DNA from: Bacteroidia bacterium
GTDB taxonomy: Bacteria > Bacteroidota > Bacteroidia > UKL13-3
Direction of reading: 5' to 3'
Assembly: GCA_051861545.1 (NCBI GenBank)
Contig: JBIMKP010000022.1
Coordinates: 2,025 to 66,024, forward strand
Length of the DNA: 64,000 nucleotides
Below the pieces are notes generated by a model, which was given only the letters and a program-made list of their open reading frames with translations, did not search any database and was not told where the DNA came from. The position numbers and the translations under genes were made by a program. This document shows positions 1 to 64,000 of the stretch, piece after piece (positions within the stretch are counted from its first letter, which is position 1; each line of letters opens with the position of its first letter).

Positions 1-152
1 TTTAATCAACATAGATTATGTAAATACCCTGAATTTCAAGATAAACAATGGAGATGTTTAATCTTCAAAGATTGGATTGTTGTTTATGCAACAAACCAAT
101 ATCAAATTGAAATAAAATTGATAATAAATGGATCTCTGCTAAATTATTAATT

Positions 153-608
153 TCACCCCAACTTCTTCTCAAAACAAATACTTTCTTTTACATCTTTATA
201 CTGACCATAATTAGGTATATTGGTATAATTACTTTTTTTATACAAGCCGACTGCTCTAACTTGTTTGTAGCCTGTTTCTAGAATGCAGGAACTAAAATTT
301 AATTCTCTTGCCCAATTTTCCAATTCAACTAAAATGGCTCCTGCAATGCCTTTTCCACGATAGTTTTCATCAACATACATTCGTTTGATTTCAGCAATTC
401 CATCTTCATATTGTTTGATGGCTCCGCAGCCTACAGCTTCATTGTTAACATAAGCAACTAATACATGTTGAATGGAATCTATCTTGTTAAACTGGGCAAA
501 AAATCCATGCTGCTCACCATCTAAAAATGCGAGAATCTTATCTAATTCTATTACCAGTTTTTGAAAGTCGGGATTGCTTGAGTTTGTTTTGATGATTTGG
601 ATATTCAT
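153..608 (-). CDS. GNAT family N-acetyltransferase
   Basis: 151 aa; acetyl-CoA binding motif region (RGKGIAGAILVELENWAREL) typical of GNAT fold. Confidence 0.8.
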   Translation of the reverse strand: MNIQIIKTNSSNPDFQKLVIELDKILAFLDGEQHGFFAQFNKIDSIQHVLVAYVNNEAVGCGAIKQYEDGIAEIKRMYVDENYRGKGIAGAILVELENWARELNFSSCILETGYKQVRAVGLYKKSNYTNIPNYGQYKDVKESICFEKKLG

Positions 609-871
609 AGGCTAGTATTAGCTTGGTTTTGTGTTTTTTTGAATAGGAAGATTAGCTTTGTAAAATAGATTTATAAATTAATAAAGGATTTTTAAAAACT
701 CAAATAAAGTACTTAAATTCAAAATTTAGTATAGAAACATAGATTATAATTATTTGGTGAAATCCAAAGAAAATAGGAATTCAAATTTAGAATATTTGTA
801 AAAACTATTTATTAATTAAAAAACTTAAGTTTATAATTTTGTAAACTTTTAATTATATTTGTTTTTGAAAA

Positions 872-1183
872 ATGATTGTAGAATTTGATGATGATGATTT
901 AGAAAAGCTTTATAAAACTCCATAGGAGCAAATCAAGGGTAAGCGAAAAATTCCTATTGAAGTAATTAAACAGTATAAAAAAAAGCTGGCAATCTTAATT
1001 GGAATCGAAACGATTGAAGATTTAAAGCCATTCAAAGGATTAAATTTTGAGTACTTGAAAGGTGATAGGAAAGGCCAATGTTCAATAAGGTTAAACGACC
1101 AATACAGATTGATTTTTGTTCCTAAAAAAGATGGAAGTATACAAGTTTTATTAATCAAAGAAATATCGAAACATTATGAATAA
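872..1183 (+). pseudogene. higB: HigB-like toxin (RelE/ParE superfamily) interrupted by in-frame TAG at 923..925
   Basis: Translation MIVEFDDDDLEKLYKTP*EQIKGKRKIP...LKGDRKGQCSIRLNDQYRLIFVPKKDGSIQVLLIKEISKHYE is continuous in one frame across the stop. The KGDRKGQxSIR(L/I)NDQ(Y/W)R(L/I)xF motif is characteristic of HigB killer proteins. The 3' end overlaps the higA start by 8 nt. Confidence 0.6.
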
Positions 1184-1532
1184 GAAAGAGAAGAAAATAG
1201 CTAATGATTTGATACCGGGAGATATCTTCCATCCAGGAGAGCATTTAAAAGATGAATTAGAAGCAAGAGAAATGAACCAGCAAGATTTGGCTGATCAACT
1301 ACACTTAAGTAAATCTGAAATTAGCCTAATCATCAATGGTCATAGAAATATTACACCCACCATTGCTGTTAAGCTGGAAGAGGCACTCGGTATCAATGCT
1401 GAATTCTGGATGAATATTCAAATTAAATATGATATTGATTTGGTCAAGAAAAAGTTTCAACAGAATCTTCAAAAATCTAAGATTTCTGCAGTGAAAAAGG
1501 AAAAATTGAAGAAAGTAATTTCTGTAGCTTAA
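1176..1532 (+). CDS. higA: HigA-type antitoxin, XRE-family HTH protein
   Basis: 118 aa; HTH segment NQQDLADQLHLSKSEISLIINGHRNITPTIAVKLEEALG is typical of HigA antidote proteins; translationally coupled to higB. Confidence 0.75.
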   Translation: MNKKEKKIANDLIPGDIFHPGEHLKDELEAREMNQQDLADQLHLSKSEISLIINGHRNITPTIAVKLEEALGINAEFWMNIQIKYDIDLVKKKFQQNLQKSKISAVKKEKLKKVISVA

Positions 1533-1697
1533 TCTTTTCAATGCAAAAGAAATTATAGAAAACGTGGACACAATTAACCGAAAATATACTGGTAACATTT
1601 ACTTCGTTAATAGGTCTGTTTATAGTAATATTGAAAGAGATATTAATAATTTCTAATAATCAAGTATTATCAGAAATTGTCCTTGTAGCTTACTTAT

Positions 1698-2387
1698 TTA
1701 TTTAACAGAATTGTATTCATTCCACAACTTCAACATTTCCTGAATTTCTTGCCATTCTTCTAAATAAGCGCCTGAAGGAATAAAGAACTTTTTATCAAAT
1801 TTTTTGAAATATTCTGAAGCCTTTTTACTTCCAGAAATTGTGGCATAAAACAATTCATAAGCCAAATCTATTTTATCTTCCGACATTTCACCCTTTGTAC
1901 TTTCATATTTTTTAATCACCAAATTTATACTTTCCTGATTGTACATTTTTAATTCAGGATTGATGATTAAATTGCGTTTTAATTCACCTTGTTTGAAATA
2001 GAATTTTTCAATAGTATAAATATTTGCTAAAACTTCACGATTACCTCCATTTGCCATTAGTTTAAATTCTCTAATAAATAAAGTGTCATTCTCTAATGTA
2101 ACCTTGCAATCTCTTAAAGCATCCCAAAATCCAAGTGAACTATCCATATCACATCTGTTCAAATAAAATTCACTGAATATATTAGGATTCCCTTCTCGAT
2201 ATCCACATATTGCTAATGATTTGCCATTTGAAAATGTATAGATGGAATCTGCTTTTACTTTTTTCGCATCATGAATAATACATTCACAATTTGTTGTTTG
2301 GGCATGTGATGTCAATACCCCAAAAAGTATTATTATGAACAAGATATATTTCTTCATTTGATTTTTAGTTTTAATTCTCATCTTCAA
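1698..2387 (-). CDS. hypothetical secreted protein
   Basis: ORF with N-terminal signal peptide (MKKYILFIIILFGVLTSHAQ); the real start is probably the internal Met near 2357. Confidence 0.5.
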   Translation of the reverse strand: MKMRIKTKNQMKKYILFIIILFGVLTSHAQTTNCECIIHDAKKVKADSIYTFSNGKSLAICGYREGNPNIFSEFYLNRCDMDSSLGFWDALRDCKVTLENDTLFIREFKLMANGGNREVLANIYTIEKFYFKQGELKRNLIINPELKMYNQESINLVIKKYESTKGEMSEDKIDLAYELFYATISGSKKASEYFKKFDKKFFIPSGAYLEEWQEIQEMLKLWNEYNSVK

Positions 2388-2904
2388 TTTTACTTTCCGA
2401 ATTTGATTTACTTTTACTATCGATGAAATCAGTTATTTCTTTACTTCTTGTCAAAATCAAATAAGCAATCACAACCTGAATTCCATTCACCAAAATATTT
2501 TCAGTAGATGGATCATTCAATAAGGTTTCTTTGCTTTGAACATAATAATACAATTCTCTACATAATTCAGGAAAACCAAGAATCACTTGTATGGCACCAA
2601 ATATAATCACACAAACATGTATCAATTGTTTTGAGTTCAATTCTAAATTGAGATTTTCTTGCTGATAACCTTTGTCAAGCTTGAGTTTTTCGATGATGAT
2701 ACCTGGATTAAATATCAAATACTTAATCAGTAAATAAAATGCAATTGCCGTTAATAAAACTACTGAAATTGCGAATATTGGTTTTTCAAATAAACTATTA
2801 GAATAGAGTATTAAAATTGATTGTGGTAATAATATAATCGTTTGTACCAAGAAATAGATGCCAATTACTTTTAATATAAATACCCAAAATGTATGCAGAC
2901 TCAT
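2371..2904 (-). CDS. hypothetical integral membrane protein
   Basis: 177 aa with 4-5 hydrophobic helices. Confidence 0.5.
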   Translation of the reverse strand: MSLHTFWVFILKVIGIYFLVQTIILLPQSILILYSNSLFEKPIFAISVVLLTAIAFYLLIKYLIFNPGIIIEKLKLDKGYQQENLNLELNSKQLIHVCVIIFGAIQVILGFPELCRELYYYVQSKETLLNDPSTENILVNGIQVVIAYLILTRSKEITDFIDSKSKSNSESKIEDEN

Positions 2905-3036
2905 ATGGTTTTATTTAGTTTTAGATACGTATTTCTTAATAGGAAATTTAGTTCTAGGATAATAATATATTAAGGTGCTTAAATCATAAAATGAACTAAA
3001 TACAATAAGTCAATATAGCAACATTAATTGATTTAT

Positions 3037-3717
3037 TTATGCAGTTAATATAACTATTCTTTTGAGAAATTTTCCATCTTTAATTATCCATAATACAGCA
3101 TACGAACCTGCTCCATCACTATTTTTAGCAATGATATACAAGCTATTTGTATCCTTGTCTTGATACATATTTGTCAATTTTAAATTTGGATTGAATAGTT
3201 GATTTGTTGGAAGATTGATATCAGTTTTTTCTCTACTCAACTTTAATGATTGATACTCCATTTTTGGCATTTCACCATCAGTTCCCCAAAATTTAGTAGC
3301 ATCTATTTTATCAATAAAATTATTCTTATAAGTGATTTGATGTTTTTTACTATCAAATGTTCCTGTTTTGATAGTCAATTTATAGGAGTCTAAAACCAAT
3401 TGATTTGAAGATTTACTTAATTCATTTCTTTTAGCTTTTTGAAAACTTTGAATTTGTGTTAAACCACTTTTGTGAATGAATCCATTTTTGTTTTTGGTTT
3501 CTAAATTATAAATAACCGGAATCCAATCTGTGGAAGATTCTTGTTCTAATTCATCTATCATCACAATACTACCATTGCTTAGTTTTTGTATGATGTTTTT
3601 TCCTAATTTGGCAGTTTCTCGAACATAAACATAGCCATCTTTTGATTGTATAATGGCAAATTGAGCATTTACATTTAAACATGTAAAAAGGAGTAAAGAA
3701 ATTATAAATTTTTTCAT
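3037..3717 (-). CDS. hypothetical secreted protein (SH3b-like N-terminal region)
   Basis: Signal peptide MKKFIISLLLFTCLNVNAQ; no recognisable catalytic motif. Confidence 0.5.
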   Translation of the reverse strand: MKKFIISLLLFTCLNVNAQFAIIQSKDGYVYVRETAKLGKNIIQKLSNGSIVMIDELEQESSTDWIPVIYNLETKNKNGFIHKSGLTQIQSFQKAKRNELSKSSNQLVLDSYKLTIKTGTFDSKKHQITYKNNFIDKIDATKFWGTDGEMPKMEYQSLKLSREKTDINLPTNQLFNPNLKLTNMYQDKDTNSLYIIAKNSDGAGSYAVLWIIKDGKFLKRIVILTA

Positions 3718-3907
3718 AGGAATTAAAACATAAATATAAAAACCTGAAGTAAATTTTCAAAATAAGATATTTTGAATCCAATTTATTTAGGACCCTTTAT
3801 TGACTTAAATCAACTTTCTCAAGGTTAAAAGTCATTAAAAAACCTGACTGCCGTCATTATTTGAACTTAGCCATGGTAATAGTTTTACCGAACCTAAAAT
3901 TAAATCT

Positions 3908-5068
3908 ATGCCATTATATAGACAAGTTGGAATTATACCTGAAAAACGTCATATTGTATTTCGTCAACCAAATGGTAATCTTTACCATGAAGAATTATTT
4001 GGTACAGAAGGCTTTGCTGGAATGTCATCTTTGGTTTACCATATCTATCCTCCAACAAGGGTTAAAGAAATGGGAAAACCTTATTCTGTTCGTCCAGAAG
4101 TTGCTATAGAAGATAACCTTCAAGCCAGAAGTTATATGGCGTATAAAGCACCTCAGGTTCCAGATTATTTGGAATCAAGAAAGACGCTTTTTATTAATGA
4201 TGATATGACAATTGGAGTTGCCGCTCCAACTGTTGGTACAAAAGATTATTTCTACAAAAATGCCGATGCCGATGAAATGATTTTCATTCACAAAGGTGAT
4301 GGTACTTTAAAAACCATGTATGGCAATATCGATTTTGCTTATGGTGATTATTTAATAATTCCTAGGGGAACTGTTTATCAATTCGAATTTAAATCAACTG
4401 ACAATAGATTGTTGATTGTTGAATCACATGGTCCTATTGAAACGCCTGCTAGGTATAGAAACAATTATGGTCAATATCTAGAACATTCTCCATTTTGTGA
4501 AAGAGATTTACGTGGTCCACAAAACATGGAAACACATGAAGAAGAGGGTGAGTTTTTAATTAAAATAAAAAAGCGCGGATTGATTTATCCTTATGTTTAT
4601 GAAAACCATCCTTTTGATTTAATAGGATGGGATGGATGCTCGTATCCTTATGCTTTTTCAATCTTTAATTTTGAGCCAATAACAGGTCGTATTCACATGC
4701 CTCCGCCAATTCATCAAACTTTCCAAGGTAGAAATTTTGTGATTTGTTCTTTCGTACCTAGGTTATATGATTACCATCCACAAGCCATTCCTGCTCCATA
4801 CCATCATAGCAATGTAGATAGCGACGAATTGTTGTATTATGTTGATGGTGATTTCATGAGTAGAAACAATATTCAAAAAGGTCAAATAACATTACATCCA
4901 GGTGGCATTCCACATGGTCCACACCCGGGTGCCATTGAAAGAAGTATTGGTAAAACTGTTACCAATGAATTGGCAGTAATGATAGACCCTTTTAATCCAG
5001 TTAAAATAACCAAAGAAGCTTTAGAACTTGAAGTAGAAGAATATTACCAAAGTTGGAAAAGTAATTAG
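3908..5068 (+). CDS. hmgA: homogentisate 1,2-dioxygenase
   Basis: 386 aa; N-terminus MPLYRQVGIIPEKRHIVF and overall cupin-type organisation match bacterial HGD. Confidence 0.85.
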   Translation: MPLYRQVGIIPEKRHIVFRQPNGNLYHEELFGTEGFAGMSSLVYHIYPPTRVKEMGKPYSVRPEVAIEDNLQARSYMAYKAPQVPDYLESRKTLFINDDMTIGVAAPTVGTKDYFYKNADADEMIFIHKGDGTLKTMYGNIDFAYGDYLIIPRGTVYQFEFKSTDNRLLIVESHGPIETPARYRNNYGQYLEHSPFCERDLRGPQNMETHEEEGEFLIKIKKRGLIYPYVYENHPFDLIGWDGCSYPYAFSIFNFEPITGRIHMPPPIHQTFQGRNFVICSFVPRLYDYHPQAIPAPYHHSNVDSDELLYYVDGDFMSRNNIQKGQITLHPGGIPHGPHPGAIERSIGKTVTNELAVMIDPFNPVKITKEALELEVEEYYQSWKSN

Positions 5069-5112
5069 AAACAAAAATTGTTCAATAAATAAATTAAACC
5101 ATTTCATTCATC

Positions 5113-6267
5113 ATGACTGATTTAACCCAAGTTCAAAATTTCAATTATTCGAGCACAGAAAAGATTTTTGATAAAGCTCAAGATTTTCTTCCAATTAATG
5201 GAACAGATTATGTGGAATTGTATGTAGGAAATGCGAAACAAGCAGCTCATTATTATAAAACTGCATTTGGTTTTAAAGATTTAGCTTATGCTGGTTTAGA
5301 AACGGGTCTTCGCGACCGTACTTCATATGTTTTACAACAAGGCAAAATTAGATTGGTGCTAACAACTCCTTTTGACCCTGAAAGTGAAATAGCCCAACAT
5401 CTTCGTATGCATGGTGATGGAGTAAAAGTAATAGCTCTTTGGGTTGATGATGCTTTTGATGCATTTGAACAAACTACAAAAAGAGGTGCTAAACCTTACA
5501 TGCAGCCAAAAGCTTTAAGTGATGAAAATGGAACAGTGAAAATGAGTGGCATTCACACTTACGGCGATACTGTTCATGTTTTTATTGAAAGAAAAAACTA
5601 CAATGGAATTTTCCTTCCAGGTTATGAAAAACTTGATACAGGATATGAACCTGGAACTTGTGGCTTGAAATACATCGACCATATGGTTGGAAATGTTGAA
5701 TTAGGTTCAATGAATAAATGGGCAGATTTTTATGGGAATACCATGGGCTTTGCCAATTTGGTTACTTTCGACGATAAAGATATTTCTACTGAGTACACTG
5801 CATTAATGAGCAAAGTAATGTCCAATGGAAATGGATATATCAAATTCCCAATTAATGAACCTGCAATTGGAAAAAAGAAATCTCAGGTAGAAGAATATTT
5901 AGATTTTTACAGAGGTCCGGGTTGCCAACATATTGCTGTAGCTACTGATGATATTGTGTTTACAATTTCTGAAATGCGTAAACGTGGTGTTGAGTTTTTA
6001 TATGTTCCAGGAACTTATTATGATACAGTAGGAGATAGAGTAGGAGTGATAGCAGAAGACATGGAGGAGTTGAAAAAATGGGGAATTATGGTTGATAGAG
6101 ATGAAGAAGGTTATTTACTTCAAATCTTCACCAAACCAGTAGAAGACAGACCAACCTTGTTTTTTGAAATCATTCAAAGAAAAGGAGCTAAATCATTCGG
6201 AAAAGGAAATTTCCAGGCATTGTTTGAATCTATCGAAGCTGAACAAGCAAGAAGAGGTACATTATAA
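5113..6267 (+). CDS. hppD: 4-hydroxyphenylpyruvate dioxygenase
   Basis: 384 aa; two VOC modules; conserved C-terminal FFEIIQRKGAKSFGKGNFQALFESIE. Confidence 0.9.
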   Translation: MTDLTQVQNFNYSSTEKIFDKAQDFLPINGTDYVELYVGNAKQAAHYYKTAFGFKDLAYAGLETGLRDRTSYVLQQGKIRLVLTTPFDPESEIAQHLRMHGDGVKVIALWVDDAFDAFEQTTKRGAKPYMQPKALSDENGTVKMSGIHTYGDTVHVFIERKNYNGIFLPGYEKLDTGYEPGTCGLKYIDHMVGNVELGSMNKWADFYGNTMGFANLVTFDDKDISTEYTALMSKVMSNGNGYIKFPINEPAIGKKKSQVEEYLDFYRGPGCQHIAVATDDIVFTISEMRKRGVEFLYVPGTYYDTVGDRVGVIAEDMEELKKWGIMVDRDEEGYLLQIFTKPVEDRPTLFFEIIQRKGAKSFGKGNFQALFESIEAEQARRGTL

Positions 6268-6286
6268 TTTAGAGTTTTTCGCAATA

Positions 6287-6325
6287 AAAGGGATTTTGTT
6301 TCGGCAGGATCCCTTATTTTGTTTT
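6287..6325 (+). terminator. probable intrinsic terminator after hppD
   Basis: AAGGGAT...ATCCCTT stem followed by TTATTTTGTTTT. Confidence 0.45.
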
Positions 6326-6398
6326 AATATTTTATCAATAAGATTAAAAAAATTACTTGGCTTTTAGTTTAGTTTTTTGTTTAATTGTTTAAGAAGAA

Positions 6399-6947
6399 AT
6401 GGAACAACTTAGCTACCAACATATCAAACTTAAACCACTAAACCTTCATGAGTTGAAGTGGCTACTACATGGAAGAGATTACCTTGAAAAGAAATTAAAT
6501 CTAAATGCTATTCCTTTTGATTTAAGCGCCGGACCAGAATTTATGGAAGAGTTTGATTTGGCCTTGAAAGAATATCTGATTCCGCAGGTTCAACAAAATG
6601 AAGCACAATTTGAGTGGTTTACGCATTGGCTCATTATTGATACAAATATTCATGTGGCTGTTGGTGGAATTGGAATCAACGGTCTTCCAGATGAAAATGG
6701 AGAAGTTATGTTGGGATATTTCGTAAATGTAAGGTTTGAAGGAAAATCGTATGCAACAACCGCAACCAAATTATTATGTGATTGGGCTTTTCAAAACTCA
6801 AATGTTAAAGCTGTGATAGCAGATACTTTGCATGATGGACTTGCTTCACAAGCTGTTTTGAAGAAATGTGGCTTTATCATGAAAAACAAAACAGAGGATG
6901 TAATTAGATGGGAACTTAAAAACCCTAGTGTAAATTCATCAAAGTAA
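6399..6947 (+). CDS. GNAT family N-acetyltransferase
   Basis: 182 aa; GNAT core (HVAVGGIGINGL...GKSYATTATKLLCDWAF). Confidence 0.7.
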   Translation: MEQLSYQHIKLKPLNLHELKWLLHGRDYLEKKLNLNAIPFDLSAGPEFMEEFDLALKEYLIPQVQQNEAQFEWFTHWLIIDTNIHVAVGGIGINGLPDENGEVMLGYFVNVRFEGKSYATTATKLLCDWAFQNSNVKAVIADTLHDGLASQAVLKKCGFIMKNKTEDVIRWELKNPSVNSSK

Positions 6948-7926
6948 TTAACAAAGCTCCAAGAAATATAATAGCAAACAGAATTAAGTTTACTAAAATT
7001 ATTCCAATCGCTTTTGAAATTGATTTGCCTGTACTTTCCTGAAACATATTAAAATGTGCTCTCAAAAAGTATAAGATTGTACAAATTCCTATTGCTCCAA
7101 TTAAATATGATCTTATTAAAAAATAGTTGTTTGTATCATGTCCTCCGCTAAACCAACCAACTATATTACCCAAAATTGTGTTTAAACATAAACTCAACAA
7201 TAAAAAGGAGAAAAAATGCAATGTAAATATGGCATGGTCGAAGTAAATATAGTTTTGCTTTCTATGAAATACTTGTATCACTAATGCAAATAATGGCAAG
7301 TATATAAAAAGTGATTTAGGAAAGTTTTTTCCAAAAGCACTTAAAAACATATCCCAAATTGTTTCAGGTGTATAATTTGCTAAATCAATTCCTTTTTTAT
7401 GTCCGATATATTCCAACCAAATCATTTCATCTTCTGTTCCTTCAAGAACTGTTCTTGCTGAATCCAATTGTTTATAATCCTTGTATTGGCTCGATAATAT
7501 CAATCCATAATCACTTATATACGACATTTCATTATTGGTAGCCTTTTTTATTGAATCTACCTCAGCCAAATAGTTTTTTCTATGACTTTTTTTGAGCTCA
7601 GGTTCTGTGTTTTCAGGTAATAAATGTGGCAATAAAAAGGTGAAAAAACTCACAAATATGTACAATCTAACAGGTGGTAAATAGGAGGTTCTTTTACCTT
7701 TTAAATATTCTATTGTTAAGTAAGCTGGTTTGAAAAACAAGTATTGTATTGTTTTCCAAAATTTTCCTTCATAGTGAGTTAAATCTTCTGCGAAATGGGC
7801 AAATAAGCCCAAAAAACTCATTCGGGTTTCTATATTTTCTTGCCCACAATGCCCACAAAATCTATCTTCAACTATGTTTCCACAGTTTAAACAAGTTTTA
7901 TCTTCTCTGGTTTGATGATGGCCCAT
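6925..7926 (-). CDS. DUF3667-like membrane protein with N-terminal zinc ribbon
   Basis: CLNCGNIVEDRFCGHCGQEN double CxxC motif followed by multiple TM helices. Confidence 0.6.
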   Translation of the reverse strand: MGHHQTREDKTCLNCGNIVEDRFCGHCGQENIETRMSFLGLFAHFAEDLTHYEGKFWKTIQYLFFKPAYLTIEYLKGKRTSYLPPVRLYIFVSFFTFLLPHLLPENTEPELKKSHRKNYLAEVDSIKKATNNEMSYISDYGLILSSQYKDYKQLDSARTVLEGTEDEMIWLEYIGHKKGIDLANYTPETIWDMFLSAFGKNFPKSLFIYLPLFALVIQVFHRKQNYIYFDHAIFTLHFFSFLLLSLCLNTILGNIVGWFSGGHDTNNYFLIRSYLIGAIGICTILYFLRAHFNMFQESTGKSISKAIGIILVNLILFAIIFLGALLITLMNLH

Positions 7927-8245
7927 ACCGCGATTTTTTCTTCGATTATACTAAATATTATTCATTTTGCCTGCCTTCATCAAAATAGATAAAAGAAGTT
8001 TTTGATTCAAATACTTATATTTTATTGGCTAGTGTTTTAGAATTTATAATTACTTAAAGATATGTTTAAACCAAATTAAAGATTAAGTGATTTTAAGGGA
8101 AAATCAATTCATATTTTAAATTCAGTTTTGTAAAAAAAATCATAAACAAACTATTAATTATTAGTAATTTAATATTCCTTTTTGAAAATTAACTTACTTT
8201 GAATAATTCATCAGAATTCATTGTTTAAAAAGCTATTTAAAATTA

Positions 8246-11200
8246 ATGATTTCTAATCTAATCAATTGTATGAAACATCTTAAGAATTTTGTATATCTAC
8301 TTTTCTTTTTATTAGCATTTAATCCTAGCAAAACAAACGCTCAGGGCTTAGTAAAAGGGTTTCCACAAGCCAATGGTCCAGTTTATGCAATGGCAAGTAG
8401 AAATGATACCGTATTTGTAGGTGGGAATTTTACAAGTTTATTTAATCCTGATAGCATTATTTCTTTTGGTGGTTTGGTTGATCCAAATACAGGAAAACCA
8501 TCATCAAACTGGGATCAGCCCAATGGAGCCGTTTATGCAAGCACTCCTGATAAAAAAGGTGGTTTCTTTATTGGTGGTGATTTCTCTAAAGTAGCAAGTT
8601 TGAATGCTGTAAGAATAGCACATATTGATAGTTCTGGCACTTTACAAAATACATTTTCTAATACTGGAATTAATGGTGTTGTAAAATCTATGGTTACTTT
8701 AGGTGATACTTTATTTGTTGGGGGACAATTTAATCTCGTTGGTAGTTTTTTGGAATCTGCCGGTGGACCAGTTTTGAAAAATTCAGCTTTGGTTAGTTCT
8801 AATTTCCCTTCTATAAATGGTTACGTTTTTTGTGCTATACCCGATGGTGTTGGAGGTTGGTATGTTACAGGTAGTTTTACAAAAGTTGGAAATATTACAA
8901 GAAATAGAGCAGCTAGAATTGATGCAAATGGAAATGTTTTAGCTTGGAATCCTAATTTAAATGGAATTTGTTATGCCATGGTTAGGTATCAGAATTCTGT
9001 TTTTTTAGGAGGTCAATTCACAAATGTGGGAACCCTAGTTAGATCTGGAATAGCTTCAGTTGATACTGCTACAGGAGCAGCAAGTACTTGGGCACCTGGA
9101 TCTCCTTCTACAGTTGTTCGCTCATTTAGCATTAGCAACAATATACTTTATTTAGCAGGAGCATTTGGTACAATGGCTTCTCAAACTCGTCAAAGTCTTG
9201 CTGCATTTAATTTACCTAGTTTAACTTTAACGTCTTTTAGTACAACAATGTCGTTAACAAATGGCCAAGCCACATTATTTAGTGTATTGGCCCTTGGTAA
9301 CAAGGTTTTTGTTGGAGGTAGATTTGATAATATTGGAGGAAGCTCTAGAACTTGTTTAGCTGCTTTAAACCCTAGTAATGGCTTGGTAATACCCAATTGG
9401 AGTGCTAATGCAAATGATGTAGTTGAACAAATTAAATTTTTGAATGGTTTTATTTATGTTGGAGGTTCATTTACAACTGTAAAAGGTTTAAGCAGAAATT
9501 ATGTTGCTGCTGCTGACACTTCAACTGGTGCATTAAATTCTTTGAATCCTAGTATCAATGGTTTTGTAACCTGTATAGAAATAGACCCATTGGATTCAAC
9601 GCTTTATATAAGTGGGAATTTTTCGAATTATTTTCATTCAATCAATTTGAAAAATTTCACATCAATGTCTTGGCCTCTAAGAACAAATGCCTATGCTAAT
9701 ACCATTTCTCTCTTTGGTTCAAGGTTATTTGTTGGTGGTTATTTTACAAGTCTTGGAGGTTTTGAACGAACAAATCTTGCTGCTTTTAATACAAAAACTG
9801 GAGCTTTGTTAAGTTGGAATCCTGGCACCAATGGTCGTGTTGAAGCCATGTGTAATGTAAAAGATTCATTTATTTGGATTGGGGGGTATTTTACCGAGGT
9901 AAGTTCAATAAGTAGGGGACGTTTGGCTTGTTTCGACAGATTTGGTTCATTAAATAATTATCTATTCAGTTTTGATAATTACGTTAAAGCAATATCCTTT
10001 AGTGGCGATTCTATTCTTTATGTTGGAGGAAATTTTTTTACTTGTAGTACTTTAAGCCCTTTTGTATCTAGCTCTGTAGTTGCACACAAAATTGCAGCCA
10101 TAAATTTTAGAACGGCTAGGATTCAACCTTTTTGGAATCCTTCTTCAAATAATGAAGTAAACAGTTTATTTGTTGATGGAAACATACTTTATGCAGGTGG
10201 AACATTTTCAGCAATTGGCGGACAACCAAGAGCACTTTTAGCTGCTATATCAAGAAGTACAGCTCTTGCTACAAGTTTTGATGCTGGTTTATCTTCATCG
10301 GGCTCTTCTGTAAATTCATTATTAAAATACAATAACGAAATTATTGTTGGAGGCGGTTTTACATATGAAATTAATGGAAGAATTGTCCGTAAAAATTTAG
10401 CATCATTTCAAGTATCAAATAGTGCTTTAACAAGTTTTGTAAACGATCCTGATTTATCTGTTTTTACACTTTCAATGCATCTAAATAAAATGTATTGTGG
10501 TGGTGAATTCAAAGTATTAGGAGGAAAAGCAAGATCTAATTTAGGTGCTTTTTTAAGTAGTAATGGTGCAATATTGGATTTTAATTTGGGAGCGTCTAAT
10601 GCTTCTGGAAGTCAAAGTGTATTTAACATTAGTTGGTTCGATAACAACTTATTTTTAGGAGGTACATTTACTAAAATTGGAGACTCTTCACGTCAGTATT
10701 TTGGGGTTATTGATATACAAAATCAAACAGTTTTGCCATTCTATCCTAGTCCTAATGGTATTATTTATTCTACATATGTACACCAAGGATATTTATATAT
10801 AGCAGGTCAATTTACCAATATTGGTGGGGCGGCAAGAAATCGTTTGGCAATCTTTAATTATCCTTCTTTTACTTCAACTACCATCAATCCTAATTTTAGT
10901 GGTTGGCCTTTAACATACTATCCAAGTTCTCCTAGTAAAATTTTAATAGGTGGAGGTTTTACTACAATAGCAAGTGTAAGTGCACCAAATTCTGCAGCAT
11001 TTCAGTTACCAAGTTTTACAAGAATTATTGGAACTCCAACAGTAAACTCTTCTGTTAATAAGTACCTACTTAACAAAAATCATCTTTATGTTGCTGGAGG
11101 ATTTACATTAATTAATGGATTGTCGAAGCCTTATTTTGCCCAACTTGATTCTTCAAGTTATTTACCTACTTCATTTTCACCTTCTATTAATGGAAGTGTT

Positions 11201-12682
11201 TTTACCTTTGATGTTTCTGCCGCCGGAAATATTTATTTAGGAGGTGGCTTTACAACAATTGGAGGACAAGCAAGAGATAAGTGTGGTTCAATTTCATCAA
11301 CAAGTGGAATACCAAATTCATGGTATCCTGTCTTTTTTAATCCAGCACCAAATACAGCTAGTGTTAGACAAATTTTATGTGTAGGGAATAAGGTAATTAT
11401 TGGTGGAATATTTAGTAGTTTAAATGGATTGCCAGTTTCTAACTTAGCTGTAGTTTATGGTTTTGATACTTCAATTACTATTAATTCTGTAACTGGAACA
11501 GGAACAGTTTGTAAAGGAAATAATCTCATAGTCAATTATTCTGTAAGTAATTCTTATGGTGCAGGTAATCAATTTATATTAGAATTAGTTGATACACTTT
11601 TACCTAATAAAACTCCTATTGTTTTGTCAAGCCAAAATTCATCGGTTTCAGGCGTTTTTAACATTAACTTACCTAATAATTTGCCTACAAATAGAGCTTA
11701 TTATGTTCAAATTCGAACTACTAATCCAGTTAGTATTTCGAAAAACTGGCCAAACATTGTCAACACGATTTCATGCGTTCCAAATCAAGGTCCAACAAAT
11801 CTTCAATTTAGCAATGTGACTGCAAATAGCGCAACATTAACTTGGACAAGAGGAAATGGACAAAGATGCATTGTAATTGCTAAACAAGGGTCTATGGTAG
11901 ATTCACTTCCTATTAATGGTATAGAATACAATGCAAATTCTTCCTTCGGTATGGGTGCTTTACTTGGAACAGGTAATTATATTGTTTATAAAGGAACCGC
12001 CAATTCTGTAAATATTACAAACTTACTTTTATCTTCAAACTATCATTTTGCTGTTATTGAATTCAATGGAAATAACTCAACAACTGCATATTTAAATTCC
12101 CAAGTTCTCTATGGTAACATGGTTTCATTACCAGTAAATTGGTTAAGCTTTGAAGCTAAAAAAATCAATTCTAATGAAGTACTTTTAAATTGGAAAACAG
12201 CCTCTGAAATTAATAATAGTCATTTCGAATTACAGCGAAAATTTGAAGCTGATTTTGATTGGAAAACCATCCAGATTTTAAAAGGAAAAGGTACCACTAA
12301 TCAAACTTCTACTTACAGCTACAATGATTACTTAGACGACTTGTCGGCTGATGAATTGGTTTTATTCTATAGATTAAAACAAGTTGATTTTGATGGAAAA
12401 TTTGATTTTAGTAAAACAATCAAAATTCTAAATGATAAAAACTTTGATGAAAGTATTCAAATTTTCCCAAATCCATTCGATGAAAGTTTCCAGTTTATAA
12501 ACAAAGAAAATTCCATAATATCATATAGAATTTATTCAGTTAATGGGGAAAAATTGAAAAATGGAACCTTAAATGGGAGTCAAATTGAAACCATAGATTG
12601 TGCTGATTTAGAACCGGGTTTGTATGTTTTGGAATTAGACACTCTAAAGGATCTAATCAGACAAAAAATATTTAAGAAATAG
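8246..12682 (+). CDS. large secreted beta-propeller repeat protein with FN3-like domain and T9SS C-terminal sorting domain
   Basis: 1478 aa; signal peptide; more than 20 repeats of the G-G-x-F-T/S...R-x-x-L-A-A-x-D/N type (delta-60-like); PQGPTNLQFSNVTANSATLTW FN3 segment; C-terminus FPNPFDESFQF...LEPGLYVLEL resembles a Por secretion tail. Confidence 0.75.
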   Translation: MISNLINCMKHLKNFVYLLFFLLAFNPSKTNAQGLVKGFPQANGPVYAMASRNDTVFVGGNFTSLFNPDSIISFGGLVDPNTGKPSSNWDQPNGAVYASTPDKKGGFFIGGDFSKVASLNAVRIAHIDSSGTLQNTFSNTGINGVVKSMVTLGDTLFVGGQFNLVGSFLESAGGPVLKNSALVSSNFPSINGYVFCAIPDGVGGWYVTGSFTKVGNITRNRAARIDANGNVLAWNPNLNGICYAMVRYQNSVFLGGQFTNVGTLVRSGIASVDTATGAASTWAPGSPSTVVRSFSISNNILYLAGAFGTMASQTRQSLAAFNLPSLTLTSFSTTMSLTNGQATLFSVLALGNKVFVGGRFDNIGGSSRTCLAALNPSNGLVIPNWSANANDVVEQIKFLNGFIYVGGSFTTVKGLSRNYVAAADTSTGALNSLNPSINGFVTCIEIDPLDSTLYISGNFSNYFHSINLKNFTSMSWPLRTNAYANTISLFGSRLFVGGYFTSLGGFERTNLAAFNTKTGALLSWNPGTNGRVEAMCNVKDSFIWIGGYFTEVSSISRGRLACFDRFGSLNNYLFSFDNYVKAISFSGDSILYVGGNFFTCSTLSPFVSSSVVAHKIAAINFRTARIQPFWNPSSNNEVNSLFVDGNILYAGGTFSAIGGQPRALLAAISRSTALATSFDAGLSSSGSSVNSLLKYNNEIIVGGGFTYEINGRIVRKNLASFQVSNSALTSFVNDPDLSVFTLSMHLNKMYCGGEFKVLGGKARSNLGAFLSSNGAILDFNLGASNASGSQSVFNISWFDNNLFLGGTFTKIGDSSRQYFGVIDIQNQTVLPFYPSPNGIIYSTYVHQGYLYIAGQFTNIGGAARNRLAIFNYPSFTSTTINPNFSGWPLTYYPSSPSKILIGGGFTTIASVSAPNSAAFQLPSFTRIIGTPTVNSSVNKYLLNKNHLYVAGGFTLINGLSKPYFAQLDSSSYLPTSFSPSINGSVFTFDVSAAGNIYLGGGFTTIGGQARDKCGSISSTSGIPNSWYPVFFNPAPNTASVRQILCVGNKVIIGGIFSSLNGLPVSNLAVVYGFDTSITINSVTGTGTVCKGNNLIVNYSVSNSYGAGNQFILELVDTLLPNKTPIVLSSQNSSVSGVFNINLPNNLPTNRAYYVQIRTTNPVSISKNWPNIVNTISCVPNQGPTNLQFSNVTANSATLTWTRGNGQRCIVIAKQGSMVDSLPINGIEYNANSSFGMGALLGTGNYIVYKGTANSVNITNLLLSSNYHFAVIEFNGNNSTTAYLNSQVLYGNMVSLPVNWLSFEAKKINSNEVLLNWKTASEINNSHFELQRKFEADFDWKTIQILKGKGTTNQTSTYSYNDYLDDLSADELVLFYRLKQVDFDGKFDFSKTIKILNDKNFDESIQIFPNPFDESFQFINKENSIISYRIYSVNGEKLKNGTLNGSQIETIDCADLEPGLYVLELDTLKDLIRQKIFKK

Positions 12683-12770
12683 ATTCTATTTCAATTTTCT
12701 AATGATGTTTTCTTGTTTAATGCTAGATTTACCAGAATTAAAATAAATTCAACACTTAAAAAAACTATCC

Positions 12771-13505
12771 TCAGTATTTGCCTACCTTAAGTAAAACAGG
12801 AAAATGTACTTTTTTCTTTGATTCAATTGGCCAAACCATTTCTAATTTTGATTTAATTAAATCAATTGGATTTGCTCTATGATTCCTGATAAACTTTTGT
12901 GTTGCCGACCAAGTGTTTAAATAACCAATGTATTCATCATAGGTATAGTCTATTTCTAATTTTATTCTTGGTTTTTCAATTTCACCAAATGGAAAAGGCA
13001 CATTTTCATAAGCTTCATCGATGTATCTTCTTTCAGGCTCCCAATAACCATCTAAAATATTTCTATAAAAATGATTGATGATAGGGTCACATTCTGAATC
13101 GATTGTATGAAACCCATATCCAACTAAAATAATTAATCCTCCTGGTTTTAAGACACGTTTTACTTCTTCGTAAAATGCTGTAAAATCAAACCAATGAATA
13201 GCTTGACCAACAATTACTAAATCACAACTTTCTGAGGCCAATGAACATGCCTCTGCTGATTCTACTTTATAGGTAATATTGTCTTTTTTAATGGCATGTT
13301 CCAATTGTTTTTCACTGATGTCAGAAGCATATACTTGCTCAAAAATTTCAGAAAGTTCTGAGGCTATTTGTCCATTGCCGGTTGCTACATCCCAAGCCAG
13401 ATCTTTACTCTGAAGAGTTTGATTTATAAACAGGTATAACTCCACTGGATAATTTGGCCTATACAAAGAATACAACTCCGCTTGGCCGGAAAAATGGTCC
13501 TTCAT
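12771..13505 (-). CDS. class I SAM-dependent methyltransferase
   Basis: DVATGNGQ motif I. The ORF track extends to 13580, but the probable start is the internal Met (MKDHFSG) at 13505. Confidence 0.7.
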   Translation of the reverse strand: MKDHFSGQAELYSLYRPNYPVELYLFINQTLQSKDLAWDVATGNGQIASELSEIFEQVYASDISEKQLEHAIKKDNITYKVESAEACSLASESCDLVIVGQAIHWFDFTAFYEEVKRVLKPGGLIILVGYGFHTIDSECDPIINHFYRNILDGYWEPERRYIDEAYENVPFPFGEIEKPRIKLEIDYTYDEYIGYLNTWSATQKFIRNHRANPIDLIKSKLEMVWPIESKKKVHFPVLLKVGKY

Positions 13506-13648
13506 TTGTAAATAATTAAGCAGACAATTTAGAAATACTTTGCTGAAAACAAGCATTAATTTTAGTTTTTCCACAGTCATGTGAATAACCCACTCATAAG
13601 CTTGCTGATTTTGGTGGTATTTTTACCTGCTTAAATAGTGTTTCAAAG

Positions 13649-15529
13649 ATGGCAGAAGAAAAAGTGATTTATGATGAAAACAGTATCAGGTCTCTCGATT
13701 GGCGCGAACATATTCGCCTGAGACCCGGAATGTATATCGGTAAACTAGGAGATGGAAGCTCTGTTGATGATGGTATTTATATCCTTTTAAAGGAGGTTAT
13801 CGATAATTGTATCGATGAATATGTAATGGGGAATGGAAAACAAATTGATATCAAAATTACTGATAACAAGGTTGTTGTAAGGGATTATGGTCGTGGTATT
13901 CCTCTTGGAAAAGTAATTGAATGTGTTTCTCAAATCAATACTGGTGGTAAGTACGATTCTGCTGCTTTTAAAAAGTCGGTTGGATTAAATGGAGTAGGAA
14001 CAAAGGCTGTGAATGCTTTGTCTATTTATTTCAAAGCACAATCTTTTAGAGATGGAAAAACAAAAATCGCTGAATTTGAAAAAGGTCAGTTATTGAAAGA
14101 ACACCCGCTACAAGATACTTTAGAGCCCAATGGAACTGCAATTACTTTTATTGCTGATGATACCATTTTTAAACATTTCAGGTTTATTAACGAGTACATC
14201 GAAAACATGATATGGAATTATGTTTACCTGAATGCTGGTTTAGTGGTTTGGTTCAACGACCAAAAATTCCTTTCAAAAGATGGTTTATTAGATTTATTAA
14301 AACGTAAAACCAATGAAGAAGCGCTTCGTTACCCAATTATTCATATTAAAGGTGAGGATATTGAAGTTGCTTTAACCCATGAAAATCAATATGGTGAAGA
14401 GTATTATTCATTTGTTAATGGTCAACATACTACCCAAGGTGGTACTCACTTAAATGCTTTTAGAGAAGCTTTTGCAAAAACAGTTCGTGAGTTCTATAAA
14501 AAGGATTTTGATTTGGCTGATATAAGAGCAAGTATTATTGCTGCTGTAAGTATTAGGGTTCAAGAACCGGTTTTTGAATCTCAAACCAAAACAAAATTGG
14601 GTTCAACAAATATGGCTCCAACTGAATCTATTTCAGTAAAACAATTTGTGATTGATTTTATGAAAAAGGCTTTGGATGATTACTTGCATAAACGTCCTGA
14701 TACCGCTGAAGCTCTTTTACGTAGAATTAATCAGAGTGAAAGAGAAAGAAAAGAAATGGCCGGTATTAAAAAATTGGCTAATGAAAGAGCTAAAAAGGCT
14801 AATCTTCACAATAAAAAATTAAGAGATTGCCGCATTCATTTCAATGAATCAAAAGACGAAAAGAAGTACAATACTACTTTGTTTATAACCGAAGGTGATA
14901 GTGCAAGTGGTTCTATTACCAAATCTCGTCAGGTTGAAACGCAGGCTGTATTTAGTTTAAGAGGTAAACCTTTAAACTGTTATGGTTTAACTAAAAAGGT
15001 AGTTTACGAAAATGAAGAGTTTAATCTTTTACAACATGCTTTAAACATCGAAGAATCAATTGAAGATTTAAGGTACAACCGCATTGTTATTGCAACTGAT
15101 GCCGATGTAGATGGAATGCATATTCGTTTGTTAATTCTTACTTTCTTCCTTCAGTTTTTTCCTGATTTAGTAAAAAATAACCACTTATATATTTTAGAAA
15201 CGCCTTTGTTTAGAGTAAGAAACAAACAAAAAACTTTCTATTGTTATAATGATGAGGAACGTCAGAAAGCTATCCATGTAATTGGTGCTAAAGCTGAAAT
15301 TACTCGTTTTAAAGGGTTGGGTGAAATTTCACCAGAGGAATTTGGTTTGTTTATTGGTGAAGACATGCGTTTGCAACCTGTTGTTCTTTTGAATGATATG
15401 CCGATACAAAAAATGTTGGAATACTACATGGGTAAAAACACTATGGATCGTCAAAATTTCATTATCGATAACCTAAGAATTGAAAAGGATATGGTTTACG
15501 AAATGGAAGTTGATGAGGAATTGGTTTAA
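13649..15529 (+). CDS. parE: type IIA topoisomerase B subunit (ParE-like, topoisomerase IV subunit B)
   Basis: 626 aa; GHKL ATPase and TOPRIM motifs (LHAGGKF-like GGKYD, EGDSASG). Confidence 0.8.
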
Positions 15530-15535
15530 CAAAAT

Positions 15536-16441
15536 ATGAGAATAGTATTTTTTGGAACTCCTGATTTTGCAGCACATTCACTTCAATCATTAATCAATGC
15601 TGGAGTGAATGTGGTTGCAGTTGTAACTGCACCAGATAAACCTGCTGGTAGAGGAATGAATCTTCAATCATCTGCGGTTAAAGTTTGTGCAGTAAAAAAT
15701 AATCTACCGGTTCTTCAGCCTGTCAAACTCAAAGACCCAGAATTTGTTCACGAATTAGCATCCTATCAAGCCGATTTACAAATTGTAATTGCATTCAGAA
15801 TGTTGCCTGAAATAGTTTGGAATATGCCTCCAAAAGGAACAATGAATCTGCATGCTTCTTTATTACCCGATTACCGAGGTGCTGCTCCAATTAATTGGGC
15901 AATTATAAATGGTGAGAAGAAATCGGGTGTTTGTACTTTTTTCCTAAAACATGAAATTGATACAGGTGATATTTTATTGAGTAGAGAAGTTGAAATTACA
16001 GAAACCATGAATGCTGGTGAACTTCATGACTTATTGATGCAAACTGGTGCTGAATTGGTAATTGAATCGGTTAGAAAAGTTGAATCAGGAAATTATTCTG
16101 GTATTCCTCAAGCTCAGTCATCCACAAAAACAGCCCCAAAAATTTTCAAGGAACATTGTTTGATTCATTTTAATCAGCCTGCTGAAAAGGTATATAATTT
16201 AATTCGAGGTATGAGTCCTTATCCGGCTGCATATTTTCAGTTAAACGGAAAAAATATGAAGGTTTTTAAAGCTGAAATTATAAAATCAAATCAAGTTTTA
16301 GAAGCTGGAAGTATAAAATCAGATGGAAAATCTTACCTCCAAATTCATTGTGCTGATGATTATATTAGATTATTAGAAGTGCAACCTGAATCGAAAAAAA
16401 GAATGAGTATTGAAGATTTTTTGAGAGGAAACAAGGTTTAA
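15536..16441 (+). CDS. fmt: methionyl-tRNA formyltransferase
   Basis: 301 aa; MRIVFFGTPDFA...NLHASLLPDYRGAAPINWAI. Confidence 0.9.
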   Translation: MRIVFFGTPDFAAHSLQSLINAGVNVVAVVTAPDKPAGRGMNLQSSAVKVCAVKNNLPVLQPVKLKDPEFVHELASYQADLQIVIAFRMLPEIVWNMPPKGTMNLHASLLPDYRGAAPINWAIINGEKKSGVCTFFLKHEIDTGDILLSREVEITETMNAGELHDLLMQTGAELVIESVRKVESGNYSGIPQAQSSTKTAPKIFKEHCLIHFNQPAEKVYNLIRGMSPYPAAYFQLNGKNMKVFKAEIIKSNQVLEAGSIKSDGKSYLQIHCADDYIRLLEVQPESKKRMSIEDFLRGNKV

Positions 16442-16477
16442 TTCAAATAGGATTTAATCACTTTTATAATCTATTTT

Positions 16478-16921
16478 TTATTTCCTCTTAGCATTGTTTG
16501 TTTCTTTGATATCGCTGTTTACCGAAGTAAAATTTGTCTGAATACTATCGCTTAAATTTTGTAAAAAGCTACGATAAGGTGGATTTTTTCTACTTCCAAA
16601 AGAACCATCATAATTTAGTTTAATTGTGAATTGATTGTCTTGTTGTTCAAGCCAAAATTTAAAATAATGGTAAGGACGTCCATAAAAGCCAAGAGTGTCT
16701 GAACCTTTAAAAGTATTGTCCTTAATTAATTGGTTTTTCTCTGCCAATTGCTTGATAAACTTAGTAGCAATCTCTTTTGAATTACTTTCTTTTGAATTGT
16801 TTTGAAAAGTATAAGTAGCAATATATTTTGTAGAATAAAAGCAAGATGACAAGGAAAGTATCATCACAAAGGCAAATATGTTAGATATCCAAAAAAGTAT
16901 TCCTGAAGCATTCTTATTCAT
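16478..16921 (-). CDS. hypothetical lipoprotein
   Basis: Signal sequence plus Cys (LSLSSC). Confidence 0.45.
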   Translation of the reverse strand: MNKNASGILFWISNIFAFVMILSLSSCFYSTKYIATYTFQNNSKESNSKEIATKFIKQLAEKNQLIKDNTFKGSDTLGFYGRPYHYFKFWLEQQDNQFTIKLNYDGSFGSRKNPPYRSFLQNLSDSIQTNFTSVNSDIKETNNAKRK

Positions 16922-16951
16922 CTGAATTTGTTATTATTTCTATTCTTCAAT

Positions 16952-17833
16952 TTATTTAGATTCAAAATGTTCAACGCAGATTTTAGCAATTTCTGCTATG
17001 ATTTTCTCATTGGTCTCCTCATTTTCTTTGCTATCTTTTACAAATACTGAAATAATCAAAATTTGACCATTTTTAAATGGAATTATTCCTACATCATTTA
17101 CCGCTTCAGTAATTCCTTTAGAATTTTGATCTGAAGTTCCTGTTTTATGTGCAACAATATATTTAGGTAGGAGGTAAGGAAGACGTTTGGCTCCCGTGTA
17201 ATTAATCGCCATGAATTCCAATAAAAGCCTTCTACTTTCTTCCGACAATATTTTATTGTTTTGTAAGGATTCAAGTATTGCTGTTATTGTTTTTAAATCT
17301 ACCCAGTTATCATAAATTCTTTCTCTTTTCTCATGTTTTTGTTGTTCTGTCCATTTCATGGAAATGCCTTTGAATCCTTCTTGATGAAAGAATTTTTCTA
17401 CAACAAGAGGAGAGCCAATCAGTTTAAATAAAAGATCACAGCTGTTGTTATCACTGTATGAAATAACATTGTTTAATAAATCAAAAATATTTACTTTACC
17501 TTTTTTTGATGGGAATTTTTCTATAAGAGGACCAAAGCTAGAAAAAATATCTTTTTCATCAAATTGAATTTCTTGTATTAATCTCAGATTACCTTCCTCA
17601 ACCTGTTTTAAGACATAAATTGCTAATGGTAATTTGTAAACGCTCATCATTGGAAATTTGGTTTCATTGAGTCGGTATAAACCATTTTTCTCCCCAATAA
17701 TTTTTACACCAACACCAATTTGAGCTTTGTAGTTTTTGCAGTACTCATCGAGTTTGATTTCCAATTTTGATTGCGAACATGAAATCAAAGATGAAGAACA
17801 AAACAAGATAAATAAGTAAATAATTTTATTCAT
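16952..17833 (-). CDS. class A beta-lactamase family serine hydrolase
   Basis: 293 aa; signal/lipobox; SVYK (SxxK), SDN and KTG motifs are all present. Confidence 0.8.
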   Translation of the reverse strand: MNKIIYLFILFCSSSLISCSQSKLEIKLDEYCKNYKAQIGVGVKIIGEKNGLYRLNETKFPMMSVYKLPLAIYVLKQVEEGNLRLIQEIQFDEKDIFSSFGPLIEKFPSKKGKVNIFDLLNNVISYSDNNSCDLLFKLIGSPLVVEKFFHQEGFKGISMKWTEQQKHEKRERIYDNWVDLKTITAILESLQNNKILSEESRRLLLEFMAINYTGAKRLPYLLPKYIVAHKTGTSDQNSKGITEAVNDVGIIPFKNGQILIISVFVKDSKENEETNEKIIAEIAKICVEHFESK

Positions 17834-18578
17834 GATTCAAGATAAACTTTAATCCTAATTCTCCATCAAATTCTATTTCTGAAAACAAATTCATTCCTAT
17901 TTTCTGTAACACTTTTGCTGATGAAGTATTTTCCTTTTTGCAGCGAGCAACAATTTGTTTGATGTCTAATATCTCAAAACCATATTTTAAAGTTGCTATT
18001 GCTGATTCTGTTGCATATCCCATATTCCAATATTCTTCAAGAAATCTGAATCCAATATCAGTTTCATTTAAATCTTCCTGAAATCTTAATCCACACCAGC
18101 CTAAAAATTGAGAATCTGTCTTTCTGTGAACAATCCATCTACATAGGGCCCGCTGAAAAAGACAGAAACAGGTCAGATTTTAGACGCTGCCAAATTAGAT
18201 GTATATATAATACTTCAATTTGGCAGCAACGACAAAGATGGCCTTGTTTCTGTCTTTAAGTTAATTGAAAACCAATTGTACTTAATGCAAGAATTTTTAA
18301 GTAATTGCTCTTAAAACCTTGCATTTAAATTATTAAATATAGTCTAATTGATTGATATTAAGTTCTAATAACGATTTTCAGCAGGCCTTACCTAATCCAT
18401 ATTTTGAATATTGCTCATAGTTTAAAATGAGTTCTTCTGCTTCCTGAATATTATTAAATGGCTTGTCACCTGTAAATTTTAATACATTCGGATTGGAATT
18501 TAATCGAAACAAATCTGGCGCATCATCTAAGGTCCATTCTCTTAAAATCAATCTTTCTGTTTCAGTAATAATTTTCAT
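17826..18578 (-). pseudogene. GNAT (RimJ/RimL-type) acetyltransferase split by MITE insertion
   Basis: N-terminal part (18578 to 18389: MKIITETERLILREWTL...YGLG) and C-terminal part (18145 to 17826: RWIVHRKTDSQFLGWCGLRF...GYATESA...) are separated by the 243-bp element. Removing the element plus one TSD copy restores YGLGRWIV in frame. Confidence 0.75.
18146..18388 (-). mobile_element. MITE-like palindromic element, copy 1 (reverse orientation)
   Basis: About 90% identical to the copies at 32423 and 50559; TIRs GGGCCCGCTGAAAA / TTTTCAGCAGGCC; flanked by TACATA / TACCTA (TSD TAGGTA with one mismatch). Confidence 0.8.
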
Positions 18579-19378
18579 TTTTTCAAACCAATCAAACTAT
18601 AAGCCATAGGAATTTCATGATTTAAACTTTTGATGGTAAACCTTCCTTTTTCAAGTTCTTGCGTATTTTTAAAACAAGGATAGGGTGAAAACGCATATTC
18701 CTTAAAGTCTAAAATTTCTATTTTTTGTTTGATTAATGCTTGAAATACTTCAGACAAAGAATGATTCCAACAAACATATTTCTGCTGAATATCTGCATCT
18801 CTATTGGCATAAGTACCAGATTCCGTTTCAATAATTTCACCTTTGTTAAAATATGAATATGCAATTTTTTTAAAATCATCATCAAACATCCAAACCACAG
18901 GATGAAATTCAACAAAAATGAATTGTCCGCCTGGTTTTAACATTTGTTGTATAACATCAGCCCATTTATCTAAATCGGGTAACCAACCAATTGTTCCATA
19001 ACTTGTATAAACAATATCAAATTGTTCTTTTAAAACTTCAGGTACAGAATAAACATCAGTGCATATAAACCTACAAGGAATATTCATTGCAGAAGAAATT
19101 TCCTTAGCTTTTTCAATAGCTTTATCAGATAAATCTATGCCAGTAACTTCAGCACCTAATCGTGCTAGAGAAAGACTGTCTTGACCAAAATGACATTGTA
19201 AATGAAGGATTTTTTTGCCTTTGATATCACCCAATAAAGCTAATTCAATTTCCTTAAGAGAGTTGTCGCCTTTAGCAAATCCGGCCATATCATAAAAATC
19301 AGATTCAAGATGTATATCAACCTTGTTATTCCATGATTTTTGGTTCAAATCCAGGTAATTGTCATATTCATTTTCCAT
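18575..19378 (-). CDS. class I SAM-dependent methyltransferase
   Basis: 267 aa; motif I ILHLQCHFGQDSL, motif post-I VTGIDLS. Confidence 0.75.
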   Translation of the reverse strand: MENEYDNYLDLNQKSWNNKVDIHLESDFYDMAGFAKGDNSLKEIELALLGDIKGKKILHLQCHFGQDSLSLARLGAEVTGIDLSDKAIEKAKEISSAMNIPCRFICTDVYSVPEVLKEQFDIVYTSYGTIGWLPDLDKWADVIQQMLKPGGQFIFVEFHPVVWMFDDDFKKIAYSYFNKGEIIETESGTYANRDADIQQKYVCWNHSLSEVFQALIKQKIEILDFKEYAFSPYPCFKNTQELEKGRFTIKSLNHEIPMAYSLIGLKK

Positions 19379-19876
19379 TCAATTTTTTAAATTTAATCTG
19401 TATAACCAATACTGCTTACCCAAAATTGGTTCTAATTCCTTACTTATTACAAAGCCTTTTTTCTCATAAATATGACGTGCTGCAGGCATCATTTCTGATG
19501 TATGTAAGCCAATGATTTCTTCATTTTTTATGATGGCTTCTTCAATACACATTTCAGTAATTTTTGAAGCCAATCCCAATCCTTTAAATTCTGGATGAAT
19601 TCCAATCATTCTAATATAGGACCAATCTGCAGGATAGATATTAGTTGGATTTCCTGAATAAATTAAAAATCCCATGCCAATAATTTTACCTTCAAATTCA
19701 GCAACAAATCCTTTCCCAATTTTCATCATGTTTTCATACAATTCTGATTTTTGTAAATTGGTTTCCATTAAGGATTTATTTTCTTCACTTAATAAAGGAA
19801 AGTATTCTCCATATGCCATTAAACCCAATGGAATCAACTGATTTATATCTTCAGTAGTGGCAATTCTAAATTCCAT
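19379..19876 (-). CDS. GNAT family N-acetyltransferase
   Basis: 165 aa; HPEFKGLGLASKI motif. Confidence 0.75.
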   Translation of the reverse strand: MEFRIATTEDINQLIPLGLMAYGEYFPLLSEENKSLMETNLQKSELYENMMKIGKGFVAEFEGKIIGMGFLIYSGNPTNIYPADWSYIRMIGIHPEFKGLGLASKITEMCIEEAIIKNEEIIGLHTSEMMPAARHIYEKKGFVISKELEPILGKQYWLYRLNLKN

Positions 19877-19877
19877 T

Positions 19878-20627
19878 TTATATTTTTCTTATAAGTTGAT
19901 ATTGGTACGAAAAGTCAATTTGTAATGGATTAACTTCATCCTTAAAATAAAAAATTAATTCATTTTTCAATTGATTTTCAATCGATTCATAATTCGTTTT
20001 GCCAAGATTTACACTGTTTGAAATATTACTTTGAGTACATAAATACTGAACAAAATCAAGCAAAGAAAAGGAAATTTGATGTTCTCCTTTTTCTTCCTTT
20101 ATTAAACATAAATTTTCAGGAAGGATTGTTTGAATGTCTATAGAATTTCTTTGTGGTACTGGAAAATGTTGTTTAAAATAAGATTCATACCAATTGTTTA
20201 AATTGGTTTGATTTAGTTTGATTTGATGATCATAAACTAACAACCAGGCTTTGGGTTTTAGTAATCTGCTTACTTCATTAAAAACACTATTTGAATCCAT
20301 CCAATGTAAAGCAGAAGCTATGGTAATAATATCAAAACTTTCATTTTGGAAGTCTAAATTTTTACCTTCTGAAATAAAATAAGTAATAGCTTCATTTGGG
20401 ATAGATTGTTCTATCATAAATGCAGAAGAATCACATGCAAAAACCTTTTCTGCAACTTCACATAGCGCTTTTGAAGATAAACCTGTACCACAAGCTAAAT
20501 CTAATCCCATAGGCAATTTGTGTTTAAATTGAAGGAATCGTCTTAACTGTTTCATGATTAGCTCATGGTAATATGGCCTTGATTTGGCATATCGTTTTGC
20601 AGCTTCTAAATTATCAAAATGATTCAA
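19878..20627 (-). CDS. class I SAM-dependent methyltransferase
   Basis: LDLACGTGLSS motif I. Confidence 0.75.
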   Translation of the reverse strand: MNHFDNLEAAKRYAKSRPYYHELIMKQLRRFLQFKHKLPMGLDLACGTGLSSKALCEVAEKVFACDSSAFMIEQSIPNEAITYFISEGKNLDFQNESFDIITIASALHWMDSNSVFNEVSRLLKPKAWLLVYDHQIKLNQTNLNNWYESYFKQHFPVPQRNSIDIQTILPENLCLIKEEKGEHQISFSLLDFVQYLCTQSNISNSVNLGKTNYESIENQLKNELIFYFKDEVNPLQIDFSYQYQLIRKI

Positions 20628-20696
20628 AGTATTAATTTGGTTTTAAATTTTATATTTCTTGATTTGCTTTTAATACCTTTTATAGAAGTATTAGAA

Positions 20697-21653
20697 TCAA
20701 TTCAACTCAGCTCTTTTAAGTCTGTCATTAATTGCCAAACCCAATCCTGTTTCTGGGAACTTTTCAGCTAAAATTAAATCAGCGTTTTTAGCATCAGCAT
20801 TTCTCATAGCAGCAAATAATAATTGTGCTGCTTCATTTAAATCAGCGTTTTTAGATAGAATAATTTGATTTGTTTCCGGAATATTTTCATCAAAATCTTT
20901 AAAACGAATTCCTATAATATTTTTCGCTTTTAGATTTATTGGAAGCTCATCAAAATTCCCAATTATTAGTCTGGTATTTGGAGCATAATGTCGGCTTAGC
21001 ATACCCGGAGCTTCAGGATTTTCATTGTTCAAAAGTTTACTTTTGTCAAGTGATTTTCCTAAAACACTTTCAATCTCCTCAATAGCTAGGCCACCTAATC
21101 GTAATAGGGCAGGAGTGCTTCCAACAAATGAAATGATAGTTGATTCTAATCCAATTGCACAATTTCCACCATCTAAAACATAGGGTATTTTTTCTCCGAA
21201 TTGCTCATAAACATGTTGAGCGTTTGTAGGACTAATACTACCCGATACATTAGCGCTTGGAGCAGCAAGTGGATAATCCAAAAGTTTTAATAAATCTAAG
21301 CAGATTTTATGATTTGGTATTCTAATAGCAACAGAAGCATGACCAGCAGTGACTATATCTGGAATCTTATTTCCTTTAGGAACCACAAGAGTTAATGGTC
21401 CGGGTGAGAATTTCTCGGCAAGGAGTAAAGCCTCTTCAGGAATCTTAATTCCCCAAGAAAGAAATTTTTCAAAGCTATTGCTATGAATAATTAAAGGATT
21501 AAACTGAGGTCTTCCTTTTGTTTCATAAATTTTAGCAACAGCAGTTCCATTAAAAGCATTGGCTGCTAATCCATACACGGTTTCGGTAGGAATAGCAACC
21601 AATTCTCCATTAGTAAGCAGATTTGCTGCTTTTGAAATATCAGAACCAATCAT
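20697..21653 (-). CDS. tsaC: L-threonylcarbamoyladenylate synthase (Sua5/YrdC family)
   Basis: 318 aa; VAIPTETVYGLAANA motif plus Sua5 C-terminal domain. Confidence 0.85.
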   Translation of the reverse strand: MIGSDISKAANLLTNGELVAIPTETVYGLAANAFNGTAVAKIYETKGRPQFNPLIIHSNSFEKFLSWGIKIPEEALLLAEKFSPGPLTLVVPKGNKIPDIVTAGHASVAIRIPNHKICLDLLKLLDYPLAAPSANVSGSISPTNAQHVYEQFGEKIPYVLDGGNCAIGLESTIISFVGSTPALLRLGGLAIEEIESVLGKSLDKSKLLNNENPEAPGMLSRHYAPNTRLIIGNFDELPINLKAKNIIGIRFKDFDENIPETNQIILSKNADLNEAAQLLFAAMRNADAKNADLILAEKFPETGLGLAINDRLKRAELN

Positions 21654-21659
21654 GGTGCT

Positions 21660-23024
21660 TTATTCAGCTTCGCCTCTTCTTAAGCTGTATTTTTCAATTT
21701 TATTGTAAAGATGACTTCTTTGAATGTCGATTTCTTGAGCTGTTTTAGCCACATTCCATCCATTCTTTTTCAGCTTTTCTTCAATGAAAATTCTTTCTAC
21801 ATATTCTTTAAAATCTTGCAGAGTGCTGAATCTTTCATAGATAGATTTTTCTTCATCACGCGCATTGATTGGATTTGCAAATTTCTGAATGTCTTCAACA
21901 GTTATTCTTTGTTGACCAAGAATTACCAATCTTTCTACAATATTTCTTAATTCACGAATATTTCCACTGAAGTTTAGTTTTTTCAATTCTTCCAGCGATT
22001 GTGGTAAGAAACCTCTTTTTGGAATTCCACTGTCTTCACAAATTTCTCTGATGAATTTTTCAGCCAATAAAGGAATATCTTCTCTTCTTTCACCCAATGA
22101 AGGTACATGAATCAAAATAACACTTAAACGGTGGTATAAGTCCATTCTAAAATTACCTTTTTCAATTTCTTTTAAAAGATTTTTATTGGTTGCAGCAATT
22201 ACTCTAACATCAACATCAATATCTTTTTCACCACCAACACGAGTAATTTTATTTTCCTGCAAAGCTCTTAAAACTTTAGCTTGGGCCGATAAACTCATAT
22301 CTCCGATTTCATCAAGAAATAAAGTACCGCCATTTGATTGTTCAAATTTTCCAATTCTTTGTTTGATAGCCGATGTAAAAGCACCTTTTTCATGTCCAAA
22401 CAATTCACTTTCAATTAATTCAGCAGGAATTGCAGCACAATTTACTTCGATTATTGGCCCTTTAGCTCTATTACTTTTTTCATGAATCCATCGCGCAACT
22501 AATTCTTTTCCGGTGCCATTTTCACCTGTAACTAAAACGCGGGCATCGGTTGGAGCAACTTTTTCAATTGTTTCCAAAATATTTACAATTGCTGGCGTTT
22601 CACCAATAATTTCTCTTGTTTTAGAAACACGTCTCCTAAGAACTTTAGTTTCAATAACTAAGTCCTTTTTATCAACAGCGTTACGTAGAGTGATGAGTAA
22701 TTTGTTCAGGTCTGGGGGCTTCACAATGAAGTCAAAAGCACCTTTTTTTGTAGCTTCAACTGCCATCTCAACATTACCATGTCCGGATATCATAATGAAG
22801 GGTAGGTCTTCGTCGATTTCCCTAGATTTTTCTAGGACTGTCATGCCATCCATCTTAGGCATTTTAACATCACAAAGTACTACATCAAACTCCTCATTTT
22901 CGATTTTATTTAAACCTTCTTCACCGTTCGAAGCTTCATCAACCTGGTAGCTTTCATATTCCAGAATTTCACGAAGTGTGTTACGAATCGCTTTTTCGTC
23001 ATCAATAATTAAAATTTTCGCCAT
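21660..23024 (-). CDS. sigma-54-dependent response regulator (NtrC family)
   Basis: REC domain, AAA+ domain with GESGTGKE-like GENGTGKE and GAFTSA, C-terminal Fis HTH. Confidence 0.85.
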   Translation of the reverse strand: MAKILIIDDEKAIRNTLREILEYESYQVDEASNGEEGLNKIENEEFDVVLCDVKMPKMDGMTVLEKSREIDEDLPFIMISGHGNVEMAVEATKKGAFDFIVKPPDLNKLLITLRNAVDKKDLVIETKVLRRRVSKTREIIGETPAIVNILETIEKVAPTDARVLVTGENGTGKELVARWIHEKSNRAKGPIIEVNCAAIPAELIESELFGHEKGAFTSAIKQRIGKFEQSNGGTLFLDEIGDMSLSAQAKVLRALQENKITRVGGEKDIDVDVRVIAATNKNLLKEIEKGNFRMDLYHRLSVILIHVPSLGERREDIPLLAEKFIREICEDSGIPKRGFLPQSLEELKKLNFSGNIRELRNIVERLVILGQQRITVEDIQKFANPINARDEEKSIYERFSTLQDFKEYVERIFIEEKLKKNGWNVAKTAQEIDIQRSHLYNKIEKYSLRRGEAE

Positions 23025-23104
23025 ATCTTGTGTGCACTTAGAGGTGTAAAAGTGACAAATTTTGTATACAATTAAAACCTTGTTGATATTTGGTTGATTA
23101 AAAC

Positions 23105-23977
23105 ATGCTGATGAACCTGGATATAGTCATTTCGAAAGTTTTGGGAAAGCCCGCTCATATTTATGGTGTTTACCATGTAGGAGGTGGTTCTATTAATCAG
23201 ACCTACAAGGTGTTAACTGATGTTGGTACCTATTTTGTAAAGGTAAATAATGTTCAAACTTATCCTAAATTTTTTGAAAAAGAATTAAGTGGATTGAAGT
23301 TTCTAAAAGAAGCAAATTGTTTAAATGTTGTTCAAGCTTTAGGATGTTTTCATCATGAACAATATAATTATTTGGTTTTAGAGTGGATTGAAGAAGGACC
23401 AATGATGAATAATTATTGGGAGGAATTAGGAGAAGGATTGGCCAAGCTACATTTAAAGACCAATAAATATTTTGGATTTTCAGAAGATAATTATTTGAGC
23501 TCTTTGCCTCAAATAAATTCAAAAAACAGTAGCTGGGCAGATTTTTATATTGAACAAAGATTAGAGCCTTTAGTTAAACGCGCTTCAGATTTAGCTCTTA
23601 TTGATTCACAGATAGCAAAAAAGCTTGTTGATTATTATAAACTGGTTGAATCAGTATTTCCGGATGAACCTCCTGCATTATTACATGGAGATTTGTGGAA
23701 AGGGAATGTTTTGGCAAATGAAGAAGGCAAGCCAACCTTAATTGATCCTGCAATTTATTTCGGTCATAGAGAAATGGATATTGCCATGACTCAGTTTGTA
23801 GGAAAATTTCCAAATGAATTTTACGATGCCTACCAATCAGTTTATCCTTTAAAGGAGGATTGGGAATATAGAATGGACTTCTGTTTGATTTATTATCAAC
23901 TAGTCCATTTGAATTTATTCGGCAACTCCTATTTAAACCAGTTATCCGGCAATTTAGATAGGTGGCTTGGAATTTAA
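23105..23977 (+). CDS. fructosamine/ketosamine kinase family protein
   Basis: 290 aa; LLHGDLWKGN catalytic loop; IDPAIYFGHREMD. Confidence 0.8.
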   Translation: MLMNLDIVISKVLGKPAHIYGVYHVGGGSINQTYKVLTDVGTYFVKVNNVQTYPKFFEKELSGLKFLKEANCLNVVQALGCFHHEQYNYLVLEWIEEGPMMNNYWEELGEGLAKLHLKTNKYFGFSEDNYLSSLPQINSKNSSWADFYIEQRLEPLVKRASDLALIDSQIAKKLVDYYKLVESVFPDEPPALLHGDLWKGNVLANEEGKPTLIDPAIYFGHREMDIAMTQFVGKFPNEFYDAYQSVYPLKEDWEYRMDFCLIYYQLVHLNLFGNSYLNQLSGNLDRWLGI

Positions 23978-24027
23978 ATACTTTATTCGTTACTTTACAT
24001 AAACAATAAAGCTAATAGTGTAAAGAT

Positions 24028-24201
24028 ATGAATCAACAAGTAAACTCGAAAGCCTTGATTTTCATGCTGGGAACAGGCGTTTTATTCTGCTTAATCATGA
24101 TATTTATCGTGGCCACTGGATTTGAAATCGATTTGAATGGTGCCATTGAAGATGGAGTAGAAAAGGAATTAATGAGCGTTTTTAGAAGCTCCGGTAGATA
24201 A
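24028..24201 (+). CDS. small hypothetical membrane protein (57 aa)
   Basis: MNQQVNSKALIFMLGTGVLFCLIMIFIVATGF...; single TM; not on the ORF track (below the length cutoff). Confidence 0.3.
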   Translation: MNQQVNSKALIFMLGTGVLFCLIMIFIVATGFEIDLNGAIEDGVEKELMSVFRSSGR

Positions 24202-24304
24202 GTAAAAACCGCCACTTATCAAATTAATGCTGTTTAAATTAATTTTTAAGCAGCTCGACCCGAAATTGATTTTTTAAAGTTCTATATTTTTGATTGAAGA
24301 AAAA

Positions 24305-24327
24305 AAGGGGCAATTGCCCCTTTTTTA
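24305..24327 (-). terminator. intrinsic terminator of rnpB
   Basis: GGGGCAATTGCCCC perfect hairpin flanked by A7/T6 runs. Confidence 0.8.
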
Positions 24328-24328
24328 C

Positions 24329-24701
24329 AAAATCATAAGCCGGGTTCTGTTATTAAACATTGCTGTTTAATTGGCTATCATTTCTCTTGGCCTGACGTTG
24401 CCATCAGGCTCTAGCAGTCTACCCACCTCAATATAATTTCCGAAGAAATTAAGCAAACGAGCAGTTTGACGATTGAGGCCTATTTGACCTTGCAACCCAT
24501 AAGGTTTACATTGCCTTCTTTATCACTAAAGAAGCGGTGGGCTCTTACTCCACCATTTCACCCTTACCAATTTAAATAAATAAACTGGCGGTATACTTTC
24601 TGTTGCACTTTCTGTATTTCTTGCGAAATCCTGTCTGTTAGGCAGTATGGTGCTCTGTGTTGCCCGGACTTTCCTCTGATTACTCAGCGATAACCGATTT
24701 T
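24329..24701 (-). ncRNA. rnpB: RNase P RNA, bacterial type A
   Basis: Minus-strand transcript contains GAGGAAAGUCCGGGC (P4), ACAGAAAGUGCAACAGAAA, GGUAAGGGUGAAAUGGUGGAGUAAGAGCCCACC (P10-P12) and the 3' ACAGAACCCGGCUUAU (P4 3' strand), all universal RNase P RNA signatures. Confidence 0.85.
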
Positions 24702-24716
24702 GCTTGACAAAGGTAA

Positions 24717-26798
24717 TTAAAAGGGATAGCTTTTCTCTAAATATGAATACGTATCGTATTGTGCCCTGATTTTTATATCATAACTTGGGTTGTAATTAAT
24801 AGAATCGTCGATTCCATTCATAATACGAGCTTTACAGTTATCAGATAATTGTATTTGAAGAATGTCTTTTATAATCCTTTTATTTTTTTCAGAGTAAATT
24901 GGAAACCCACATTCAATTCTGTTTGATAGATTTCTTGTCATCCAATCAGCCGAAGCTAGATATATCTTTTCTTTTCCTCCATTATGAAACACGAAAATTC
25001 TTGCATGTTCTAAATACCTGTCAATAATTGATATTACCCTGATATTCTCTGAAAGATTTCCAATTCCAGCAACTAAACAACAAATACCTCTAACTATTAA
25101 ATCTATTTTTACTCCGGCTTTGCTTGCATCATATAATTTTTTAATGATGTCAACATCTACCAATGAATTCATTTTAGCAATGATTGAAGCTTCTTTACCT
25201 TGATTAGCAAATTGAATTTCCTTATCAATTAATTCAAGAAACTGCTTCTTCATGAATTCTGGTGCTACTAATAAATGATTAAATCCTGTTCTTCTAATAT
25301 TCGTAAATAAAATGTCAGTTAACATATCTATTTCATTTGTTAGGTTTTTATCTTTTGTAAATAAGGCAAAATCGCTGTAAAGTCGGGCTGTTACTCCATT
25401 ATAATTGCCCGTTGATAGATGAGCATATTTTGCAATGGTTCCATTCTCTTTTCTTTGAATCTGGCATATTTTTGAATGAACTTTTTGACCAGGTTTGCCA
25501 AAATGAACGTGTGCTCCAGCTTCTTGTAATTGATTGGTCCAGTAAATATTCGACTCTTCATCAAATCTGGCTTGTAATTCCATTAATACAATAACTTTTT
25601 TGCCGTTTTTAATAGCATTAATTAGTGCATTAACAACATTACTATTTTTAGCAACCCTATATAATGTAATTCTAATACTAACTACGTTTGGATCAATTGC
25701 AGATTCTCTTAATAGTCTTATCAGATAATCGAATGATTGATATGGATGATGAACCAAAATATCTTCATGTGATATTACATCAAACATGGTTTTGGCTTTA
25801 TCAAAGGTTTTTACTGGTAGCGCAGGAAGTGCTTCAAAATAATCATCTTTTAACCCAACTTTAGGGAAATCCATAAAATCTTTGAAATTATGATATCTGC
25901 CTCCTGGAATAAGATTTACATTCTTTAATTCTAATTTTTTAATGAGTAAATCAAGCATATATCTTGGCATTTTCTCATCATAAACAAACCTGGTAGGACT
26001 TCCTTTTGAGCGTTGTTTTAAGCTTTTTTGGATTTTATCGAGTAAACTTACCGAGTAATTTTCTTCATCTTGACTAATTGTAAATTCAGCATCTCTTGTC
26101 ATTTTGATAACAAATGCTTCAAATTTGTCGAAGTCGAAAATTGAGAAAACACTAGGCAAATAAGCTCTAATAATATTTTCTAGTAGAATAATATGAGTGT
26201 CGTTTCCACCTTTTGGGAGGATATAAAATCTACTAACAATATTTGTTGGAACTTCTAAAATCGCATGTTTAGGCTCTACATTTCCATCAGAAGAAAACAT
26301 TCGAACCGCTAAATAAATGCTTCTATCTCTTAAATGTGGTGCTGATTTTAAATCGTCAATTAATACTGGAAATATATGAGAAATGATGTTTAAGCGAAAA
26401 TGTTCCTTCATTACGATGAGTTCATTTTCAGTTAATTCATATTCTTCTTTTAAATAAATTCCTCTTTTTCCTAGTTCAGGAATGATTTGATTGTTATAAA
26501 CAGATGTAAATCTATCTTGTAATGAAACAACTATTCTTTGAATTTCTGACAAAATTTCATCTGGTGAAGATTGAAATTCACTGATACTTTTCTTGCCATT
26601 AATTTTTTGAACCTTCCTAATTTGAGCAACTCTTACCCTAAAGAATTCGTCTAAATTAGAAGAGAAAATTGCTAAAAACTTGATTCTTTCCATTAATGGA
26701 GTATCCGCATTTTCAGCCTCTTGAAGCACTCTTTCATTAAAATGCAACCAGCTAATTTCTCTATCTCTAAATAAATATCCTTTGCGGTCTTTAATCAT
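24717..26798 (-). CDS. ppk: polyphosphate kinase 1
   Basis: 693 aa; PPK1 N, H and two PLD-like C domains (HSKICQIQRKENG, HLSTGNYN). Confidence 0.9.
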   Translation of the reverse strand: MIKDRKGYLFRDREISWLHFNERVLQEAENADTPLMERIKFLAIFSSNLDEFFRVRVAQIRKVQKINGKKSISEFQSSPDEILSEIQRIVVSLQDRFTSVYNNQIIPELGKRGIYLKEEYELTENELIVMKEHFRLNIISHIFPVLIDDLKSAPHLRDRSIYLAVRMFSSDGNVEPKHAILEVPTNIVSRFYILPKGGNDTHIILLENIIRAYLPSVFSIFDFDKFEAFVIKMTRDAEFTISQDEENYSVSLLDKIQKSLKQRSKGSPTRFVYDEKMPRYMLDLLIKKLELKNVNLIPGGRYHNFKDFMDFPKVGLKDDYFEALPALPVKTFDKAKTMFDVISHEDILVHHPYQSFDYLIRLLRESAIDPNVVSIRITLYRVAKNSNVVNALINAIKNGKKVIVLMELQARFDEESNIYWTNQLQEAGAHVHFGKPGQKVHSKICQIQRKENGTIAKYAHLSTGNYNGVTARLYSDFALFTKDKNLTNEIDMLTDILFTNIRRTGFNHLLVAPEFMKKQFLELIDKEIQFANQGKEASIIAKMNSLVDVDIIKKLYDASKAGVKIDLIVRGICCLVAGIGNLSENIRVISIIDRYLEHARIFVFHNGGKEKIYLASADWMTRNLSNRIECGFPIYSEKNKRIIKDILQIQLSDNCKARIMNGIDDSINYNPSYDIKIRAQYDTYSYLEKSYPF

Positions 26799-26934
26799 GA
26801 TTTTTAAACAAGTCTAATCCTACAAAAATGTAAAAATATAGGTTAACGAATTGTTAAATGTTTAAGACGATATTAAAGGATTTTTTTGTAAATTGGGCAT
26901 GGTTATTGAAATTTGTACTTCTAAATTTAAAAAT

Positions 26935-27231
26935 ATGGCTCATTTTATGGTTGAAATGTTCTTACCCGAAATTCTGGATATGGAGTTTATGCAGATGATT
27001 CCATCACATAGAGCCTATGTAGATCAATTGATTTCTGAAGGTAAAATTCTTACTTATACTGTAAACGAAGAAAGAACCAAAGGCTGGATTATTTTTGATG
27101 CAGAAGAAGCCGAGGAGGTTTTAGATATTGTTCAACAATTTCCTATCAACAGATTTTTAACCTTTGAAATACATTCATTAATGATTCATGATGGAGAAGC
27201 TTTTAGATTCCCCAAACTTCATTTGAATTAA
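26935..27231 (+). CDS. hypothetical small protein (possible dimeric alpha/beta-barrel, muconolactone-isomerase-like)
   Basis: MAHFMVEMFLPEIL... resembles the MLFHVKM N-terminus of muconolactone isomerase family; weak. Confidence 0.35.
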   Translation: MAHFMVEMFLPEILDMEFMQMIPSHRAYVDQLISEGKILTYTVNEERTKGWIIFDAEEAEEVLDIVQQFPINRFLTFEIHSLMIHDGEAFRFPKLHLN

Positions 27232-27650
27232 TCTAAAAATGTAATTTTAAAATCAATCGGACAAACCATACTTAACATGGCACTAACTCCACAATATTTG
27301 TCCTTGGATAATTCGACTGCTTTCAACATTTTTTCTTCATCCTCTTTTTTTACTTTGATTTTATATTCCAAGTAAATTCGGGTATAAATTTTCGGATGTT
27401 CATCTCGCAAATCAGCTTTAACATTCAAAGCAAAATCACTAAAATCTACCCTCATTTTCTGCAATAAACTCACAATATCCATTCCTGTGCAAGCGCCTAA
27501 TGAGCTTAATATAAGTGCTTTTGGTCTTGGGCCTTTATCCTTTCCTCCACCAGATTCTGAGGAATCAATTGTTAAATGATGTCCATCTATAATTGAATCA
27601 AATTCAAAGCCTTCTTTCCAGCTGGTTTCTACTTCATGTAAAGTTGACAT
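27228..27650 (-). CDS. OsmC/Ohr family peroxiredoxin-like protein
   Basis: LGACTGMDIV and KYCGVSAM two-Cys motifs. The start was chosen at the internal Met (MSTLHEV); the ORF-track N-terminal extension overlaps the upstream gene. Confidence 0.75.
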   Translation of the reverse strand: MSTLHEVETSWKEGFEFDSIIDGHHLTIDSSESGGGKDKGPRPKALILSSLGACTGMDIVSLLQKMRVDFSDFALNVKADLRDEHPKIYTRIYLEYKIKVKKEDEEKMLKAVELSKDKYCGVSAMLSMVCPIDFKITFLD

Positions 27651-27651
27651 A

Positions 27652-27864
27652 TTATATACTTGTTTCTTTTTTTTCTTTGGCTTTAAATCCATCACCCGCA
27701 ATTGCTCCCATAAACAATCCATAAGCAGAACTTCTATAAGGATTTGAAGTAATTGCACATGTACCATCAGCACAACCAACAAAATACCAATAAGCTAGTC
27801 CAGCAAATCCTCCAATTACTGCTCCAATAATTGTTGTTTTATGTTTAAATATAAATTCCTTCAT
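27652..27864 (-). CDS. small membrane protein with CADGTC motif
   Basis: 70 aa; two hydrophobic segments with glycine-zipper character. Confidence 0.5.
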   Translation of the reverse strand: MKEFIFKHKTTIIGAVIGGFAGLAYWYFVGCADGTCAITSNPYRSSAYGLFMGAIAGDGFKAKEKKETSI

Positions 27865-27897
27865 CTAATAAAATATTATGTTTTTTCTTGATTCTTT

Positions 27898-29280
27898 TTA
27901 TTTGGGGATTACCAACAAATAACCTGCTTCTTTAATTTTATTTATTCCTCCATGCACATTTTTAACATGATTGAATCCATGTTTTTTCATCATTGAACTT
28001 GCCATCATACTTCTGTAACCACCAGCACAATGGATCAAATATTTCTTATTAGGATTTAAATTTTCTAATGCTTTTTCAAGTTTTGAAAGTGGAATTAACT
28101 CAGCACCTTCAACAAAACCATTACTCCATTCTGATGGATTTCTAACATCAATTACAGTTGGATTTTCTATTCCTAATTCTTCTGCGAAAACTTCAGGTTC
28201 AATGCTTTCAACTACTTCAATATTTTTGCCAGCTTTAATCCATGAATCAAAACCACCATCTAAATAACCAAAAACATGTTCATAACCAACTCTTGCCAAT
28301 CTTAGAATTGCTTCTTTTTCTTTTCCTTCATCTGCAATTACAATAATTGGTTTTCCATGGTCGATTAACGAACCTACCCACACTGCATATTGTCCTTCTA
28401 ATCCAATATTTATTGAGCCAGGAATAAAACCTTTTTCAAAAATTTCTGCGGTTCTTGCATCTAAAATTATGGTGCCTTTTTCAATTTCTTCAACTACTTG
28501 TTCAACTCTTAATGCAACAGCATTTCTGCTCATTACTTCATCAATATTTCTATAGCCTTTTTTGTTAATTGCTGCATCAATAAAAAAGTATTTTGGTGGC
28601 TCATCTAATCCGCTTGCTACTTTTTCAACAAATTCTTCCTTGGTTTCACAAGCCAATGCATAATTTGATGTTCTTTGAATACCAATGGTGGTTGATGTTT
28701 CTTTCCCAATGTTTTTACCGCATGCCGAACCAGCACCATGTCCAGGATAAACAATAACATCATCATGTAAAACCATCAATTTGTCATAAATTGAATCATA
28801 TAATAAACCTGCTAAATCTTCTTTTGATAAATCTGATTTTACTGCTAAATCAGGTCTTCCAACATCACCTGCAAACAATGTATCTCCGGTAAATACAGCA
28901 TGATTATTTCCATTTTCATCAATCAGTAATAAACATGATGATTCTAATGTATGTCCAGGTGTATGTAATAATTTTAGTTGGATATCACCAAGTTTAAATA
29001 CTTCACCATCTTGTGCTACATACATGTTAAATTCTGAAACAGCGCTTGGTCCATATACAATTGTTGCTCCAGTTTTAGCAGCTAAATCAATATGACCCGA
29101 TACAAAATCTGCATGAAAATGAGTTTCAAAAACATATTTTATTTTGGCATTTCTTTGCTCAGCTATTTCAATATATGGACTAGTTTCTCTTAAAGGATCT
29201 ATAATTGCAGCTTCACCATTACTTTCTATATAATAAGCTGCTTCGGCTAGACAATTGGTGTATAATTGTTGAATGTACAT
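27898..29280 (-). CDS. MBL-fold metallo-hydrolase fused to rhodanese domains (persulfide dioxygenase-like)
   Basis: 460 aa; HFHADFVSGH metal-binding motif; C-terminal rhodanese Cys loop (HCAGGYRS). Confidence 0.8.
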   Translation of the reverse strand: MYIQQLYTNCLAEAAYYIESNGEAAIIDPLRETSPYIEIAEQRNAKIKYVFETHFHADFVSGHIDLAAKTGATIVYGPSAVSEFNMYVAQDGEVFKLGDIQLKLLHTPGHTLESSCLLLIDENGNNHAVFTGDTLFAGDVGRPDLAVKSDLSKEDLAGLLYDSIYDKLMVLHDDVIVYPGHGAGSACGKNIGKETSTTIGIQRTSNYALACETKEEFVEKVASGLDEPPKYFFIDAAINKKGYRNIDEVMSRNAVALRVEQVVEEIEKGTIILDARTAEIFEKGFIPGSINIGLEGQYAVWVGSLIDHGKPIIVIADEGKEKEAILRLARVGYEHVFGYLDGGFDSWIKAGKNIEVVESIEPEVFAEELGIENPTVIDVRNPSEWSNGFVEGAELIPLSKLEKALENLNPNKKYLIHCAGGYRSMMASSMMKKHGFNHVKNVHGGINKIKEAGYLLVIPK

Positions 29281-29393
29281 AAGATTTAAATTTTATTCAA
29301 AGCTTTAAAATACATGTAAAATTAGGTTGATAGGCATCAAGTAATTTTATGATTTTAATTTTGATTGAATGTAATACTGCTTTCAAAACCAAA

Positions 29394-29711
29394 TCAATAA
29401 TTACAATTACACTTATCCATTAAATTTATAACAGCACATAGTTCCTTCTCCTTTAAACTATATATAACTTTAGTTCCTTCTTTTTTGGCCAAAAGAATTC
29501 CTTTTAGTTTCATGTTTATTAAATGGTGTGAAATTAATGATTGTTCGCAATTCGTTTCTAAACATATTTCACTAACTGTACTTGGACCATTATCATTTAA
29601 AAAACTAATAATTGCCAATCTGGTAGGATGAGCAATTGTTTTAAGAATAAATGCTGCTTTTTCTAGTTTTTTTGTTTCAATCATAATTCTTATGTACAAA
29701 TATATGAACAT
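29394..29711 (-). CDS. ArsR/SmtB family transcriptional regulator
   Basis: HPTRLAIISFL...STVSEICLETNCEQSLISHHL winged-HTH; several Cys residues. Confidence 0.75.
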   Translation of the reverse strand: MFIYLYIRIMIETKKLEKAAFILKTIAHPTRLAIISFLNDNGPSTVSEICLETNCEQSLISHHLINMKLKGILLAKKEGTKVIYSLKEKELCAVINLMDKCNCNY

Positions 29712-29769
29712 ATATTCATATAAGCAAGAGGCTATAATATCTCATCCCAAGTATTGGAAACATTGAAGT

Positions 29770-30927
29770 ATGAGGCTAAATTCCGTTATTTGTAAGCATA
29801 TGAACATTGGATTTGACGCAAAAAGAGCTTTTCATAATAAAACGGGTTTGGGTAACTATAGCCGTAGTTTTATTAAAGCTTTAATTGATGAAAAGTCTGA
29901 TAATCAATTATATTTATTTACACCTGAGATTGGTGACTTAGGTCAGGAGTTTTTAAATAAACATGATGTAAAAATCGTTATACCCACAAAAAAAATCCAT
30001 CAGTTTTTGCCCACTTATTGGAGAAGTCATGGTTTATTAGACGAAATTAAAAGGGATAAAATTCAGATTTTTCATGGCTTAAGTAATGAATTACCTGTTG
30101 GAATTGAAAGGTTAGCTATTAAAAAAGTGGTTACAATTCATGACTTAATTTTTTTAAGGTTTCCTGAATTATATCCTCCCATTGATAGGAGAATTTATGA
30201 AAGAAAGTTTAAATCGGCAGTAGTAAGAGCTGATAAAATTTTTGCATGTAGTCAGCAAACCTCTACGGATATTCAAGAGTTTTATGGTATAGATGAATCT
30301 AAAATTGAAGTAGTTTATCAGGATTGTGGAATTCATTTCAGGAAGAAACATTCTGATGATGAAAAAAACTCTTTTCTACTTAAACATCAATTACCACAAA
30401 AGTTTATTCTTAGTGTTGGTACCCTAGAAAAACGTAAAAATCAATTGTTACTATTGAAAGCCTTTCATGAGGCAAACTTGCAAGATAACAGTTTAATATT
30501 TTTAGGAAAAAAGGCCGATTTATATTCAGATATGTTGCAATATGTAAGGTTAAATGGCCTTCAAAACAAGGTATTTTTTTTAGATAAAATAGAAGAGGAG
30601 GAGCTACCAATTTTATATCAATCGGCTTTTGCGTTTGCTTATATTAGTAAATTTGAAGGGTTTGGAATTCCAATACTCGAGGCTTTAAGAAGTGGAGTTC
30701 CAGTGCTTAGTTCTAAACAATCAAGTTTACCAGAAGTTGCGGGAAATGCGGCTTTGTATTCTGATTTTAATGATGCCGAAACACTTATTTCCAATTTAAA
30801 GGAAATTTCAGGAAATCCTGAATTACGCTTTAAATTAATAAATTTAGGATATGCTCAAGCTTCTAAATTTGATTCAGATAAAATTGCTAAACAGGTGATT
30901 TCTAATTACGAAGGACTCTTATTATAA
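29770..30927 (+). CDS. glycosyltransferase family 4 (GT-B)
   Basis: EGFGIPILEALRSGVPVL EX7E-type motif; the real start is possibly Met at 29800. Confidence 0.8.
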   Translation: MRLNSVICKHMNIGFDAKRAFHNKTGLGNYSRSFIKALIDEKSDNQLYLFTPEIGDLGQEFLNKHDVKIVIPTKKIHQFLPTYWRSHGLLDEIKRDKIQIFHGLSNELPVGIERLAIKKVVTIHDLIFLRFPELYPPIDRRIYERKFKSAVVRADKIFACSQQTSTDIQEFYGIDESKIEVVYQDCGIHFRKKHSDDEKNSFLLKHQLPQKFILSVGTLEKRKNQLLLLKAFHEANLQDNSLIFLGKKADLYSDMLQYVRLNGLQNKVFFLDKIEEEELPILYQSAFAFAYISKFEGFGIPILEALRSGVPVLSSKQSSLPEVAGNAALYSDFNDAETLISNLKEISGNPELRFKLINLGYAQASKFDSDKIAKQVISNYEGLLL

Positions 30928-30991
30928 AGATTATCCAAACTTCAATCATAATAAAACAAAGAGAGTCTATGGCTTTTTATATTTTTGTGAT

Positions 30992-32413
30992 GTGAAAATT
31001 GATTTAAAAGATAGAATTTTTGATGATTTAAGAATTGTAGCAGAAAAAACTGGTATAGAAGCCTATGTAGTAGGTGGATTTGTTCGCGATATTTTTTTAG
31101 AAAGAACTTCAAAAGATATAGATATAGTAGTTGTTGGAAACGGGATAGATTTTGCAAAGGAATTTTCGGAACATATTGGAAGTTCAAGCGATTTTGCTGT
31201 TTTCAAAAACTTTGGAACTGCAATGGTAAGGTGCAATGATTGGGAAGTTGAATTTGTTGGTGCCCGCAAAGAAAGTTATTCAAGAAACAGCAGAAAACCA
31301 GAGGTGAGTCCTGGTACATTAAAAGAAGACCAATCAAGAAGAGATTTTACAATAAATGCATTAGGTATCAGTCTAAATAAGAATGATTTTGGCACTTTAT
31401 TAGACCCATTTCATGGATTAGATGATTTAAAAAGAAAGATTCTAAGAACACCTTTAGAACCAGGAATTACTTTCGATGATGATCCATTAAGAATGATGCG
31501 AGCAGTTCGTTTCGCCTCTCAATTAAACTTTGATATTTTACCTGAAACTTTTGATTCAATTAAAAAGCATAAAGACAGAATCAAAATTGTTTCTTTTGAA
31601 AGAATTATTGAAGAATTAAATAAAATTATTCTTTCTAAAAAACCTTCAATAGGATTGAATTTATTGTTTGAATGTGGCTTATTAGAGATAATTTTTCCAG
31701 AACTAAAAGCATTACATGGGATTGATTATGTGAATGGTAAAGGTCATAAAGACAATTTTTATCATAGCTTACAAGTGCTCGACCAAGGTTCAGAAGAAAC
31801 AAATGATTTGTGGTTAAGGTGGGCTTTATTACTACATGATATTGGAAAGCCTGTAACTAAAAAATTCATTCCTCAAGAAGGCTGGACATTCCATGGTCAT
31901 GAAGACAAGGGAAGCAGAATGATTTCAAAAATATTCAGAAAGTTAAAATTACCTCTGAATGAAAAAATGAAATATGTAGAAAAATTGGTTGCATTACACC
32001 ACCGTCCTAAAGCATTGGCTGAAGATGGAGTAACTGATGCTGCTATAAGAAGATTAATAGTTGATGCCGGCGAAGATTTAAACGACTTGTTCTTATTGTG
32101 CAGAGCTGATATGACTACTAAAAGTCAGGATAAATTAAACAAGTACAGAGGTAATTTATTAAAAGTTCAGGAACTGGTTGTTGAAGTTGAAGAAAGAGAT
32201 GCGTTACGAAATTGGCAACCACCAGTAAGTGGTGAAGATATTATGGCATATTTTGGCTTGGAACCTTCTAAAATAATCGGAATTATAAAGGAAGAAATTC
32301 GGGAATCAATTTTAGAAGGTAAGATTAAAAATGAGCGCGAAGCTGCAATACAGTTGATGAAAGATCTTGGCGAAATTCATCAGCTAAAGCCAATTGGAAT
32401 AAGTTTGAATTAA
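30992..32413 (+). CDS. cca: CCA tRNA nucleotidyltransferase / HD-domain protein
   Basis: GGFVRD nucleotidyltransferase motif; RDFTINAL; HD motif LLHDIGKP. Confidence 0.8.
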   Translation: MKIDLKDRIFDDLRIVAEKTGIEAYVVGGFVRDIFLERTSKDIDIVVVGNGIDFAKEFSEHIGSSSDFAVFKNFGTAMVRCNDWEVEFVGARKESYSRNSRKPEVSPGTLKEDQSRRDFTINALGISLNKNDFGTLLDPFHGLDDLKRKILRTPLEPGITFDDDPLRMMRAVRFASQLNFDILPETFDSIKKHKDRIKIVSFERIIEELNKIILSKKPSIGLNLLFECGLLEIIFPELKALHGIDYVNGKGHKDNFYHSLQVLDQGSEETNDLWLRWALLLHDIGKPVTKKFIPQEGWTFHGHEDKGSRMISKIFRKLKLPLNEKMKYVEKLVALHHRPKALAEDGVTDAAIRRLIVDAGEDLNDLFLLCRADMTTKSQDKLNKYRGNLLKVQELVVEVEERDALRNWQPPVSGEDIMAYFGLEPSKIIGIIKEEIRESILEGKIKNEREAAIQLMKDLGEIHQLKPIGISLN

Positions 32414-32422
32414 CATTATTTA

Positions 32423-32665
32423 GGGCCTGCTGAAAATCTTTATTAGAACTTATTATCAATCAATTAGATTGTGTTTAAATAATTTAAATGCAAGGTTTTA
32501 AGAACAATGGCTAAAAATCCTTGCATCAAGTAAAATTAGTTTTCAAATTAAATAAAGACAGAAACAAGGCCATCTTTGTCGTTGCTGCCAAATTGAAGTA
32601 TTATATATACATCTAATTTGGCAGCGCCTAAAATCTGACCTGTTTCTGTCTTTTTCAGCAGGCCC
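32423..32665 (+). mobile_element. MITE-like palindromic element, copy 2
   Basis: TIRs GGGCCTGCTGAAAA...TTTTCAGCAGGCCC; perfect 6-bp TSD TATTTA on both sides (32417..32422 and 32666..32671). Confidence 0.85.
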
Positions 32666-32748
32666 TATTTATGATGGAATTGTAAATTTTGATTTAATCA
32701 TTGATTTTCACTTGGAAAAATCGCATATTAGCAGTAAATACTGATTAA

Positions 32749-33858
32749 ATGCGCGGTTTAAAACCACTTATATTATTCATTTTCTGTCATTTAAGTTTGG
32801 CGAGTTTTGCTCAGCCATCAGTATTAGGTACAAACATTTTTTCAGGAACTTTTTTGAATTATAATTTAACTCAATTAGGTAAAGTCAGGCAATACAGAGC
32901 TCAATCATCTGTTTCTCATGCTTCCGGAGTTGGACAATGGCTATTTTGTAGAGGAACAGTTGGTTCTCCCGATTATAGCATTAAATGGAATCCATATTCA
33001 AGTGGTGAGATTATTCCTGGATTTAATACAATAATAAATCCTTCTGTTAGTGCCGGTTCTGCCAGGTACAATACTGCCGGTGCAGGTGGAGGTGCAAATG
33101 GGCAAGTCCCAGCTACAGTTTCAGGTTGGTACTATACTTTTAATATTGGTGATAATCAATTTGTTGATAATTACATGGCAGTTTGGGAAACTACTTTTAA
33201 TCCAGTAAATATTATAAGTTCAACTCAGTCACCAGGAGTAGTTTGCTCAAACGGAGATTCTATTACTATTAAGGTTAAAACCTCATCAAGCCCAAATATT
33301 GCTGAAAAAATTTACCTTAGGTATACAAGAGATTCTTCTTTTAGTCCTTCATTTTTAGTTCAACTTAGTTTTTCCGCAGATTCCGGCTCAGCAAAAATTC
33401 CTGTTTTAAATTCAGGAGATACGATTCGTTATTATTTATTTAATTCTTTACTAAATACAAGTCAATTAGCTCCGGGTGGCACTGTTAATGAAACCAATTG
33501 TGATATGAGTACCTTGAGTATGAACAATAATTCAAACAATAATTTTAGGTTTATCATTAGTTCGGCTCCAAGTCCAACTTCTTCCTTTAGCGCTGGGGCT
33601 GCTTGTGTTGGCGTTGCTACAAGTTTCACCAATAGTTCAAGTATTAGTTCAGGTTCAATTGCAACATCAAATTGGAATTTTGGTGATACAGGAACTGGCT
33701 CTGGAAGTGGGATTTCAAATACCAATCATACCTATTCAACTATTGGGAATTATAGAGTTTCTCTTACTGTAATAAGTAATAATGGTTGTCAAAAAAGTTC
33801 AGATCAAAATATACAAGTTAATCCTAAACCAACTACAAATGGTTTATTACCACATTAA
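32749..33858 (+). CDS. secreted PKD-domain protein
   Basis: Signal peptide; WNFGDTGTGSG...HTYSTIGNYRVSLTVISNNGC is a PKD signature. Confidence 0.6.
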   Translation: MRGLKPLILFIFCHLSLASFAQPSVLGTNIFSGTFLNYNLTQLGKVRQYRAQSSVSHASGVGQWLFCRGTVGSPDYSIKWNPYSSGEIIPGFNTIINPSVSAGSARYNTAGAGGGANGQVPATVSGWYYTFNIGDNQFVDNYMAVWETTFNPVNIISSTQSPGVVCSNGDSITIKVKTSSSPNIAEKIYLRYTRDSSFSPSFLVQLSFSADSGSAKIPVLNSGDTIRYYLFNSLLNTSQLAPGGTVNETNCDMSTLSMNNNSNNNFRFIISSAPSPTSSFSAGAACVGVATSFTNSSSISSGSIATSNWNFGDTGTGSGSGISNTNHTYSTIGNYRVSLTVISNNGCQKSSDQNIQVNPKPTTNGLLPH

Positions 33859-33888
33859 ATTAAACAACATCAAACAACATAAAAACAT

Positions 33889-34656
33889 ATGAAAAACAAC
33901 AACACAAACAAATTATTATTAGTGGTTCTAATGGTAATTGGATTCGCATTTGTATCTCAAGCCCAACAAAAAACTTGGTCGGGAAATCAAACACGTTACC
34001 GTATCGACTCAACCACAAATGCTACATCTGTAATTAACTGGTCAATTAAAGCCGGTGGTGCTAATGGAGCAGGAGCAGTTGGCGGTGGTAGAGGAGCAAA
34101 TTATGCTGTAAATTGGACTTATTCTGGTACTACAAAACTAACAGATTCAGTTTTAGTAAGTGAAACAGTGAGTTCATGTATTGGAGAAAATCAGGCTTAT
34201 GGAATTACTATTTATCCAAATCCAACTCCTATTTACAAAAATCCTTCAAATACCACTGTTACAAGTGTTACTGCTAGTTGTCCTTTATCTAGTCCTGGTG
34301 ATATTACTATTGAAATGAGCAATTTTGTAACAGCTAGTTTAGGCGATTTAGGCACTTATACAATTACTTATGAAATTAAAGATGGTGGTACAACTGTGAG
34401 TGGAAGTTTAGGTTCTGTAAATACAACTACTGCAACAGCTACCATTACTGGAACTACTTTATCAGGATTTTTAGCTAATACTGGCGCTACTCCTAAAAAC
34501 TACACTTTAGTTATTACAGGAATATCAGCTACAAATCCATTAACTCCAGGAGCATTAAATGCAGGTGCGGTTGGAACAACAGCTATTAATGCAATATTGC
34601 CTTTAACAATTGTTGTTTCTGCTAAACCAAGCACTTCAGCAATTACACCTTACTAG
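33889..34656 (+). CDS. hypothetical secreted protein
   Basis: Signal peptide MKNNNTNKLLLVVLMVIGFAFVSQAQ; Thr/Gly-rich. Confidence 0.5.
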   Translation: MKNNNTNKLLLVVLMVIGFAFVSQAQQKTWSGNQTRYRIDSTTNATSVINWSIKAGGANGAGAVGGGRGANYAVNWTYSGTTKLTDSVLVSETVSSCIGENQAYGITIYPNPTPIYKNPSNTTVTSVTASCPLSSPGDITIEMSNFVTASLGDLGTYTITYEIKDGGTTVSGSLGSVNTTTATATITGTTLSGFLANTGATPKNYTLVITGISATNPLTPGALNAGAVGTTAINAILPLTIVVSAKPSTSAITPY

Positions 34657-34667
34657 AATTTATTCTA

Positions 34668-35711
34668 TTGTTTTTTAAGCTCATCAGATATTATATCTGT
34701 TTGGGTTGTTTGTTATTGTATGCTCCTGAAGCTTTTTCTCAATATGCTGATACAGCATGTGTTGGAGAAATTGCTTCAGGTTATAGAGTAATACCAACCC
34801 CTGGATCAAACTATCAATGGTTTGTGAAAGGAGGAAGTATTGTGTCTGGACAAGGAACAAATGATATCAAAATAAACTGGGGAATAATACCTGGTGTATA
34901 TGATTTACAAGTAGTAGAAACAACATCTGGAACTTGCATAGGAGATACCGTTTCAGCCCAAATTCTTTTGATTCAAAATCCTGTAGTTACAGTGGTATCT
35001 GATGATTCTGTTTGTGTTGGTGACCCTGTAATTTTAAATGCAGCGGGTGCTAGTAAGTATTTTTGGAATGAAATTGAAGGACCACAAACCTTGATAATTT
35101 TTCCTCAACAAGATACTGTTATAAGTTTAAGGGGAATGACTGCATCTTGCAATAGCACTACAATTAGTAAAAAGATTATAGCAGTTCCTAAGCCAGTTGC
35201 TAGTTTTGTGTTTAATCCTACAGAATGGATTATTAGTGATGTAATTAATTTTGCATTTAATGGAAGTAATGCAACCAAATTAATTTGGTATTTTGATAAT
35301 GATTTGGTAGATGATGGTTATAAAACCAGTTTGAGCAAAACACTTAAAGATTCAGGTGAATTAACAGTAACATTATGGGCAGTTGGCGCATTTGGTTGTG
35401 CTGATTCAATGCAATATACTGGTAGGATTTATTCGGGTTGGACTGTTTTTGCACCCACAGCTTTTACCCCAAATAGTGATGGTATTAATGATGTATTTGG
35501 GCTTGAATATTTTGGCTATAAAAAGGGAGAAGTTACTATTTTTAATAGGTATGGAATGCCAATTTTTAAATCAAATGACCTGAATTTTGGATGGGATGGG
35601 TATTTTGAAGGTAATGCCCAACCTAGTGATATTTATACATTTGAATTGATAGTTTATGATAGATTAGATAGGCCGCGATTAATTAGTGGTAAGTTTAATT
35701 TAATTCGATAA
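34668..35711 (+). CDS. secreted protein with T9SS type-B (gliding-motility-associated, CHU_C-like) C-terminal domain
   Basis: C-terminus TAFTPNSDGINDVFGLEYFGY...IFNRYGMPIF matches the type-B sorting domain consensus. Confidence 0.65.
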   Translation: MFFKLIRYYICLGCLLLYAPEAFSQYADTACVGEIASGYRVIPTPGSNYQWFVKGGSIVSGQGTNDIKINWGIIPGVYDLQVVETTSGTCIGDTVSAQILLIQNPVVTVVSDDSVCVGDPVILNAAGASKYFWNEIEGPQTLIIFPQQDTVISLRGMTASCNSTTISKKIIAVPKPVASFVFNPTEWIISDVINFAFNGSNATKLIWYFDNDLVDDGYKTSLSKTLKDSGELTVTLWAVGAFGCADSMQYTGRIYSGWTVFAPTAFTPNSDGINDVFGLEYFGYKKGEVTIFNRYGMPIFKSNDLNFGWDGYFEGNAQPSDIYTFELIVYDRLDRPRLISGKFNLIR

Positions 35712-35795
35712 GTTTTTAATATTCTGTTTGTCAGTATTTAAGTAATAAATCAATACGATTAATTTAATATATTAGAATTTAATTGAAATGCTTTT

Positions 35796-36452
35796 TTGAG
35801 ACCTTGGTTTTTTTTCCCAAATTCGCATTCGAACAAAAATGATATGGCTGTATATAAGTTTAAAGTTTATTTCGAAGAATTCGAAGATATTTATAGGGTT
35901 ATTGAAATAAAATCAACCCAAACTTTTCTAGATTTTCATCATGCAATATTAGAATCCTTAAAATTCGATTCTAAACACATGGCTTCATTTTATATGAGTA
36001 ATGATGCTTGGAAAAAGGGCCAAGAAATTACATTGGAAGATATGTCAGAAAATTCTGATAATCCAATTCCAATTATGGCCAAATCTAAATTGAATCAATT
36101 TGTGAACGACCCACATCAAAAAATCATGTATGTATATGATTTTATTGAATGTTGGGCATTTATGATTGAATTAGTTAATATTTCAACTACGGAAAATCCT
36201 AAAATTACATATCCAACTTGCAGTAAATCTGTTGGTTTAGCTCCTAAACAATACGATAAAGTGCAAAGATTTGGGGTTGTTGATGACAATGAATTTGATG
36301 AAATAACTAAAAATTATTTGAACCGTTCAGAAGAAATCCCTGGTGAAATTTCTGATGATGAAGCAGATGAATTTGGCTTGTTCGATAATGGTGAAGGTGG
36401 TGAAGAGGGAGAAGCAGAAGAATCAACTGGATTTGTTGAAGAATTAGAATAA
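35796..36452 (+). CDS. hypothetical protein with acidic C-terminal tail (possibly pRiA4b ORF3-like)
   Basis: VYKFKVYFEEFEDIYRVIEI...FLDFHHAILESL pattern; the start is probably Met at 35841. Confidence 0.4.
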   Translation: MRPWFFFPNSHSNKNDMAVYKFKVYFEEFEDIYRVIEIKSTQTFLDFHHAILESLKFDSKHMASFYMSNDAWKKGQEITLEDMSENSDNPIPIMAKSKLNQFVNDPHQKIMYVYDFIECWAFMIELVNISTTENPKITYPTCSKSVGLAPKQYDKVQRFGVVDDNEFDEITKNYLNRSEEIPGEISDDEADEFGLFDNGEGGEEGEAEESTGFVEELE

Positions 36453-36486
36453 ACACATTCAAAATTTATTATAAACCGAGTGTAAA

Positions 36487-37281
36487 TTGCTCGGTTTTCT
36501 TTTTTATATAACTATGCAATTAAACTTAAAAAGACCTCTTGTTGTTTTCGATTTAGAAACAACTGGTATTAGTATATCAAATGACAGAATTGTAGAAATA
36601 GCATGCATAAAAGTTCATATTGATGGAACTGAAGAAACTAAATTACTAAAAATCAATCCTGGAATGCCAATTCCACCTGAATCAACTGCTATTCATGGTA
36701 TTAGTGATGCAGATGTAGCAAATGCTCCAAAGTTTAATGAGGTTGCTAAAGAATTGGCAGATTTTATGAAAGGATGCGATTTTGCTGGTTTTAATTCAAA
36801 TAAATTTGATTTTCCTTTACTAGTAGAGGAGTTCTTAAGAGCTGGAGTTGATTTTGATGTTGAAAATAGAAAGTTTATTGATGCACAAAGAATTTATCAT
36901 ACAATGGAACCAAGGAACCTTGGTGCTGCATATAAATTCTATTGTAATAAAACAATCGAAAATGCTCATCATGCAATGGATGATACTCGTGCAACTTTGG
37001 AAGTTTTAAAAGCACAAATCGAACATTATGAAAACCTAAAAAATGATATCGACCATTTACATGTCATGTCGGGTCAAACTAGAAATGTTGATTTGTCTGG
37101 CAGGATGCAATACAATGAAGAGGGTAAAGAGGTGTTTAATTTTGGCAAGCACAAAGGCAAATTGGTTGAACAGGTATTAAAAAACGACCATGGATATTAC
37201 CAATGGATGATGGATGGGGATTTTTCTTTAGATACCAAAAGAAGATTAACTCAAATTAAACTAAGAGCTAAATTTAATTAA
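36487..37281 (+). CDS. 3'-5' exonuclease, DnaQ-like (DEDDh)
   Basis: VVFDLETTG (Exo I), HGISDADV, HHAMDDTRAT (Exo III). Confidence 0.8.
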   Translation: MLGFLFYITMQLNLKRPLVVFDLETTGISISNDRIVEIACIKVHIDGTEETKLLKINPGMPIPPESTAIHGISDADVANAPKFNEVAKELADFMKGCDFAGFNSNKFDFPLLVEEFLRAGVDFDVENRKFIDAQRIYHTMEPRNLGAAYKFYCNKTIENAHHAMDDTRATLEVLKAQIEHYENLKNDIDHLHVMSGQTRNVDLSGRMQYNEEGKEVFNFGKHKGKLVEQVLKNDHGYYQWMMDGDFSLDTKRRLTQIKLRAKFN

Positions 37282-37287
37282 TATTTT

Positions 37288-37313
37288 GACCCGATTTATC
37301 GGGTCATTTTTTT
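37288..37313 (+). terminator. intrinsic terminator shared by convergent genes
   Basis: GACCCGAT-TTAT-CGGGTC followed by ATTTTTTTAT; the T-tract overlaps the stop codon of the minus-strand gene. Confidence 0.7.
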
Positions 37314-40300
37314 ATCTCAAAATAGTAACATTACCCTTTTTGCTATGCGATGAACCATCCCAGCCAGAATAATCTACAATATAAAAGTAAACATCATTAG
37401 CTAATTCTTTTGATTTATTATCGCCGGTGAAACCCTCTTTTTTATTCTTACTTTCCCAAATTAATTCACCCCATCTATTGAAAATTCTTAAATGATAATC
37501 TTTCACAAAAATGTGCACTGTTTTTAATTCATCGTTTAATAAATCACCATTTGGAGTAAATGCATTTGGAACATTTAACACAGGTGGTTCAACTAAATCA
37601 ATTGTATTAGAAACACTAGAATAAGGTGGGCTTGATTGATTATCGTACGCAATAACTTTATATTGGTACAAACCATTATCTGGATTGAGATTTTTATCTG
37701 TTGATTCTACAGTTTTATCAAAAGTAGTTTCATGTAATTTTTCATTATAAATACCAGGTTCGGTTTTTAATAATTCATATCTATTTAAGCCTACTTTAAA
37801 ATAGGTATAAGGTAACCAATACAACTGATGATATTCAAATGGATAAACCGTTCCTTGAAGAACAATTGAACAAGCATCTTTTCCAGGGAAACTTAGCGTT
37901 CCACAATCATTGGTATTAAATATTTTATAACAATATGATAAGTCATCAACCGATACTTCTGAATCTGTAAAAATGGTATCATTTGATTTAGTTGATAAAT
38001 GGATTAACTTATAATCATTTCCAATTCTACCAGTTTTTTTATAAAGTTCATACCTCCAAAAACTATCTTGGTTTACAGATTGCCACTTAATTTCAATTGA
38101 TTTGTCGTTTACAACACTAACAGTATGAATACCTATTGCTGGTGGGGTTTTATTGGCATCTTTTGTGCAAACAGCAATTGAAGTATCACTAACAATATTA
38201 CAAATATCTGTGCTAATTATTTTATAACAATAATTAGAATTGAAATCGAAGTTTTTTGTGTAAACGTAGCTGGTTGAGTTTAAATTAGGTGTTTCAAAAA
38301 TTGGATTAAATATAGAGCCATCAATACTTTCTAAAACAGATAGAGTTCGGGTGTAAATATTTGTTTGAAGCGCTTTCCATCTAATTTCTATTGTATCATT
38401 ATTATATCTTCTTGGGCAACCCAAACTTGTTGGTGGTGCAGGTGGAAATGGTGCAATATAAATTCTTATTTTTTTAGTTTTTCTTCTAGGAGCTGGACAC
38501 TGGTTATCGAACAAAACAATTTCAATTTCTATCGTATCACCTACATCAGAACAATCACTAATATATCTAGTCCAAAATAGTCCAAAGCTTGAATTGTTTT
38601 CAGCACGATACATAAATTTTGGTCCTTGGTTAATACTTGTTTGAACTTGCAGGAATACCGAATCTTTAGGGTCGGTATCATAAAATACCCTCGAAATATT
38701 TAATGTGTCAAATGCTTCAATTGTAAAAAATTCATCTTCAATATTTGAGAATCCTAGGTCTGTTAGTGTATCATCTTTAATTATTGAGCATATTGTTCTC
38801 GAAGTATCTCCAGGAATAAAACAATTATTTACACTAATTAATTGGTAACAATAGTTTGTATTTAAATGATTGATAGCAAATAAATCTTTATACAAATATG
38901 GTGGTCCAGAAAGTATTGAATCATATAAAATAGTAGGGTTATCGATACCTGTTTTTCGTAAAATACGGTACTTGTTCAAATAGATATTTGTAGAGGGTTC
39001 AGTCCAATTTAACTCTACACTATTATCTGATAAGGCTCTTAAACATGATGGAAATGGAGCTAATATTGGAAATGATTGTACTACGATTTTAATTTTACCA
39101 GTTGTAATATTAGGTGTTGGACAAGCATTATCATTGAATTCAACATCAATTACAATCGTATCTTTATTTGCATAGGCACAATCAGATTTCCAATTTAGGT
39201 TTACTTCAAATCTACCAGGATTATCAATTGTATCACTTAGTTTTGCTGGGTTATTAGGATTTGCAAAAATAGGTGAGGATGCGAAAAATGTCATTCTATC
39301 ACCATTAGAATCTGTCGCAATAATTTTGAAGTTTAATTCATCTCCGGCTTCAATATTTATTATTGTATCTTTAAAATTTGGCGGAGATAAATAGGTTCTT
39401 AAATCAAATTTAAACATCCCCAAATTACATCCACCAACATTGGGATTTCCTGGTCTTTTGCCTGGATTAGTTCTAGAATGAGCAGTAACAGTTGTTGGGA
39501 AATCAGAAAATCCACCACAACCAGCGCATACACTTTGATAGATTATACCTGATTTGTCGAAATGGGAAGTTCCTCCGTCAACATGCTCTGCGCTAGTTGC
39601 TCCTCCAAAATAAGTTCCATATAATAATGAACCCATGTTTACTGAAAATACTCCTAAGTAAAAATCAGAACCATCAGTTGATTTTTGAAATGCATTTGGG
39701 GAAACGGGTAAATTGTATACATCATTTAAGCCAACATGATAATTATAATTTGTTTGTCCTCCCCAACCTGAAACATAAATTCTGCCGCAATTATCAACCA
39801 TAAATGCCGATGGAGATAAACCTGGCTCTGTCATTGATGGGCCAAAAATCCCAGTTAATAAAATACTACTTAAATCTTTACTTAATTTACTTACATAGTG
39901 TTTGCCATTAACTTGAGCAAATGCTCCTGAGCTTGGTGTAATAGTGCCATTTGTTTGACCCATTATAAATGGAAAATTCTGCGGATCAACTTGCACAAAT
40001 TGGCATTGGTCGTTACCTGTAGTGCCATAATAAACCAAATTTAATCTGCTTAAATTACTCGAACTAAACTTGGCAACAAAACCATCAATTGCTCCTTTAG
40101 GTGAATTTTGTAATCCTGGAATATCATTACTTGTTGTTCCACCAGAAACATACAAATTATTTAAATTATCAAGACAAAGAGAATAAGCTGCATCATCGCC
40201 ACTACCGCCAATATAGGTTGAGCTTAACATGGTACTTAAGCTAGCATTCATTTTAAACAGAAAACCATCTTGCCATCCACCACCATATAAAGCTTGGGCA

Positions 40301-41649
40301 GGATTTATAATTGGAAGATTATCGGTATTTTTTGATTTTGTTGAAGTAGCAACATAAATATTCCCACTAGCATCACAAATTACTTCACCTCTATAATTAT
40401 CGGCATAGTTATAAGGAAGTAATATAGTTTGATTTGAATATGGATATGTAATACTTCCATTGATTCCATCATCAAAAACACCTCCAACAAAAGTAGATGC
40501 AATTAATGTACTTCCATTATTACTGAGTTTACAAATAAAAATATCATGGTTTCCATTCTCACTTGTATCAAAAGCATTTGAAGTTGTTGGAAAAGTGCGT
40601 GAAGTAGTTGTTCCAAAAATAACAAGCTCATCTAAATTATTAACTGTCATGCTATGAGGTTGTTCATTTGAAGCACCACCTAAAAATGTTGCATAAATTA
40701 AACTACTTCCATCAGGAGAAAATTTAGAAACAAAAGCATCTCTTGCTGTTTCAGTTCCACCAGATTGCCCTCCTGCATAAGTTAAATCATAAGCACCAGC
40801 ACTTACTGGGAAATCTGAGGCATAAACAGTACCAGCGCCATAAGCATTTCCATTGTTATCAAAAGTTGCTGAAAATCCAAAATTATCGGCGGTACTTCCA
40901 ATATAGGTTCCAAATACTATATTAGGGTCGATGGTTAAATCTTGATTTTTAGAATAATTAGCTAAATTATAACTTAGAACTTTATTGTTTAACTGGTAGG
41001 AGCTATTAACAATATTAGACTCAATACCTTGGAAACTAAATGGAGCATCTTCTTTAATTTCACCCAAATCAGTTTTAGTTATTAATTCACCGTTTTTAAT
41101 CTGAACATCATTAGCACCATCATATTGGATTTTTATGTTATTTGGATTTGAACCTGGGTGACATTGGAAATTTATTTTAATTGATTCACCTTGAGAAATA
41201 AGCTCTAAATCGATTTTTGGATATAGATTTTTTAAGGTGATTTTTTTATAAGCATGAACCTGTGAGGCCCAATTAGATTTGGGTCCTACAAAGTAATTAT
41301 AATAGGTTGAAAATTGTTCTTCTTTTACAATATTTGGTTTGGAAGATGCATTTAAAAATCGTAATTTAACAGCATGATAATGGATTTTTGATTTGCTGTT
41401 TTTATGCTGTGCTTCATGGATTGCTTCTTTATCTACAAACAAATAAGTAAGCGTATTTTTTTCGATAAATAAGTCGCCAATAGGAATATCAGCTCTAAAC
41501 AAAACTTCACTTGGCCATTGACCTTTATTTTCAATAAAGTGTATCCCAAGTTTTGGTTGTTTGATAATTGCAAATGCATGTTTCTGTGCCGAAATTATCA
41601 GCATCAAAAACAAAATTGCGCTTAATTGATATTTGTATAGATTTTTCAA
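37312..41649 (-). CDS. very large secreted repeat protein with T9SS type-B C-terminal domain
   Basis: 1445 aa; signal peptide; SBBP/beta-propeller-like repeats (GGSGDDAAYSL, GGTTSNDIPG), Ig/FN3-like middle, C-terminus NAFTPNGDLLNDEL...IFNRWGELIWES. Confidence 0.75.
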   Translation of the reverse strand: MKNLYKYQLSAILFLMLIISAQKHAFAIIKQPKLGIHFIENKGQWPSEVLFRADIPIGDLFIEKNTLTYLFVDKEAIHEAQHKNSKSKIHYHAVKLRFLNASSKPNIVKEEQFSTYYNYFVGPKSNWASQVHAYKKITLKNLYPKIDLELISQGESIKINFQCHPGSNPNNIKIQYDGANDVQIKNGELITKTDLGEIKEDAPFSFQGIESNIVNSSYQLNNKVLSYNLANYSKNQDLTIDPNIVFGTYIGSTADNFGFSATFDNNGNAYGAGTVYASDFPVSAGAYDLTYAGGQSGGTETARDAFVSKFSPDGSSLIYATFLGGASNEQPHSMTVNNLDELVIFGTTTSRTFPTTSNAFDTSENGNHDIFICKLSNNGSTLIASTFVGGVFDDGINGSITYPYSNQTILLPYNYADNYRGEVICDASGNIYVATSTKSKNTDNLPIINPAQALYGGGWQDGFLFKMNASLSTMLSSTYIGGSGDDAAYSLCLDNLNNLYVSGGTTSNDIPGLQNSPKGAIDGFVAKFSSSNLSRLNLVYYGTTGNDQCQFVQVDPQNFPFIMGQTNGTITPSSGAFAQVNGKHYVSKLSKDLSSILLTGIFGPSMTEPGLSPSAFMVDNCGRIYVSGWGGQTNYNYHVGLNDVYNLPVSPNAFQKSTDGSDFYLGVFSVNMGSLLYGTYFGGATSAEHVDGGTSHFDKSGIIYQSVCAGCGGFSDFPTTVTAHSRTNPGKRPGNPNVGGCNLGMFKFDLRTYLSPPNFKDTIINIEAGDELNFKIIATDSNGDRMTFFASSPIFANPNNPAKLSDTIDNPGRFEVNLNWKSDCAYANKDTIVIDVEFNDNACPTPNITTGKIKIVVQSFPILAPFPSCLRALSDNSVELNWTEPSTNIYLNKYRILRKTGIDNPTILYDSILSGPPYLYKDLFAINHLNTNYCYQLISVNNCFIPGDTSRTICSIIKDDTLTDLGFSNIEDEFFTIEAFDTLNISRVFYDTDPKDSVFLQVQTSINQGPKFMYRAENNSSFGLFWTRYISDCSDVGDTIEIEIVLFDNQCPAPRRKTKKIRIYIAPFPPAPPTSLGCPRRYNNDTIEIRWKALQTNIYTRTLSVLESIDGSIFNPIFETPNLNSTSYVYTKNFDFNSNYCYKIISTDICNIVSDTSIAVCTKDANKTPPAIGIHTVSVVNDKSIEIKWQSVNQDSFWRYELYKKTGRIGNDYKLIHLSTKSNDTIFTDSEVSVDDLSYCYKIFNTNDCGTLSFPGKDACSIVLQGTVYPFEYHQLYWLPYTYFKVGLNRYELLKTEPGIYNEKLHETTFDKTVESTDKNLNPDNGLYQYKVIAYDNQSSPPYSSVSNTIDLVEPPVLNVPNAFTPNGDLLNDELKTVHIFVKDYHLRIFNRWGELIWESKNKKEGFTGDNKSKELANDVYFYIVDYSGWDGSSHSKKGNVTILR

Positions 41650-41669
41650 TAAAAAGTAAAGATAACAAT

Positions 41670-42365
41670 ATGTTAGACAAAAGTAAACCCCTTTTAGTTG
41701 CCTTAACAGGTGCCGGAGTTAGTGCAGAAAGTGGATTAAAGACATTTAGAGACAGCGATGGTCTTTGGGAAGGCTATAATGTTTACGATGTTGCCACACC
41801 TGAGGCATGGAAAAAAAATCCAGAAATGGTACAAGATTTTTACAATATGAGACGAAAATCTGTCCTAGAGACCCAACCAAATGCGGCTCATCAAATTTTA
41901 GCGAATCTTGAAAAAGACTTTAATGTTACCATAATTACTCAAAATGTAGATGATTTGCATGAAAGAGCTGGTTCTAAAAATGTCATGCATTTACATGGTG
42001 AAATTTTATTTTCAAGGAGTTCTGTTAACAGAAATTTAATTTATCCAATTAATGGATGGGAGATTAAAATGGGTGAATTATGTGAATTGGGTTCACAATT
42101 ACGTCCACATATTGTATGGTTTGGAGAAGATGTTCCTATGATTGAAAAAGCAGCATCTTTGGTTCCTCAGGCTGATATCTTTTTGATTGTTGGAACAAGC
42201 TTGCAAGTTTATCCTGCAGCAGGTTTAACCAGGTTTGTTAGACCTGATGTGCCCGTTTATTTAATAGATCCTAAACCAATTGATGTTTATAACCCCAATT
42301 TAATTTCAATTAAAAAAGTAGCAAGTGAAGGAATGCTTGAATTTGAAAAGTTAGTAAAAGCCTAG
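41670..42365 (+). CDS. cobB: NAD-dependent protein deacylase, Sir2 family
   Basis: GAGVSAESGLKTFR, QNVDDLHERAG, small zinc-binding module. The ORF-track start at 41568 overlaps the neighbouring gene, so the Met at 41670 was preferred. Confidence 0.8.
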   Translation: MLDKSKPLLVALTGAGVSAESGLKTFRDSDGLWEGYNVYDVATPEAWKKNPEMVQDFYNMRRKSVLETQPNAAHQILANLEKDFNVTIITQNVDDLHERAGSKNVMHLHGEILFSRSSVNRNLIYPINGWEIKMGELCELGSQLRPHIVWFGEDVPMIEKAASLVPQADIFLIVGTSLQVYPAAGLTRFVRPDVPVYLIDPKPIDVYNPNLISIKKVASEGMLEFEKLVKA

Positions 42366-43372
42366 ATTCCAAGCCATTCTTTAGCTGTTTTAAATAACAA
42401 CTTTTCTTTGTCTTCTTGTGAGATTTCTTTCATTAATTCAATAAATCGTCCATGTTCTAAATCGCCTAATGGGAAGGGGAAATCACTTCCCATTGCTATT
42501 TTATCAGCACCGAATTGATTGAATAAAAACCTGAAAGTATCATCATCATGAACCAATGAATCGACATAAAATTTTCCTATATAATCTTTAGGGTCAGCAA
42601 TTTTGTGTACATTACATAAATCAGGACGTGCATGAAAAGCGTGCGAGATTCTTCCTAAAGTTTGCGGAAAACAACCTCCTCCATGAGCAAATAAGATTCT
42701 GAGTTTTGGGAATTTATCAAAAATTCCTCCAAAAATCATACTGCAAATTGCCAATGATGTTTCTGCTGGCATACCAATTAACCAAGGTAGAAAATACTTA
42801 GGCATTCTTTCTTGACCCATCATATCCCAAGGGTGAACAAAGATACACATGCCTAATTTTTCAGCTGTTTCATAAAATGGATAATAGTATTCATCATCCA
42901 AGTTTCTATGTTCAATATGAGTTCCAATTTCAACTCCAGGAAGGTTTAATTCGTGTTTGCAACGTGAAAGTTCTTGACAAGCTAAATCAATATCTTGCAT
43001 AGGTAAAGTTCCTAAACCAACAAATCTAGTAGGGTAGGTCTCTTGAATTTTTGCTACATGGTCGTTATAATATTTTGCCCATTCAAGTGTATGTTCTGGT
43101 TTAGCCCAATAGTAGAAAAGAACGGGTACAATTGATAATGCCATCATTTGAACTTGGTGCTTGTCCATGTGTTCTATGATAGATTCTGGATTCCAACACA
43201 ACTCATCAATGGCTCTAAAAAAAGTGCCATCAGCTTTCATCATATTTGCACGTCCCGGCTGGAAATGATCTAAGTAAATGAATTCATCGCCATAACCATA
43301 TTTATCTTTAAGGTTTGGCATAAACTGGGGTAGTATATGGGCGTGAACATCTATTTTACTAAAAGAATTCAT
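42362..43372 (-). CDS. amidohydrolase-2 family, 2-amino-3-carboxymuconate-6-semialdehyde decarboxylase-like
   Basis: 336 aa; near-colinear similarity to ACMSD, including HxH at the N-terminus (IDVHAHIL), VPVLFYYWAKPE, GLGTLPMQ, FVHPWDM, GMPAETSLAICSMIFGG, FAHGGG. Confidence 0.8.
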   Translation of the reverse strand: MNSFSKIDVHAHILPQFMPNLKDKYGYGDEFIYLDHFQPGRANMMKADGTFFRAIDELCWNPESIIEHMDKHQVQMMALSIVPVLFYYWAKPEHTLEWAKYYNDHVAKIQETYPTRFVGLGTLPMQDIDLACQELSRCKHELNLPGVEIGTHIEHRNLDDEYYYPFYETAEKLGMCIFVHPWDMMGQERMPKYFLPWLIGMPAETSLAICSMIFGGIFDKFPKLRILFAHGGGCFPQTLGRISHAFHARPDLCNVHKIADPKDYIGKFYVDSLVHDDDTFRFLFNQFGADKIAMGSDFPFPLGDLEHGRFIELMKEISQEDKEKLLFKTAKEWLGI

Positions 43373-43441
43373 TTTGGTTTTGGTTTACTCGGTGGCAAAT
43401 TAAGAAAAACAGATGAAACCACTTGAATATGAATGAAGCTT

Positions 43442-43483
43442 AAAAAAAAAGTCCATTAAGAAGCTGATTCTTAATGGACTTTA
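43442..43483 (-). terminator. intrinsic terminator after the AIM24-family gene
   Basis: 13-bp stem AGTCCATTAAGAA/TTCTTAATGGACT with an A9 run (T9 on the minus strand). Confidence 0.7.
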
Positions 43484-43501
43484 TACTATTAATGATGAAA
43501 A

Positions 43502-44296
43502 TTAATAACCGTCACCATCTAAAATATTACCTAAACCACCTAAAATTCCACCTTCTTCTCTTCTTCCACCAACAGCGCCATAGCTTAAAATTCTTCCAGC
43601 TAATCTTGAAATTGGTAATGATTGAATCCAAACTTTACCAGGTCCTCTTAAAGTAGCATAAAAAACACCTTCACCACCGAATAAAGTATTTTTAATTCCA
43701 CCAACAAATTGAATATCATAATCAACCTCTTTAGTAAATGCTACGATACAACCTGTATCAATTTTCAACATTTCACCAGGTTTCAATTCTCTTTCTTCAA
43801 CATGTCCGCCTGCATGTAAGAATGCTAATCCATCACCTTCTAATTTTTGCATGATGAAACCTTCACCACCAAACAGTCCTGTACCTAATTTCTTTTGAAA
43901 TTCAATACCAACACTTACACCTTTAGCAGCACATAAAAAAGAATCTTTCTGACAAGTAATTTTTCCACCTAAACGATACAAATCCATAGGAATAATTTTT
44001 CCAGGATATGGTGATGCAAAGGTTACTTGCTTTTTGCCTGAACCCATATTTGTGTAGGCAGTCATAAATAAACTTTCACCAGTTAAAAGTCGTTTTCCTG
44101 CCGACATTAACTTTCCAAAAATTCCACTTTGTTGTTGTGAACCATCTCCAAATATGGTATTCATTTGAACCCCGTCATTCATCATCATAAAACTTCCGGG
44201 TTCTGCCATAACTGTTTCTTGAGGGTCTAGCTCAATTTCTACACATTGCATTTCACTACCAAAAATGCGGTAGTCTATTTCATGATTACTAATCAT
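43502..44296 (-). CDS. AIM24/TIGR00266 (DUF124) family protein
   Basis: 264 aa; characteristic Gly-rich beta-sandwich sequence; C-terminal GGREEGG tail. Confidence 0.8.
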   Translation of the reverse strand: MISNHEIDYRIFGSEMQCVEIELDPQETVMAEPGSFMMMNDGVQMNTIFGDGSQQQSGIFGKLMSAGKRLLTGESLFMTAYTNMGSGKKQVTFASPYPGKIIPMDLYRLGGKITCQKDSFLCAAKGVSVGIEFQKKLGTGLFGGEGFIMQKLEGDGLAFLHAGGHVEERELKPGEMLKIDTGCIVAFTKEVDYDIQFVGGIKNTLFGGEGVFYATLRGPGKVWIQSLPISRLAGRILSYGAVGGRREEGGILGGLGNILDGDGY

Positions 44297-44967
44297 TGTT
44301 ATTTAAAATTTGATTCAAAAATATTGTATTAAATCAGAATGATAAAATAGTTTTGATAAGGGGGATAATTAATTGTAAAAACGGAAATATTTGATGTTGC
44401 CTTAAATCGATTAAGGTTTCCCTAAATTAGGTGAAATTTGCCATTAAAAACAATTTGACACTTACGAAAAGATTCTGGTTTTGGAATTTTGAAGATGGAT
44501 TGTAATTGACGTAAATACTTGATTATTAAAATTTTCAATTCATTTACCCCATAAAAAACAAAAACCCGACTGTTTGATTTGCATCAGGGACAACCGGGAT
44601 AACGGATCAAATATACTACTTGTTTTTGAATTTCCTAATATTGATTCAAAAAAATAAAAAAAACATGAATCAACAAGAATTTGAAATGGCCATTTCAAAA
44701 GCTCGTTTCGAAAAATATTTAAATGCTACTAATTGTGATTTTGATAAAGCCCTTCAATTTGTTTTTTCAAGTTTAATTTATTGAAAAACGAATATCTGTA
44801 TGTTTACCAGTAAATTATATTAGTAAATTCCTAAATATTTTAAAATTGATTTATGAATTGTATTTAGGTAAAATAAATTAAAAATAGAATCCTGTTTATT
44901 ACGAAATTTCCTAAAATCCTATAGGGATGATATTATAGTAGTAAACAAAACTGAATGAATTACCCAG

Positions 44968-45016
44968 ACGCCAAAACGGGCGCGAACCGAAGGTTCGCGA
45001 CCGTTTTGGCGTCAGA
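44968..45016. repeat. GC-rich near-perfect palindrome (22-bp stem, one mismatch, GAA loop)
   Basis: GACGCCAAAACGGGCGCGAACC-GAA-GGTTCGCGACCGTTTTGGCGTC in a 1-kb AT-rich ORF-free region. Confidence 0.6.
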
Positions 45017-45340
45017 GTGCTGTTATTAATTTACTGGTAAAGAAGCGGATATTCGTGAAGTGGAATTTAGTAATTTAAGAAGCAATATAATTACAGAAAT
45101 TTTGAAATGAGCTCAATTTGAAATTTCTCTGTTTTCAGCGGTTTTAATAGGACTGATTTAATTGTGTTTATTGTCTATTGTGCAGATTTTCTAAAATAAA
45201 CCTTAAGGTTTGGCAAATTGTTGATGGGCGTGCGTTTTGACTAAAATGGAAATAGGGGAATGGATTAAATCAATTACTAAAATTGTACCTTCTTTAAACA
45301 TTTAATGATAAACGTGATTGCTTGATTGGGATTATTTTTC

Positions 45341-45894
45341 TCAAGTTATTTTATTTAAATCAGCCTTAATTTTATCAAGCTCTATTAGTAAGTAATTTAT
45401 TTCAAGTCCTTCAAATTGGTTTCTAAGATTCAGACTAATTTTAATCTTTCTACAAAGCCAATCTGTAAATGGCCCATAATTATATTTTTCGGCCGGAGAT
45501 CCATCAAAAGCACAATCTGCTTGAATATAGAGTTCCACATTTGGGTTTTCTGAATTAAGCTTGAAATGATAGAAGTTATAGCCCTGCCATTGTGCAAAAA
45601 CAAATTGATTAGGACTGATTTCATTTTTGTCTAATTCAATAGCTCTTTTGAAACCTCACTAGCATAATTTAAACCTGAAAGGGAAAAATCTTGGTGGTCA
45701 TAAATTTTTAACTTTGATTTTGCCATCTTGAATAAAAATAATCTATATGCTTTTGGAAATGTAACTCCTATCAGTTTTTCATATCTAATAATTTCTTCTT
45801 CACTATATCCTTCCGGAAATATTTCAAGTTTATTTTTAATTAGAAAATCAAGAATGGAACAATAGAAATTCTCAAGATAATCTGTTTTGTTCAT
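45341..45894 (-). pseudogene. SMI1/KNR4 (SUKH-1) family immunity-type protein, frameshifted
   Basis: N-terminal 87-aa ORF (…FPEGYSEEEIIRYEKLIGVTFPKAYRLFLFK…) stops at 45631. The continuation KNEISPNQFVFAQWQGYNFYH...ELYIQADCAFDG...DKIKADLNKIT is open in another frame down to 45341. Confidence 0.65.
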
Positions 45895-45904
45895 ATTTTA
45901 CTTA

Positions 45905-46846
45905 TTACCAAGGTAGCTTTAGTTTTTCTATTTCTGTTGTGTATAAATTTTCAAGTTTTTCTATGATATCATGTGAGATAAATGACTCTGTGCTTTTAAC
46001 ATTGCTTATAAGCTGTTCAATAGTTAAATTACCTGGAATTACAGTGGAAACAGCATCATAAGCTAAACAGAAAGCTATTGCTTTTTGAGCCATGTTTTCT
46101 TCTTGCCCCACAATAGACCTAACTTTATTTACTAATTCAGCTCTGGTTTCGATATCATTTTTTGACCACCTGCTTCTTATATCATTAAAAACACTTTCTG
46201 AATTATATTTTCCACTTAACCAACCCGAATCAAGAGGGATTTTAACTATAATTCCAATATCTTTTTGTTGTGCCTGTTTAAACCCTCGCAAAGTATCTTG
46301 ATGAAAAATATTAAAAAACACTTCCATTACTTTTGAGTTAGTGGTTTCCATCAATAACTTCATGTCGTCATAAGTATCTAAAGAAGCACCATAAGCTTTT
46401 ATTTTGCCTTCATCTATAAGTTTGTCGAGAATTTCATAATGGTCATTTTTGTTGCCATCAAAATATTTTGAAGGTGGATTGTGAATGATAAGTGAGTCGA
46501 CATAATCTACCTGAAGTCTTTTAAGGCTTCCTTCTAAAGATTCTCTGATGTAATTCGAATTAAAATTTAATAAGCCATCATGTGTGTGACCAAATTTTGT
46601 ATTAATTACAATTGTATTTCGCTCAACTCTTTTAAGTGCTTTTCCTAATCTTTCCTCACCAGAACCATGACCATAATTTGGAGCTGTATCAAAGAAGTTA
46701 ATTCCCAAATCCAAAGATTGATGAACAAGATTAATTGCCTCAGGTTCTGACATACTTTTCCATCCCGAATTTTGTCCTAATTGCCAAGCACCAAGACCAA
46801 TTTCAGATATATTTATGGAGTTATTGATGTATTTCTTGTATTTCAT
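45905..46846 (-). CDS. aldo/keto reductase
   Basis: 313 aa; GLGAWQLG, DTAPNYGHG, IIHNP motifs. Confidence 0.85.
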   Translation of the reverse strand: MKYKKYINNSINISEIGLGAWQLGQNSGWKSMSEPEAINLVHQSLDLGINFFDTAPNYGHGSGEERLGKALKRVERNTIVINTKFGHTHDGLLNFNSNYIRESLEGSLKRLQVDYVDSLIIHNPPSKYFDGNKNDHYEILDKLIDEGKIKAYGASLDTYDDMKLLMETTNSKVMEVFFNIFHQDTLRGFKQAQQKDIGIIVKIPLDSGWLSGKYNSESVFNDIRSRWSKNDIETRAELVNKVRSIVGQEENMAQKAIAFCLAYDAVSTVIPGNLTIEQLISNVKSTESFISHDIIEKLENLYTTEIEKLKLPW

Positions 46847-46946
46847 TTGTTGAAAATTTCTTTTAAAGGATTCTCTTAGTCTAAACTTTATTCTTTGCTA
46901 TTTCTGGAATTTAATCAACTGAATATTCTTATATTTCATTGTTCTT

Positions 46947-47378
46947 TTATTGCTTAAACATTTGACTGGAAATTATTCCTTTATTATTTTGATTTGGCTC
47001 AATTAAGTCCCATAAATTGCCATATAAGTCTTCGAATACAGCAACTGTTCCATATTCAAAAGTAGTAGGAGCTCTAACAAAATTTATTTGATTATTTAAC
47101 ATTTTGTTATAATCTCTAAAAAAGTCATCAGTGAATAGAAAAAAACCTACTCGTCCGCCGGTTTGATTTCCAATACTTTCCCTTTGTTTATCATTTGAAG
47201 CTTTAGCTAGTAAAATGCAACATTCTTTTGCTCCTTTGGGAGCAATGAGTACCCACCTTTTTTCATAGTTTAAGAATGTATCTTCCAAAAGTTGAAAGTC
47301 AAGTTTCTTAGTGTAGAAATCGATAGCCTCATCATAATCGTTTACTACCAATGCAATATGTGCAATTCTTTGATACAT
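46947..47378 (-). CDS. VOC (glyoxalase/bleomycin-resistance) family protein
   Basis: IAHIALVVNDYDEAIDFYTKKLDF. Confidence 0.7.
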   Translation of the reverse strand: MYQRIAHIALVVNDYDEAIDFYTKKLDFQLLEDTFLNYEKRWVLIAPKGAKECCILLAKASNDKQRESIGNQTGGRVGFFLFTDDFFRDYNKMLNNQINFVRAPTTFEYGTVAVFEDLYGNLWDLIEPNQNNKGIISSQMFKQ

Positions 47379-47470
47379 TTCGTTTATTTATTACTTATAG
47401 ATTTTTGATATAAGGTTTACTATCGAATGAATATATTCAATTGTTTAAGCTACTTTTCAAATATTTGGTT

Positions 47471-47818
47471 TTATTGTGTTCCTTTTAGAAAATCACCATC
47501 AATAATAAGAAGTTTTACTCCCTTAGCGGATAAAGATCTGTGAGAGCTAAGTCCATCAGAAACCACGTATGTTTCTCCTTTTGTTAGTTTAATTTTTTCA
47601 CCTGTTTTCAGTTCACTAATAAACTCGCCTTCCAAACAATGCACAATATGTCCTTTTTGACACCAATGGTCTGCTAAATAGCCTTTAGAATATTCTACAA
47701 GTCGAATTCTAAGCCCTTCAAGTTGCAGAGTTTGCCAATAGGCAGAACCGGTTTCGCCTTTATGTTCAATTTTTTCTATAGCAGTCCAATCTATAGTTTG
47801 AAATGGTATGTTAAACAT
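47471..47818 (-). CDS. cupin-domain protein
   Basis: 115 aa; HxH...E...H-type beta-barrel segment (DHWCQKGHIVHCLEGEF). Confidence 0.55.
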   Translation of the reverse strand: MFNIPFQTIDWTAIEKIEHKGETGSAYWQTLQLEGLRIRLVEYSKGYLADHWCQKGHIVHCLEGEFISELKTGEKIKLTKGETYVVSDGLSSHRSLSAKGVKLLIIDGDFLKGTQ

Positions 47819-47985
47819 TTTGTTTGTGGGTTTATAATAGTGATTTTATCTTAGGTTTTGAAGAGAAATAGTGAGGATAAGGTTATAATTTAATTTATTT
47901 TATTGATGCGAATTTTTCTAAAACAATTATCCTTCGAATCCAAGCCTATAATTCATCTACTAAGCAGTTGATGATGTCTTTTAAA

Positions 47986-48534
47986 CTAATAATCTTCTTC
48001 TAATTCTCTTTTTATAATTTGTTTTGCTGATTTCCTATCTGTCTTACGAATTTTGGATTTTTCTTTTTGGTGGTATTTTTTCTTATCACTAAAAAAGTTC
48101 ATGCTTGTCCATGCTAAACCGGAATCATTTTTTACTATTAAACCATTCCAAATGCAGTCTTCGTAAGGACAACTATGCTTTGAGTATGTTCCAAAATTTC
48201 TATGTTTAATTCTCTTTTCAGAAAGGATTTTATGTTGATTTATTTTAATAGTATTCCAAATATTCTCTTGGTCTCCTTTAGTAAGAATTTGACCTAATGT
48301 TGATACTTCAACATATGTCATTGGGTCTTTAAGTTGTAGGAAATCAAATGTCTTAATAAAAAAATTGTGTGCATGGTTTCTAACCTGGATTTTATGTTCA
48401 ATATTTAATTTGTCATTTTCTAATAATGAACGGTAAAGACCTAAGGTATTGAAGTCCTCATATTCTTTATAATTGTCTATGTAAAACAAATATTCTGCAA
48501 TTGTTAAAAGACTAAATTTTTTGCCAATTTTCAT
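47986..48534 (-). CDS. hypothetical protein, Lys-rich C-terminus
   Basis: 182 aa, no recognisable domain. Confidence 0.4.
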   Translation of the reverse strand: MKIGKKFSLLTIAEYLFYIDNYKEYEDFNTLGLYRSLLENDKLNIEHKIQVRNHAHNFFIKTFDFLQLKDPMTYVEVSTLGQILTKGDQENIWNTIKINQHKILSEKRIKHRNFGTYSKHSCPYEDCIWNGLIVKNDSGLAWTSMNFFSDKKKYHQKEKSKIRKTDRKSAKQIIKRELEEDY

Positions 48535-48726
48535 TCTTCAATTTGTATCTTTTGTTAATATTATCTTTTTGAAATTTTTTAGATTGGATAATATGTTAGC
48601 CGCGCTCTAGCCTTTAAAATACTATATTTCTTTTGAAGGCCATACTTCAATAATAGTAAAATTCGATTAAGTGATGATAATATACTTAAATGAAGGTAAT
48701 TTTTTGATGACTGAAATTGTTTCTTT

Positions 48727-49338
48727 TTAAGTAGAAAGTTTGTCTTTTAAAATGATTTTTAGTTTCTGAAATACATAATAAACTAAAAGTCCGATTAAGA
48801 ACCCAATTAAAAGTCCAACAACTGCCCCTATAAATAATGCAGTTTCTGTTGTGAACCAATGAACTAAATTGTTTAGTATCCAAATTCCTATTGAACCAAC
48901 AAATACTCCGGCTGTAGTTGTTGTTGAAAAGATAAATGTTTTGATAGCACTCTTGACCGATTTATAATAAATCCCTATAATAACTGAAGCAAAAATTATT
49001 CCGATACCAATTAATCCAATGATTAGTAAAATTTCTATGGCGGTCAAAACTATACCCGCTCCGATACCAAGAAACATCAATCCAATTCCCATCAATCCAA
49101 ATATCCCAGGTCCGTTTAATACATCACCTTCAATCTCTTCGTTAAAGTTCTCTGTTTGGTTTTGAGTTAATGTGTCAGCCTTGATTTTTTTTGCTTGTGT
49201 ATCATTTCTTATTTGACCATAAGAATATGAAGAAGTAAAAGTCAGAATTGAAATTATTAACAAGCCTACAAAAACCTTTAAAATTGCAATTATGCTTTTA
49301 AAAGTTACCATTCCCATTTTATTTATCAAGGTCTTCAT
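48727..49338 (-). CDS. hypothetical membrane protein with extended glycine-zipper helices
   Basis: GIFGLMGIGLMFLGIGAGIVLTAIEILLIIGLIGIGIIF; overlaps the upstream gene by 20 nt. Confidence 0.5.
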   Translation of the reverse strand: MKTLINKMGMVTFKSIIAILKVFVGLLIISILTFTSSYSYGQIRNDTQAKKIKADTLTQNQTENFNEEIEGDVLNGPGIFGLMGIGLMFLGIGAGIVLTAIEILLIIGLIGIGIIFASVIIGIYYKSVKSAIKTFIFSTTTTAGVFVGSIGIWILNNLVHWFTTETALFIGAVVGLLIGFLIGLLVYYVFQKLKIILKDKLST

Positions 49339-49924
49339 ATTTATAGGAGTTTGTGGTTAATGTTTTGTCTTTTAAATATCCCCAATACGTTTCGTTTCGA
49401 TTTGGGTTTGTTATATATTCAATACCATCTACGCAATCATTTGTATCAAATTCGAAACTAACATTCCCTTTTGCATATAACTTTAAGTCACAAGCTCCGT
49501 AAGGAAAATAAATTGATGTGTCTAGCCAATACTCATAACAATCATTATCTATATTTTCTAGGGTCCATTCTCTTTTATATTCTACTTGTTTGCCTGTTTT
49601 GTCCTTTAAGATTTCTTTATTATCATAAGGTGAAATAGATATTTTTCCTGCTACTACATTTATAAATGTCAAAGTACCAAAACCCTGAATTATTGTTTCA
49701 TGAGCAGAAGAATTCTGAATTATTGATTTTAAATTAATTTCCTTTTCTAAGTTTTTGAATTGTGTCCAGTCAAAACCAGGCATTAGGCCGGCACCCCAGA
49801 CTTTAAATGAAACTGTTTTTGGTAGGATATTAGTTGGTTCGAAAAAAATAGTCTTGCTATCGTAAAAGTTTACACTATTTGCGTCATCAAATAATTCTCT
49901 TGTTAAGTCTATTGTTACTTTCAT
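49319..49924 (-). CDS. hypothetical soluble protein
   Basis: 201 aa; no known motif; translationally coupled to the 48727..49338 gene. Confidence 0.45.
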   Translation of the reverse strand: MKVTIDLTRELFDDANSVNFYDSKTIFFEPTNILPKTVSFKVWGAGLMPGFDWTQFKNLEKEINLKSIIQNSSAHETIIQGFGTLTFINVVAGKISISPYDNKEILKDKTGKQVEYKREWTLENIDNDCYEYWLDTSIYFPYGACDLKLYAKGNVSFEFDTNDCVDGIEYITNPNRNETYWGYLKDKTLTTNSYKYEDLDK

Positions 49925-50107
49925 TTTAATTACTGTTTAGTTATTCGATGTCCTCGTTTTTGAATTAGGCTAAGTTTAGAAAATGTGCTGTTTTGGGCTG
50001 TGCTACTTTTGTTGTCCAATAAGTTTCAAATTAGTACTAAAATTTAATAGAAGTGCAAGGCTATTACTTGGCACATCTGCCCACCTGAAACAAAACCCTT
50101 TTTAGTT

Positions 50108-50542
50108 TTACGTTTTATTTAATGTCTGTAATTCACTTATTAATTCTTCTAATCGGGTCTTTGTGCTTCGCTTACTATAGTTGTAAATTGGTCTAAATAT
50201 TAGGAACATCAAAAACAAATAGAATAAAGTGCAAACTGCAATTGGAATGAACATTTTATTTAATATTGAAAAATACATCCCCAATAAAGGTAGGATAGTA
50301 AATGTAGCAGTTATTCGCATATCTAAGATTAAATACCCGTTTATTTCAGTTCCTTTATCCGTCGCTTTCCAAGTTAAATTAACCATAGGTCTGAATGCAT
50401 TTCTTATTGGAAATTGACCAAGTGTAAATTTTGTATTATTGTTTATAATTGAACCATAAAATGCATTGTTAGACGACATTTGAAAAGAGTTGTATTGCTG
50501 AATATTAGTTTCTATGATACTTTGTGCTTGCTTTACGGTCAA
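50108..50542 (-). CDS. hypothetical membrane protein
   Basis: 144 aa; two C-terminal TM helices. Confidence 0.45.
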   Translation of the reverse strand: MTVKQAQSIIETNIQQYNSFQMSSNNAFYGSIINNNTKFTLGQFPIRNAFRPMVNLTWKATDKGTEINGYLILDMRITATFTILPLLGMYFSILNKMFIPIAVCTLFYLFLMFLIFRPIYNYSKRSTKTRLEELISELQTLNKT

Positions 50543-50558
50543 ATCACTAACTAATGTA

Positions 50559-50802
50559 GGGCTTGCTGAAAATCTAAATTAGCACTAATTATCAATCAAT
50601 TGAATTAGTTTTTTATAAATCACGGGAAAGGTTTTAAGAACAATTGCTTAAAAATCCTTGCATCAAGTAAAATTAGATTTCAAATTACCTAAAGACAGAA
50701 ACAAGGCCATCTTTGTCGTTGCTGCCAAACTGAGGTATTATTTATACATCTATTTTGGCAGCGTCTAAAATCTGACCTGTTTCTGTCTTTTTCAGCGGGC
50801 CC
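50559..50802 (+). mobile_element. MITE-like palindromic element, copy 3
   Basis: TIRs GGGCTTGCTGAAAA...TTTTCAGCGGGCCC; 7-bp TSD TAATGTA (50552..50558 and 50803..50809); lies 16 bp upstream of the start codon of the 50108..50542 gene. Confidence 0.85.
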
Positions 50803-51027
50803 TAATGTAAATTTATCGGTCTTAAATGGAAACATATGTCTGTTATCTTGGGCTTAAATCTAAGGTTTTTTAGCTAGACGAAGTGGTTGACTTTGATGCA
50901 CCTACTTTCAATTTGGCATATAATCCGATAATTTGCCAAACTGCGGTTAAAGTTTTGGGCTCAATTTCGGTTAAGATTATTTTTTATTTTCCTGTTCTTC
51001 AAAATTGTTAAAGTATGTAAAAGGCAT

Positions 51028-51690
51028 TTAAAGGGCCTGTTTGCGGTAAGCTTTAACGGCTCGTTTAAGCGCTTTTTCAATATTTTTAAAGTTTACATGT
51101 TGGCTTTTACTGTACATGTTTCTATCCCAATGTACTTGCTGTCCGTTAATAAAGCTTAGGCCATTTTCATCAAATACACAAAACAATATAGTTAGCGTAT
51201 TCTGCATAAACAAAATTTGGCCCGGTGGAGAAGTTACACCTTCATATGCTGAAAAATTTAGGATAGGTAACATGTGCGCTTGAGTTACTGAGTAATTTTT
51301 ACTTAACGAATCGAGCAATGGCTTAAAAAATAACTTATCACTAACAACACTTAGAGGTGCTGCTTGCACCGTAAAAGGTTTAATCTTAAAAAGAATATCA
51401 TTATTTAAGGCTGTAAAAAGGTGTTTAATAATGGTATCTCTATAGAAGGTATCATTAAGTAATATTCTTTGGCCAGTTTTATTGGTAGCTATATGGTTTA
51501 TAAGCCCACAATAAATCACCTGATTTGTGATTAAAGGCTTAGCAGACATTGCTTGGCTATGTTTCAGATTAAAACGTCTGTAAGCGATATTTTTATTATT
51601 GCAAGCCACCAATAGCATCAAGCAAATAAGTGCAACATAGTGGCTTTTAAAAACCAATTTATTATTCAATAGATAGATTTTCGGTATCAT
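51028..51690 (-). CDS. hypothetical lipoprotein
   Basis: Lipobox LLVAC; 220 aa. Confidence 0.5.
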   Translation of the reverse strand: MIPKIYLLNNKLVFKSHYVALICLMLLVACNNKNIAYRRFNLKHSQAMSAKPLITNQVIYCGLINHIATNKTGQRILLNDTFYRDTIIKHLFTALNNDILFKIKPFTVQAAPLSVVSDKLFFKPLLDSLSKNYSVTQAHMLPILNFSAYEGVTSPPGQILFMQNTLTILFCVFDENGLSFINGQQVHWDRNMYSKSQHVNFKNIEKALKRAVKAYRKQAL

Positions 51691-51728
51691 TATTTAAAAT
51701 GGCTTATATCGTTTTATATATTTGTTTT

Positions 51729-51826
51729 TGGCCGGCGTTTATAATCAAATGTATATATGGGAAACGAATTAATCAACCAATAAAATCGCATTAGAAGGAG
51801 AGGTATTGCATTTAAATTGTTATATT
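51729..51826 (-). promoter_or_regulatory. conserved upstream module A (promoter plus conserved ~50-bp upstream sequence)
   Basis: One of four similar ~100-bp modules; on the minus strand it reads TTGATTAATTCGTTTCCCATATATACATTTGA, i.e. -33 TTG / -7 TAnnTTTG. Confidence 0.5.
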
Positions 51827-51839
51827 GAGTTTTCAATCG

Positions 51840-52331
51840 TTAGTGCGAGCTACCGAAATATTTTTTCTCATCAAGGTCATAATAAGCAAATACAGAATTG
51901 CATTGCCATCCAACGGCATTAATACTTTTTGTTCTATTTTTGGTTATAACACCGATTTCCTTATATCTAACTCCTATCCAAGCTCGTCTTTTTTCTTGAG
52001 GAATGGTTTGGATGTCCTTAGTTTTATAGAATTGTATCAAATTGTTAATTGGTATTGATTTTACTTTATCAAAAGCCCAATTCGTCTCGTAAATAATTAT
52101 AGTTGTAATTAAGATATATGTAAAAAATATTGATGTAATAATTATGACTTTAATATATCGTGGTCTTAACCCGAAAAAATCATAAGCTTTATAGCCATAG
52201 AATATACCAATTCCAATTATCCCGTAAAGTGGTAGATATATTATAATGTCAAAGTCCATTTCTAACCCAATTATTGTCATCATAGATATGATAAATAAAT
52301 ATGTTAAAAGATATTTGATGGTTTTTGCCAT
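51840..52331 (-). CDS. hypothetical membrane protein
   Basis: 163 aa; 3 TM helices plus C-terminal soluble part. Confidence 0.5.
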   Translation of the reverse strand: MAKTIKYLLTYLFIISMMTIIGLEMDFDIIIYLPLYGIIGIGIFYGYKAYDFFGLRPRYIKVIIITSIFFTYILITTIIIYETNWAFDKVKSIPINNLIQFYKTKDIQTIPQEKRRAWIGVRYKEIGVITKNRTKSINAVGWQCNSVFAYYDLDEKKYFGSSH

Positions 52332-52378
52332 TTTTTTTGTCGTTTTTATAATACCCTATAACTTTTTGCACATTTGCT

Positions 52379-52480
52379 TTGGACCTGCGTTTAAACTCAA
52401 ATGTAAATAGGGGAAAAGAATTAATCAACCTCTAAAATCTGTAAAACGGAGAGGTAATGCCAGTAAATTGTAATTGTGTG
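52379..52480 (-). promoter_or_regulatory. conserved upstream module B
   Basis: GCGTTTAAACTCAAATGTAAATAGGGGAAAAGAATTAATCAAC...; most similar to modules C and D. Confidence 0.5.
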
Positions 52481-52481
52481 T

Positions 52482-53339
52482 TTAATGTTTGGGTTTGTTG
52501 ATTTCATCAATTGTCAAGCTTTTATAAAAAGTTTCAAAGTCTTTGTCTTCTCCATAGTTGTTTATGATTTCAAATAAGGTGGAATACTTTTTCAAATAAA
52601 TCATTTGTCTGTATGGTTCCTTTTTGTTCGTGCTTTGAAGTATTACACGTATTGCTTTTGTATTATTGATGTTTATTGTGTCACGCTTTTCGCTTACTTG
52701 TCCTTTGAATATAGATTTTTCTATTGCAATAAAATGCTCATTTTTATAGTCGCTAGTGTCTTGCATCCAGATGCACCATTTCATTGAATTTGTTATATCA
52801 TTTTCGGGGTTCTCAATTTTGTCTCCAATGCACTTTCCATTTTGAATATTTTCTACAACTAAATTTTCGGGGTATTTGAAACTTATTACAAAACCAAAAT
52901 TTACTGTGTCTCGATATGTCATCCAATTAACATCAGTTAAAAACTCAAGTTCTCCTTTTTCTACAGTTTTCGTGTATTGTTTTGCTTTTCCGTCATTGTT
53001 GGTAAACCCAATTACAACAAAGTCTTGGTTGTATAAAAGTCGAAAGTTTTTTTGTGTCACATTAACTTTAGCAATGTAAGATGCAGTAGTGCTTTTCCAA
53101 TTATCATGATTGTTGTTCACCCAGTGGATTAATTTTTTAAACTTTTCAGAATTAGGGTCAATTTTTTTTGTTACACTTTCTGTAAGTCCAGTTTGGTCGT
53201 TGATTTTGTGAATTGTTAAATTCAATGGTGAATTGAGGTCAATATATTTTTCAATACTTGTTTCTGTTGAACAACTTGAAATTGTCAACAGTGAAATAAA
53301 AGTTATAATGATAATCGTTCCATTCATAGTTTTTGTCAT
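52482..53339 (-). CDS. hypothetical lipoprotein
   Basis: Lipobox LTISSC; 285 aa. Confidence 0.5.
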   Translation of the reverse strand: MTKTMNGTIIIITFISLLTISSCSTETSIEKYIDLNSPLNLTIHKINDQTGLTESVTKKIDPNSEKFKKLIHWVNNNHDNWKSTTASYIAKVNVTQKNFRLLYNQDFVVIGFTNNDGKAKQYTKTVEKGELEFLTDVNWMTYRDTVNFGFVISFKYPENLVVENIQNGKCIGDKIENPENDITNSMKWCIWMQDTSDYKNEHFIAIEKSIFKGQVSEKRDTININNTKAIRVILQSTNKKEPYRQMIYLKKYSTLFEIINNYGEDKDFETFYKSLTIDEINKPKH

Positions 53340-53524
53340 AGCCTTTCCACTGATGTTCTGAGAGCTTGCACAGTGCGGATTCGATACAGAATTGTTTCAG
53401 CCAAATGCGAACTTAGTGGGAAGATCATACTTTCACAAAAAGAAAAACCACATTACAATAAGCCCTTTGTAAGTAGGTGGTTTATCAATTTCTTCTTTTG
53501 AAGTAGTAGTTATTGAGAAGACTA

Positions 53525-54130
53525 TTATAGGTTGTTAATGTCTTTGTTTAAAAGATAAAACTCCTTATCATAATTATCTATCAGTTTCTTATCCAAGTTA
53601 AGTTGTTTGACTGTCTTGCCAGTTGAATAGTTTTGTAATGATACAATTTTGCCATTTAGTATATCAATACTTAAGGTGTCGAAAAATTTATCAGTCGGTA
53701 ATTGAGATGTCTGAAAAACAACTGTTTTGTTGTTTGTTGTTTTACAAGCATAAATCATATACTCAGTATTTGAAACAAACTCGTAGGAGTAGTCTGTAAT
53801 AGTGAATATATGTTGAGTAATCTCTTTATTTTTATTGTCTTTCGATTTCAATTTATGAAGTCCCTTCAAATAATAAATAGTTGCACTAAGCACTGAAAGA
53901 CCAGCTAATACAGGTTTTAAATACACTGAGGGCGTGATTAGTCCGAACTTTTCGGAAATAAGTAAAAGTACCATTAGTCCGAAGAATGTTAGCACGCCAA
54001 TTATTACGCTGTCACTAAGTGCTTTTTTTCTTAAATGTTCTTTTTGCTTTTTTAAGTCAGCAAGTACAGAAGATGATAGACTTTTCTCAACTATTTTCAT
54101 TCGTAATTTTTGGCATTTTTGGTTTGACAA
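53525..54130 (-). CDS. hypothetical membrane protein
   Basis: 201 aa; two TM helices then a soluble domain; the start is possibly MKIVEK at 54109. Confidence 0.5.
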   Translation of the reverse strand: MSNQKCQKLRMKIVEKSLSSSVLADLKKQKEHLRKKALSDSVIIGVLTFFGLMVLLLISEKFGLITPSVYLKPVLAGLSVLSATIYYLKGLHKLKSKDNKNKEITQHIFTITDYSYEFVSNTEYMIYACKTTNNKTVVFQTSQLPTDKFFDTLSIDILNGKIVSLQNYSTGKTVKQLNLDKKLIDNYDKEFYLLNKDINNL

Positions 54131-54175
54131 GATTGATTGTTAAAACTTGTCGATAGGGTTTTGATTATTTGTTAT

Positions 54176-54284
54176 TGGCCAGCGATTATACTCAAATGTA
54201 AATAGGGGAAAGGAATTAATCAACTAGTAAATCCCGTTAAACAGAGACGAATTGCACACCTATTGTAATTGTACTCTGTACTCT
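54176..54284 (-). promoter_or_regulatory. conserved upstream module C
   Basis: GCGATTATACTCAAATGTAAATAGGGGAAAGGAATTAATCAAC...GAGACGAATTGCACACCTATTGTAATTGT. Confidence 0.5.
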
Positions 54285-54333
54285 TAGTGGCTGATGTTCT
54301 ATCCAATCTTTTGCTTTATTTAATATTAGTTTA

Positions 54334-55128
54334 TTAGCTATTATTTGATTTCTCTCTCTCTAACCCAATTCTGTTTACGGTTTCATAAAGTAAAGTTGCA
54401 TTCACTAACAAGCGTTCAAGCTCTTGTTCAAAAAATGCTTCAGTATGTTCGTTCCACTTTTTTGGTGAATTATTCAACTCTCTAAAACTTTTTGAAAGAG
54501 TTGAAATGTATTCCTTTTTTTGTGGAGCATCATTGATAAAAATTGGTGGATATAAATCAAACATCAGCATCCAGTTTTTCGCAATTCTTGTTACTCTCCC
54601 GTTGCCATCTGCGAATGGATGAATTCTAATCAACTCGTGATGAAAATAAATAGCTCTGATAATAGGATTTGTTATACTATTCATTTGATAAAATAGCTCC
54701 GAAACTAACTGCGGAACAATGTTTTGATCAGGACAAATATGTCCACCTATTTGCACTAAAGTCTGTCTGTAACGATTTGGGTGAATGGCATTGGTCTCAG
54801 GAGAAACTAAACGGAGTAACTGAAAAAGTTGTAATTCTTTTTCAAAATTGTTGTGTGTTATTATCTCCTCAATTACAAAGTCTAACGATATTTTTAAGTT
54901 TTTTAAATATTCTTCTGCTTCCTCTTCATTTTGAGCTTCCATTTGTGCATTTTTCAAACTAAGAAGTTCTTGGAGTTCTTGTACACTAGTCAAGTATGTG
55001 TCTAAAAGGTCGTCATCCAAATGGTGTCGGCTATATATAATTAATCTATAAATTGACTTTACTAAATGGTCAATCTTATCAATTTTGGCTTGATTAATTT
55101 TTAATTCTTTAACTGGTAATAATTCCAT
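54334..55128 (-). CDS. Fic/DOC family protein
   Basis: Canonical HPFADGNGRVTR Fic motif. Confidence 0.8.
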   Translation of the reverse strand: MELLPVKELKINQAKIDKIDHLVKSIYRLIIYSRHHLDDDLLDTYLTSVQELQELLSLKNAQMEAQNEEEAEEYLKNLKISLDFVIEEIITHNNFEKELQLFQLLRLVSPETNAIHPNRYRQTLVQIGGHICPDQNIVPQLVSELFYQMNSITNPIIRAIYFHHELIRIHPFADGNGRVTRIAKNWMLMFDLYPPIFINDAPQKKEYISTLSKSFRELNNSPKKWNEHTEAFFEQELERLLVNATLLYETVNRIGLEREKSNNS

Positions 55129-55631
55129 TTGTCTATGAATTTGTTAAACTGTAAATCATCGGCTAAGCCTACACTTAAGGTTTTGGTAATTGACCTATTA
55201 AGGGATAGCTTAGCACAAATTTTACCTTAACTGTTAATTTCAAAAATAAACTTTTCTGCCGATTCTTTTTCCTCTAAGATTTAAAGCCATTATTGCAACT
55301 AAACGACTATTGAATGTCGTTTTTTTTAATCATAAAGTTTGCAAACATTTCTATAATAAAAATCACAAGGGATAAACTCATTTCAAACAAAAAAACAGTA
55401 AGCGTTTTTGATAAAATTCTTTTGCTTTTTCTTTTAGGTATTTCATCCTCAAAACTCAACTCAACACGATTATTAAACAAAAAAATACTAATAACAATAG
55501 TTTAAGAAGTTAAATCATTTAACACTATCTGTCTATAAAAATGTTGAAGCATGGTTGAGTATAAAACCTAAAATTATTCCTATTGTGGTTACCAAAGGTT
55601 GTCGATATGATTGAATTTTATCTTCTATATT

Positions 55632-57005
55632 TTACATCAAATCAATTATTTTATCTGCTTCTCTAATGCCACTTAAGTATGCTCCGTGTGCGGTTGAAAA
55701 ATAGTCGGCTTCGGTGTGTTCGCCTGCAAAGAATAATCTATCGTTAATTTCTTCTGCCAAGTCTTCAAAATGGCGCATTTCTGTACCAATTTGAGTGAAA
55801 GAATAAGCTCCGAATGAATTTACATTCGTTTGCCATTTAGTTCTCAGCATATTGGTAGGATTAGGAATACTATTTCCATAAATATCTTTTAAATGAGCCA
55901 TTATTTCGTCTATTATTTGTGCATCCGTCATTGATTCTGTCTGCCTTGCATAATTTGAATATGCAAAAGTCATTAAACCATTTAGGCTTGGGTGAAATTT
56001 TTTAACATTCACAAAATAGTTGAACTTATCTCTTGTTTCTGGTGTGTAACAAATGTATTGTTCATTGTCCCAAAATGCAGTATTCCAAGTAAGTAAAAAT
56101 TTATTGACGCAATTCATACCAACTTTTTGAATAGCTGTTTGTTTAGCTGTAGGCAATGTTGGAACAAATTGTATAGTGCCTGATTTTAAAACTCCCAGTG
56201 GAACGGTTACCAATACATAATCAGCTTCTGTGATAGTTTCATTATGTGTAATCTTTGCCTTAGAGTTTGAATAATCAATTTTTGAAACTCGTTGATTAAG
56301 TTGAATATTTAATCCCTCTGCTAAAAAAAATGGAATAGTGTCATATCCATTCGTTGAAATTCTTTCTTCTCCTGTAAACTCTTCGCCTTCATCATACAAT
56401 GTTGAGGAAACTTTATCTAATTCGCCTAAATCAAATGTTACATAAGTAGATAATAAAAATTTCCAAAGTCTATCATTTACTTTTGTTGGGTGCAAGCTAT
56501 TAAAAACAGTTTCAAAACTTTGGTTTGCACTTCCGCTATTTTTAAGAGTACTTAAAATGGTTTGTAATTCTGTTTCGGCATTATCAAATGCTGTGTCGCT
56601 TCTCAAAACGCCACTAATATCATAGCACACTAAACTTTCATCATCAGTGAAAGCTGTGTTCATTCCTGCTTGTTGAGCCAAATTTGTGATTGGGTTTCCA
56701 TTTGTTCCGTGTATCCAACTTGCTCCTTCGTCAAAAGCAAAGCCAAGAGATCGATTAGTTCGTAATCGTCCACCCACTTTATCTTGTGCTTCTAACACAA
56801 TTATATTGAAACCTTTTTCTTTCAGTTTTTTTGCTGCTGCTAAACCTGAAATTCCTGCTCCAATAACTACAACTGTTTTTCCGTTTGGTTCGTGGTCTTC
56901 ATCTTTATTACAAGAACTTGCTAAAATTGAAGGTGCGATAAGAAAAATTTGTAAACCTGTTAAGGAGTCTTTTATAAATTTTCTTCTTTCCATTTTTTTG
57001 TCCAT
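55632..57005 (-). CDS. flavin-containing amine oxidase family protein with Tat/lipoprotein-type signal
   Basis: RRKFIKDSLTG twin-arginine segment; VVVIGAGISGLAAAKKL dinucleotide-binding motif; amine-oxidase C-terminal FFAGEHT. Confidence 0.8.
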   Translation of the reverse strand: MDKKMERRKFIKDSLTGLQIFLIAPSILASSCNKDEDHEPNGKTVVVIGAGISGLAAAKKLKEKGFNIIVLEAQDKVGGRLRTNRSLGFAFDEGASWIHGTNGNPITNLAQQAGMNTAFTDDESLVCYDISGVLRSDTAFDNAETELQTILSTLKNSGSANQSFETVFNSLHPTKVNDRLWKFLLSTYVTFDLGELDKVSSTLYDEGEEFTGEERISTNGYDTIPFFLAEGLNIQLNQRVSKIDYSNSKAKITHNETITEADYVLVTVPLGVLKSGTIQFVPTLPTAKQTAIQKVGMNCVNKFLLTWNTAFWDNEQYICYTPETRDKFNYFVNVKKFHPSLNGLMTFAYSNYARQTESMTDAQIIDEIMAHLKDIYGNSIPNPTNMLRTKWQTNVNSFGAYSFTQIGTEMRHFEDLAEEINDRLFFAGEHTEADYFSTAHGAYLSGIREADKIIDLM

Positions 57006-57067
57006 ATTTTAGTTTGTTCATGGTGTTTCGCTATAATAGCATTCAATGTTTTTAGCGCTTCTGCGAT

Positions 57068-57166
57068 GGTTGTGCGTTTATGCTCAAATGTAAATAGGGG
57101 AAAGGAATTTACCAACCACTAAAATCCCTTTAAATGGAGACGAATTGCATGCCTATTGTGAATGTG
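57068..57166 (-). promoter_or_regulatory. conserved upstream module D
   Basis: GCGTTTATGCTCAAATGTAAATAGGGGAAAGGAATTTACCAAC...GAGACGAATTGCATGCCTATTGTGAATGT; about 80% identical to module C. Confidence 0.5.
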
Positions 57167-57809
57167 CTGTAAGCGGTAGTTGTGTTGGTCATCGTCATCA
57201 ATTTCTCTGACTTTAATATTGTCCAAATAGACCTTTTTATTTACGTTATTTTTATACTTTTATAAGGTCTTGTTTTGATATAAAATAAACTTCGGTGTCT
57301 TAAAATATAGAAGTACTTTATTTTAAATTGTCGTCTTTTTATTTATAGTTTATTATTATTTCTAGTCAATTTGTCTTTTTAGATTTTTTTTAATCTGCTC
57401 CGGTTGGGCAATTGATGTATTATTTTATCTTGTTCTAAACATACCAAGTCCATATAAGAGTCGATAGGTTTCTATGTCAAAAGTGTATTTATTTGAAATA
57501 ACATTTCTAAAGACTTCGAAAGAAGGTTCCTGATTGCTGCGACACTTGTCACAACAGTCCACTGAAAAATTTGTCTCGTCCTGAAAAATGTTTACACTTA
57601 TTGATAAATAATCCTGTTACATGTTTACACAATTTTTTAAATCCTGAATACCGTTTACATTTGTTTTACTGGATGAAGCGGAAGCGAGCTCTGCTGAGGA
57701 GCAACTCGCCAGGAATAATCCAGTCAGATGAGCATATAAATCCGTTATTAGGTTTACACTTGATAATGGATTTACTTTTTATATGCACTTCTGCCAAGCC
57801 TAATAAAAC

Positions 57810-58656
57810 CTATGCCATAGCTACCTCCTCCTTTTTTTGTTTATTGATTTGATAATAATTTTTCCATCGTTTGTTGAGTTTTCCGGTTCCTTGATGTGCT
57901 TCAACAGGTTTAAGATTATCAATGCTCCCATGCGGTCTTAAATGATTGTAAGTGCTACAAGCTACAGCTATTGCTAGTTGTGCTATTTTAAAATCGACAA
58001 ATACCTCTTCTAAAAGTTCAGATTTTAAAATACCGTTTACTCTTTCTGCAAGCGGGTTTTCCAAGGGGTCTCCATTTTCTGTCATTGAAATTTTAATGGT
58101 ATTATTGTGTAATAACTTTACATATTCATCGCAGCAGTATTGCACTCCTCTATCACTGTGATGAATTAAATTTTCACAATCTGTATTACCGGTCAAAGCC
58201 ATTTTTAATGCTTTTAATGGACCTTTTGCCGATAAATCTTCACTCAAATAAAAGCCAACAATTTTATGGCTGTATGCATCTGTTATAAGTGATAAATAAG
58301 CAAAGTCATCCGATAAATGAATATAGGTTATATCACTTACCCAAAGCTGATTAGGGGCAATGGGTATAAAGCCTTTAATGATGTTTGGAAAGTGTGGTTA
58401 TACATCCTTTGCGCCTTCGTTTTGTAATCAACATGCCTCGTTCTGCCAATAGATTAAACATTGCATCTCTTCCTATTTGAAAATTATGGTCTTCTAAAAA
58501 TCCTTGCATTTCATGCAATAGTTTTCGGGTGCCTAATCGCTTCTGATGCTTTCGATAACGCAACACTTCATCAATGACAATATCAGCTTCGTATGCTTTT
58601 TGCTGAATAAATTTTAGGCCTTGATAGTAGCTTTGCCTACTATAACCAAGCAGCAA
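57810..58656 (-). pseudogene. IS3-family transposase OrfB (rve integrase core), frameshifted
   Basis: DDE region ...WVSDITYIHL..., HSDRGVQYC, ERVNGILKSE. The reading frame breaks at about 58375 between ...TLSKHH* and KGFIPIAPNQLW. Confidence 0.7.
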
Positions 58657-58700
58657 ACAAAGGTCGTTTATGCAACGAGGCTTCCTTTGTCCAACTGTTT

Positions 58701-59033
58701 CTACCGCTTGGTGCCAGACTTTTTTCTGATGTCAATTTTAAGTTGATCTTCTGCAATATCAATCATTGCGTTGAGCAGCTCGTTGTGAAGTTTTGCTTTA
58801 CGCAATTCTTCCTGCAAAGTTTTTACATCAGTTGGTAAGGGCTCTGCAGAAATTGGTTGGATTTGTGTTTTTGTTTTTGGCACTGATTTACCTTGAAATT
58901 TTCTTACCCACGAATGTATTAATCTGAAATCAATCTCATGCTTTTTTCCTAACTGGCGGTAACTTAATTCGCCCATTAAATACTCTGCAATGATTTTCTC
59001 TTGTTCTTCTTTTGTTTTCGTTCTTCTTTTCAT
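58701..59033 (-). CDS. IS3-family transposase OrfA (HTH/leucine-zipper)
   Basis: 110 aa; EEQEKIIAEYLMGELSYRQLGKKHEI helix-turn-helix. Confidence 0.8.
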   Translation of the reverse strand: MKRRTKTKEEQEKIIAEYLMGELSYRQLGKKHEIDFRLIHSWVRKFQGKSVPKTKTQIQPISAEPLPTDVKTLQEELRKAKLHNELLNAMIDIAEDQLKIDIRKKSGTKR

Positions 59034-59143
59034 TTTTGTTTACACTTTTTTGTGTAAACCTATTTTAGGACGAGACAGTCTACTTTAATTATAGACCATA
59101 ATTCTTTAATTAAAATCTTTTAGATGATGATTTTTGTGAATTG

Positions 59144-61207
59144 TCAATTATTTTGTCTACACACTCTACTTACATACTTCTTCCCAGTTTCACTTGTCAC
59201 CTCCATCAGGTAAATACCTGGCCCAAAAGACAAGGAATTCAGTTTAAGTAAGTGGGTTGCTGAAACTTGTTCCTCTAATATCCTTCTTCCTTGCAGGTCG
59301 GTAATTTTGTATCCGATAATGCGCTCAGAACTTAGTGTAACATTAAGTTCATCTCTTGAAGGATTGGGATAAATAGAAAACTTATTTTCAATAACCTCAT
59401 TAAGTCCTGTGGTAGTTTTTTGCCAAGCAGTGAGTTTAATCCGGTAAAGTGGCTGGGTTGGGTGGTTTGTGGAAATATTAAGGAATGCAGTGCGGGAAAG
59501 TGTATCAGATATGCGAAATAACACTGGAATAGATAGGCTATTCTTAGTGTTAAGTATCCTCGGTCTGCTTACTACAGAGAAAGCAGCTGTATCTCCGGTT
59601 ATGTATATGGAGTTAATTTTCAGTGGAGTATTACCCGTATTTTTCAGTTCGAGCATGGTTTCAATCTCTTGTCCAGCAGATGGATTTCCATAGCTAATAA
59701 CTGCCTCATTTGGCAAAAGTGTTTTATTTCTGTGTACTTCATAGGTTATGTTCTGACCAATTCCATTTCCAAATAGCCTAAGTGTGTAATTACCAGTATA
59801 ATTGTCGTTTGTTACGAGGCTTAATAAGGATGTTGACAGGCCGTTAAGCGTAGCATGAAATCTGATAGTAAGTGTTGCTATTCCTCCAGGATTTACCGTA
59901 GTGCTATCTAGCCTATAAGACCAACCTATATTACTGCTTAATAGTACCTGATTAATCGTAAGTGGCAGGTTTCCTTGGTTGTATACATGAAAGGTCCTAA
60001 ACACCGTATCGCCCACCATAACAGAAGGAAACAAAAGGCTGTCGTTGTTGGCCAATCCTTTTTCCAATTCATTATCAAATGCAGCATTAAGCAAAATCAA
60101 TGGCCCACCAATACGCACCATTCGGGTAAGGCTATCTTTAAAACTGCCATTTTTGTAGGTGGCGTATAGTTTTACAGGATAAACGCCCGGTGTATTGAAT
60201 TTGTGGGTAGGATGCACCTCATCAGAAAAGCTGCCATCTCCAAAACTCCAACGGTACTTGTAACGGTTGAAATTCTGATAATACTGATTGGCAAAAAACA
60301 ACAGTTTGTTCGACTCGTTTTTGAAAGAAACTTTTTGCGTTGCCGCATCATAAGCAGATACCATGAAATCTGGGGCGGGATCGTAATAGCCCACATTCCA
60401 GTTTTGAAGATTGCTATGGATTATCTGATTAACTGCTAACCTAATGTTGGAAGCAACTGTGCTTGAAAGACCAGGATTATAGGTGATGCCAATTGGTGAT
60501 TTCCTAAAAAGCATATTGTAGAATGTGCACGCAGCCAAATAGGAACCTGCCATAGAAGGATGCGATTCATCGGTGTCATAGAGTTCAATATCCGGATGAT
60601 TGGTGCGCACATATCGCCACACAGCGGCAACAGCAGCTACAGGAAGTTGCTCATTATACCACATGTTGGGGCCTCCCATTTGCATATAATTTTGTTGCAA
60701 CAACGAATCCATGCCCTGATAGGTGCAATAGTAAGCTGCCTTAGGAAACTGTGCACACAGTGAAGGCTCGCCATTTTTTCTTCCCCAGGTCATATAAAGC
60801 ATCGGTATTGCACCTTCTTGGTCAATCGAGATCTTGAGGTCCTGAACACTTTGAATGTTGTTTGGTTCGAAACTATTGGGGGCAATAATGGAGGGTTCAT
60901 TGCAAACCGCTGCGCCCATTACGCTCTGTTGTTGGATAACAACATAGTCCCATTGCGGATCAGCCATCATATCCAAACTCACCTGATCGTTTAAGTGATT
61001 GTTAAATGTATAGCCTCCCGGAGAATTATCGTTGTATATCAAGGTGTCACCTACTGATGAAGCCACATTCTTAATAAGCAGCGGGAGATTGTTGACCGTA
61101 ACATAACTGTTACCGAGAAACAAGGCACGAACTTTTGTTGGTGGCTGTGCAATGGATTTGGTTTGAAATGCCACTGCAAATAGAATTATGAATAAATAAC
61201 GTATCAT
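59144..61207 (-). CDS. secreted PKD-domain protein with T9SS type-A C-terminal sorting domain
   Basis: Signal peptide; YRWSFGDGSFSDEVHPTHKFNTPGVY PKD motif; C-terminus FSIYPNPSRDELNV...GPGIYLMEV Por_Secre_tail. Confidence 0.7.
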   Translation of the reverse strand: MIRYLFIILFAVAFQTKSIAQPPTKVRALFLGNSYVTVNNLPLLIKNVASSVGDTLIYNDNSPGGYTFNNHLNDQVSLDMMADPQWDYVVIQQQSVMGAAVCNEPSIIAPNSFEPNNIQSVQDLKISIDQEGAIPMLYMTWGRKNGEPSLCAQFPKAAYYCTYQGMDSLLQQNYMQMGGPNMWYNEQLPVAAVAAVWRYVRTNHPDIELYDTDESHPSMAGSYLAACTFYNMLFRKSPIGITYNPGLSSTVASNIRLAVNQIIHSNLQNWNVGYYDPAPDFMVSAYDAATQKVSFKNESNKLLFFANQYYQNFNRYKYRWSFGDGSFSDEVHPTHKFNTPGVYPVKLYATYKNGSFKDSLTRMVRIGGPLILLNAAFDNELEKGLANNDSLLFPSVMVGDTVFRTFHVYNQGNLPLTINQVLLSSNIGWSYRLDSTTVNPGGIATLTIRFHATLNGLSTSLLSLVTNDNYTGNYTLRLFGNGIGQNITYEVHRNKTLLPNEAVISYGNPSAGQEIETMLELKNTGNTPLKINSIYITGDTAAFSVVSRPRILNTKNSLSIPVLFRISDTLSRTAFLNISTNHPTQPLYRIKLTAWQKTTTGLNEVIENKFSIYPNPSRDELNVTLSSERIIGYKITDLQGRRILEEQVSATHLLKLNSLSFGPGIYLMEVTSETGKKYVSRVCRQNN

Positions 61208-61219
61208 CTGGATTGTATT

Positions 61220-62776
61220 TTAAGGGTTTAACTTTAGTTTAAGAAGAAAAATTGAAGTACACACACGGTCATGAAAAACAGGATCCGACACCATGTTGGT
61301 ATTGCTGAGTTTTACCGTATTCGCCCCGGGATCGTAATCACAATCATCGGCATGGTTGAAGGTACCAACCACTATCATGTTGCCTGATTTGTCCACTGTC
61401 CAGTCGTAAACCCTTTCTTCTCCCACACCACCAAAATGAGTCAAGGAAATGAGGTTGTCGTAATCATCGCTATTAGTTACAATAAAATCTGTATAACCTC
61501 TTGCCAAAAAAGTGCTATTTCCAGATTTTCCTTCATAGAAATAGCGCAACGAATCATTGGTATTATTCATGTCACCAATAGAGTTGGTTCCAGTTATACT
61601 TGTTGCTGCCACAGAACCGCTACGGTTGTAATTTTTACTCATAAAACGGCTCACTGTGCGGGCATGCAGAAACTGGCCTGCTGTATCAAAGTCGGCAACA
61701 AAGCCGGGGAATTCTGCTGAACCAGAAACAAAGAAGGAGTCGATACTGGGATCAACATCGATCTGCTGCTGGTAGGGTAAATAGCCAGTAGCCTTTAAGC
61801 GATTTTTATAAAGGCTAATATCTGAGTTGATGAAAGGCTTAGTCCACATGCGTGTGCCGTTTTCAGCATACTTTACCAGCCATTGTTGAGGTGTTTGGCA
61901 CATGGATTTGGCATCTAATAATGTACAATAGATGATGCCTTTGTCATCCACATCAAATGAAGTTATACCGGTATAAGATAATTCATTGTATTCTAAGCCA
62001 GAAGAAACGCGCACATCAATAGTTAGTTCTAAATCCAAGTTAAGGCTGTAGCGGTATACCTTTTCTTGATATATTACATAAAAATGAGTGGCTGTAATTT
62101 TATAAGCACTTTCGATGGTATTGGAAGAGCTGCGTACTAGGAAAATAGGAAGCATAGTTGCTTTAACAAAATTGCCCTGATCAGTTAGCTTCACAAGATA
62201 GTATCTACCTGCTTGCCCAGCGATTACTCCTACTCCGGGATCCAAATCAGCCTGGCCACCTTCTAGCCAAAAAGTCATGTAAACATTTCCTGCCTCATCA
62301 GTTCGTACAAAAGTATTCTCAAACATGTGCCCTAGATTTGCAAAAGTCGGATTACCTAAGCCATAAAAATTCTTTACAAACAGAAAATTACCAGCACTGT
62401 CGTATTTGGCTAGAAACATTACATTCTTATGGTTTGAAGGAGGAATCATCCAAACCCCATTGCCAAAATCAGTAGAGTCGGAATAAAAACCAGTTACCAA
62501 AATGTTATTATTAGCATCCGTTGTTACAGAGTGCCCTTTCCTTGAAATATTATTAAGAGCTTCTGGGCCAGGTCCAAGCTCGCGATTGATATCGAAGCCC
62601 CCGCCCAACTGCTTAACCCATTGCAGACTGATTTGCGCTTGTAGTGAATAAGAAAAAAAAGTAAAAAGAAAGAGCACCAAAGCGGCTTTGCCTATTGTGC
62701 CTCTTTTAAGCCTAAAAACAGACAATAAGGGAGGCATAAAAATTAGCCTAATGCCAAATAAAATTAGTTTTTTCAT
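61220..62776 (-). CDS. hypothetical secreted beta-propeller-like protein
   Basis: 518 aa; signal sequence; SBBP-like repeats. Confidence 0.5.
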   Translation of the reverse strand: MKKLILFGIRLIFMPPLLSVFRLKRGTIGKAALVLFLFTFFSYSLQAQISLQWVKQLGGGFDINRELGPGPEALNNISRKGHSVTTDANNNILVTGFYSDSTDFGNGVWMIPPSNHKNVMFLAKYDSAGNFLFVKNFYGLGNPTFANLGHMFENTFVRTDEAGNVYMTFWLEGGQADLDPGVGVIAGQAGRYYLVKLTDQGNFVKATMLPIFLVRSSSNTIESAYKITATHFYVIYQEKVYRYSLNLDLELTIDVRVSSGLEYNELSYTGITSFDVDDKGIIYCTLLDAKSMCQTPQQWLVKYAENGTRMWTKPFINSDISLYKNRLKATGYLPYQQQIDVDPSIDSFFVSGSAEFPGFVADFDTAGQFLHARTVSRFMSKNYNRSGSVAATSITGTNSIGDMNNTNDSLRYFYEGKSGNSTFLARGYTDFIVTNSDDYDNLISLTHFGGVGEERVYDWTVDKSGNMIVVGTFNHADDCDYDPGANTVKLSNTNMVSDPVFHDRVCTSIFLLKLKLNP

Positions 62777-62930
62777 GATTCAATTTTTATTAGTTAGTTT
62801 TTTGATCCCCAAATGAAATAAATTGAGAACCTAAAACTTTGTATTACAAAGTTATTTTTAACTAAAAAATAAAACATCCTCTTTTTGATGGATGTTTAAA
62901 AAATCATATAAAAAAGGGAGTAAAAATTTG

Positions 62931-63587
62931 CTAGTCTATAAATTCCAAATCAATGGCTTTCTTTATAAGACAGGTTATTTTATCTACATTAAACTTATAA
63001 AAAAGTTTTTGTTTATGGCTTACTACAGTATGCTGACTAATAAATAGCGTTTCTGCAATTTGGTTAATGGTTAATCCTTTGGCTATTAAATCTAAAACTT
63101 CCTTTTCACGAGTGGATAGTTTTGGCAAAATGGCTTTAGTAGTTGATTCGCTCCCCACCTCATTTGTGAATAAGATTTTGTTTTTAATTTCCTCACTAAA
63201 AAATTGTATTCCTTGGGCAATACTTGTTATTGCGCTAATTAATAGCTCTTTATCAGCGTTTTTAAAAAGATAGCCATCAACCTTCGTTTTAATCAATGCT
63301 TTAATAATTTGAGTTTCTTCGTGCATTGATAAGATTAGGATTTTAATTGATGGAAACTGTTTTTTTATCGTTTGGCTAAGTGCTATTCCATCTATTTCTG
63401 GCATACTGATATCGCTAATTAAAACATCAATAATTGCTAAATTGGGTTGATTTAATAATTCTTTTGCACTAGAAGCAGTGATAAGAATATTGAAATTTTC
63501 TATGTCTTTCAATAATGAAGTCAGCCCTTCTAAAAAAAGGGAATGATCATCAACTATGGCAATGTTTATTTTCTTCATCATATTCAA
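62931..63587 (-). CDS. LuxR/NarL-family response regulator
   Basis: REC domain (IAIVDDH...DVLISDISMP) plus C-terminal LuxR HTH (LSTREKEVLDLIAKGLTINQIAETLFIS). Confidence 0.85.
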   Translation of the reverse strand: MNMMKKINIAIVDDHSLFLEGLTSLLKDIENFNILITASSAKELLNQPNLAIIDVLISDISMPEIDGIALSQTIKKQFPSIKILILSMHEETQIIKALIKTKVDGYLFKNADKELLISAITSIAQGIQFFSEEIKNKILFTNEVGSESTTKAILPKLSTREKEVLDLIAKGLTINQIAETLFISQHTVVSHKQKLFYKFNVDKITCLIKKAIDLEFID

Positions 63588-63593
63588 AACTCA

Positions 63594-64000
63594 TTAACAA
63601 GGTATGGTAATATTAAAGGCTGAACCTCTTCCCATAACTGAGTCAATAATCAGTTTTCCTCCCAGTGCTTTTGTTCTTGTTTCTATATTTCGTAACCCTA
63701 TTCCTGTTTTTTTAGTTGTAGAGTCAAATCCCGACCCATTATCTTCAAAAACTAAGTTTAATTCGTGCTCAAATTTGTTTAGATTAATTTCGATTTTGGT
63801 TCCATTAGAATGGGTTATAGAATTCTTAAGCAATTCTTGAATCATCCTATAAACAGTTACTTGAATTTCTTCTGATAATTGGTTTATTTTATCTTCTTCT
63901 AAATAATCTAAGGTAATTTCAAGACTAGTAGCATCCTTGATGTCGTTGACCAAATTATTGATGATTTTAATAAAAATGGAATCTTTGAGTTGTGGAGTAA
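63594..64000 (-). CDS. sensor histidine kinase, C-terminal HATPase part (partial; continues past the window end)
   Basis: N-box LKNSITHS, G-boxes DNGSGF, GIGLRN, GRGSAF. Confidence 0.7.
   Translation of the reverse strand, partial: TPQLKDSIFIKIINNLVNDIKDATSLEITLDYLEEDKINQLSEEIQVTVYRMIQELLKNSITHSNGTKIEINLNKFEHELNLVFEDNGSGFDSTTKKTGIGLRNIETRTKALGGKLIIDSVMGRGSAFNITIPC

Follow-up and report, generated by a model that had tools for sequence, protein, structure and literature searches.

Does a higBA toxin-antitoxin operon whose toxin frame carries a single in-frame amber codon still encode a toxin, and is that codon a genuine mutation or an error in the sequence? The locus that raises this question lies within the stretch of 64,000 nt that we analysed, hereafter called the window. 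Translation of the sequence showed that the higB frame opens at the ATG at 872 and runs for 103 codons to the TAA at 1181-1183, with TAG 923-925 (codon 18, in the context CCA TAG GAG) as its sole interruption. The 3′ end of the frame overlaps the higA ATG at 1176 by 8 nt (CAT TAT GAA TAA / ATG AAT AAG), and residues 62-82 form the HigB core motif LKGDRKGQCSIRLNDQYRLIF. The amber codon in an otherwise uninterrupted frame, the 8-nt overlap and the core motif had all been part of the original prediction, and each was recovered from the sequence. It had also been claimed that the six-frame ORF tool missed the toxin entirely and listed a spurious minus-strand ORF in its place. This ORF (910-1158) is indeed listed, but the toxin was not wholly missed, since a 42-aa tail starting at TTG 1055 and ending at 1183 appears at the 30-aa threshold. 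The antisense ORF gave no Pfam match at E ≤ 1, and the strand opposite to it holds the conserved HigB frame. The features of the locus are the following:

827..848, no strand assigned: palindromic putative HigA operator, AAGTTTATAATTTTGTAAACTT (inverted repeat, 24 nt upstream of the higB ATG)
854..861, plus strand: presumed Bacteroidota-type -7 box, TATATTTG (match to the pattern TAnnTTTG, 10 nt before the ATG)
872..1183, plus strand: higB toxin gene, probably now a pseudogene, with its frame interrupted once (translation; PF05015 match across the stop)
910..1158, minus strand: spurious antisense ORF of 82 aa over the higB frame (ORF list; no Pfam match)
923..925, plus strand: in-frame amber TAG at codon 18, apparently from TTG (Leu) through T924A (translation; alignment with the relatives L001, L002 and L003)
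1055..1183, plus strand: remaining ORF of 42 aa, opened by the TTG that is the first canonical start in frame downstream of the stop (ORF list; modelled secondary structure)
1176..1532, plus strand: intact higA antitoxin gene, encoding an XRE-type HTH repressor of 118 aa (TIGR02607; PF01381; PDB relatives)

To establish what the interrupted frame encoded, we masked the stop and aligned the translation to the HigB-like toxin profile PF05015. The match reached 51.8 bits (E = 1.2e-13) over residues 4-83, thus spanning the stop, against a curated cut-off of 27 bits. A protein search returned 134 homologues at E ≤ 1e-3 (best, 1.4e-58), all of them carrying PF05015 and nearly all exactly 103 aa long, and by these sequence comparisons the family match is far above chance. 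In an alignment of 110 sequences, the columns corresponding to G23, K24, R73, K100, H101, Y102 and E103 were invariant or nearly so, and the frame in the window keeps every one of these residues, which by analogy with P. vulgaris HigB would have a catalytic role. When the intact orthologue, with Leu at position 18, was modelled with AlphaFold, the pLDDT was 86.9 and the fold comprised a strand (residues 3-5), a helix (8-15), two further helices (29-44 and 48-51) and, between residues 59 and 96, four strands. The top matches of the model in the PDB were structures of P. vulgaris HigB, with TM-scores of 0.69-0.71 when normalised to the query and 0.77 when normalised to the target; this RelE-type fold pertains to the conceptual full-length product only. 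By sequence, GraT of P. putida (6F8S) was the only solved structure detectable with HigB (E = 5e-7). Profile, predicted fold and homologues together bore out the assignment of the frame to a HigB toxin of the RelE/ParE fold.

The downstream antitoxin gene had been described as intact, and this also stood. The ORF at 1176-1532 is open, and its product matched the NCBIfam equivalog TIGR02607 with 74.9 bits (cut-off 47.7) and PF01381 (HTH_3; cut-off 23) with 47.7 bits. The PDB relatives of this protein (3trb, 3cec and 4mcx) are HigA structures, and higA lies downstream of higB in 79 of 80 related loci. A second higBA copy, with which cross-regulation might be possible, was absent from the 64-kb window.

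We then asked what the stop had replaced. The best homologue, P0001, has Leu at position 18 and agrees with the conceptual HigB of the window at each of the remaining 102 positions. It is encoded on three contigs, namely JAIYDG010000177.1, which belongs to the NCBI pond MAG ‘Bacteroidetes bacterium H1_MAG_00027’, and contigs of the Logan assemblies SRR35819076 and SRR35819081, which are separate SRA runs. The window and the P0001 contigs have in common the gene order GNAT acetyltransferase, higB, higA, hypothetical genes and hgmA. DNA alignment placed TTG at codon 18 in all three relatives (L001, the pond MAG contig, L002 and L003) versus TAG in the window, and besides T924A only two differences were found in higB, both synonymous. 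In higA, four synonymous and two non-synonymous changes (N40D and K41Q) separate the window from L001; positions 40 and 41 of HigA vary freely across the family. Position 18 of HigB is Leu in 99 of the 110 aligned family members and lies inside a near-invariant T-P-L motif. Because the relatives have TTG and the family has Leu at this position, the alignments indicate that the stop is derived, through a single T-to-A transversion at 924 that turned TTG into TAG. With only three differences from the orthologue, relaxed selection after inactivation is not demonstrable.

Two further observations concern the surroundings of the substitution. The segment 153-1532 of the window (GNAT gene, intergenic region and higBA) is 97-99% identical to L001, and the genes at 1533-9300 are only 82-96% identical to it, which suggests either recent recombination or transfer between lineages of the block carrying higBA, or an unusually strong conservation of this block. 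Also, positions 919-927 and 952-960 form a 9-nt quasi-palindrome in which T924A turns a T/T mismatch into a pair, raising the matches from 7 to 8 of 9. A template-switch origin of T924A was considered on this basis and rejected as not significant, since 8.8% of the possible substitutions in 872-1532 do likewise.

Our preferred interpretation, which we consider likely, is that higB was recently knocked out by a real point mutation, T924A, leaving HigA as an orphan autorepressor. The original prediction had offered a disarmed toxin or a sequencing error; both readings stay in play, with the disarmed toxin favoured. According to the second one, the TAG is an artefact of sequencing, consensus or assembly, or a minority variant in the MAG consensus, and the true higBA is intact and encodes a protein identical to P0001. 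We regard this as unlikely, although it carries appreciable weight. All three assemblies of the closest relative have TTG, and the rest of higB differs synonymously only, as expected of an intact gene under selection. Neither reads nor a second assembly of the strain that could confirm the base were found in the searched collections: exact look-ups for another assembly carrying the HigA of the window, its 42-aa ORF, its GNAT protein or the ORF 1698-2381 came back empty, and a 38-mer across codon 18 (with N at 924) matched only the contig of the relative in genome_contigs and nothing in the JGI metagenomes. Against an artefact, T924A is a substitution located in a non-repetitive context, outside any homopolymer (CCATAGGAG), and the comparison with L001 over ∼9 kb and twelve genes revealed no frameshifts or extra stops.

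The behaviour of higB in related loci also speaks against an artefact. The gene was clearly disrupted in 5 of 80 related metagenome loci, by a premature TAA at the position of Ser99 in L029 and by frameshifts in L033, L064, L066 and L072. Adding the less clear disruptions of L063 and L059 gives a total of 5-7 out of 80, that is, ∼6-9% of the loci. Whenever a full higA was present on the contig of a disrupted locus (L033, L063, L064, L066 and L072), the antitoxin gene downstream was unbroken (5 of 5). Errors in the assembly of the metagenomes may account for some of them. Because higB is disrupted in ∼6-9% of the loci, the prior for a real mutation is far above that for a substitution error in the consensus that by chance creates a stop.

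The window contains other disrupted genes, and one of them is split by the insertion of a 265-bp repeat, which is impossible as a base-call artefact. Two others, a SUKH gene and the orfB of an IS3 element, are each disrupted by a single frameshift near short homopolymers; these could equally reflect assembly errors and to that extent count in favour of an artefact at codon 18. The gene split by the repeat is a GNAT (Acetyltransf_3-like) gene at 17826-18578 (minus strand), with the ∼265-bp insertion at roughly 18105-18375. Further copies of the element occur at 32415-32683 and 50556-50812, with 90% and 86% identity and one of them inverted; the three copies in 64 kb make up a small MITE-like repeat family. 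The SUKH-1/SMI1_KNR4 immunity-like gene (45341-45894, minus strand) has a 1-nt frameshift near 45640-45655, beside TTT/AAAA runs, so that its first 87 aa run up to TAG 45631-45633 and its C-terminal part lies in another frame. The PF09346 match, 19.8 bits as found, reached 34 bits after conceptual repair (cut-off 25.4) and then extended over profile positions 3-123 of 125; the gene is either a real pseudogene or the product of a homopolymer indel error. The degraded IS3-family insertion sequence (57810-59033, minus strand) has an intact orfA (58701-59033), while an additional frameshift near 58370 breaks the orfB transposase in two, with pieces at 58375-58656 and 57810-58247. The window also holds a full-length bacterial RNase P RNA of class A at 24324-24702 (minus strand; 264.8 bits).

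If the stop is real, a functional product might nevertheless persist, either by read-through of the amber codon (at a low level or through a suppressor tRNA) or by re-initiation, which would give a truncated HigB serving either as a toxin or, if non-toxic, as a co-repressor. We consider this very improbable. The frame is pristine past the stop, and the promoter, the operator and higA are intact; a pristine downstream frame is, however, equally expected from a very recent mutation. As for read-through, TAG is a normal terminator in this window: it ends 8 of the 46 ORFs that reach 150 aa or more, among them hgmA (3908-5068, 386 aa) and the ORF 6925-7926 (333 aa), which have the same lengths as their L001 orthologues. 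No tRNA gene, and hence no suppressor candidate, was found in the 64 kb. Nor is the feature conserved, for a stop at this codon was seen in none of the 80 related loci.

With regard to re-initiation, the original prediction had mentioned a product lacking the N-terminal ∼18 residues. This proposal was not supported, as there is no in-frame ATG, GTG or TTG between 926 and 1054, and the first possible canonical product, from TTG 1055, is only 42 aa long. According to the model, this residual product would be devoid of strand 1 and of all the helices and is unlikely to fold or to be toxic; no gene encoding it is on record in the searched collection. The mutation itself creates an AGGAG that sits 3 nt before an in-frame ATC, and Shine-Dalgarno pairing is little used by Bacteroidota. 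Work on the GraTA module of P. putida bears on both sides of the question. Deleting the first 22 residues of GraT abolishes its mRNase activity and toxicity, which goes against a shortened HigB as a toxin, but the complex formed with the non-toxic toxin lacking these 22 residues binds the operator more tightly, a precedent according to which a truncated toxin could have a regulatory role (PMC6393540).

We give hardly any credence to the idea that the amber codon is a conditional switch, with full-length HigB (carrying Gln or another residue at position 18) appearing only upon suppression of UAG. A suppressor tRNA enters the cell with TAG-recoded (code 15) phages of Bacteroidota (PMC9523058, PMC10879173) and, if the idea were true, an amber-gated higB would be an abortive-infection trap that senses the altered genetic code of the phage. 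Its sole support is the pristine frame, the allele is a singleton whose stop is shared by none of the 80 related loci, and position 18 is strongly Leu. Likewise close to nil is the probability of an alternative genetic code in which TAG is read as sense and higB is intact, for which the in-frame TAG itself and nothing further can be adduced and which is refuted by the TAG-terminated genes whose lengths (386 and 333 aa) match those of their L001 orthologues and by the TTG (Leu) at the orthologous codon.

We next examined the region that would govern expression of the surviving antitoxin gene. A palindrome of the type AGTTTAC-N-GTAAACT occurs 17-27 nt before the higB start in 43 of 69 related loci, against a background of 47 out of 3253 100-nt tiles over all fetched DNA. 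The copy at 827-848 is a putative HigA operator, which would overlap the promoter. A TAnnTTTG box, which we take to be the -7 box from general knowledge of Bacteroides and Flavobacterium promoters, occurs in 39 of 69 related loci within the 40 nt that precede the start; there it lies downstream of the palindrome and, in most loci having one, 4-12 nt before the ATG. Since the box of the window is 10 nt before the ATG, the higBA mRNA would have a very short 5′ leader or none at all. Both the promoter box and the operator palindrome are intact in the window. When an internal promoter for higA was sought, no TAnnTTTG box was found on the plus strand inside higB, and a sigma-70 scan gave results no better than those of shuffled sequences. 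Given that no such box lies inside higB, higA probably depends on the promoter upstream of higB.

Under the preferred reading of a real T924A mutation, the following sequence of events can be proposed. The locus would be a type II higBA operon on the chromosome of a Bacteroidota bacterium with a low-GC genome, where T924A changes Leu18 from TTG to TAG. Only 17 residues of HigB are translated before the stop, and in the model these amount to no more than strand 1 and helix 1. Because neither the sheet of the RelE fold nor the C-terminal K-H-Y-E is made, no ribosome-dependent mRNase can form. The operon would still be transcribed from its own promoter, with the -7 box at 854-861, and HigA would be produced by independent initiation at ATG 1176, its translational coupling to higB having been lost. 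HigA would then bind the palindrome at 827-848 and repress its own promoter. The locus may thus represent an orphan antitoxin and autoregulator, at an intermediate stage of a decay in which the module loses its toxin first. No uninterrupted ORF covers the full HigB domain, owing to the TAG at codon 18, and with the toxin frame broken the locus does not encode an active toxin alongside a neutralising antitoxin. Apart from the unbroken toxin ORF, on which function depends, the locus shows all the sequence features of a HigB/HigA pair that were examined. Judged from the sequence, it is a degenerate higBA module with an orphan higA and not a functional type II addiction module.

The closest parallels for this module are found in characterised systems. 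The HigB-HigA module of P. vulgaris Rts1 (4MCT, 4MCX, 4PX8 and 4YPB) provides the best structural match of the modelled toxin and shares with the locus an upstream toxin gene, a HigA of the XRE-HTH type and a palindromic operator upstream. It differs in that the sequence identity of the toxins is ∼20%, the C-terminus reads D-Y-H there and K-H-Y-E here, the P. vulgaris module resides on an enterobacterial plasmid whereas this one is a chromosomal Bacteroidota locus, and the toxin of the window is stopped at codon 18. GraT-GraA of P. putida (6F8S) is, like this locus, a chromosomal module of the HigBA family. However, the N-terminus of GraT is disordered, whereas residues 3-15 of the modelled orthologue form a strand and a helix with a pLDDT of ∼90, and GraT is intact and conditionally toxic.

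As regards the mode of loss, it is established for ccdO157 (Mine et al. 2009, as cited in PMC7167474) and other E. coli systems that chromosomal toxin-antitoxin modules decay through nonsense mutations and that the toxin is the first to be inactivated (PMC7167474). Klebsiella, in turn, is rich in orphan antitoxins (PMC7192599). The present locus resembles ccdO157 and the Klebsiella orphan antitoxins in that a point or nonsense mutation has disabled the toxin, with an antitoxin gene that is still intact and sits at a conserved chromosomal site. On the other hand, the CcdB toxin of ccdO157 is a gyrase poison and HigB an mRNase, and the dead higB allele is seen here in a single genome. The original prediction had also proposed an anti-addiction role for the surviving HigA. 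This role found no support, the closest plasmid or phage homologues of HigB being <45% identical in a sampling that covers environmental Bacteroidota plasmids poorly.

Taken together, these data describe an ordinary higBA pair undergoing a known mode of decay, which opens no new question. For annotation, higB should be labelled as a pseudogene followed by an intact higA, and the antisense ORF at 910-1158 should be dropped. The locus offers a clean example of the first step in toxin-first decay, in which one nonsense change has occurred and the remainder is intact, and the family-wide scan indicates that this pattern of toxin loss recurs among Bacteroidota HigBA modules. In addition, the conserved operator palindrome and the near-leaderless layout of this HigBA subfamily would be useful for studies of toxin-antitoxin regulation in Bacteroidota.

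Follow-up and report, generated by a model that had tools for sequence, protein, structure and literature searches.

The DNA studied, referred to below as the window, is a stretch of 64,000 nt from a Bacteroidia bacterium (UKL13-3), taken from assembly GCA_051861545.1, contig JBIMKP010000022.1, positions 2,025-66,024 of the forward strand. Five co-oriented genes run from position 20627 to 16952, and their stop and start codons abut or overlap: the stop of a methyltransferase (MT) gene and the start of a GNAT acetyltransferase gene overlap by 4 nt, and the overlap between the ATG of a beta-lactamase gene (bla) and the GNAT stop codon, read from the sequence, is 8 nt (ATGAATAA). Co-orientation and the overlapping or abutting codons suggest a putative operon, MT-GNAT-MT-GNAT-bla. 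The GNAT gene next to bla is interrupted by a 243-bp element, and the features of the interrupted region are the following:

16952..17833, minus strand: class A (A2-like) beta-lactamase gene, directly downstream of the GNAT gene
17826..18140, minus strand: C-terminal half of the GNAT gene, codons 64-167 and the stop codon
18141..18146: left target-site duplication, TACATA
18144..18159, plus strand: left terminal inverted repeat (TIR), TAGGGCCCGCTGAAAA; its first TA also ends the target duplication
18147..18389, plus strand: MITE copy 1, 243 bp, non-coding, GGGCCCGCTGAAAA...TTTTCAGCAGGCCT (GGGCC...GGCCT)
18158..18257, plus strand: nested hairpin of ~100 nt, with an outer and an inner stem
18375..18390, minus strand: right TIR, TAAGGCCTGCTGAAAA, giving K-A-C-TGA in the GNAT frame
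18390..18395: right target-site duplication, TACCTA (TAGGTA on the minus strand), within the L62-G63-R64 codons
18390..18578, minus strand: N-terminal half of the GNAT gene, codons 1-63, with its own ATG at 18576-18578
18575..19378, minus strand: SAM-dependent methyltransferase gene, upstream of the GNAT gene

The initial annotation had placed the interrupted gene in a beta-lactamase/modifying-enzyme operon, and the first half of that label stood. The beta-lactamase translation matches Pfam Beta-lactamase2 (E 2.5e-34), scores 216.8 bits against the NCBIfam model bla_class_A, above the cut-off of 200, and carries the SVYK (SxxK), SDN and KTG motifs; its score against the subclass A2 model is 254.4, under the cut-off of 320. 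The NCBIfam model and the motifs together point to a predicted class A beta-lactamase. This is the sole gene of the cluster with a specific assignment. The GNATs and methyltransferases match generic models only, and the "modifying-enzyme" part of the label, as the name of a resistance operon, is conjecture. Look-ups of the exact proteins returned no record for the 66-aa GNAT fragment or for the adjoining methyltransferase. The gene cluster is kept in relatives, with bla absent from one copy of the cluster (contig L004).

The N-terminal ORF of the split gene extends from 18578 to 18378 on the minus strand and encodes 66 aa (MKII...NYEQYSKYGLG-KAC-stop; protein start MKIITETERLILREW). It ends with AAG GCC TGC TGA (18389..18378, the TGA at 18378-18380), and since these K-A-C-stop codons lie within the right TIR, the TGA is supplied by the terminus of the element, as had been proposed. 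The C-terminal frame (RWIVHRKTDSQFLGWCGLRF...LNHE, minus strand) stays open from 18140 down to its stop codon (17826-17828) and contains no ATG, GTG or TTG until Met103, the listed ORF covering just 17826..18023 (65 aa). Both halves had been called intact ORFs: neither shows decay, and the N-terminal half has a start codon, but the C-terminal half, though open, lacks a start of its own and is no intact ORF.

Deletion of 18141-18389, that is, the 243 bp of the element and one 6-bp duplication copy, generates a 504-nt frame of 167 aa with the junction YGLG/RWIV in frame, exactly as the initial annotation had it. Gly63 is restored only if the duplication copy at 18390-18395 is the one retained; with the other copy the residue is Cys. 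The restored protein matches Pfam Acetyltransf_3 (PF13302) with an E value of 4.7e-32 and 112 bits (cut-off 25.4), from position 1 to 138 of the 138 positions of the profile, and no NCBIfam equivalog attains its cut-off. These matches are consistent with a RimJ/RimL-type GNAT at the family level only, which does not imply acetylation of ribosomal proteins (S5/L12). As in other RimJ/RimL-type GNATs the whole PF13302 profile is matched, and the orthologues are named RimJ/RimL family by their sources; unlike them, the gene in the window is disrupted, and the acetyltransferase is presumably inactive.

A search of a large protein collection with the restored GNAT returned 1353 homologues, the top five being 90, 87, 82, 75 and 74% identical and each exactly 167 aa long; all 120 of the homologues listed are undivided, with lengths of about 162-192 aa. 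In an alignment of 12 sequences the insertion point is gapless, and residues G61, G63, R64 and W65 are invariant. Related genomes carrying two separate genes at this position would have argued against an interruption; instead, an uninterrupted, syntenic 167-aa GNAT, 87-90% identical, was found in four contigs of related organisms, which encode the top two matches of this search. The nucleotide identity within the gene is 92.5% for three of these contigs (L001-L003) and 90.5% for L004, and the overall DNA identity of the contigs to the window is 77-95%. The gene order in L001-L003 is methyltransferase - GNAT - class A beta-lactamase - hypothetical protein - fmt, and in L004 it is GNAT - methyltransferase - GNAT - hypothetical - fmt - parE.

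At the insertion point the orthologue sequence is GGATTAGGG/AGGTGG or GGATTAGGC/AGGTGG, compared with GGATTAGGT/element/AGATGG in the window. Where the right duplication of the window is TAGGTA (minus strand), the orthologues carry TAGGGA or TAGGCA; the window hexamer fits the target pattern of the element family described below, whereas the two orthologue hexamers do not. A scan of metagenomes for the exact empty-site allele gave 0 matches and was uninformative, as a control flank 29-mer, able to match either allele and known from a JGI contig (L002), also gave 0; contigs of this kind are evidently missing from the collection.

The element occurs elsewhere in the window. A 40-mer taken from it is found three times (18152, 32620 and 50757), compared with none in 100 shuffles, and its 16-nt TIR has six matches where 0.04 are expected; the six form three inward-facing pairs 243-244 bp apart. 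In the alignment of the three copies the similarity is bounded exactly by GGGCC...GGCCC. The inverted repeat of copy 1 (I4) is 16 nt long and 88% complementary, and the TIR is TAGGGCCYGCTGAAAA. The two other copies, and a target site that is unoccupied in the window, are located as follows:

27229..27235: unoccupied target site, TAATCTA (plus strand), filled by a 332-bp family copy in contig L006
32423..32665, minus strand: MITE copy 2, 243 bp, intergenic, with a perfect 6-bp duplication TATTTA at 32417-32422 and 32666-32671
50559..50802, minus strand: MITE copy 3, 244 bp, intergenic, with a perfect 7-bp duplication TAATGTA at 50552-50558 and 50803-50809

Copies outside the window were found with a single 23-mer scan of species-representative genomes. 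The 29 loci recovered, from 5 MAGs, contained 31 more copies, 25 of them complete and 6 cut or incomplete. The host MAGs are four "Bacteroidia/Bacteroidetes bacterium" genomes from lakes and a pond, together with contigs labelled Vulcanococcus limneticus; the latter are almost certainly mis-binned Bacteroidia DNA, because their GC content is 30-33%. No copy of the element was found in viral contigs or in the phage and plasmid collections. As far as sampled, the family is limited to uncultured low-GC freshwater Bacteroidia.

All three window copies, like the 25 complete copies elsewhere, have the 16-nt TIR at each end. Perfect 6-7-bp duplications flank 14 of the 28 complete copies (window included), and 7 of the 28 have duplications with one mismatch; the duplications are nearly always of the form TA-N2-3-TA. 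Complete copies range from 164 to 333 bp, with size variants of 332, 243, 233, 177 and 164 bp that have common termini. Relative to the 243-bp form, the 332-bp form has 88 additional bp, placed precisely at the apical loop of the inner hairpin, and the shorter variants are internal deletions. No protein is encoded in any copy: the frames read contain stops and there is no conserved ORF. For 22 of the 28 copies, no open frame spans the junction once the element is taken out. Most copies are intergenic, standing in no consistent relation to genes, and copy 1 is the less common intragenic case.

Neither the window nor the roughly 250 kb of retrieved loci yielded an autonomous element with the same TIRs. 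Pairs of TIRs 450-4000 bp apart were considered as candidate parents and rejected: those in contig L016 enclose housekeeping genes, and the candidate in L031 is a solo TIR beside an ordinary, non-transposase ORF.

Mobility of the family is documented by a contig from a Lake Mendota MAG (L006), which is 97.3% identical to window positions 27229-32416. At the site of window copy 2 this contig has an empty, uninterrupted intergenic spacer, equal to the restored length. Reciprocally, it carries a 332-bp family copy with TAGATTA on both sides at the place where the window has a single TAGATTA and no element. Such a reciprocal pattern of occupied and empty sites means that members of the family have moved since the two sequences diverged, and it also sets the length of the duplication. 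A duplication of TA only (IS630/Tc1-mariner, Correia-like) was excluded by the empty sites and by restoration of the GNAT frame: removing the element and one TA only leaves 4 extra nt and breaks the frame. The sequence would fit equally a 6-7-bp TA..TA duplication and a duplication of 2-3 bp within a TA..TA target, with the TA counted as part of the TIRs.

The classification of the element as a MITE, put forward in the initial annotation, is thereby supported by its TIRs, its target duplications, its multiple copies and size variants, the lack of coding capacity and the reciprocal empty and filled sites; every property tested agrees with a MITE, except that the search of the window and the retrieved loci gave no parent IS. 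The 6-bp target duplication at copy 1, also claimed before, is present; its copies are not identical (TACATA versus TACCTA). The single mismatch may reflect either a mutation after insertion or an imperfect event.

Taken as a whole, we assign a probability of about 93% to the reading that a MITE inserted at codon 63/64 of a RimJ/RimL-type GNAT gene in the evolutionarily recent past. In the proposed mechanism, a trans-acting DDE-type transposase would recognise the 16-nt TIRs, cut a TA-N2-3-TA target with a stagger of 6-7 bp and join the element to it, and gap repair would then leave the target duplicated. The synonymous codon pair GGT-AGA in the window lineage would have created the target TAGGTA.

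That the insertion is recent, as had been suggested, is borne out by three observations. The split GNAT contains no stops or frameshifts; its dN/dS against the orthologues is 0.24 and 0.20, near the value of 0.165 between two intact orthologues; and in its conserved half copy 1 departs from the family consensus at 0 of 84 positions. Set against a divergence of roughly 8% to the nearest orthologue, the insertion is therefore recent, and the one duplication mismatch is the only sign of change after insertion.

Mis-joins in assemblies are often caused by repeats, and short-read contigs do break in this element, so the interruption might be an assembly artefact, created by the erroneous joining of a repeat to GNAT sequence. 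Contig L034 of the Logan assemblies (SRR30785882), 100% identical to window positions 15100-18172 over 3073 bp, starts within the element. The Logan contig next to it breaks off within the methyltransferase gene, some 700 bp before the element is reached, and the N-terminal-side junction is consequently seen in a single assembly. On the C-terminal side, L034 contains the identical junction including the TATGTA duplication copy, so that this junction recurs in a separate assembly; SRR30785882 may be the source sample of the window itself, and the recurrence therefore does not necessarily come from an independent sample. A chimeric join, moreover, would not produce a 6-bp target duplication, and one of the type seen in 21 of the 28 family members flanks the insertion; no gene sequence was removed and the frame is restored to the nucleotide. 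We consider an artefact very improbable. Still less tenable is the idea that this GNAT is naturally split into two genes with the repeat merely lying in the spacer. The N-terminal half does have its own start and stop, but the C-terminal half is without a start codon, the break falls inside the invariant G-x-G-R-W motif, the syntenic orthologues are continuous and none of the 120 listed homologues is anything other than a single protein, so that a natural split is effectively refuted. The recent insertion of a MITE into a continuous GNAT gene is retained as the explanation of the locus.

The most prominent internal feature of the element is the nested hairpin. In copy 1 its outer stem (18158-18170 / 18245-18257) is a perfect 13 bp and its inner stem (18186-18196 / 18217-18227) a perfect 11 bp. 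Compared with shuffled sequences the element folds with z values of -10.3 on the plus strand and -9.3 on the minus strand, the nested hairpin dominating, and on the GNAT-sense RNA the hairpin is followed by UUUUUC. Divergence was compared between the two halves of the element in 20 standard-length copies, columns 30-113 lying outside the 23-mer used for finding the copies. Differences from the consensus number 0-4 of 84 in columns 30-113 and 4-25 of 117 in columns 114-230. The hairpin half is thus about 3% divergent among copies and the other half about 13%, and paired columns have half the substitution frequency of unpaired ones.

A conserved hairpin of this kind might be a functional cis-element or a small RNA (a terminator, attenuator or processing site), in which case the insertion would amount to a selected regulatory rewiring by which bla is uncoupled from the genes upstream of it. 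The roughly 4-fold better conservation of the hairpin half, the reduced variation of paired columns, the very stable fold (z about -10) and the UUUUUC stretch after the hairpin on the GNAT-sense RNA would all fit such a role. No compensatory changes were observed among the 26 variant pair cells, however, and 19 of them break a pair. A terminator and promoter consensus scan of the element called no terminator and found promoters at shuffle level, with no Bacteroidetes -7 box (TAnnTTTG). Nor was an Rfam family found: at gathering thresholds the whole window contains only an RNase P, elsewhere, and at E<=10 the element gave matches of miRNA type on the hairpin, rejected as chance. In the 332-bp variant the apical loop is enlarged by 88 bp; the copies, mostly intergenic, follow no consistent pattern relative to genes; and the conservation is equally explained by requirements for transposition acting in cis on master copies. 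A functional hairpin of this sort is therefore held to be unlikely. The contrast between 3% and 13% divergence, across genomes that differ by 3-20%, also suggests a host-relevant module, such as a mobile terminator or insulator or a small-RNA gene, whose insertion before bla would be a selected regulatory switch; we regard this as slightly less probable still. The most economical reading is that the conserved half is needed in cis for transposition and that only master copies retaining the hairpin leave descendants.

With the element in place, translation of the GNAT gene stops short of the bla start codon by about 560 nt. The bla ATG overlaps the GNAT stop codon and now follows this untranslated and strongly structured stretch of RNA, so that expression of bla is probably lowered or uncoupled. 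Any translational coupling between GNAT and bla would be lost, and the untranslated structured RNA may in addition reduce downstream transcription.

Bacterial MITEs, for example the Correia elements of Neisseria, RUP of pneumococci, ERIC/IRU of enterobacteria and Nezha of cyanobacteria, are non-coding sequences of about 100-400 bp with TIRs, a target duplication, many dispersed copies and strong predicted secondary structure. They are mostly intergenic and only occasionally disrupt genes. The window family resembles bacterial MITEs in general in being short, non-coding, dispersed, structured and mostly intergenic, and in its TIRs and duplications. It differs from Correia and IS630-type elements, in which the duplication is TA, by a duplication of 6-7 bp with the form TA-N2-3-TA. 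It also differs from known bacterial MITEs in sequence, no similarity having come up in Rfam or among the phage, plasmid and viral sequences searched, and in that one half is far better conserved than the other.

Within the same phylum, Bacteroidota, the MITEs of Porphyromonas gingivalis (MITE239, MITE464/PgRS, MITE700 and BrickBuilt) have TIRs and duplications and occur in about 10-20 copies per genome (PMC4596501). Their TIRs (GAGACC..., ACGTCAG...) match ISPg elements of the IS5 family, which are candidate parents, and prokaryotic MITEs were described in the same study as almost exclusively intergenic (PMC4596501). The window family is similar to them in its TIRs, its duplications and its mostly intergenic location. 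The P. gingivalis TIRs are unrelated to TAGGGCCYGCTGAAAA, and parents are known there, whereas none was found for the window family. P. gingivalis, furthermore, is an oral anaerobe, and the host of the window family belongs to a freshwater Bacteroidia lineage. The family was not matched to anything described and is reported here as previously undescribed.

MITE insertions into genes are already known, and the present case changes no concept: the family is new and the event is ordinary. The functional consequence is modest, namely the loss of one generic acetyltransferase and a possible polarity on the beta-lactamase. The locus nevertheless provides a MITE gene inactivation resolved to the base pair in a tight gene cluster of uncultured freshwater Bacteroidia, together with intact orthologues and reciprocal sites. 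The definition of the family by its TIR, target, duplication and size variants can improve the annotation of MAGs whose short-read contigs are broken by the element, and the element is usable as a strain-level marker in lake populations.

Comparison of the window with a Lake Mendota MAG locus (L006) that is 97% identical to it revealed a MITE target site in both its empty and its filled state. The window carries a vacant target at 27229-27235, where TAGATTA occurs only once (minus-strand reading); the site lies at the stop codon of the ORF 27228-27782 (minus strand). In L006, the same site is occupied by a 332-bp copy of the element (7567-7898). The insertion exchanges the TAA stop codon for TAG, formed by the duplication together with the first G of the element, and the encoded protein is unaltered.

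Besides the 243-bp element, forms of other sizes were found in other genomes:

332-333 bp: L006, L014, L016 and L030
233 bp: L012
176 and 177 bp: L033
164 bp: L032

The 88-bp insert of the 332-bp form, itself hairpin-forming, sits precisely within the inner hairpin's apical loop; the short forms carry internal deletions in the variable half.

At sites in L012 (6003-6235), L033 (3918-4094), L013 and L029, a reading frame stayed open across the junction when the element was deleted together with 6 or 7 bp; the open frames measured 220, 287, 273 and 895 codons. In these other genomes, too, the element may have disrupted a gene or inserted close to the end of one. Two loci contained pairs of copies in the same orientation, separated by only ~180-300 bp:

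L015: 191-434 and 617-860
L033: 3918-4094 and 4397-4572

Such close pairs suggest local hopping or a favoured AT-rich landing zone. A solo TIR-like sequence, TAGGGCACGCTGAAAAAGAAAGAAAATAGCCC, with no partner end, was found in L031 (4904-4935) directly 3' of the stop codon of a 316-aa ORF, a putative transcriptional regulator judged from its translation; this solo sequence is a remnant or belongs to a diverged subfamily.

Four of the loci, L013, L014, L029 and L033 (CALRIT020000006, 08, 20 and 03), were deposited as "MAG: Vulcanococcus limneticus LL". Vulcanococcus limneticus is a picocyanobacterium; these contigs, 70-297 kb in size, have a GC content of 30-33%, contain the Bacteroidia MITE and are probably mis-binned Bacteroidia DNA.

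The gene content of the beta-lactamase cluster differs among relatives. The class A beta-lactamase gene (window 16952-17833) is missing from the orthologous cluster of L004. In L001 and L002, the hypothetical gene is separated from fmt by an additional gene (2184-3797) for a 537-aa TonB_C/Fib_succ_major protein, which is absent from the window. A 29-mer known from L002, a JGI contig (3300034121 Ga0335058_0012518), gave no match in the metagenome_contigs scan. Negative results from this collection are weak, because it lacks some JGI contigs that are reached by protein look-ups.

The only Rfam family detected in the window at gathering thresholds was the following, and no tRNA genes were found within the 64 kb:

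24324-24702, minus strand: RNase P RNA, bacterial class A (264.8 bits, full length)

A conserved sequence of ~110 nt occurs four times in window 51695-57200, the copies being 62-75% identical, and one minus-strand gene lies directly downstream of each:

51712-51825: repeat; gene 51028-51690, minus strand
52364-52477: repeat; gene 51840-52331, minus strand
54159-54272: repeat; gene 53525-54130, minus strand
57051-57164: repeat; gene 55632-57005, minus strand

The repeat includes TACATTTG, which matches the Bacteroidetes -7 promoter box TAnnTTTG. It looks like a common promoter or leader that would serve a co-regulated gene set.

Follow-up and report, generated by a model that had tools for sequence, protein, structure and literature searches.

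The window analysed here, a stretch of 64,000 nucleotides from a Bacteroidia bacterium (contig JBIMKP010000022.1), carries three copies of a repeat that is very probably a bacterial MITE, a non-coding element of ~243 bp with a terminal inverted repeat of 14 bp on either side, and which would represent a previously undescribed family of a known kind. All three insertions are missing from close relatives and two of them interrupt genes, and the element has recently been active in a clade of low-GC freshwater Bacteroidia. The repeats combine the features by which MITEs are recognised, being non-coding and shorter than ~500 bp, with terminal inverted repeats, a target duplication and dispersed copies that vary between strains. 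A search for the terminal repeat in the searchable literature returned one unrelated methods article and no other occurrence, and no DNA match to the element was found in the plasmid database.

Structure of the three copies

Copy 1 occupies positions 18146..18388 (243 bp) on the minus strand, reversed with respect to copies 2 and 3, and lies within a GNAT acetyltransferase gene. Copy 2 (32423..32665, 243 bp, plus strand) is intergenic, and copy 3 (50559..50802, 244 bp, plus strand) lies within a 158-aa gene on the minus strand. An earlier note on this DNA, made from the letters alone, had described three copies of ~244 bp, ~90% identical and devoid of coding capacity, and our analysis agrees on each point. 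All three copies were confirmed at these coordinates; aligned in the same orientation they are 86-92% identical pairwise, with a mean column identity of 92%; and the longest stop-free stretch within any of them is 36-55 codons, a 22-aa ORF being present in the left half of the element. Identity is unevenly spread along the element, at 77-86% over the left 130 bp and 94-98% over the right 113 bp.

The terminal inverted repeats are 14 bp long (GGGCCYGCTGAAAA ... TTTTCAGCRGGCCC) and are found at both ends of every copy. With up to two mismatches allowed, the window has seven occurrences of GGGCCYGCTGAAAA where 0.49 would be expected; the ends of the three copies account for six of them, and seven occurrences were reached in 0 of 100 shuffles. 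The ends had previously been written as GGGCC(Y), which holds apart from a minor correction at two left ends: copy 1 has AGGCC and copy 3 GGGCTT.

Two further features of the window may be recorded here. A bacterial class A RNase P RNA gene (24324-24702, minus strand; Rfam, 264.8 bits, full length) is its only Rfam match. A conserved block of ~115 nt occurs four times (51712-51825, 52364-52477, 54159-54272 and 57051-57164), each time immediately upstream of a gene on the minus strand; one of the four genes encodes an amine oxidase, and the function of the other three is unknown. The blocks are 62-75% identical to one another and contain TTGATTAATTC...TTTCCCCTATTTACATTTGAG. TAnnTTTG is the Bacteroidetes -7 promoter motif and is fitted by TACATTTG in the block. 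The block looks like a common promoter and operator of a small regulon.

Empty sites and target duplication

Each copy had been reported to be bounded by a TA-rich direct repeat (TATTTA, TAATGTA and TAGGTA/TATGTA), and this was borne out at all three. Copy 2 has TATTTA on its left (32417..32422) and right (32666..32671), and copy 3 has TAATGTA at 50552..50558 and again at 50803..50809. The duplication of copy 1 reads TACATA on the plus strand (TATGTA on the element's strand) at 18140..18145 and TACCTA (TAGGTA on the element's strand) at 18389..18394, its halves thus differing by one mismatch. The YGLGRW motif across the insertion point, which is invariant in orthologues of the interrupted protein, shows TAGGTA to have been the original target.

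In silico removal of copy 1 together with one duplication joins the two pieces of the GNAT gene (C-terminal fragment 17826..18139, N-terminal fragment 18395..18578, both on the minus strand) into a continuous minus-strand ORF of 167 aa, which matches Pfam Acetyltransf_3 over profile positions 1-138 of 138 (E = 4.7e-32). In the window, the ORF of the N-terminal fragment runs into copy 1 and ends at a TGA in the terminal repeat. Intact 167-aa orthologues exist in the same gene context, one of them (P0001) being 90% identical, and no record of the truncated product was found among other assemblies. Three contigs (L155, L156 and L157) lack copy 1; their GNAT gene is intact, and the beta-lactamase-family gene downstream of it is the one also found there in the window. 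In the BLAST alignment of L155, window position 18391 is joined directly to 18140.

The other two insertions gave the same picture. Copy 2 lies between a tRNA nucleotidyltransferase-like gene (Pfam PolyA_pol and HD) and a PKD-domain gene, starting 9 bp past the stop codon of the former and ending 83 bp ahead of the latter. The syntenic contig of a Lake Mendota MAG (L002) is without it, being 97% identical to the window over 27229-32420 (5.2 kb) and 84% over 32678-35044; window positions 32420 and 32678 correspond to 2376 and 2366 of L002, which leaves ~9 bp between the two blocks, and the site is therefore empty in this relative. Copy 3 follows codon 11 of a minus-strand gene of unknown function, whose codons 12-158 lie at 50108..50551 and whose first codons (MFPFKTDKF...) lie at 50810..50835, with codons 10-11 in the duplication at 50803-50809. 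Removal of the copy in silico restores the 158-aa ORF, of which an intact orthologue (P0121) is 94% identical over its full length. At this site L159, L160 and L161 read ...GATAAATT TACATTA GTTAGTG..., with the 7-mer once, whereas the window has it on both sides. The reverse case was also found: the window holds a single TAATCTA at 27229..27235, an unoccupied target site, at which the sister-MAG contigs L002 and L016 carry a 332-bp variant of the element with TAATCTA on both sides. Presence or absence thus differs at four sites between close relatives.

The same preferences hold for the ~30 further copies, which lie at unrelated positions (see below). The left flank ends in TA in every one of ~30 copies and the right flank starts with TA in all but one, and perfect duplications measure 6 bp in ten cases and 7 bp in four (TAATCTA, TAAGCTA, TAAATTA and TAATGTA). 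The flanks of the remaining copies differ by at least one base or are wholly unlike, which could be due to decay or to recombination between copies. At five loci (L027, L010, L007, L021 and L026) the flanking 6-mers are wholly mismatched, yet TA adjoins the element on both sides; such flanks may have arisen when copies inserted at separate sites recombined, and not through point decay. The target is TA-N2-3-TA, the 6-7 bp of which are duplicated on insertion: the empty sites carry the sequence once, and therefore the whole 6-7 bp is duplicated, not TA alone. In the window this motif recurs roughly every 69 bp and is therefore not limiting. About 8 of 27 copies adjoin the stop codon of a gene, in either orientation, in keeping with a target that starts TAA or TAG and with selection against intragenic insertions. 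Copies within ORFs are few (3 of 27), and since two of those three are in the window, we argue that the window insertions are young.

Taken together, empty sites in relatives for all three copies, the reverse case and the further copies uphold the earlier reading of a non-autonomous transposon with a TA-rich 6-7 bp duplication. That note had named, as the outcome that would count against it, a dispersed repeat without empty sites and always next to the same gene, which is not what is seen. An immobile dispersed repeat, be it of the REP/BIME-like palindromic kind or a family of small-RNA genes at fixed positions, is accordingly very improbable: the element is palindromic, most of its MAG copies are intergenic and no transposase lies nearby, but this reading is refuted by the empty sites, with clean presence or absence at four sites, and conflicts with terminal inverted repeats that carry copy-specific 6-7 bp duplications and with two insertions inside otherwise conserved genes. 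REP and IS200-IS605-type palindromic elements have neither terminal inverted repeats nor target duplication, and as both are present here this class is ruled out. An assembly or chimera artefact is hardly credible at all; repeats do break short-read assemblies, but the element recurs in independent NCBI MAG, ENA, JGI and Logan assemblies with different flanks for each copy, which refutes the idea.

MITEs derived from IS630 or Tc1-mariner elements duplicate the TA dinucleotide only, and such a derivation is ruled out by empty sites showing that the whole 6-7 bp is duplicated. The classical bacterial MITEs, Correia in Neisseria and RUP in Streptococcus pneumoniae, likewise duplicate only TA. The window MITE is like them in being short, non-coding and multi-copy, with terminal inverted repeats and long hairpins, and in lying often beside genes and sometimes within them; it differs in its 6-7 bp duplication, in the lack of any sequence similarity and in its host phylum. 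MITEs have been described in the same phylum in Porphyromonas gingivalis, for example a minisatellite-containing MITE (PMC4596501). Unlike the window MITE, the P. gingivalis element carries a minisatellite.

Distribution, variants and hairpins

When the right-end 21-mer was searched against one genome per species, 32 loci were found, of which 31 are real copies on contigs of 30-37% GC from Bacteroidia MAGs; the other (L023, Caldicoprobacterales) matches over 22 nt by chance and falls within a large coding ORF. The hosts number at least five freshwater Bacteroidia MAGs of low GC, among them pond H1_MAG_00027, LE_173636, LE_229046 and Mendota bin131. Real copies at L010, L012, L029 and L032 lie in the CALRIT02 'Vulcanococcus limneticus LL' bin, that of a picocyanobacterium, on contigs of 70-297 kb; these probably belong to Bacteroidia, come from a long-read assembly and were binned wrongly. 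Given their GC content of 31-33%, we do not take them as cross-phylum spread. A high genomic copy number had been predicted from the three copies in the window. This is partly borne out by at least 16 copies in one incomplete MAG and by a Logan contig (L158), 100% identical to the window, which stops inside copy 3 in the manner of multi-copy repeats.

The element also occurs in several variant forms. In the 332-bp variant an 88-bp hairpin block is inserted at element position 192; this form occupies at least five unrelated sites and thus still transposes. The block was found solely inside MITE copies and always at position 192 (L014 4813-4900, and in L002, L006, L012, L016, L028 and L030). Orthologous copies in two different MAGs (L014 and L015) have copy-specific substitutions in common and differ by exactly the 88-bp block, pointing therefore to precise internal gain or loss, or to conversion between copies. 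Shorter variants lack positions 45-102 or 115-206, and old, decayed copies are found as well. Positions 1-44 and 207-243 are kept in all variants, from which we infer that ~40 bp at each end would be sufficient in cis. Solitary ends and partial, diverged copies stand beside intact copies at L031 (4906-4930 and 6112-6190) and L004 (3434-3581), which suggests that older copies have repeatedly served as insertion sites or had new copies land next to them.

The interior had been described as extensively self-complementary, and folding recovered the hairpins that were named. A long imperfect hairpin covers 32556..32651 (plus strand) in the right half of copy 2, with outer arms AAAGACAGAAACAAGG / CCTGTTTCTGTCTTT and inner arms GCTGCCAAATT / AATTTGGCAGC. 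Folded as RNA, the element reaches -84 and -90 kcal/mol on its two strands (z = -10 and -11 against shuffles), and the right half folded as DNA gives z = -7.6. Dead copies decaying neutrally would not show such a difference in identity between the halves; conservation of the right one could stem from what transposition requires in cis in the lineages that keep producing copies, from correction between hairpin arms, or from a co-opted function. The hairpins are most simply explained as a by-product of the origin of the element, by inverted duplication of the region next to its right end, and they may also act in cis in transposition; they can be accounted for without any RNA function.

That the MITE has also been co-opted for a function of the host or of the element itself, its conserved 113-bp right half working as an RNA structure, as a terminator of transcription or as a site for protein binding, seems to us improbable. 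The 94-98% identity of that half against 77-86% for the left, and the very stable folding, are in line with such a role, but Rfam 15 gave no match to the elements at the gathering threshold (best 19.6 bits against a threshold of 195), a simple terminator scan found no terminator-like site in the element, and a simple promoter scan found promoter-like sites no commoner than in shuffles. Compensatory changes do occur in three stem pairs, including in an old, decayed copy (L025 1086-1310) whose outer stem has been kept via paired changes while the inner stem was lost; however, these three are among 52 pairs predicted by RNAalifold from 22 copies, and the changes come from very few sequences. The ~8 of 27 copies beside stop codons might likewise speak for such a role, but their position is accounted for by the target and by selection as set out above, copies adjoin genes in both orientations, and of the three copies in the window two do no more than disrupt genes. 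With no Rfam match and 3 of 52 pairs compensatory, the earlier suggestion of a small-RNA or protein-binding unit thus found no support.

Candidate transposase and significance

A search for an autonomous partner with matching terminal repeats, as the earlier note had advised, yielded none in the window, the MAG loci, the IMG/VR matches listed or a filtered metagenome scan. No ORF flanked by GGGCCYGCTGAAAA-like ends (up to three mismatches) was present in the window or the 32 MAG loci. When the 55 ORFs of 110 aa or more in the window were all scanned against Pfam, the only transposase remnant to emerge was a decayed IS3-family element of 1,506 bp (57572-59077, minus strand; terminal repeats TGTCTCGTCCTGAAAAATGTTTACAC / TGTCTCGTCCTAAAATAGGTTTACAC) with orfA (HTH_Tnp_1) at 58701-59033, an rve_3 fragment at 57810-58247, and stops and frameshifts between them. 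Members of the IS3 family have TG...CA ends, a 3-5 bp duplication, and HTH_Tnp_1 and rve domains. As a partner this element was rejected because its TGTCTCGTCCTGAAAAA ends (TGTCTCG...) differ from those of the MITE. IS-like inverted repeats, sought in all relevant loci, amounted to chance arms of 16-21 nt and the same decayed IS3 element.

Terminal-repeat scans of IMG/VR gave no cognate autonomous element among the matches listed, nearly all of which were chance matches in coding DNA, where GGTTCTGCTGAAAA encodes G-S-A-E-K/N. One of these (L171) lies in a giant-virus RNA polymerase gene; at another locus (L074), in GC-rich DNA, a truncated IS1595-like ORF and a chance 14-mer are 540 bp apart. 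No partner was found when a metagenome scan looked for the right-end 20-mer with non-MITE sequence behind it, the nine matches being chance (46-57% GC, no similarity to the MITE, no TA flanks). The IMG/VR scan did disclose a separate MITE of 266 bp with a TAAATA duplication, at 7272-7537 of a 99-kb contig of 40% GC in the viral-contig collection (L035, IMGVR_UViG_3300009826_001457). Its ends, GGTTCTGCTGAAAA / GGGCCTGCTGAAAA with AAAAAG at the right end, and its type of duplication are essentially those of the window MITE, whereas its interior is unrelated. This MITE probably forms a family of its own that a related transposase serves, and the same ends on an unrelated MITE point to a transposase recognising them in more than one host.

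Among known families, the ends of the MITE most invite comparison with the IS1/IS1595 family, whose ends read GGnnnTG, and with its IS1016 group, whose ends read GGGgcTG. The ends of ISKpn3 are CCTGATTACC and its duplication measures 8 bp; lengths of 712-720 bp, GGGGCTGTCCTAGATAA ends and 8-bp AT-rich duplications are found in ISEc75, in ISAba36 and in many relatives from IMG/VR. Duplications of 7 bp characterise a second IS1016-like subgroup: an IS on a plasmid of Hymenobacter sp. NBH84 (WP_185281262.1; 746 bp, ends GGGGCTTAGGAAGCAAAA) duplicates TAAGTAA, and the IMG/VR elements L303, L301 and L300 duplicate TATTTTA, ACTGTAA and TTATAAA. The MITE and the IS1016-like elements have in common a GGGyCT start with ...GAA further in, the ends of both opening with the pattern GGGnCT(G/T); AT-rich duplications that often start and/or end in TA (TATTTTA, TAAGTAA, TAATTTTA); very small size; and occurrence in Bacteroidota. 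They differ in that the IS1016-like ends begin GGG(G/T)CT (GGGGCTG, GGGGCTT, GGGTCTT) and those of the MITE GGGCCTG, in that bases 8-14 of the MITE repeat are unlike those of every IS1016-like element examined, and in that the IS1016-like duplications are 7 bp (four cases) or 8 bp whereas those of the MITE are 6 bp (ten perfect) or 7 bp (four perfect). The IS1016-like elements are 712-760 bp long and encode a transposase of ~220 aa (Pfam PF12762), whereas the MITE has 243 bp and no ORF. Two particular candidates were set aside. A very abundant 738-bp relative (P0190-type IS), which occurs in ENA samples with accession numbers in the range of the empty-site contig L155, is ruled out by its GGGTCTTAGGAAGTTAA ends and 8-bp duplication, and the IS1595 copies of Bacteroides plasmids have no recognisable ends.

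An IS1016-like transposase of the IS1595 family is thus a candidate mobiliser of the MITE, judged by resemblance of ends and duplications; because the inner part of the repeat differs and the commonest duplication is 6 bp, we rate it only just short of an even chance. A mobiliser from outside the IS1595 family, either of ISNCY/ISDol1 type or from a family not yet described, is a serious possibility to which we would give rather less than even weight. The 6-bp duplication that is commonest in the MITE did not occur among the IS1016-like elements examined, resemblance to their ends stops after the first 6-7 bases of the repeat, and no cognate IS1595-type element appeared among 120 protein matches and 80 IMG/VR loci (ends examined in 46, none of them matching); against this stand the GGGyCT start and the AT-rich, in several cases TA-bounded, duplications of the IS1016-like elements. 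ISNCY/ISDol1-type elements have 6-7 bp duplications according to the ISfinder family table. In the searchable literature ISDol1 came up in two papers, neither of them relevant. It is unlikely, in our view, that the MITE reveals a new transposase lineage, as an IS1595 subgroup or in another family, with its own choice of TA-N2-3-TA and a 6-7 nt stagger and, jointly, a right-arm hairpin that functions as a transposition enhancer, terminator or small RNA rather than being a mere relic.

Whichever family supplies it, the mobiliser of this MITE would be a DDE transposase encoded elsewhere in the genome that binds the GGGCCYGCTGAAAA ends. It would cut the target with a stagger of 6-7 nt, and repair of the gaps would yield the duplication.

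To conclude, the element is a clean example of a recently active MITE in abundant, uncultured freshwater Bacteroidia, and its insertions have inactivated a GNAT acetyltransferase gene and the gene of a small protein of unknown function in one strain. Its presence breaks short-read assemblies of the host genomes. With the ends and target motif of the element defined, its transposase is easy to seek in long-read genomes; our understanding of how bacterial transposons work is otherwise unchanged. As the MITE varies between co-occurring strains, it could be used to tell strains apart in time series from lakes.

What the first reader, a model, noticed from the sequence alone, without database searches (positions are those of the whole stretch)
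44297..59077. Accessory island of small lipoprotein/membrane genes, a SUKH immunity-type pseudogene, a Fic gene and a secreted amine oxidase, bounded by a 1-kb non-coding gap and an IS3 element
Between the core AIM24 gene and the IS3 element, the content changes to short genes lacking known domains. Most are predicted lipoproteins or glycine-zipper/TM proteins. They sit with an SMI1/KNR4 (SUKH-1) gene (the classic immunity family of polymorphic toxin systems), a Fic-domain protein, MITE copy 3 and the repeated promoter modules. This composition is what is expected for an array of orphan immunity or defence genes (acquired interbacterial defence) rather than metabolic genes. None of the adjacent ORFs looks like a cognate toxin.
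Basis: inference. Interest (0 to 1): 0.7.

Follow-up and report, generated by a model that had tools for sequence, protein, structure and literature searches.

The report
Decayed gene-cassette array with repeated promoters
A 15-kb stretch of a low-GC Bacteroidota genome is a one-directional array of accessory genes, several with their own copy of one repeated promoter, and it looks like a worn-out relative of integron-like or "orphan immunity" cassette arrays, although a protective function is not shown for any gene.

Summary
AIM24 is on the left and a TIR-bounded IS3 (57572-59077) on the right. Between them lie a ~1-kb gene-free gap, a frameshifted SUKH gene, a Fic gene, a Tat-signal flavin amine oxidase, MITE copy 3 and a 114-nt promoter module (4 good copies and 1 degenerate, none elsewhere in the window).

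All 16 genes are co-directional. Eight small proteins match no Pfam, NCBIfam or PADLOC family, but five of them have homologues elsewhere.

Orthologues of two of them (p285, p220; 76-80% aa) sit in different neighbourhoods in four other genomes or metagenome contigs. Three of those four places are co-directional arrays that mix unknown genes with Barstar, DMP19, ParE/RelB, Fic/VbhA and PIN genes and have their own repeated intergenic elements.

The window's module is homologous to attC-like elements in those arrays. Those elements have TAAC...GTTA ends and 20-24-nt inverted arms, and their bottom strand folds better. The window copies have lost the arms and kept a consensus Bacteroidetes promoter.

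No recombinase, toxin or GC anomaly is present.

Verdict: a fossil integron-like or rAID-like cassette array. An immunity role is plausible for a few genes but unproven. Interest is moderate.

The parts
44297..45182 (.). Gene-free distal end of the array, possibly a decayed cassette. It holds a 269-nt element bounded by inverted repeats (44788-45056) with a 27-bp GC-rich hairpin (44962-45018).
   Evidence: There are no ORFs with family matches. The bounding inverted repeats are 30 nt and 87% complementary, and the hairpin gives z = -7.7.
45183..45340 (-). Module copy 5, degenerate. The -7 box is mutated (TCCATTTT instead of TACATTTG) and no gene follows it.
   Evidence: nhmmer gives 1.7e-29 with the module profile. 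The 19-mer core is at 45242-45260.
45341..45894 (-). SUKH-1 (SMI1/KNR4) gene broken by one frameshift near 45631-45650.
   Evidence: The two reading frames join into a 184-aa protein. That protein scores SMI1_KNR4 3e-08, 34.8 bits, covering profile positions 3-123 of 125.
45905..47818 (-). Three enzyme genes: aldo/keto reductase (45905-46846), VOC/glyoxalase (46947-47378) and DHCW-motif cupin (47471-47818).
   Evidence: Pfam gives 2.3e-51 and 2.9e-18. NCBIfam NF038084 gives 1.4e-48.
47986..48534 (-). p182: a cytoplasmic helical protein of an uncharacterised family, with the motifs FNTLGLYRS and KRIKHRNFGxYSKHxCG.
48727..49924 (-). Two-gene unit with overlapping ORFs: p201a (49319-49924, soluble by inspection) and p203TM (48727-49338, a glycine-zipper multi-TM protein).
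   Evidence: The ORFs overlap by 20 nt. p201a has 11 representative homologues, one of which lies between MoxR AAA_5 and DUF5682/VWA genes.
50108..50542 (-). p144: a small protein with two C-terminal TM segments. Its start codon lies 14 nt from the MITE.
   Evidence: ORF list, with only a sub-threshold Pfam hit (ATG5_HBR, E 0.003, below the cut-off).
50557..50804 (+). MITE copy 3 (248 nt, terminal inverted repeats TAGGGC...GCCCTA).
   Evidence: It is 79-94% identical to the copies at 18140-18396 and 32415-32671.
51028..51690 (-). p220: a lipoprotein (LVAC lipobox) that follows a module copy.
   Evidence: A 78% aa orthologue lies in a different array on a 1.3-Mb contig (L084). Nucleotide homology is limited to 51038-51708.
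51691..51839 (-). Module copy 1, the promoter for p220.
   Evidence: The motif TTG-N20-TATACATTTG lies 56 nt before the start codon.
51840..52331 (-). p163TM: a membrane protein that follows a module copy.
   Evidence: ORF list, with no family match.
52332..52481 (-). Module copy 2. It starts 4 nt after the p285 stop codon and keeps a GTTAT core at its 3' end.
52482..53339 (-). p285: a two-domain lipoprotein. The N domain belongs to a family of ~130-aa lipoproteins. One domain (by its predicted secondary structure probably the C-terminal one) has a PsbP/Mog1/Tsi3-like fold.
53525..54130 (-). p201b: a protein with two TM segments and a C-terminal domain. It follows a module copy.
   Evidence: A homologue at 59% aa is followed by an Imm35 gene in L092.
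54131..54299 (-). Module copy 3.
54334..55128 (-). Fic-domain protein with an intact HPFADGNGRVTR motif, related to FICD.
   Evidence: Pfam Fic gives 1e-14. The best PDB match is FICD at 4.8e-14. It is not a SoFic equivalog: 23.5 bits against a cut-off of 550.
55632..57005 (-). Flavin amine oxidase with a Tat signal and lipobox, polyamine-oxidase/LSD-like. It follows a module copy.
   Evidence: Pfam Amino_oxidase gives 2e-81. The best PDB matches are LSD1/2, spermine oxidase and maize PAO.
57023..57184 (-). Module copy 4. It is the copy closest (84%) to the arm-bearing copy in metagenome contig L090.
57572..59077 (-). IS3-family element at the 5' end of the array. Its transposase is split into three ORFs and there is no target-site duplication.
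   Evidence: The terminal inverted repeats are 26 nt and 88% complementary. Pfam matches HTH_Tnp_1 and rve_3. The flanks were read directly.

Best explanation
The island is a fixed, decaying array of gene cassettes of the integron-like or rAID-like kind found in Bacteroidota.

Sixteen co-directional genes were stockpiled as one- or two-gene units. Between several of them lies a ~150-nt junction element descended from an attC-like recombination site. In this lineage the element's central part is a consensus Bacteroidetes promoter (TTG-N20-TAnnTTTG). Four genes (p220, p163TM, p201b and the amine oxidase) are therefore each predicted to be transcribed from their own copy, 56-80 nt upstream.

The inverted arms and TAAC/GTTA core sites that homologous elements keep in other genomes have mutated away here, and no recombinase lies in the window. 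The array is therefore probably no longer shuffling. MITEs, an IS3 element, a frameshifted SUKH gene and an empty fifth module mark its erosion.

The content is a grab-bag typical of such arrays: small envelope and cytoplasmic proteins of unknown families, a Fic enzyme, a periplasmic or surface amine oxidase and three detoxification-type enzymes. Some of them (SUKH, the p285 lipoprotein, perhaps p201b and p182) probably are or were protective 'immunity-type' proteins.

Shown: the anatomy, the repeats, the promoter motif, the homology of the module to structured elements elsewhere, and the non-syntenic distribution of two of the genes.

Inferred: the recombination origin, promoter activity and any immunity function.
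For: 1. All genes from 45341 to 57005 are on the minus strand.
2. The module occurs 5 times in the island and 0 times in the other 49 kb. The four intact copies account for 4 of the 7 full TTG-N17-21-TAnnTTTG matches on the minus strand of the window, and each lies 56-80 nt before a start codon.
3. True module copies occur in two metagenome contigs (L088, L090), again after a co-directional small gene.
4. There is a chain of homology. The window modules match L090 (84%, E 4e-32). L090 matches L084:5228-5410 (blastn 2e-6). L084:5228-5410 also matches a profile built only from module copies (nhmmer 7.7e-5), and it matches L096:10844-10995 (2e-12).
5. Those three elements have 21-24-nt inverted arms (18/21, 20/24 and 19/23 matches; none of 500 shuffles reached the observed score, p < 0.002). 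They start with TAAC or TAAT (L084e) and end with CGTTAG or CGTTAC (L084e). Their bottom strand folds better than the top (z -3.5/-0.6, -4.1/-2.5 and -5.0/-2.2). Bottom-strand folding and AAC/GTT cores are the defining properties of integron attC sites (PMC5027507).
6. In L096, 8 of 9 intergenic elements show such arms, often starting at the stop codon.
7. The p285 orthologues in L096, L097 and L098, and the p220 orthologue in L084, have entirely different neighbours. Neither tblastn with 24 window proteins nor blastn finds anything shared except the gene itself.
8. The arrays hold known conflict genes: Barstar, DMP19, ParE/RelB, Fic/VbhA, PIN and Imm35.
9. The island is absent beside AIM24 in the nearest relative.
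10. rAID arrays are defined by co-oriented short genes plus conserved intergenic motifs 'reminiscent of integrons'.
Against: - The window's own module copies show no inverted arms (p 0.18-0.98) and no hairpin on either strand (z -1.8 to +0.4). The recombination-site origin therefore rests on homology to three elements elsewhere, one link of which is only E 2e-6.
- No tyrosine recombinase is in the window. tblastn with an E. coli XerD sequence recalled from memory gave E of 1.7 or worse, and inspection of the ORFs and the Pfam results found none.
- GC is not skewed.
- Only 5 of 13 intergenic regions carry the module. The enzyme genes, p182, p201a/p203TM, p285 and Fic have unrelated upstream regions.
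- Restriction of homology to the ORFs is also what ordinary divergence at ~80% identity would give.
- Promoter activity is a motif match, not a measurement.
- No relative closer than 78% nt was available, so the age and variability of the island within the species are unknown.
Confidence: 0.5

Rival explanations
1. This is an ordinary strain-variable 'hypothetical-gene' island assembled piecemeal by IS- and MITE-mediated rearrangement and sporadic horizontal transfer. The module is just a locally duplicated strong promoter, or a small palindromic repeat (MITE/REP-like) that has colonised intergenic spaces. It has no role in cassette capture, and the genes have no common function.
For: - An IS3 element without a target duplication, a MITE and a second TIR-bounded element lie in or at the island.
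- The window modules have no recombination-site features.
- The content is mixed and includes ordinary enzymes.
- No recombinase is present and GC is native-like.
- One p182 homologue sits among housekeeping-type genes.
Against: - All five module copies have the same orientation, are confined to the island, and four are placed 56-80 nt before a start codon. The bona fide MITE, by contrast, is scattered over the window.
- The same architecture (co-directional genes with lineage-specific repeated junction elements) recurs in three unrelated loci that were fetched only through single protein homologues.
- The elements in L096 begin at stop codons and show strand-biased folding.
Confidence: 0.3
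2. This is a co-regulated envelope regulon. The module is a shared operator-plus-promoter through which one regulator switches on a set of surface or periplasmic proteins. The regulator could be an ECF sigma factor, or the LuxR-type two-component system encoded at 62.9-64 kb. The set would comprise two membrane proteins, a lipoprotein and the Tat-exported amine oxidase.
For: - All four genes that follow a module encode proteins with signal peptides or TM segments.
- Conservation extends ~75 nt upstream of the -33 element, beyond what a promoter alone needs.
- A GerE/HisKA_3 two-component pair lies 6 kb away.
Against: - Identity of 62-84% over 114-150 nt is far more than a shared operator requires and indicates common descent by duplication.
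- The fifth copy has no gene.
- The p220 orthologue in L084 has a different upstream region.
- The module is homologous to palindromic junction elements in other arrays.
Confidence: 0.12
3. This is a functional orphan-immunity (AID) cluster in the strict sense. Most of the eight small proteins would be immunity proteins against T6SS, T9SS or contact-dependent toxins of competitors.
For: - A SUKH gene is present.
- The p285 fold resembles Tsi3, TplEi and Tli4_C.
- Neighbours of the homologues include Imm35, SMI1_KNR4, Barstar and DMP19.
- The envelope location suits neutralisation of periplasm-acting toxins.
Against: - The only recognisable immunity gene is broken.
- None of the eight proteins matches any Pfam Imm/SUKH family or PADLOC model.
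- p182 has no structural relative.
- The PsbP/Mog1 fold is shared with many non-immunity lipoproteins such as LpqN, DcrB and PsbP.
- There is no cognate toxin anywhere, and enzymes are interspersed.
Confidence: 0.2

Closest known systems
Recombinase-associated acquired interbacterial defence arrays (rAID-1) of gut Bacteroidales (Ross et al. 2019, bioRxiv 10.1101/471110; PMC12247911)
   Same: [quoted passage not shown]
- Both have conserved, repetitive intergenic sequences.
- Both include SUKH-domain genes.
- In both, the content differs from genome to genome.
   Different: - No XerD-like recombinase lies at the 5' end; an IS3 element sits there instead.
- GC is not skewed.
- Only one gene, a pseudogene, is from a known immunity family.
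- Enzyme genes are interspersed.
- The host appears not to be a gut Bacteroidales: its closest relatives are freshwater Chitinophagales-like MAGs.
- Protection has not been tested.
Sedentary chromosomal integrons and CALINs (clusters of attC sites lacking an integrase)
   Same: - Both are co-directional one- or two-gene cassettes separated by 70-150-nt junction elements.
- Homologues of the junction element in other genomes are imperfect palindromes with TAAC...GTTA ends and bottom-strand-biased folding.
- The cargo is typical of such arrays: toxin-antitoxin pairs, VOC/glyoxalase, and small lipoproteins and unknowns.
   Different: - The window copies no longer fold and mostly lack the core sites.
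- No IntI is present.
- The junction element carries its own promoter, whereas integron cassettes are mostly promoterless and read from Pc (PMC5027507).
- Only some of the junctions carry the element.
Polymorphic-toxin immunity islands and defence islands (SUKH, Imm families, Fic/Doc, TA modules)
   Same: Both combine a SUKH-1 domain gene, a Fic gene and mobile-element scars, and homologues of the island genes lie next to Imm35, Barstar, ParE and PIN genes.
   Different: There is no toxin or toxin remnant, no secretion-system linkage, and no match of the small proteins to any catalogued immunity or defence family.

Membership tests
rAID-1 (recombinase-associated AID) | A XerD-like tyrosine recombinase gene at the 5' end of the array (more than 44% identical to BF9343_RS08045) | tested here: not met
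   No recombinase-like ORF was seen in the 64-kb window (Pfam). tblastn with E. coli XerD, recalled from memory, gave E of 1.7 or worse. The 5' end of the array is an IS3 element. The reference recombinase itself was not available to test.
rAID-1 (recombinase-associated AID) | [quoted passage not shown] | tested here: met
   There are 16 genes, all on the minus strand, and most are 115-313 codons long.
rAID-1 (recombinase-associated AID) | Conserved or repetitive intergenic sequence motifs | tested here: met
   The 114-150-nt module occurs 5 times at 62-75% mutual identity and is absent from the rest of the window.
rAID-1 (recombinase-associated AID) | GC content skewed relative to the host genome | tested here: not met
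   The island GC is 0.306 against 0.318 for window positions 1-44296. GC3 is 0.20-0.30 against 0.17-0.26.
rAID-1 (recombinase-associated AID) | Genes homologous to known or predicted immunity families that protect against toxins | tested here: inconclusive
Integron / CALIN | attC sites: imperfect palindromes of 57-141 nt with RYYYAAC / GTTRRRY cores that fold as bottom-strand hairpins | tested here: not met
   The window modules show arm complementarity of p 0.18-0.98 and fold z of -1.8 to +0.4 on both strands. Only m1 keeps TAAC and only m2 keeps GTTAT. The feature is met by the homologous elements L090, L084:5228-5410 and L096:10844-10995.
Integron / CALIN | An integron integrase IntI adjacent to and divergent from the array (not required for a CALIN) | tested here: not met
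   None is in the window. None lies at the 5' end of the L096 array, where the upstream ORFs are a Polyketide_cyc2 protein and a TM protein.
Integron / CALIN | Promoterless cassettes expressed from a common Pc promoter | tested here: not met
   Four junction elements carry a full TTG-N20-TAnnTTTG match 56-80 nt before the next start codon. This is evidence at motif level only.
SUKH / SMI1_KNR4 immunity proteins | A SUKH domain above the Pfam gathering score in an intact ORF next to a toxin gene | tested here: not met
   The domain is present after repair of one frameshift (34.8 bits against 25.4). The ORF is interrupted, and no toxin domain lies nearby.
Fic AMP-transferases | The catalytic motif HxFx(D/E)GNGRxxR and the Fic fold | tested here: met
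   HPFADGNGRVTR is present in the sequence. Pfam Fic gives 1e-14 and FICD gives 4.8e-14. The inhibitory-helix motif (S/T)xxxE(G/N) is only approximated (TSVQEL). The protein is not a SoFic equivalog: 23.5 bits against a cut-off of 550.
Flavin amine oxidases (polyamine oxidase / LSD clade) | The Amino_oxidase domain with an N-terminal FAD-binding Rossmann motif | tested here: met
   Pfam PF01593 gives 2e-81 over the full length, with NAD_binding_8 at 2e-16. The closest solved relatives are LSD1/2, spermine oxidase and maize PAO. The substrate was not tested.
IS3 family | Terminal inverted repeats, an HTH orfA plus an rve-domain orfB, and a 3-4-bp target duplication | tested here: inconclusive
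   The TIRs and domains are present. orfB is split and no target duplication is seen. It is probably an inactive copy or the product of a rearrangement.

The most novel reading that the evidence does not exclude
Environmental Bacteroidota, not only gut Bacteroidales, may carry an integron-analogous cassette system. In it, attC-like bottom-strand hairpin sites (TAAC...GTTA) double as per-cassette promoters, so every captured gene would arrive with, or land behind, its own expression signal. The window would be a fossil of such an array, in which selection kept the promoters after recombination competence was lost. The recombinase (XerD-like as in rAID, IntI-like, or other) is unidentified.
Probability: 0.3. 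Interest if true: 0.7.

Novelty: new variant of a known kind. Interest (0 to 1): 0.45.

Why it matters
How rAID-type orphan-immunity arrays are built is stated to be an open question (PMC12247911).

The window's repeated promoter module is homologous to hairpin-forming, strand-biased junction elements with TAAC/GTTA ends in other Bacteroidota arrays. That link suggests a single-stranded, integron-type capture mechanism. It offers concrete sequences to test: excision-circle PCR, recombinase co-occurrence and TSS mapping.

It also shows that such arrays occur outside the gut Bacteroidales, and that they carry many protein families with no annotation. Five families are delineated here: p182, p201a, p201b, p220 and the two p285 domains.

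For the window itself the practical message is modest. The island is accessory, largely decayed, and its 'immunity' label is unproven.

Tried and rejected
- Concatenated homology search. A word-index homology search with four concatenated small proteins returned nothing, because the candidate list was swamped. A concatenate without the glycine-zipper protein worked in the exhaustive search.
- Rfam. No family matched in the island, even at E up to 1, and there are no tRNA genes. This argues against a riboswitch or RNA element and against a tRNA-targeted island.
- PADLOC. Only Fic-type models hit.
- Domain fusions. Fusion partners of the p285 N domain gave no Pfam clue.
- Plasmids. p182 has no match in 72,556 plasmids.
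- Prophage or ICE remnant. No phage or conjugation domain was found.
- Abi-like gene in the gap. I suspected that the small plus-strand ORF at 44620-44784, interrupted by the TIR element, was the N terminus of an Abi-like gene. Pfam gave no support, so I dropped the idea.
- Hairpins in the window's junctions. I looked for attC-like hairpins in every intergenic region of the island. Only the two MITE-type elements fold significantly.
- Shared cassettes. A search among the five arrays found none beyond the query genes.
- Module in related loci. The module is absent from the 80 AIM24 loci of related species representatives and from L084 at up to 3 mismatches.
- Covariation counting. It was not attempted on the arms, because MAFFT placed gaps that shift the register. 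Per-sequence arm scoring with shuffles was used instead.

Full report
**What is there**

The window is low-GC (~0.31) Bacteroidota DNA. It carries T9SS cargo genes (CHU_C, Por_Secre_tail) and an RNase P class A RNA. The closest species representatives by AIM24 are freshwater Chitinophagales-like MAGs, the best at 88% aa.

From AIM24 (43502-44296) to an IS3-family element, every gene lies on the minus strand. Read in the direction of transcription, the order is as follows:

- IS3, with 26-nt terminal inverted repeats at 57572-57597 and 59052-59077 and its transposase in three ORFs;
- module 4, then a Tat/lipobox flavin amine oxidase (55632-57005; Pfam 2e-81);
- Fic (54334-55128);
- module 3, then p201b;
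- p285, a lipoprotein;
- module 2, then p163TM;
- module 1, then p220, a lipoprotein;
- a 248-nt MITE (50557-50804);
- p144;
- the overlapping pair p201a/p203TM;
- p182;
- DHCW cupin, VOC/glyoxalase and aldo/keto reductase;
- a SUKH-1 gene broken by one frameshift (rejoined: SMI1_KNR4 34.8 bits against a cut-off of 25.4);
- a degenerate module 5;
- ~0.9 kb without genes, which contains a second TIR-bounded element with a 27-bp GC-rich hairpin.

It left out the three enzyme genes. Two of the eight 'small' proteins have no signal peptide or TM segment by inspection. The island is not compositionally deviant: GC 0.306 against 0.318. The GC outlier is in fact the pair of T9SS-type genes just beyond the IS3, at 0.40.

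**The repeated module**

The four good copies are 62-75% identical over 114 nt, and the 19-29-nt core occurs nowhere else in the window.

Each copy contains TTG-N20-TA(c/t)ATTTG. This matches the Bacteroidetes housekeeping promoter consensus, -33 TTG / -7 TAnnTTTG (established knowledge, recalled rather than looked up). The motif lies 56-80 nt before the next start codon. These four are 4 of only 7 full matches on that strand of the 64-kb window.

Copy 5 has a mutated -7 box and no gene after it.

Rfam finds nothing in the island. None of the window copies folds better than shuffled sequence on either strand.

A scan of the metagenome collection found two further true copies, on L088 and L090. 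Each again follows a co-directional small gene, a lipoprotein in L090.

**The proteins**

None of the eight small proteins has a credible match in Pfam, NCBIfam or PADLOC; the few hits are sub-threshold and below the curated cut-offs. An exhaustive search of 1.84 billion representatives with five of them gave 423 hits:

- a sizeable family for p182 (~180 aa, cytoplasmic);
- two separate lipoprotein families for the two halves of p285;
- small families for p201a (11), p201b (5) and p220 (4).

Fic has an intact catalytic motif and is FICD-like. The oxidase is closest to polyamine oxidases and LSD, not to L-amino-acid oxidases.

**Where the relatives live**

The nearest species representative (L002) is collinear through the amidohydrolase and AIM24 genes (78% nt). 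Homology stops at the AIM24 start, where L002 has NAD-binding, EamA and purC genes.

p285 has 76-80% aa orthologues in three other assemblies. Each is in a different neighbourhood:

- In L096 it lies in a co-directional array with two ParE/RelB pairs and unknown genes.
- In L097 it lies on a 4.8-Mb contig, in an array with Barstar, DMP19 and avidin-like genes and next to an nSTAND3 system.
- In L098 it lies directly after uvrB, at a contig end.

Apart from p285 itself, nothing in the 64-kb window matches these loci at the DNA or protein level.

The other homologues sit in the following contexts:

| Window protein | Locus | Context of the homologue |
|---|---|---|
| p220 (78% aa) | L084 | Array with two Fic genes, VbhA, PIN/DUF6364 and unknowns |
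| p201b | L092 | Followed by an Imm35 gene |
| p182 | L082 | Followed by SMI1_KNR4 |
| p182 | L085 | Between Pnkp and Hen1 |
| p182 | L094 | Among ordinary genes |
| p201a | L083 | Between MoxR and DUF5682/VWA genes |

The arrays share no cassettes other than the query genes. This is the distribution of a mobile accessory gene pool, not of housekeeping genes.

**Junction elements in those arrays**

L084, L096 and L097 each have their own repeated intergenic sequences.

In L096, 8 of 9 junctions are imperfect palindromes. They have 20-23-nt arms (p < 0.002 against shuffles) and 25-75-nt spacers. They begin with ...TAAC, often using the stop codon, and end with ...CGTTA(G/T). Two of them keep this plan with entirely different arm sequences.

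The window's module belongs to the same family:

- A profile built only from module copies finds L084:5228-5410 (nhmmer 7.7e-5).
- That element matches the L090 module copy (2e-6) and the junction after the p285 orthologue in L096 (2e-12).
- All nine sequences align collinearly.

L090, the L084 element and the L096 element have arms matching at 18/21, 20/24 and 19/23 positions. Most mismatches are A opposite C on the coding strand, which become G·T pairs on the other strand. Accordingly the bottom strand folds better in all three: z -3.5, -4.1 and -5.0 against -0.6, -2.5 and -2.2.

Bottom-strand hairpins with AAC/GTT cores define integron attC sites. Those sites normally flank promoterless cassettes (PMC5027507). 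Ross et al. described the intergenic repeats of rAID-1 arrays as 'reminiscent of integrons'.

The window copies (m1-m5) and L088 have lost the arms (p 0.18-0.98) and most core bases. They have kept the promoter core almost invariant.

**Interpretation**

The best reading is a fossil cassette array. Genes were captured singly, and the junction elements were retained as promoters. The recombination features are gone, no recombinase is in sight, and mobile-element insertions and pseudogenisation are under way.

I give this reading 0.5. The weakest links are as follows:

- The window copies themselves show no structure.
- One homology link is only 2e-6.
- No genome close enough to show cassette polymorphism was available.

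The main rival (0.3) is an unremarkable variable island in which the module is simply a duplicated promoter or a small palindromic repeat. A shared regulon (0.12) explains the envelope bias of the genes that follow a module, but not the extent of identity or the empty fifth copy.

The strict 'orphan immunity' reading (0.2, overlapping with the first) has only circumstantial support: one broken SUKH gene, one non-specific fold match, and guilt by association.

**Comparison with known systems**

Against the published rAID-1 criteria, the island meets co-orientation and intergenic repeats. It fails on the recombinase and on GC skew, and it is inconclusive on immunity content.

Against integron/CALIN criteria, it meets the cassette layout. 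It fails on folded attC sites and on IntI, and its junctions carry promoters.

It should therefore not be filed as a member of either family. It works like, or used to work like, a variant of both. Its novelty lies in the promoter-bearing junction element and in the occurrence of such arrays outside gut Bacteroidales.

I rate it a new variant of a known kind, with interest 0.45.

Noticed in passing
window 59144-62776: Two minus-strand genes just beyond the IS3 have GC 0.40 and GC3 0.37-0.39, against 0.31 and about 0.2 elsewhere. One is a 687-aa PKD/Ig protein with a T9SS tail and the other is a 518-aa protein. They, not the island, are the compositional outlier of the window.
   Followed up: partly
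window 44788-45056: A 269-nt element is bounded by 30-nt inverted repeats (87% complementary) and encloses a near-perfect 27-bp GC-rich hairpin (44962-45018, fold z -7.7). It is a single copy in the window and is probably a second MITE type.
   Followed up: partly
window 18140-18396, 32415-32671, 50557-50804: A 248-nt MITE family has TAGGGCC...GGCCCTA ends and three intergenic copies that are 79-94% identical. The independent Logan assembly of the same sequence (L001) breaks at copy 3.
   Followed up: yes
window 57572-59077: The IS3 element has good terminal repeats but no flanking direct repeat, and its orfB is split. This suggests an old insertion or an IS-mediated deletion at the 5' end of the array.
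   Followed up: partly
L096 6985-14377 (GCA_029781865.1, JAKOVW010000031.1): This is a cassette array in a Bacteroidota MAG, with attC-like junctions (TAAC...CGTTAG, 20-23-nt arms, bottom-strand bias). ParE/RelB pairs behave as single cassettes. No integrase lies at its 5' end, so it looks like a CALIN.
   Followed up: partly
L097 3436-4125 and 9172-9861: One 229-aa cassette, with 300 nt of identical DNA, is present twice in the same array (99.6% aa). The second copy lies directly before the p285 orthologue. This is evidence of recent intra-array duplication or shuffling. The protein cluster of that orthologue includes WP_320119518.1 from 'uncultured Marinifilum sp.'.
   Followed up: no
L085 5149-10663 (GCA_016056375.1): A p182 homologue and a second unknown gene sit on the opposite strand between the RNA-repair genes Pnkp and Hen1, which normally form one operon.
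   Followed up: no
L083 54-5870: A p201a homologue (52% aa) is embedded between a MoxR-type AAA_5 ATPase and DUF5682/VWA_CoxE genes in a 60%-GC organism.
   Followed up: no
window 52482-53339: p285 is a fusion of two domains that mostly occur as separate small lipoproteins elsewhere. The N domain has at least 63 representatives of ~130 aa, and the C domain has at least 21 of ~185 aa.
   Followed up: partly
window 44620-44784 (+): A 54-aa plus-strand ORF ends where the TIR element begins. It reminded me of the N terminus of Abi-like proteins, but Pfam gave no support.
   Followed up: yes
window 55632-55750 (N terminus of the oxidase): After the lipobox cysteine the oxidase reads CNKDEDHE. This resembles the K-(D/E)2 surface-export signal of Bacteroidetes lipoproteins (recalled from the literature, not checked), so the enzyme may be surface-exposed.
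   Followed up: no
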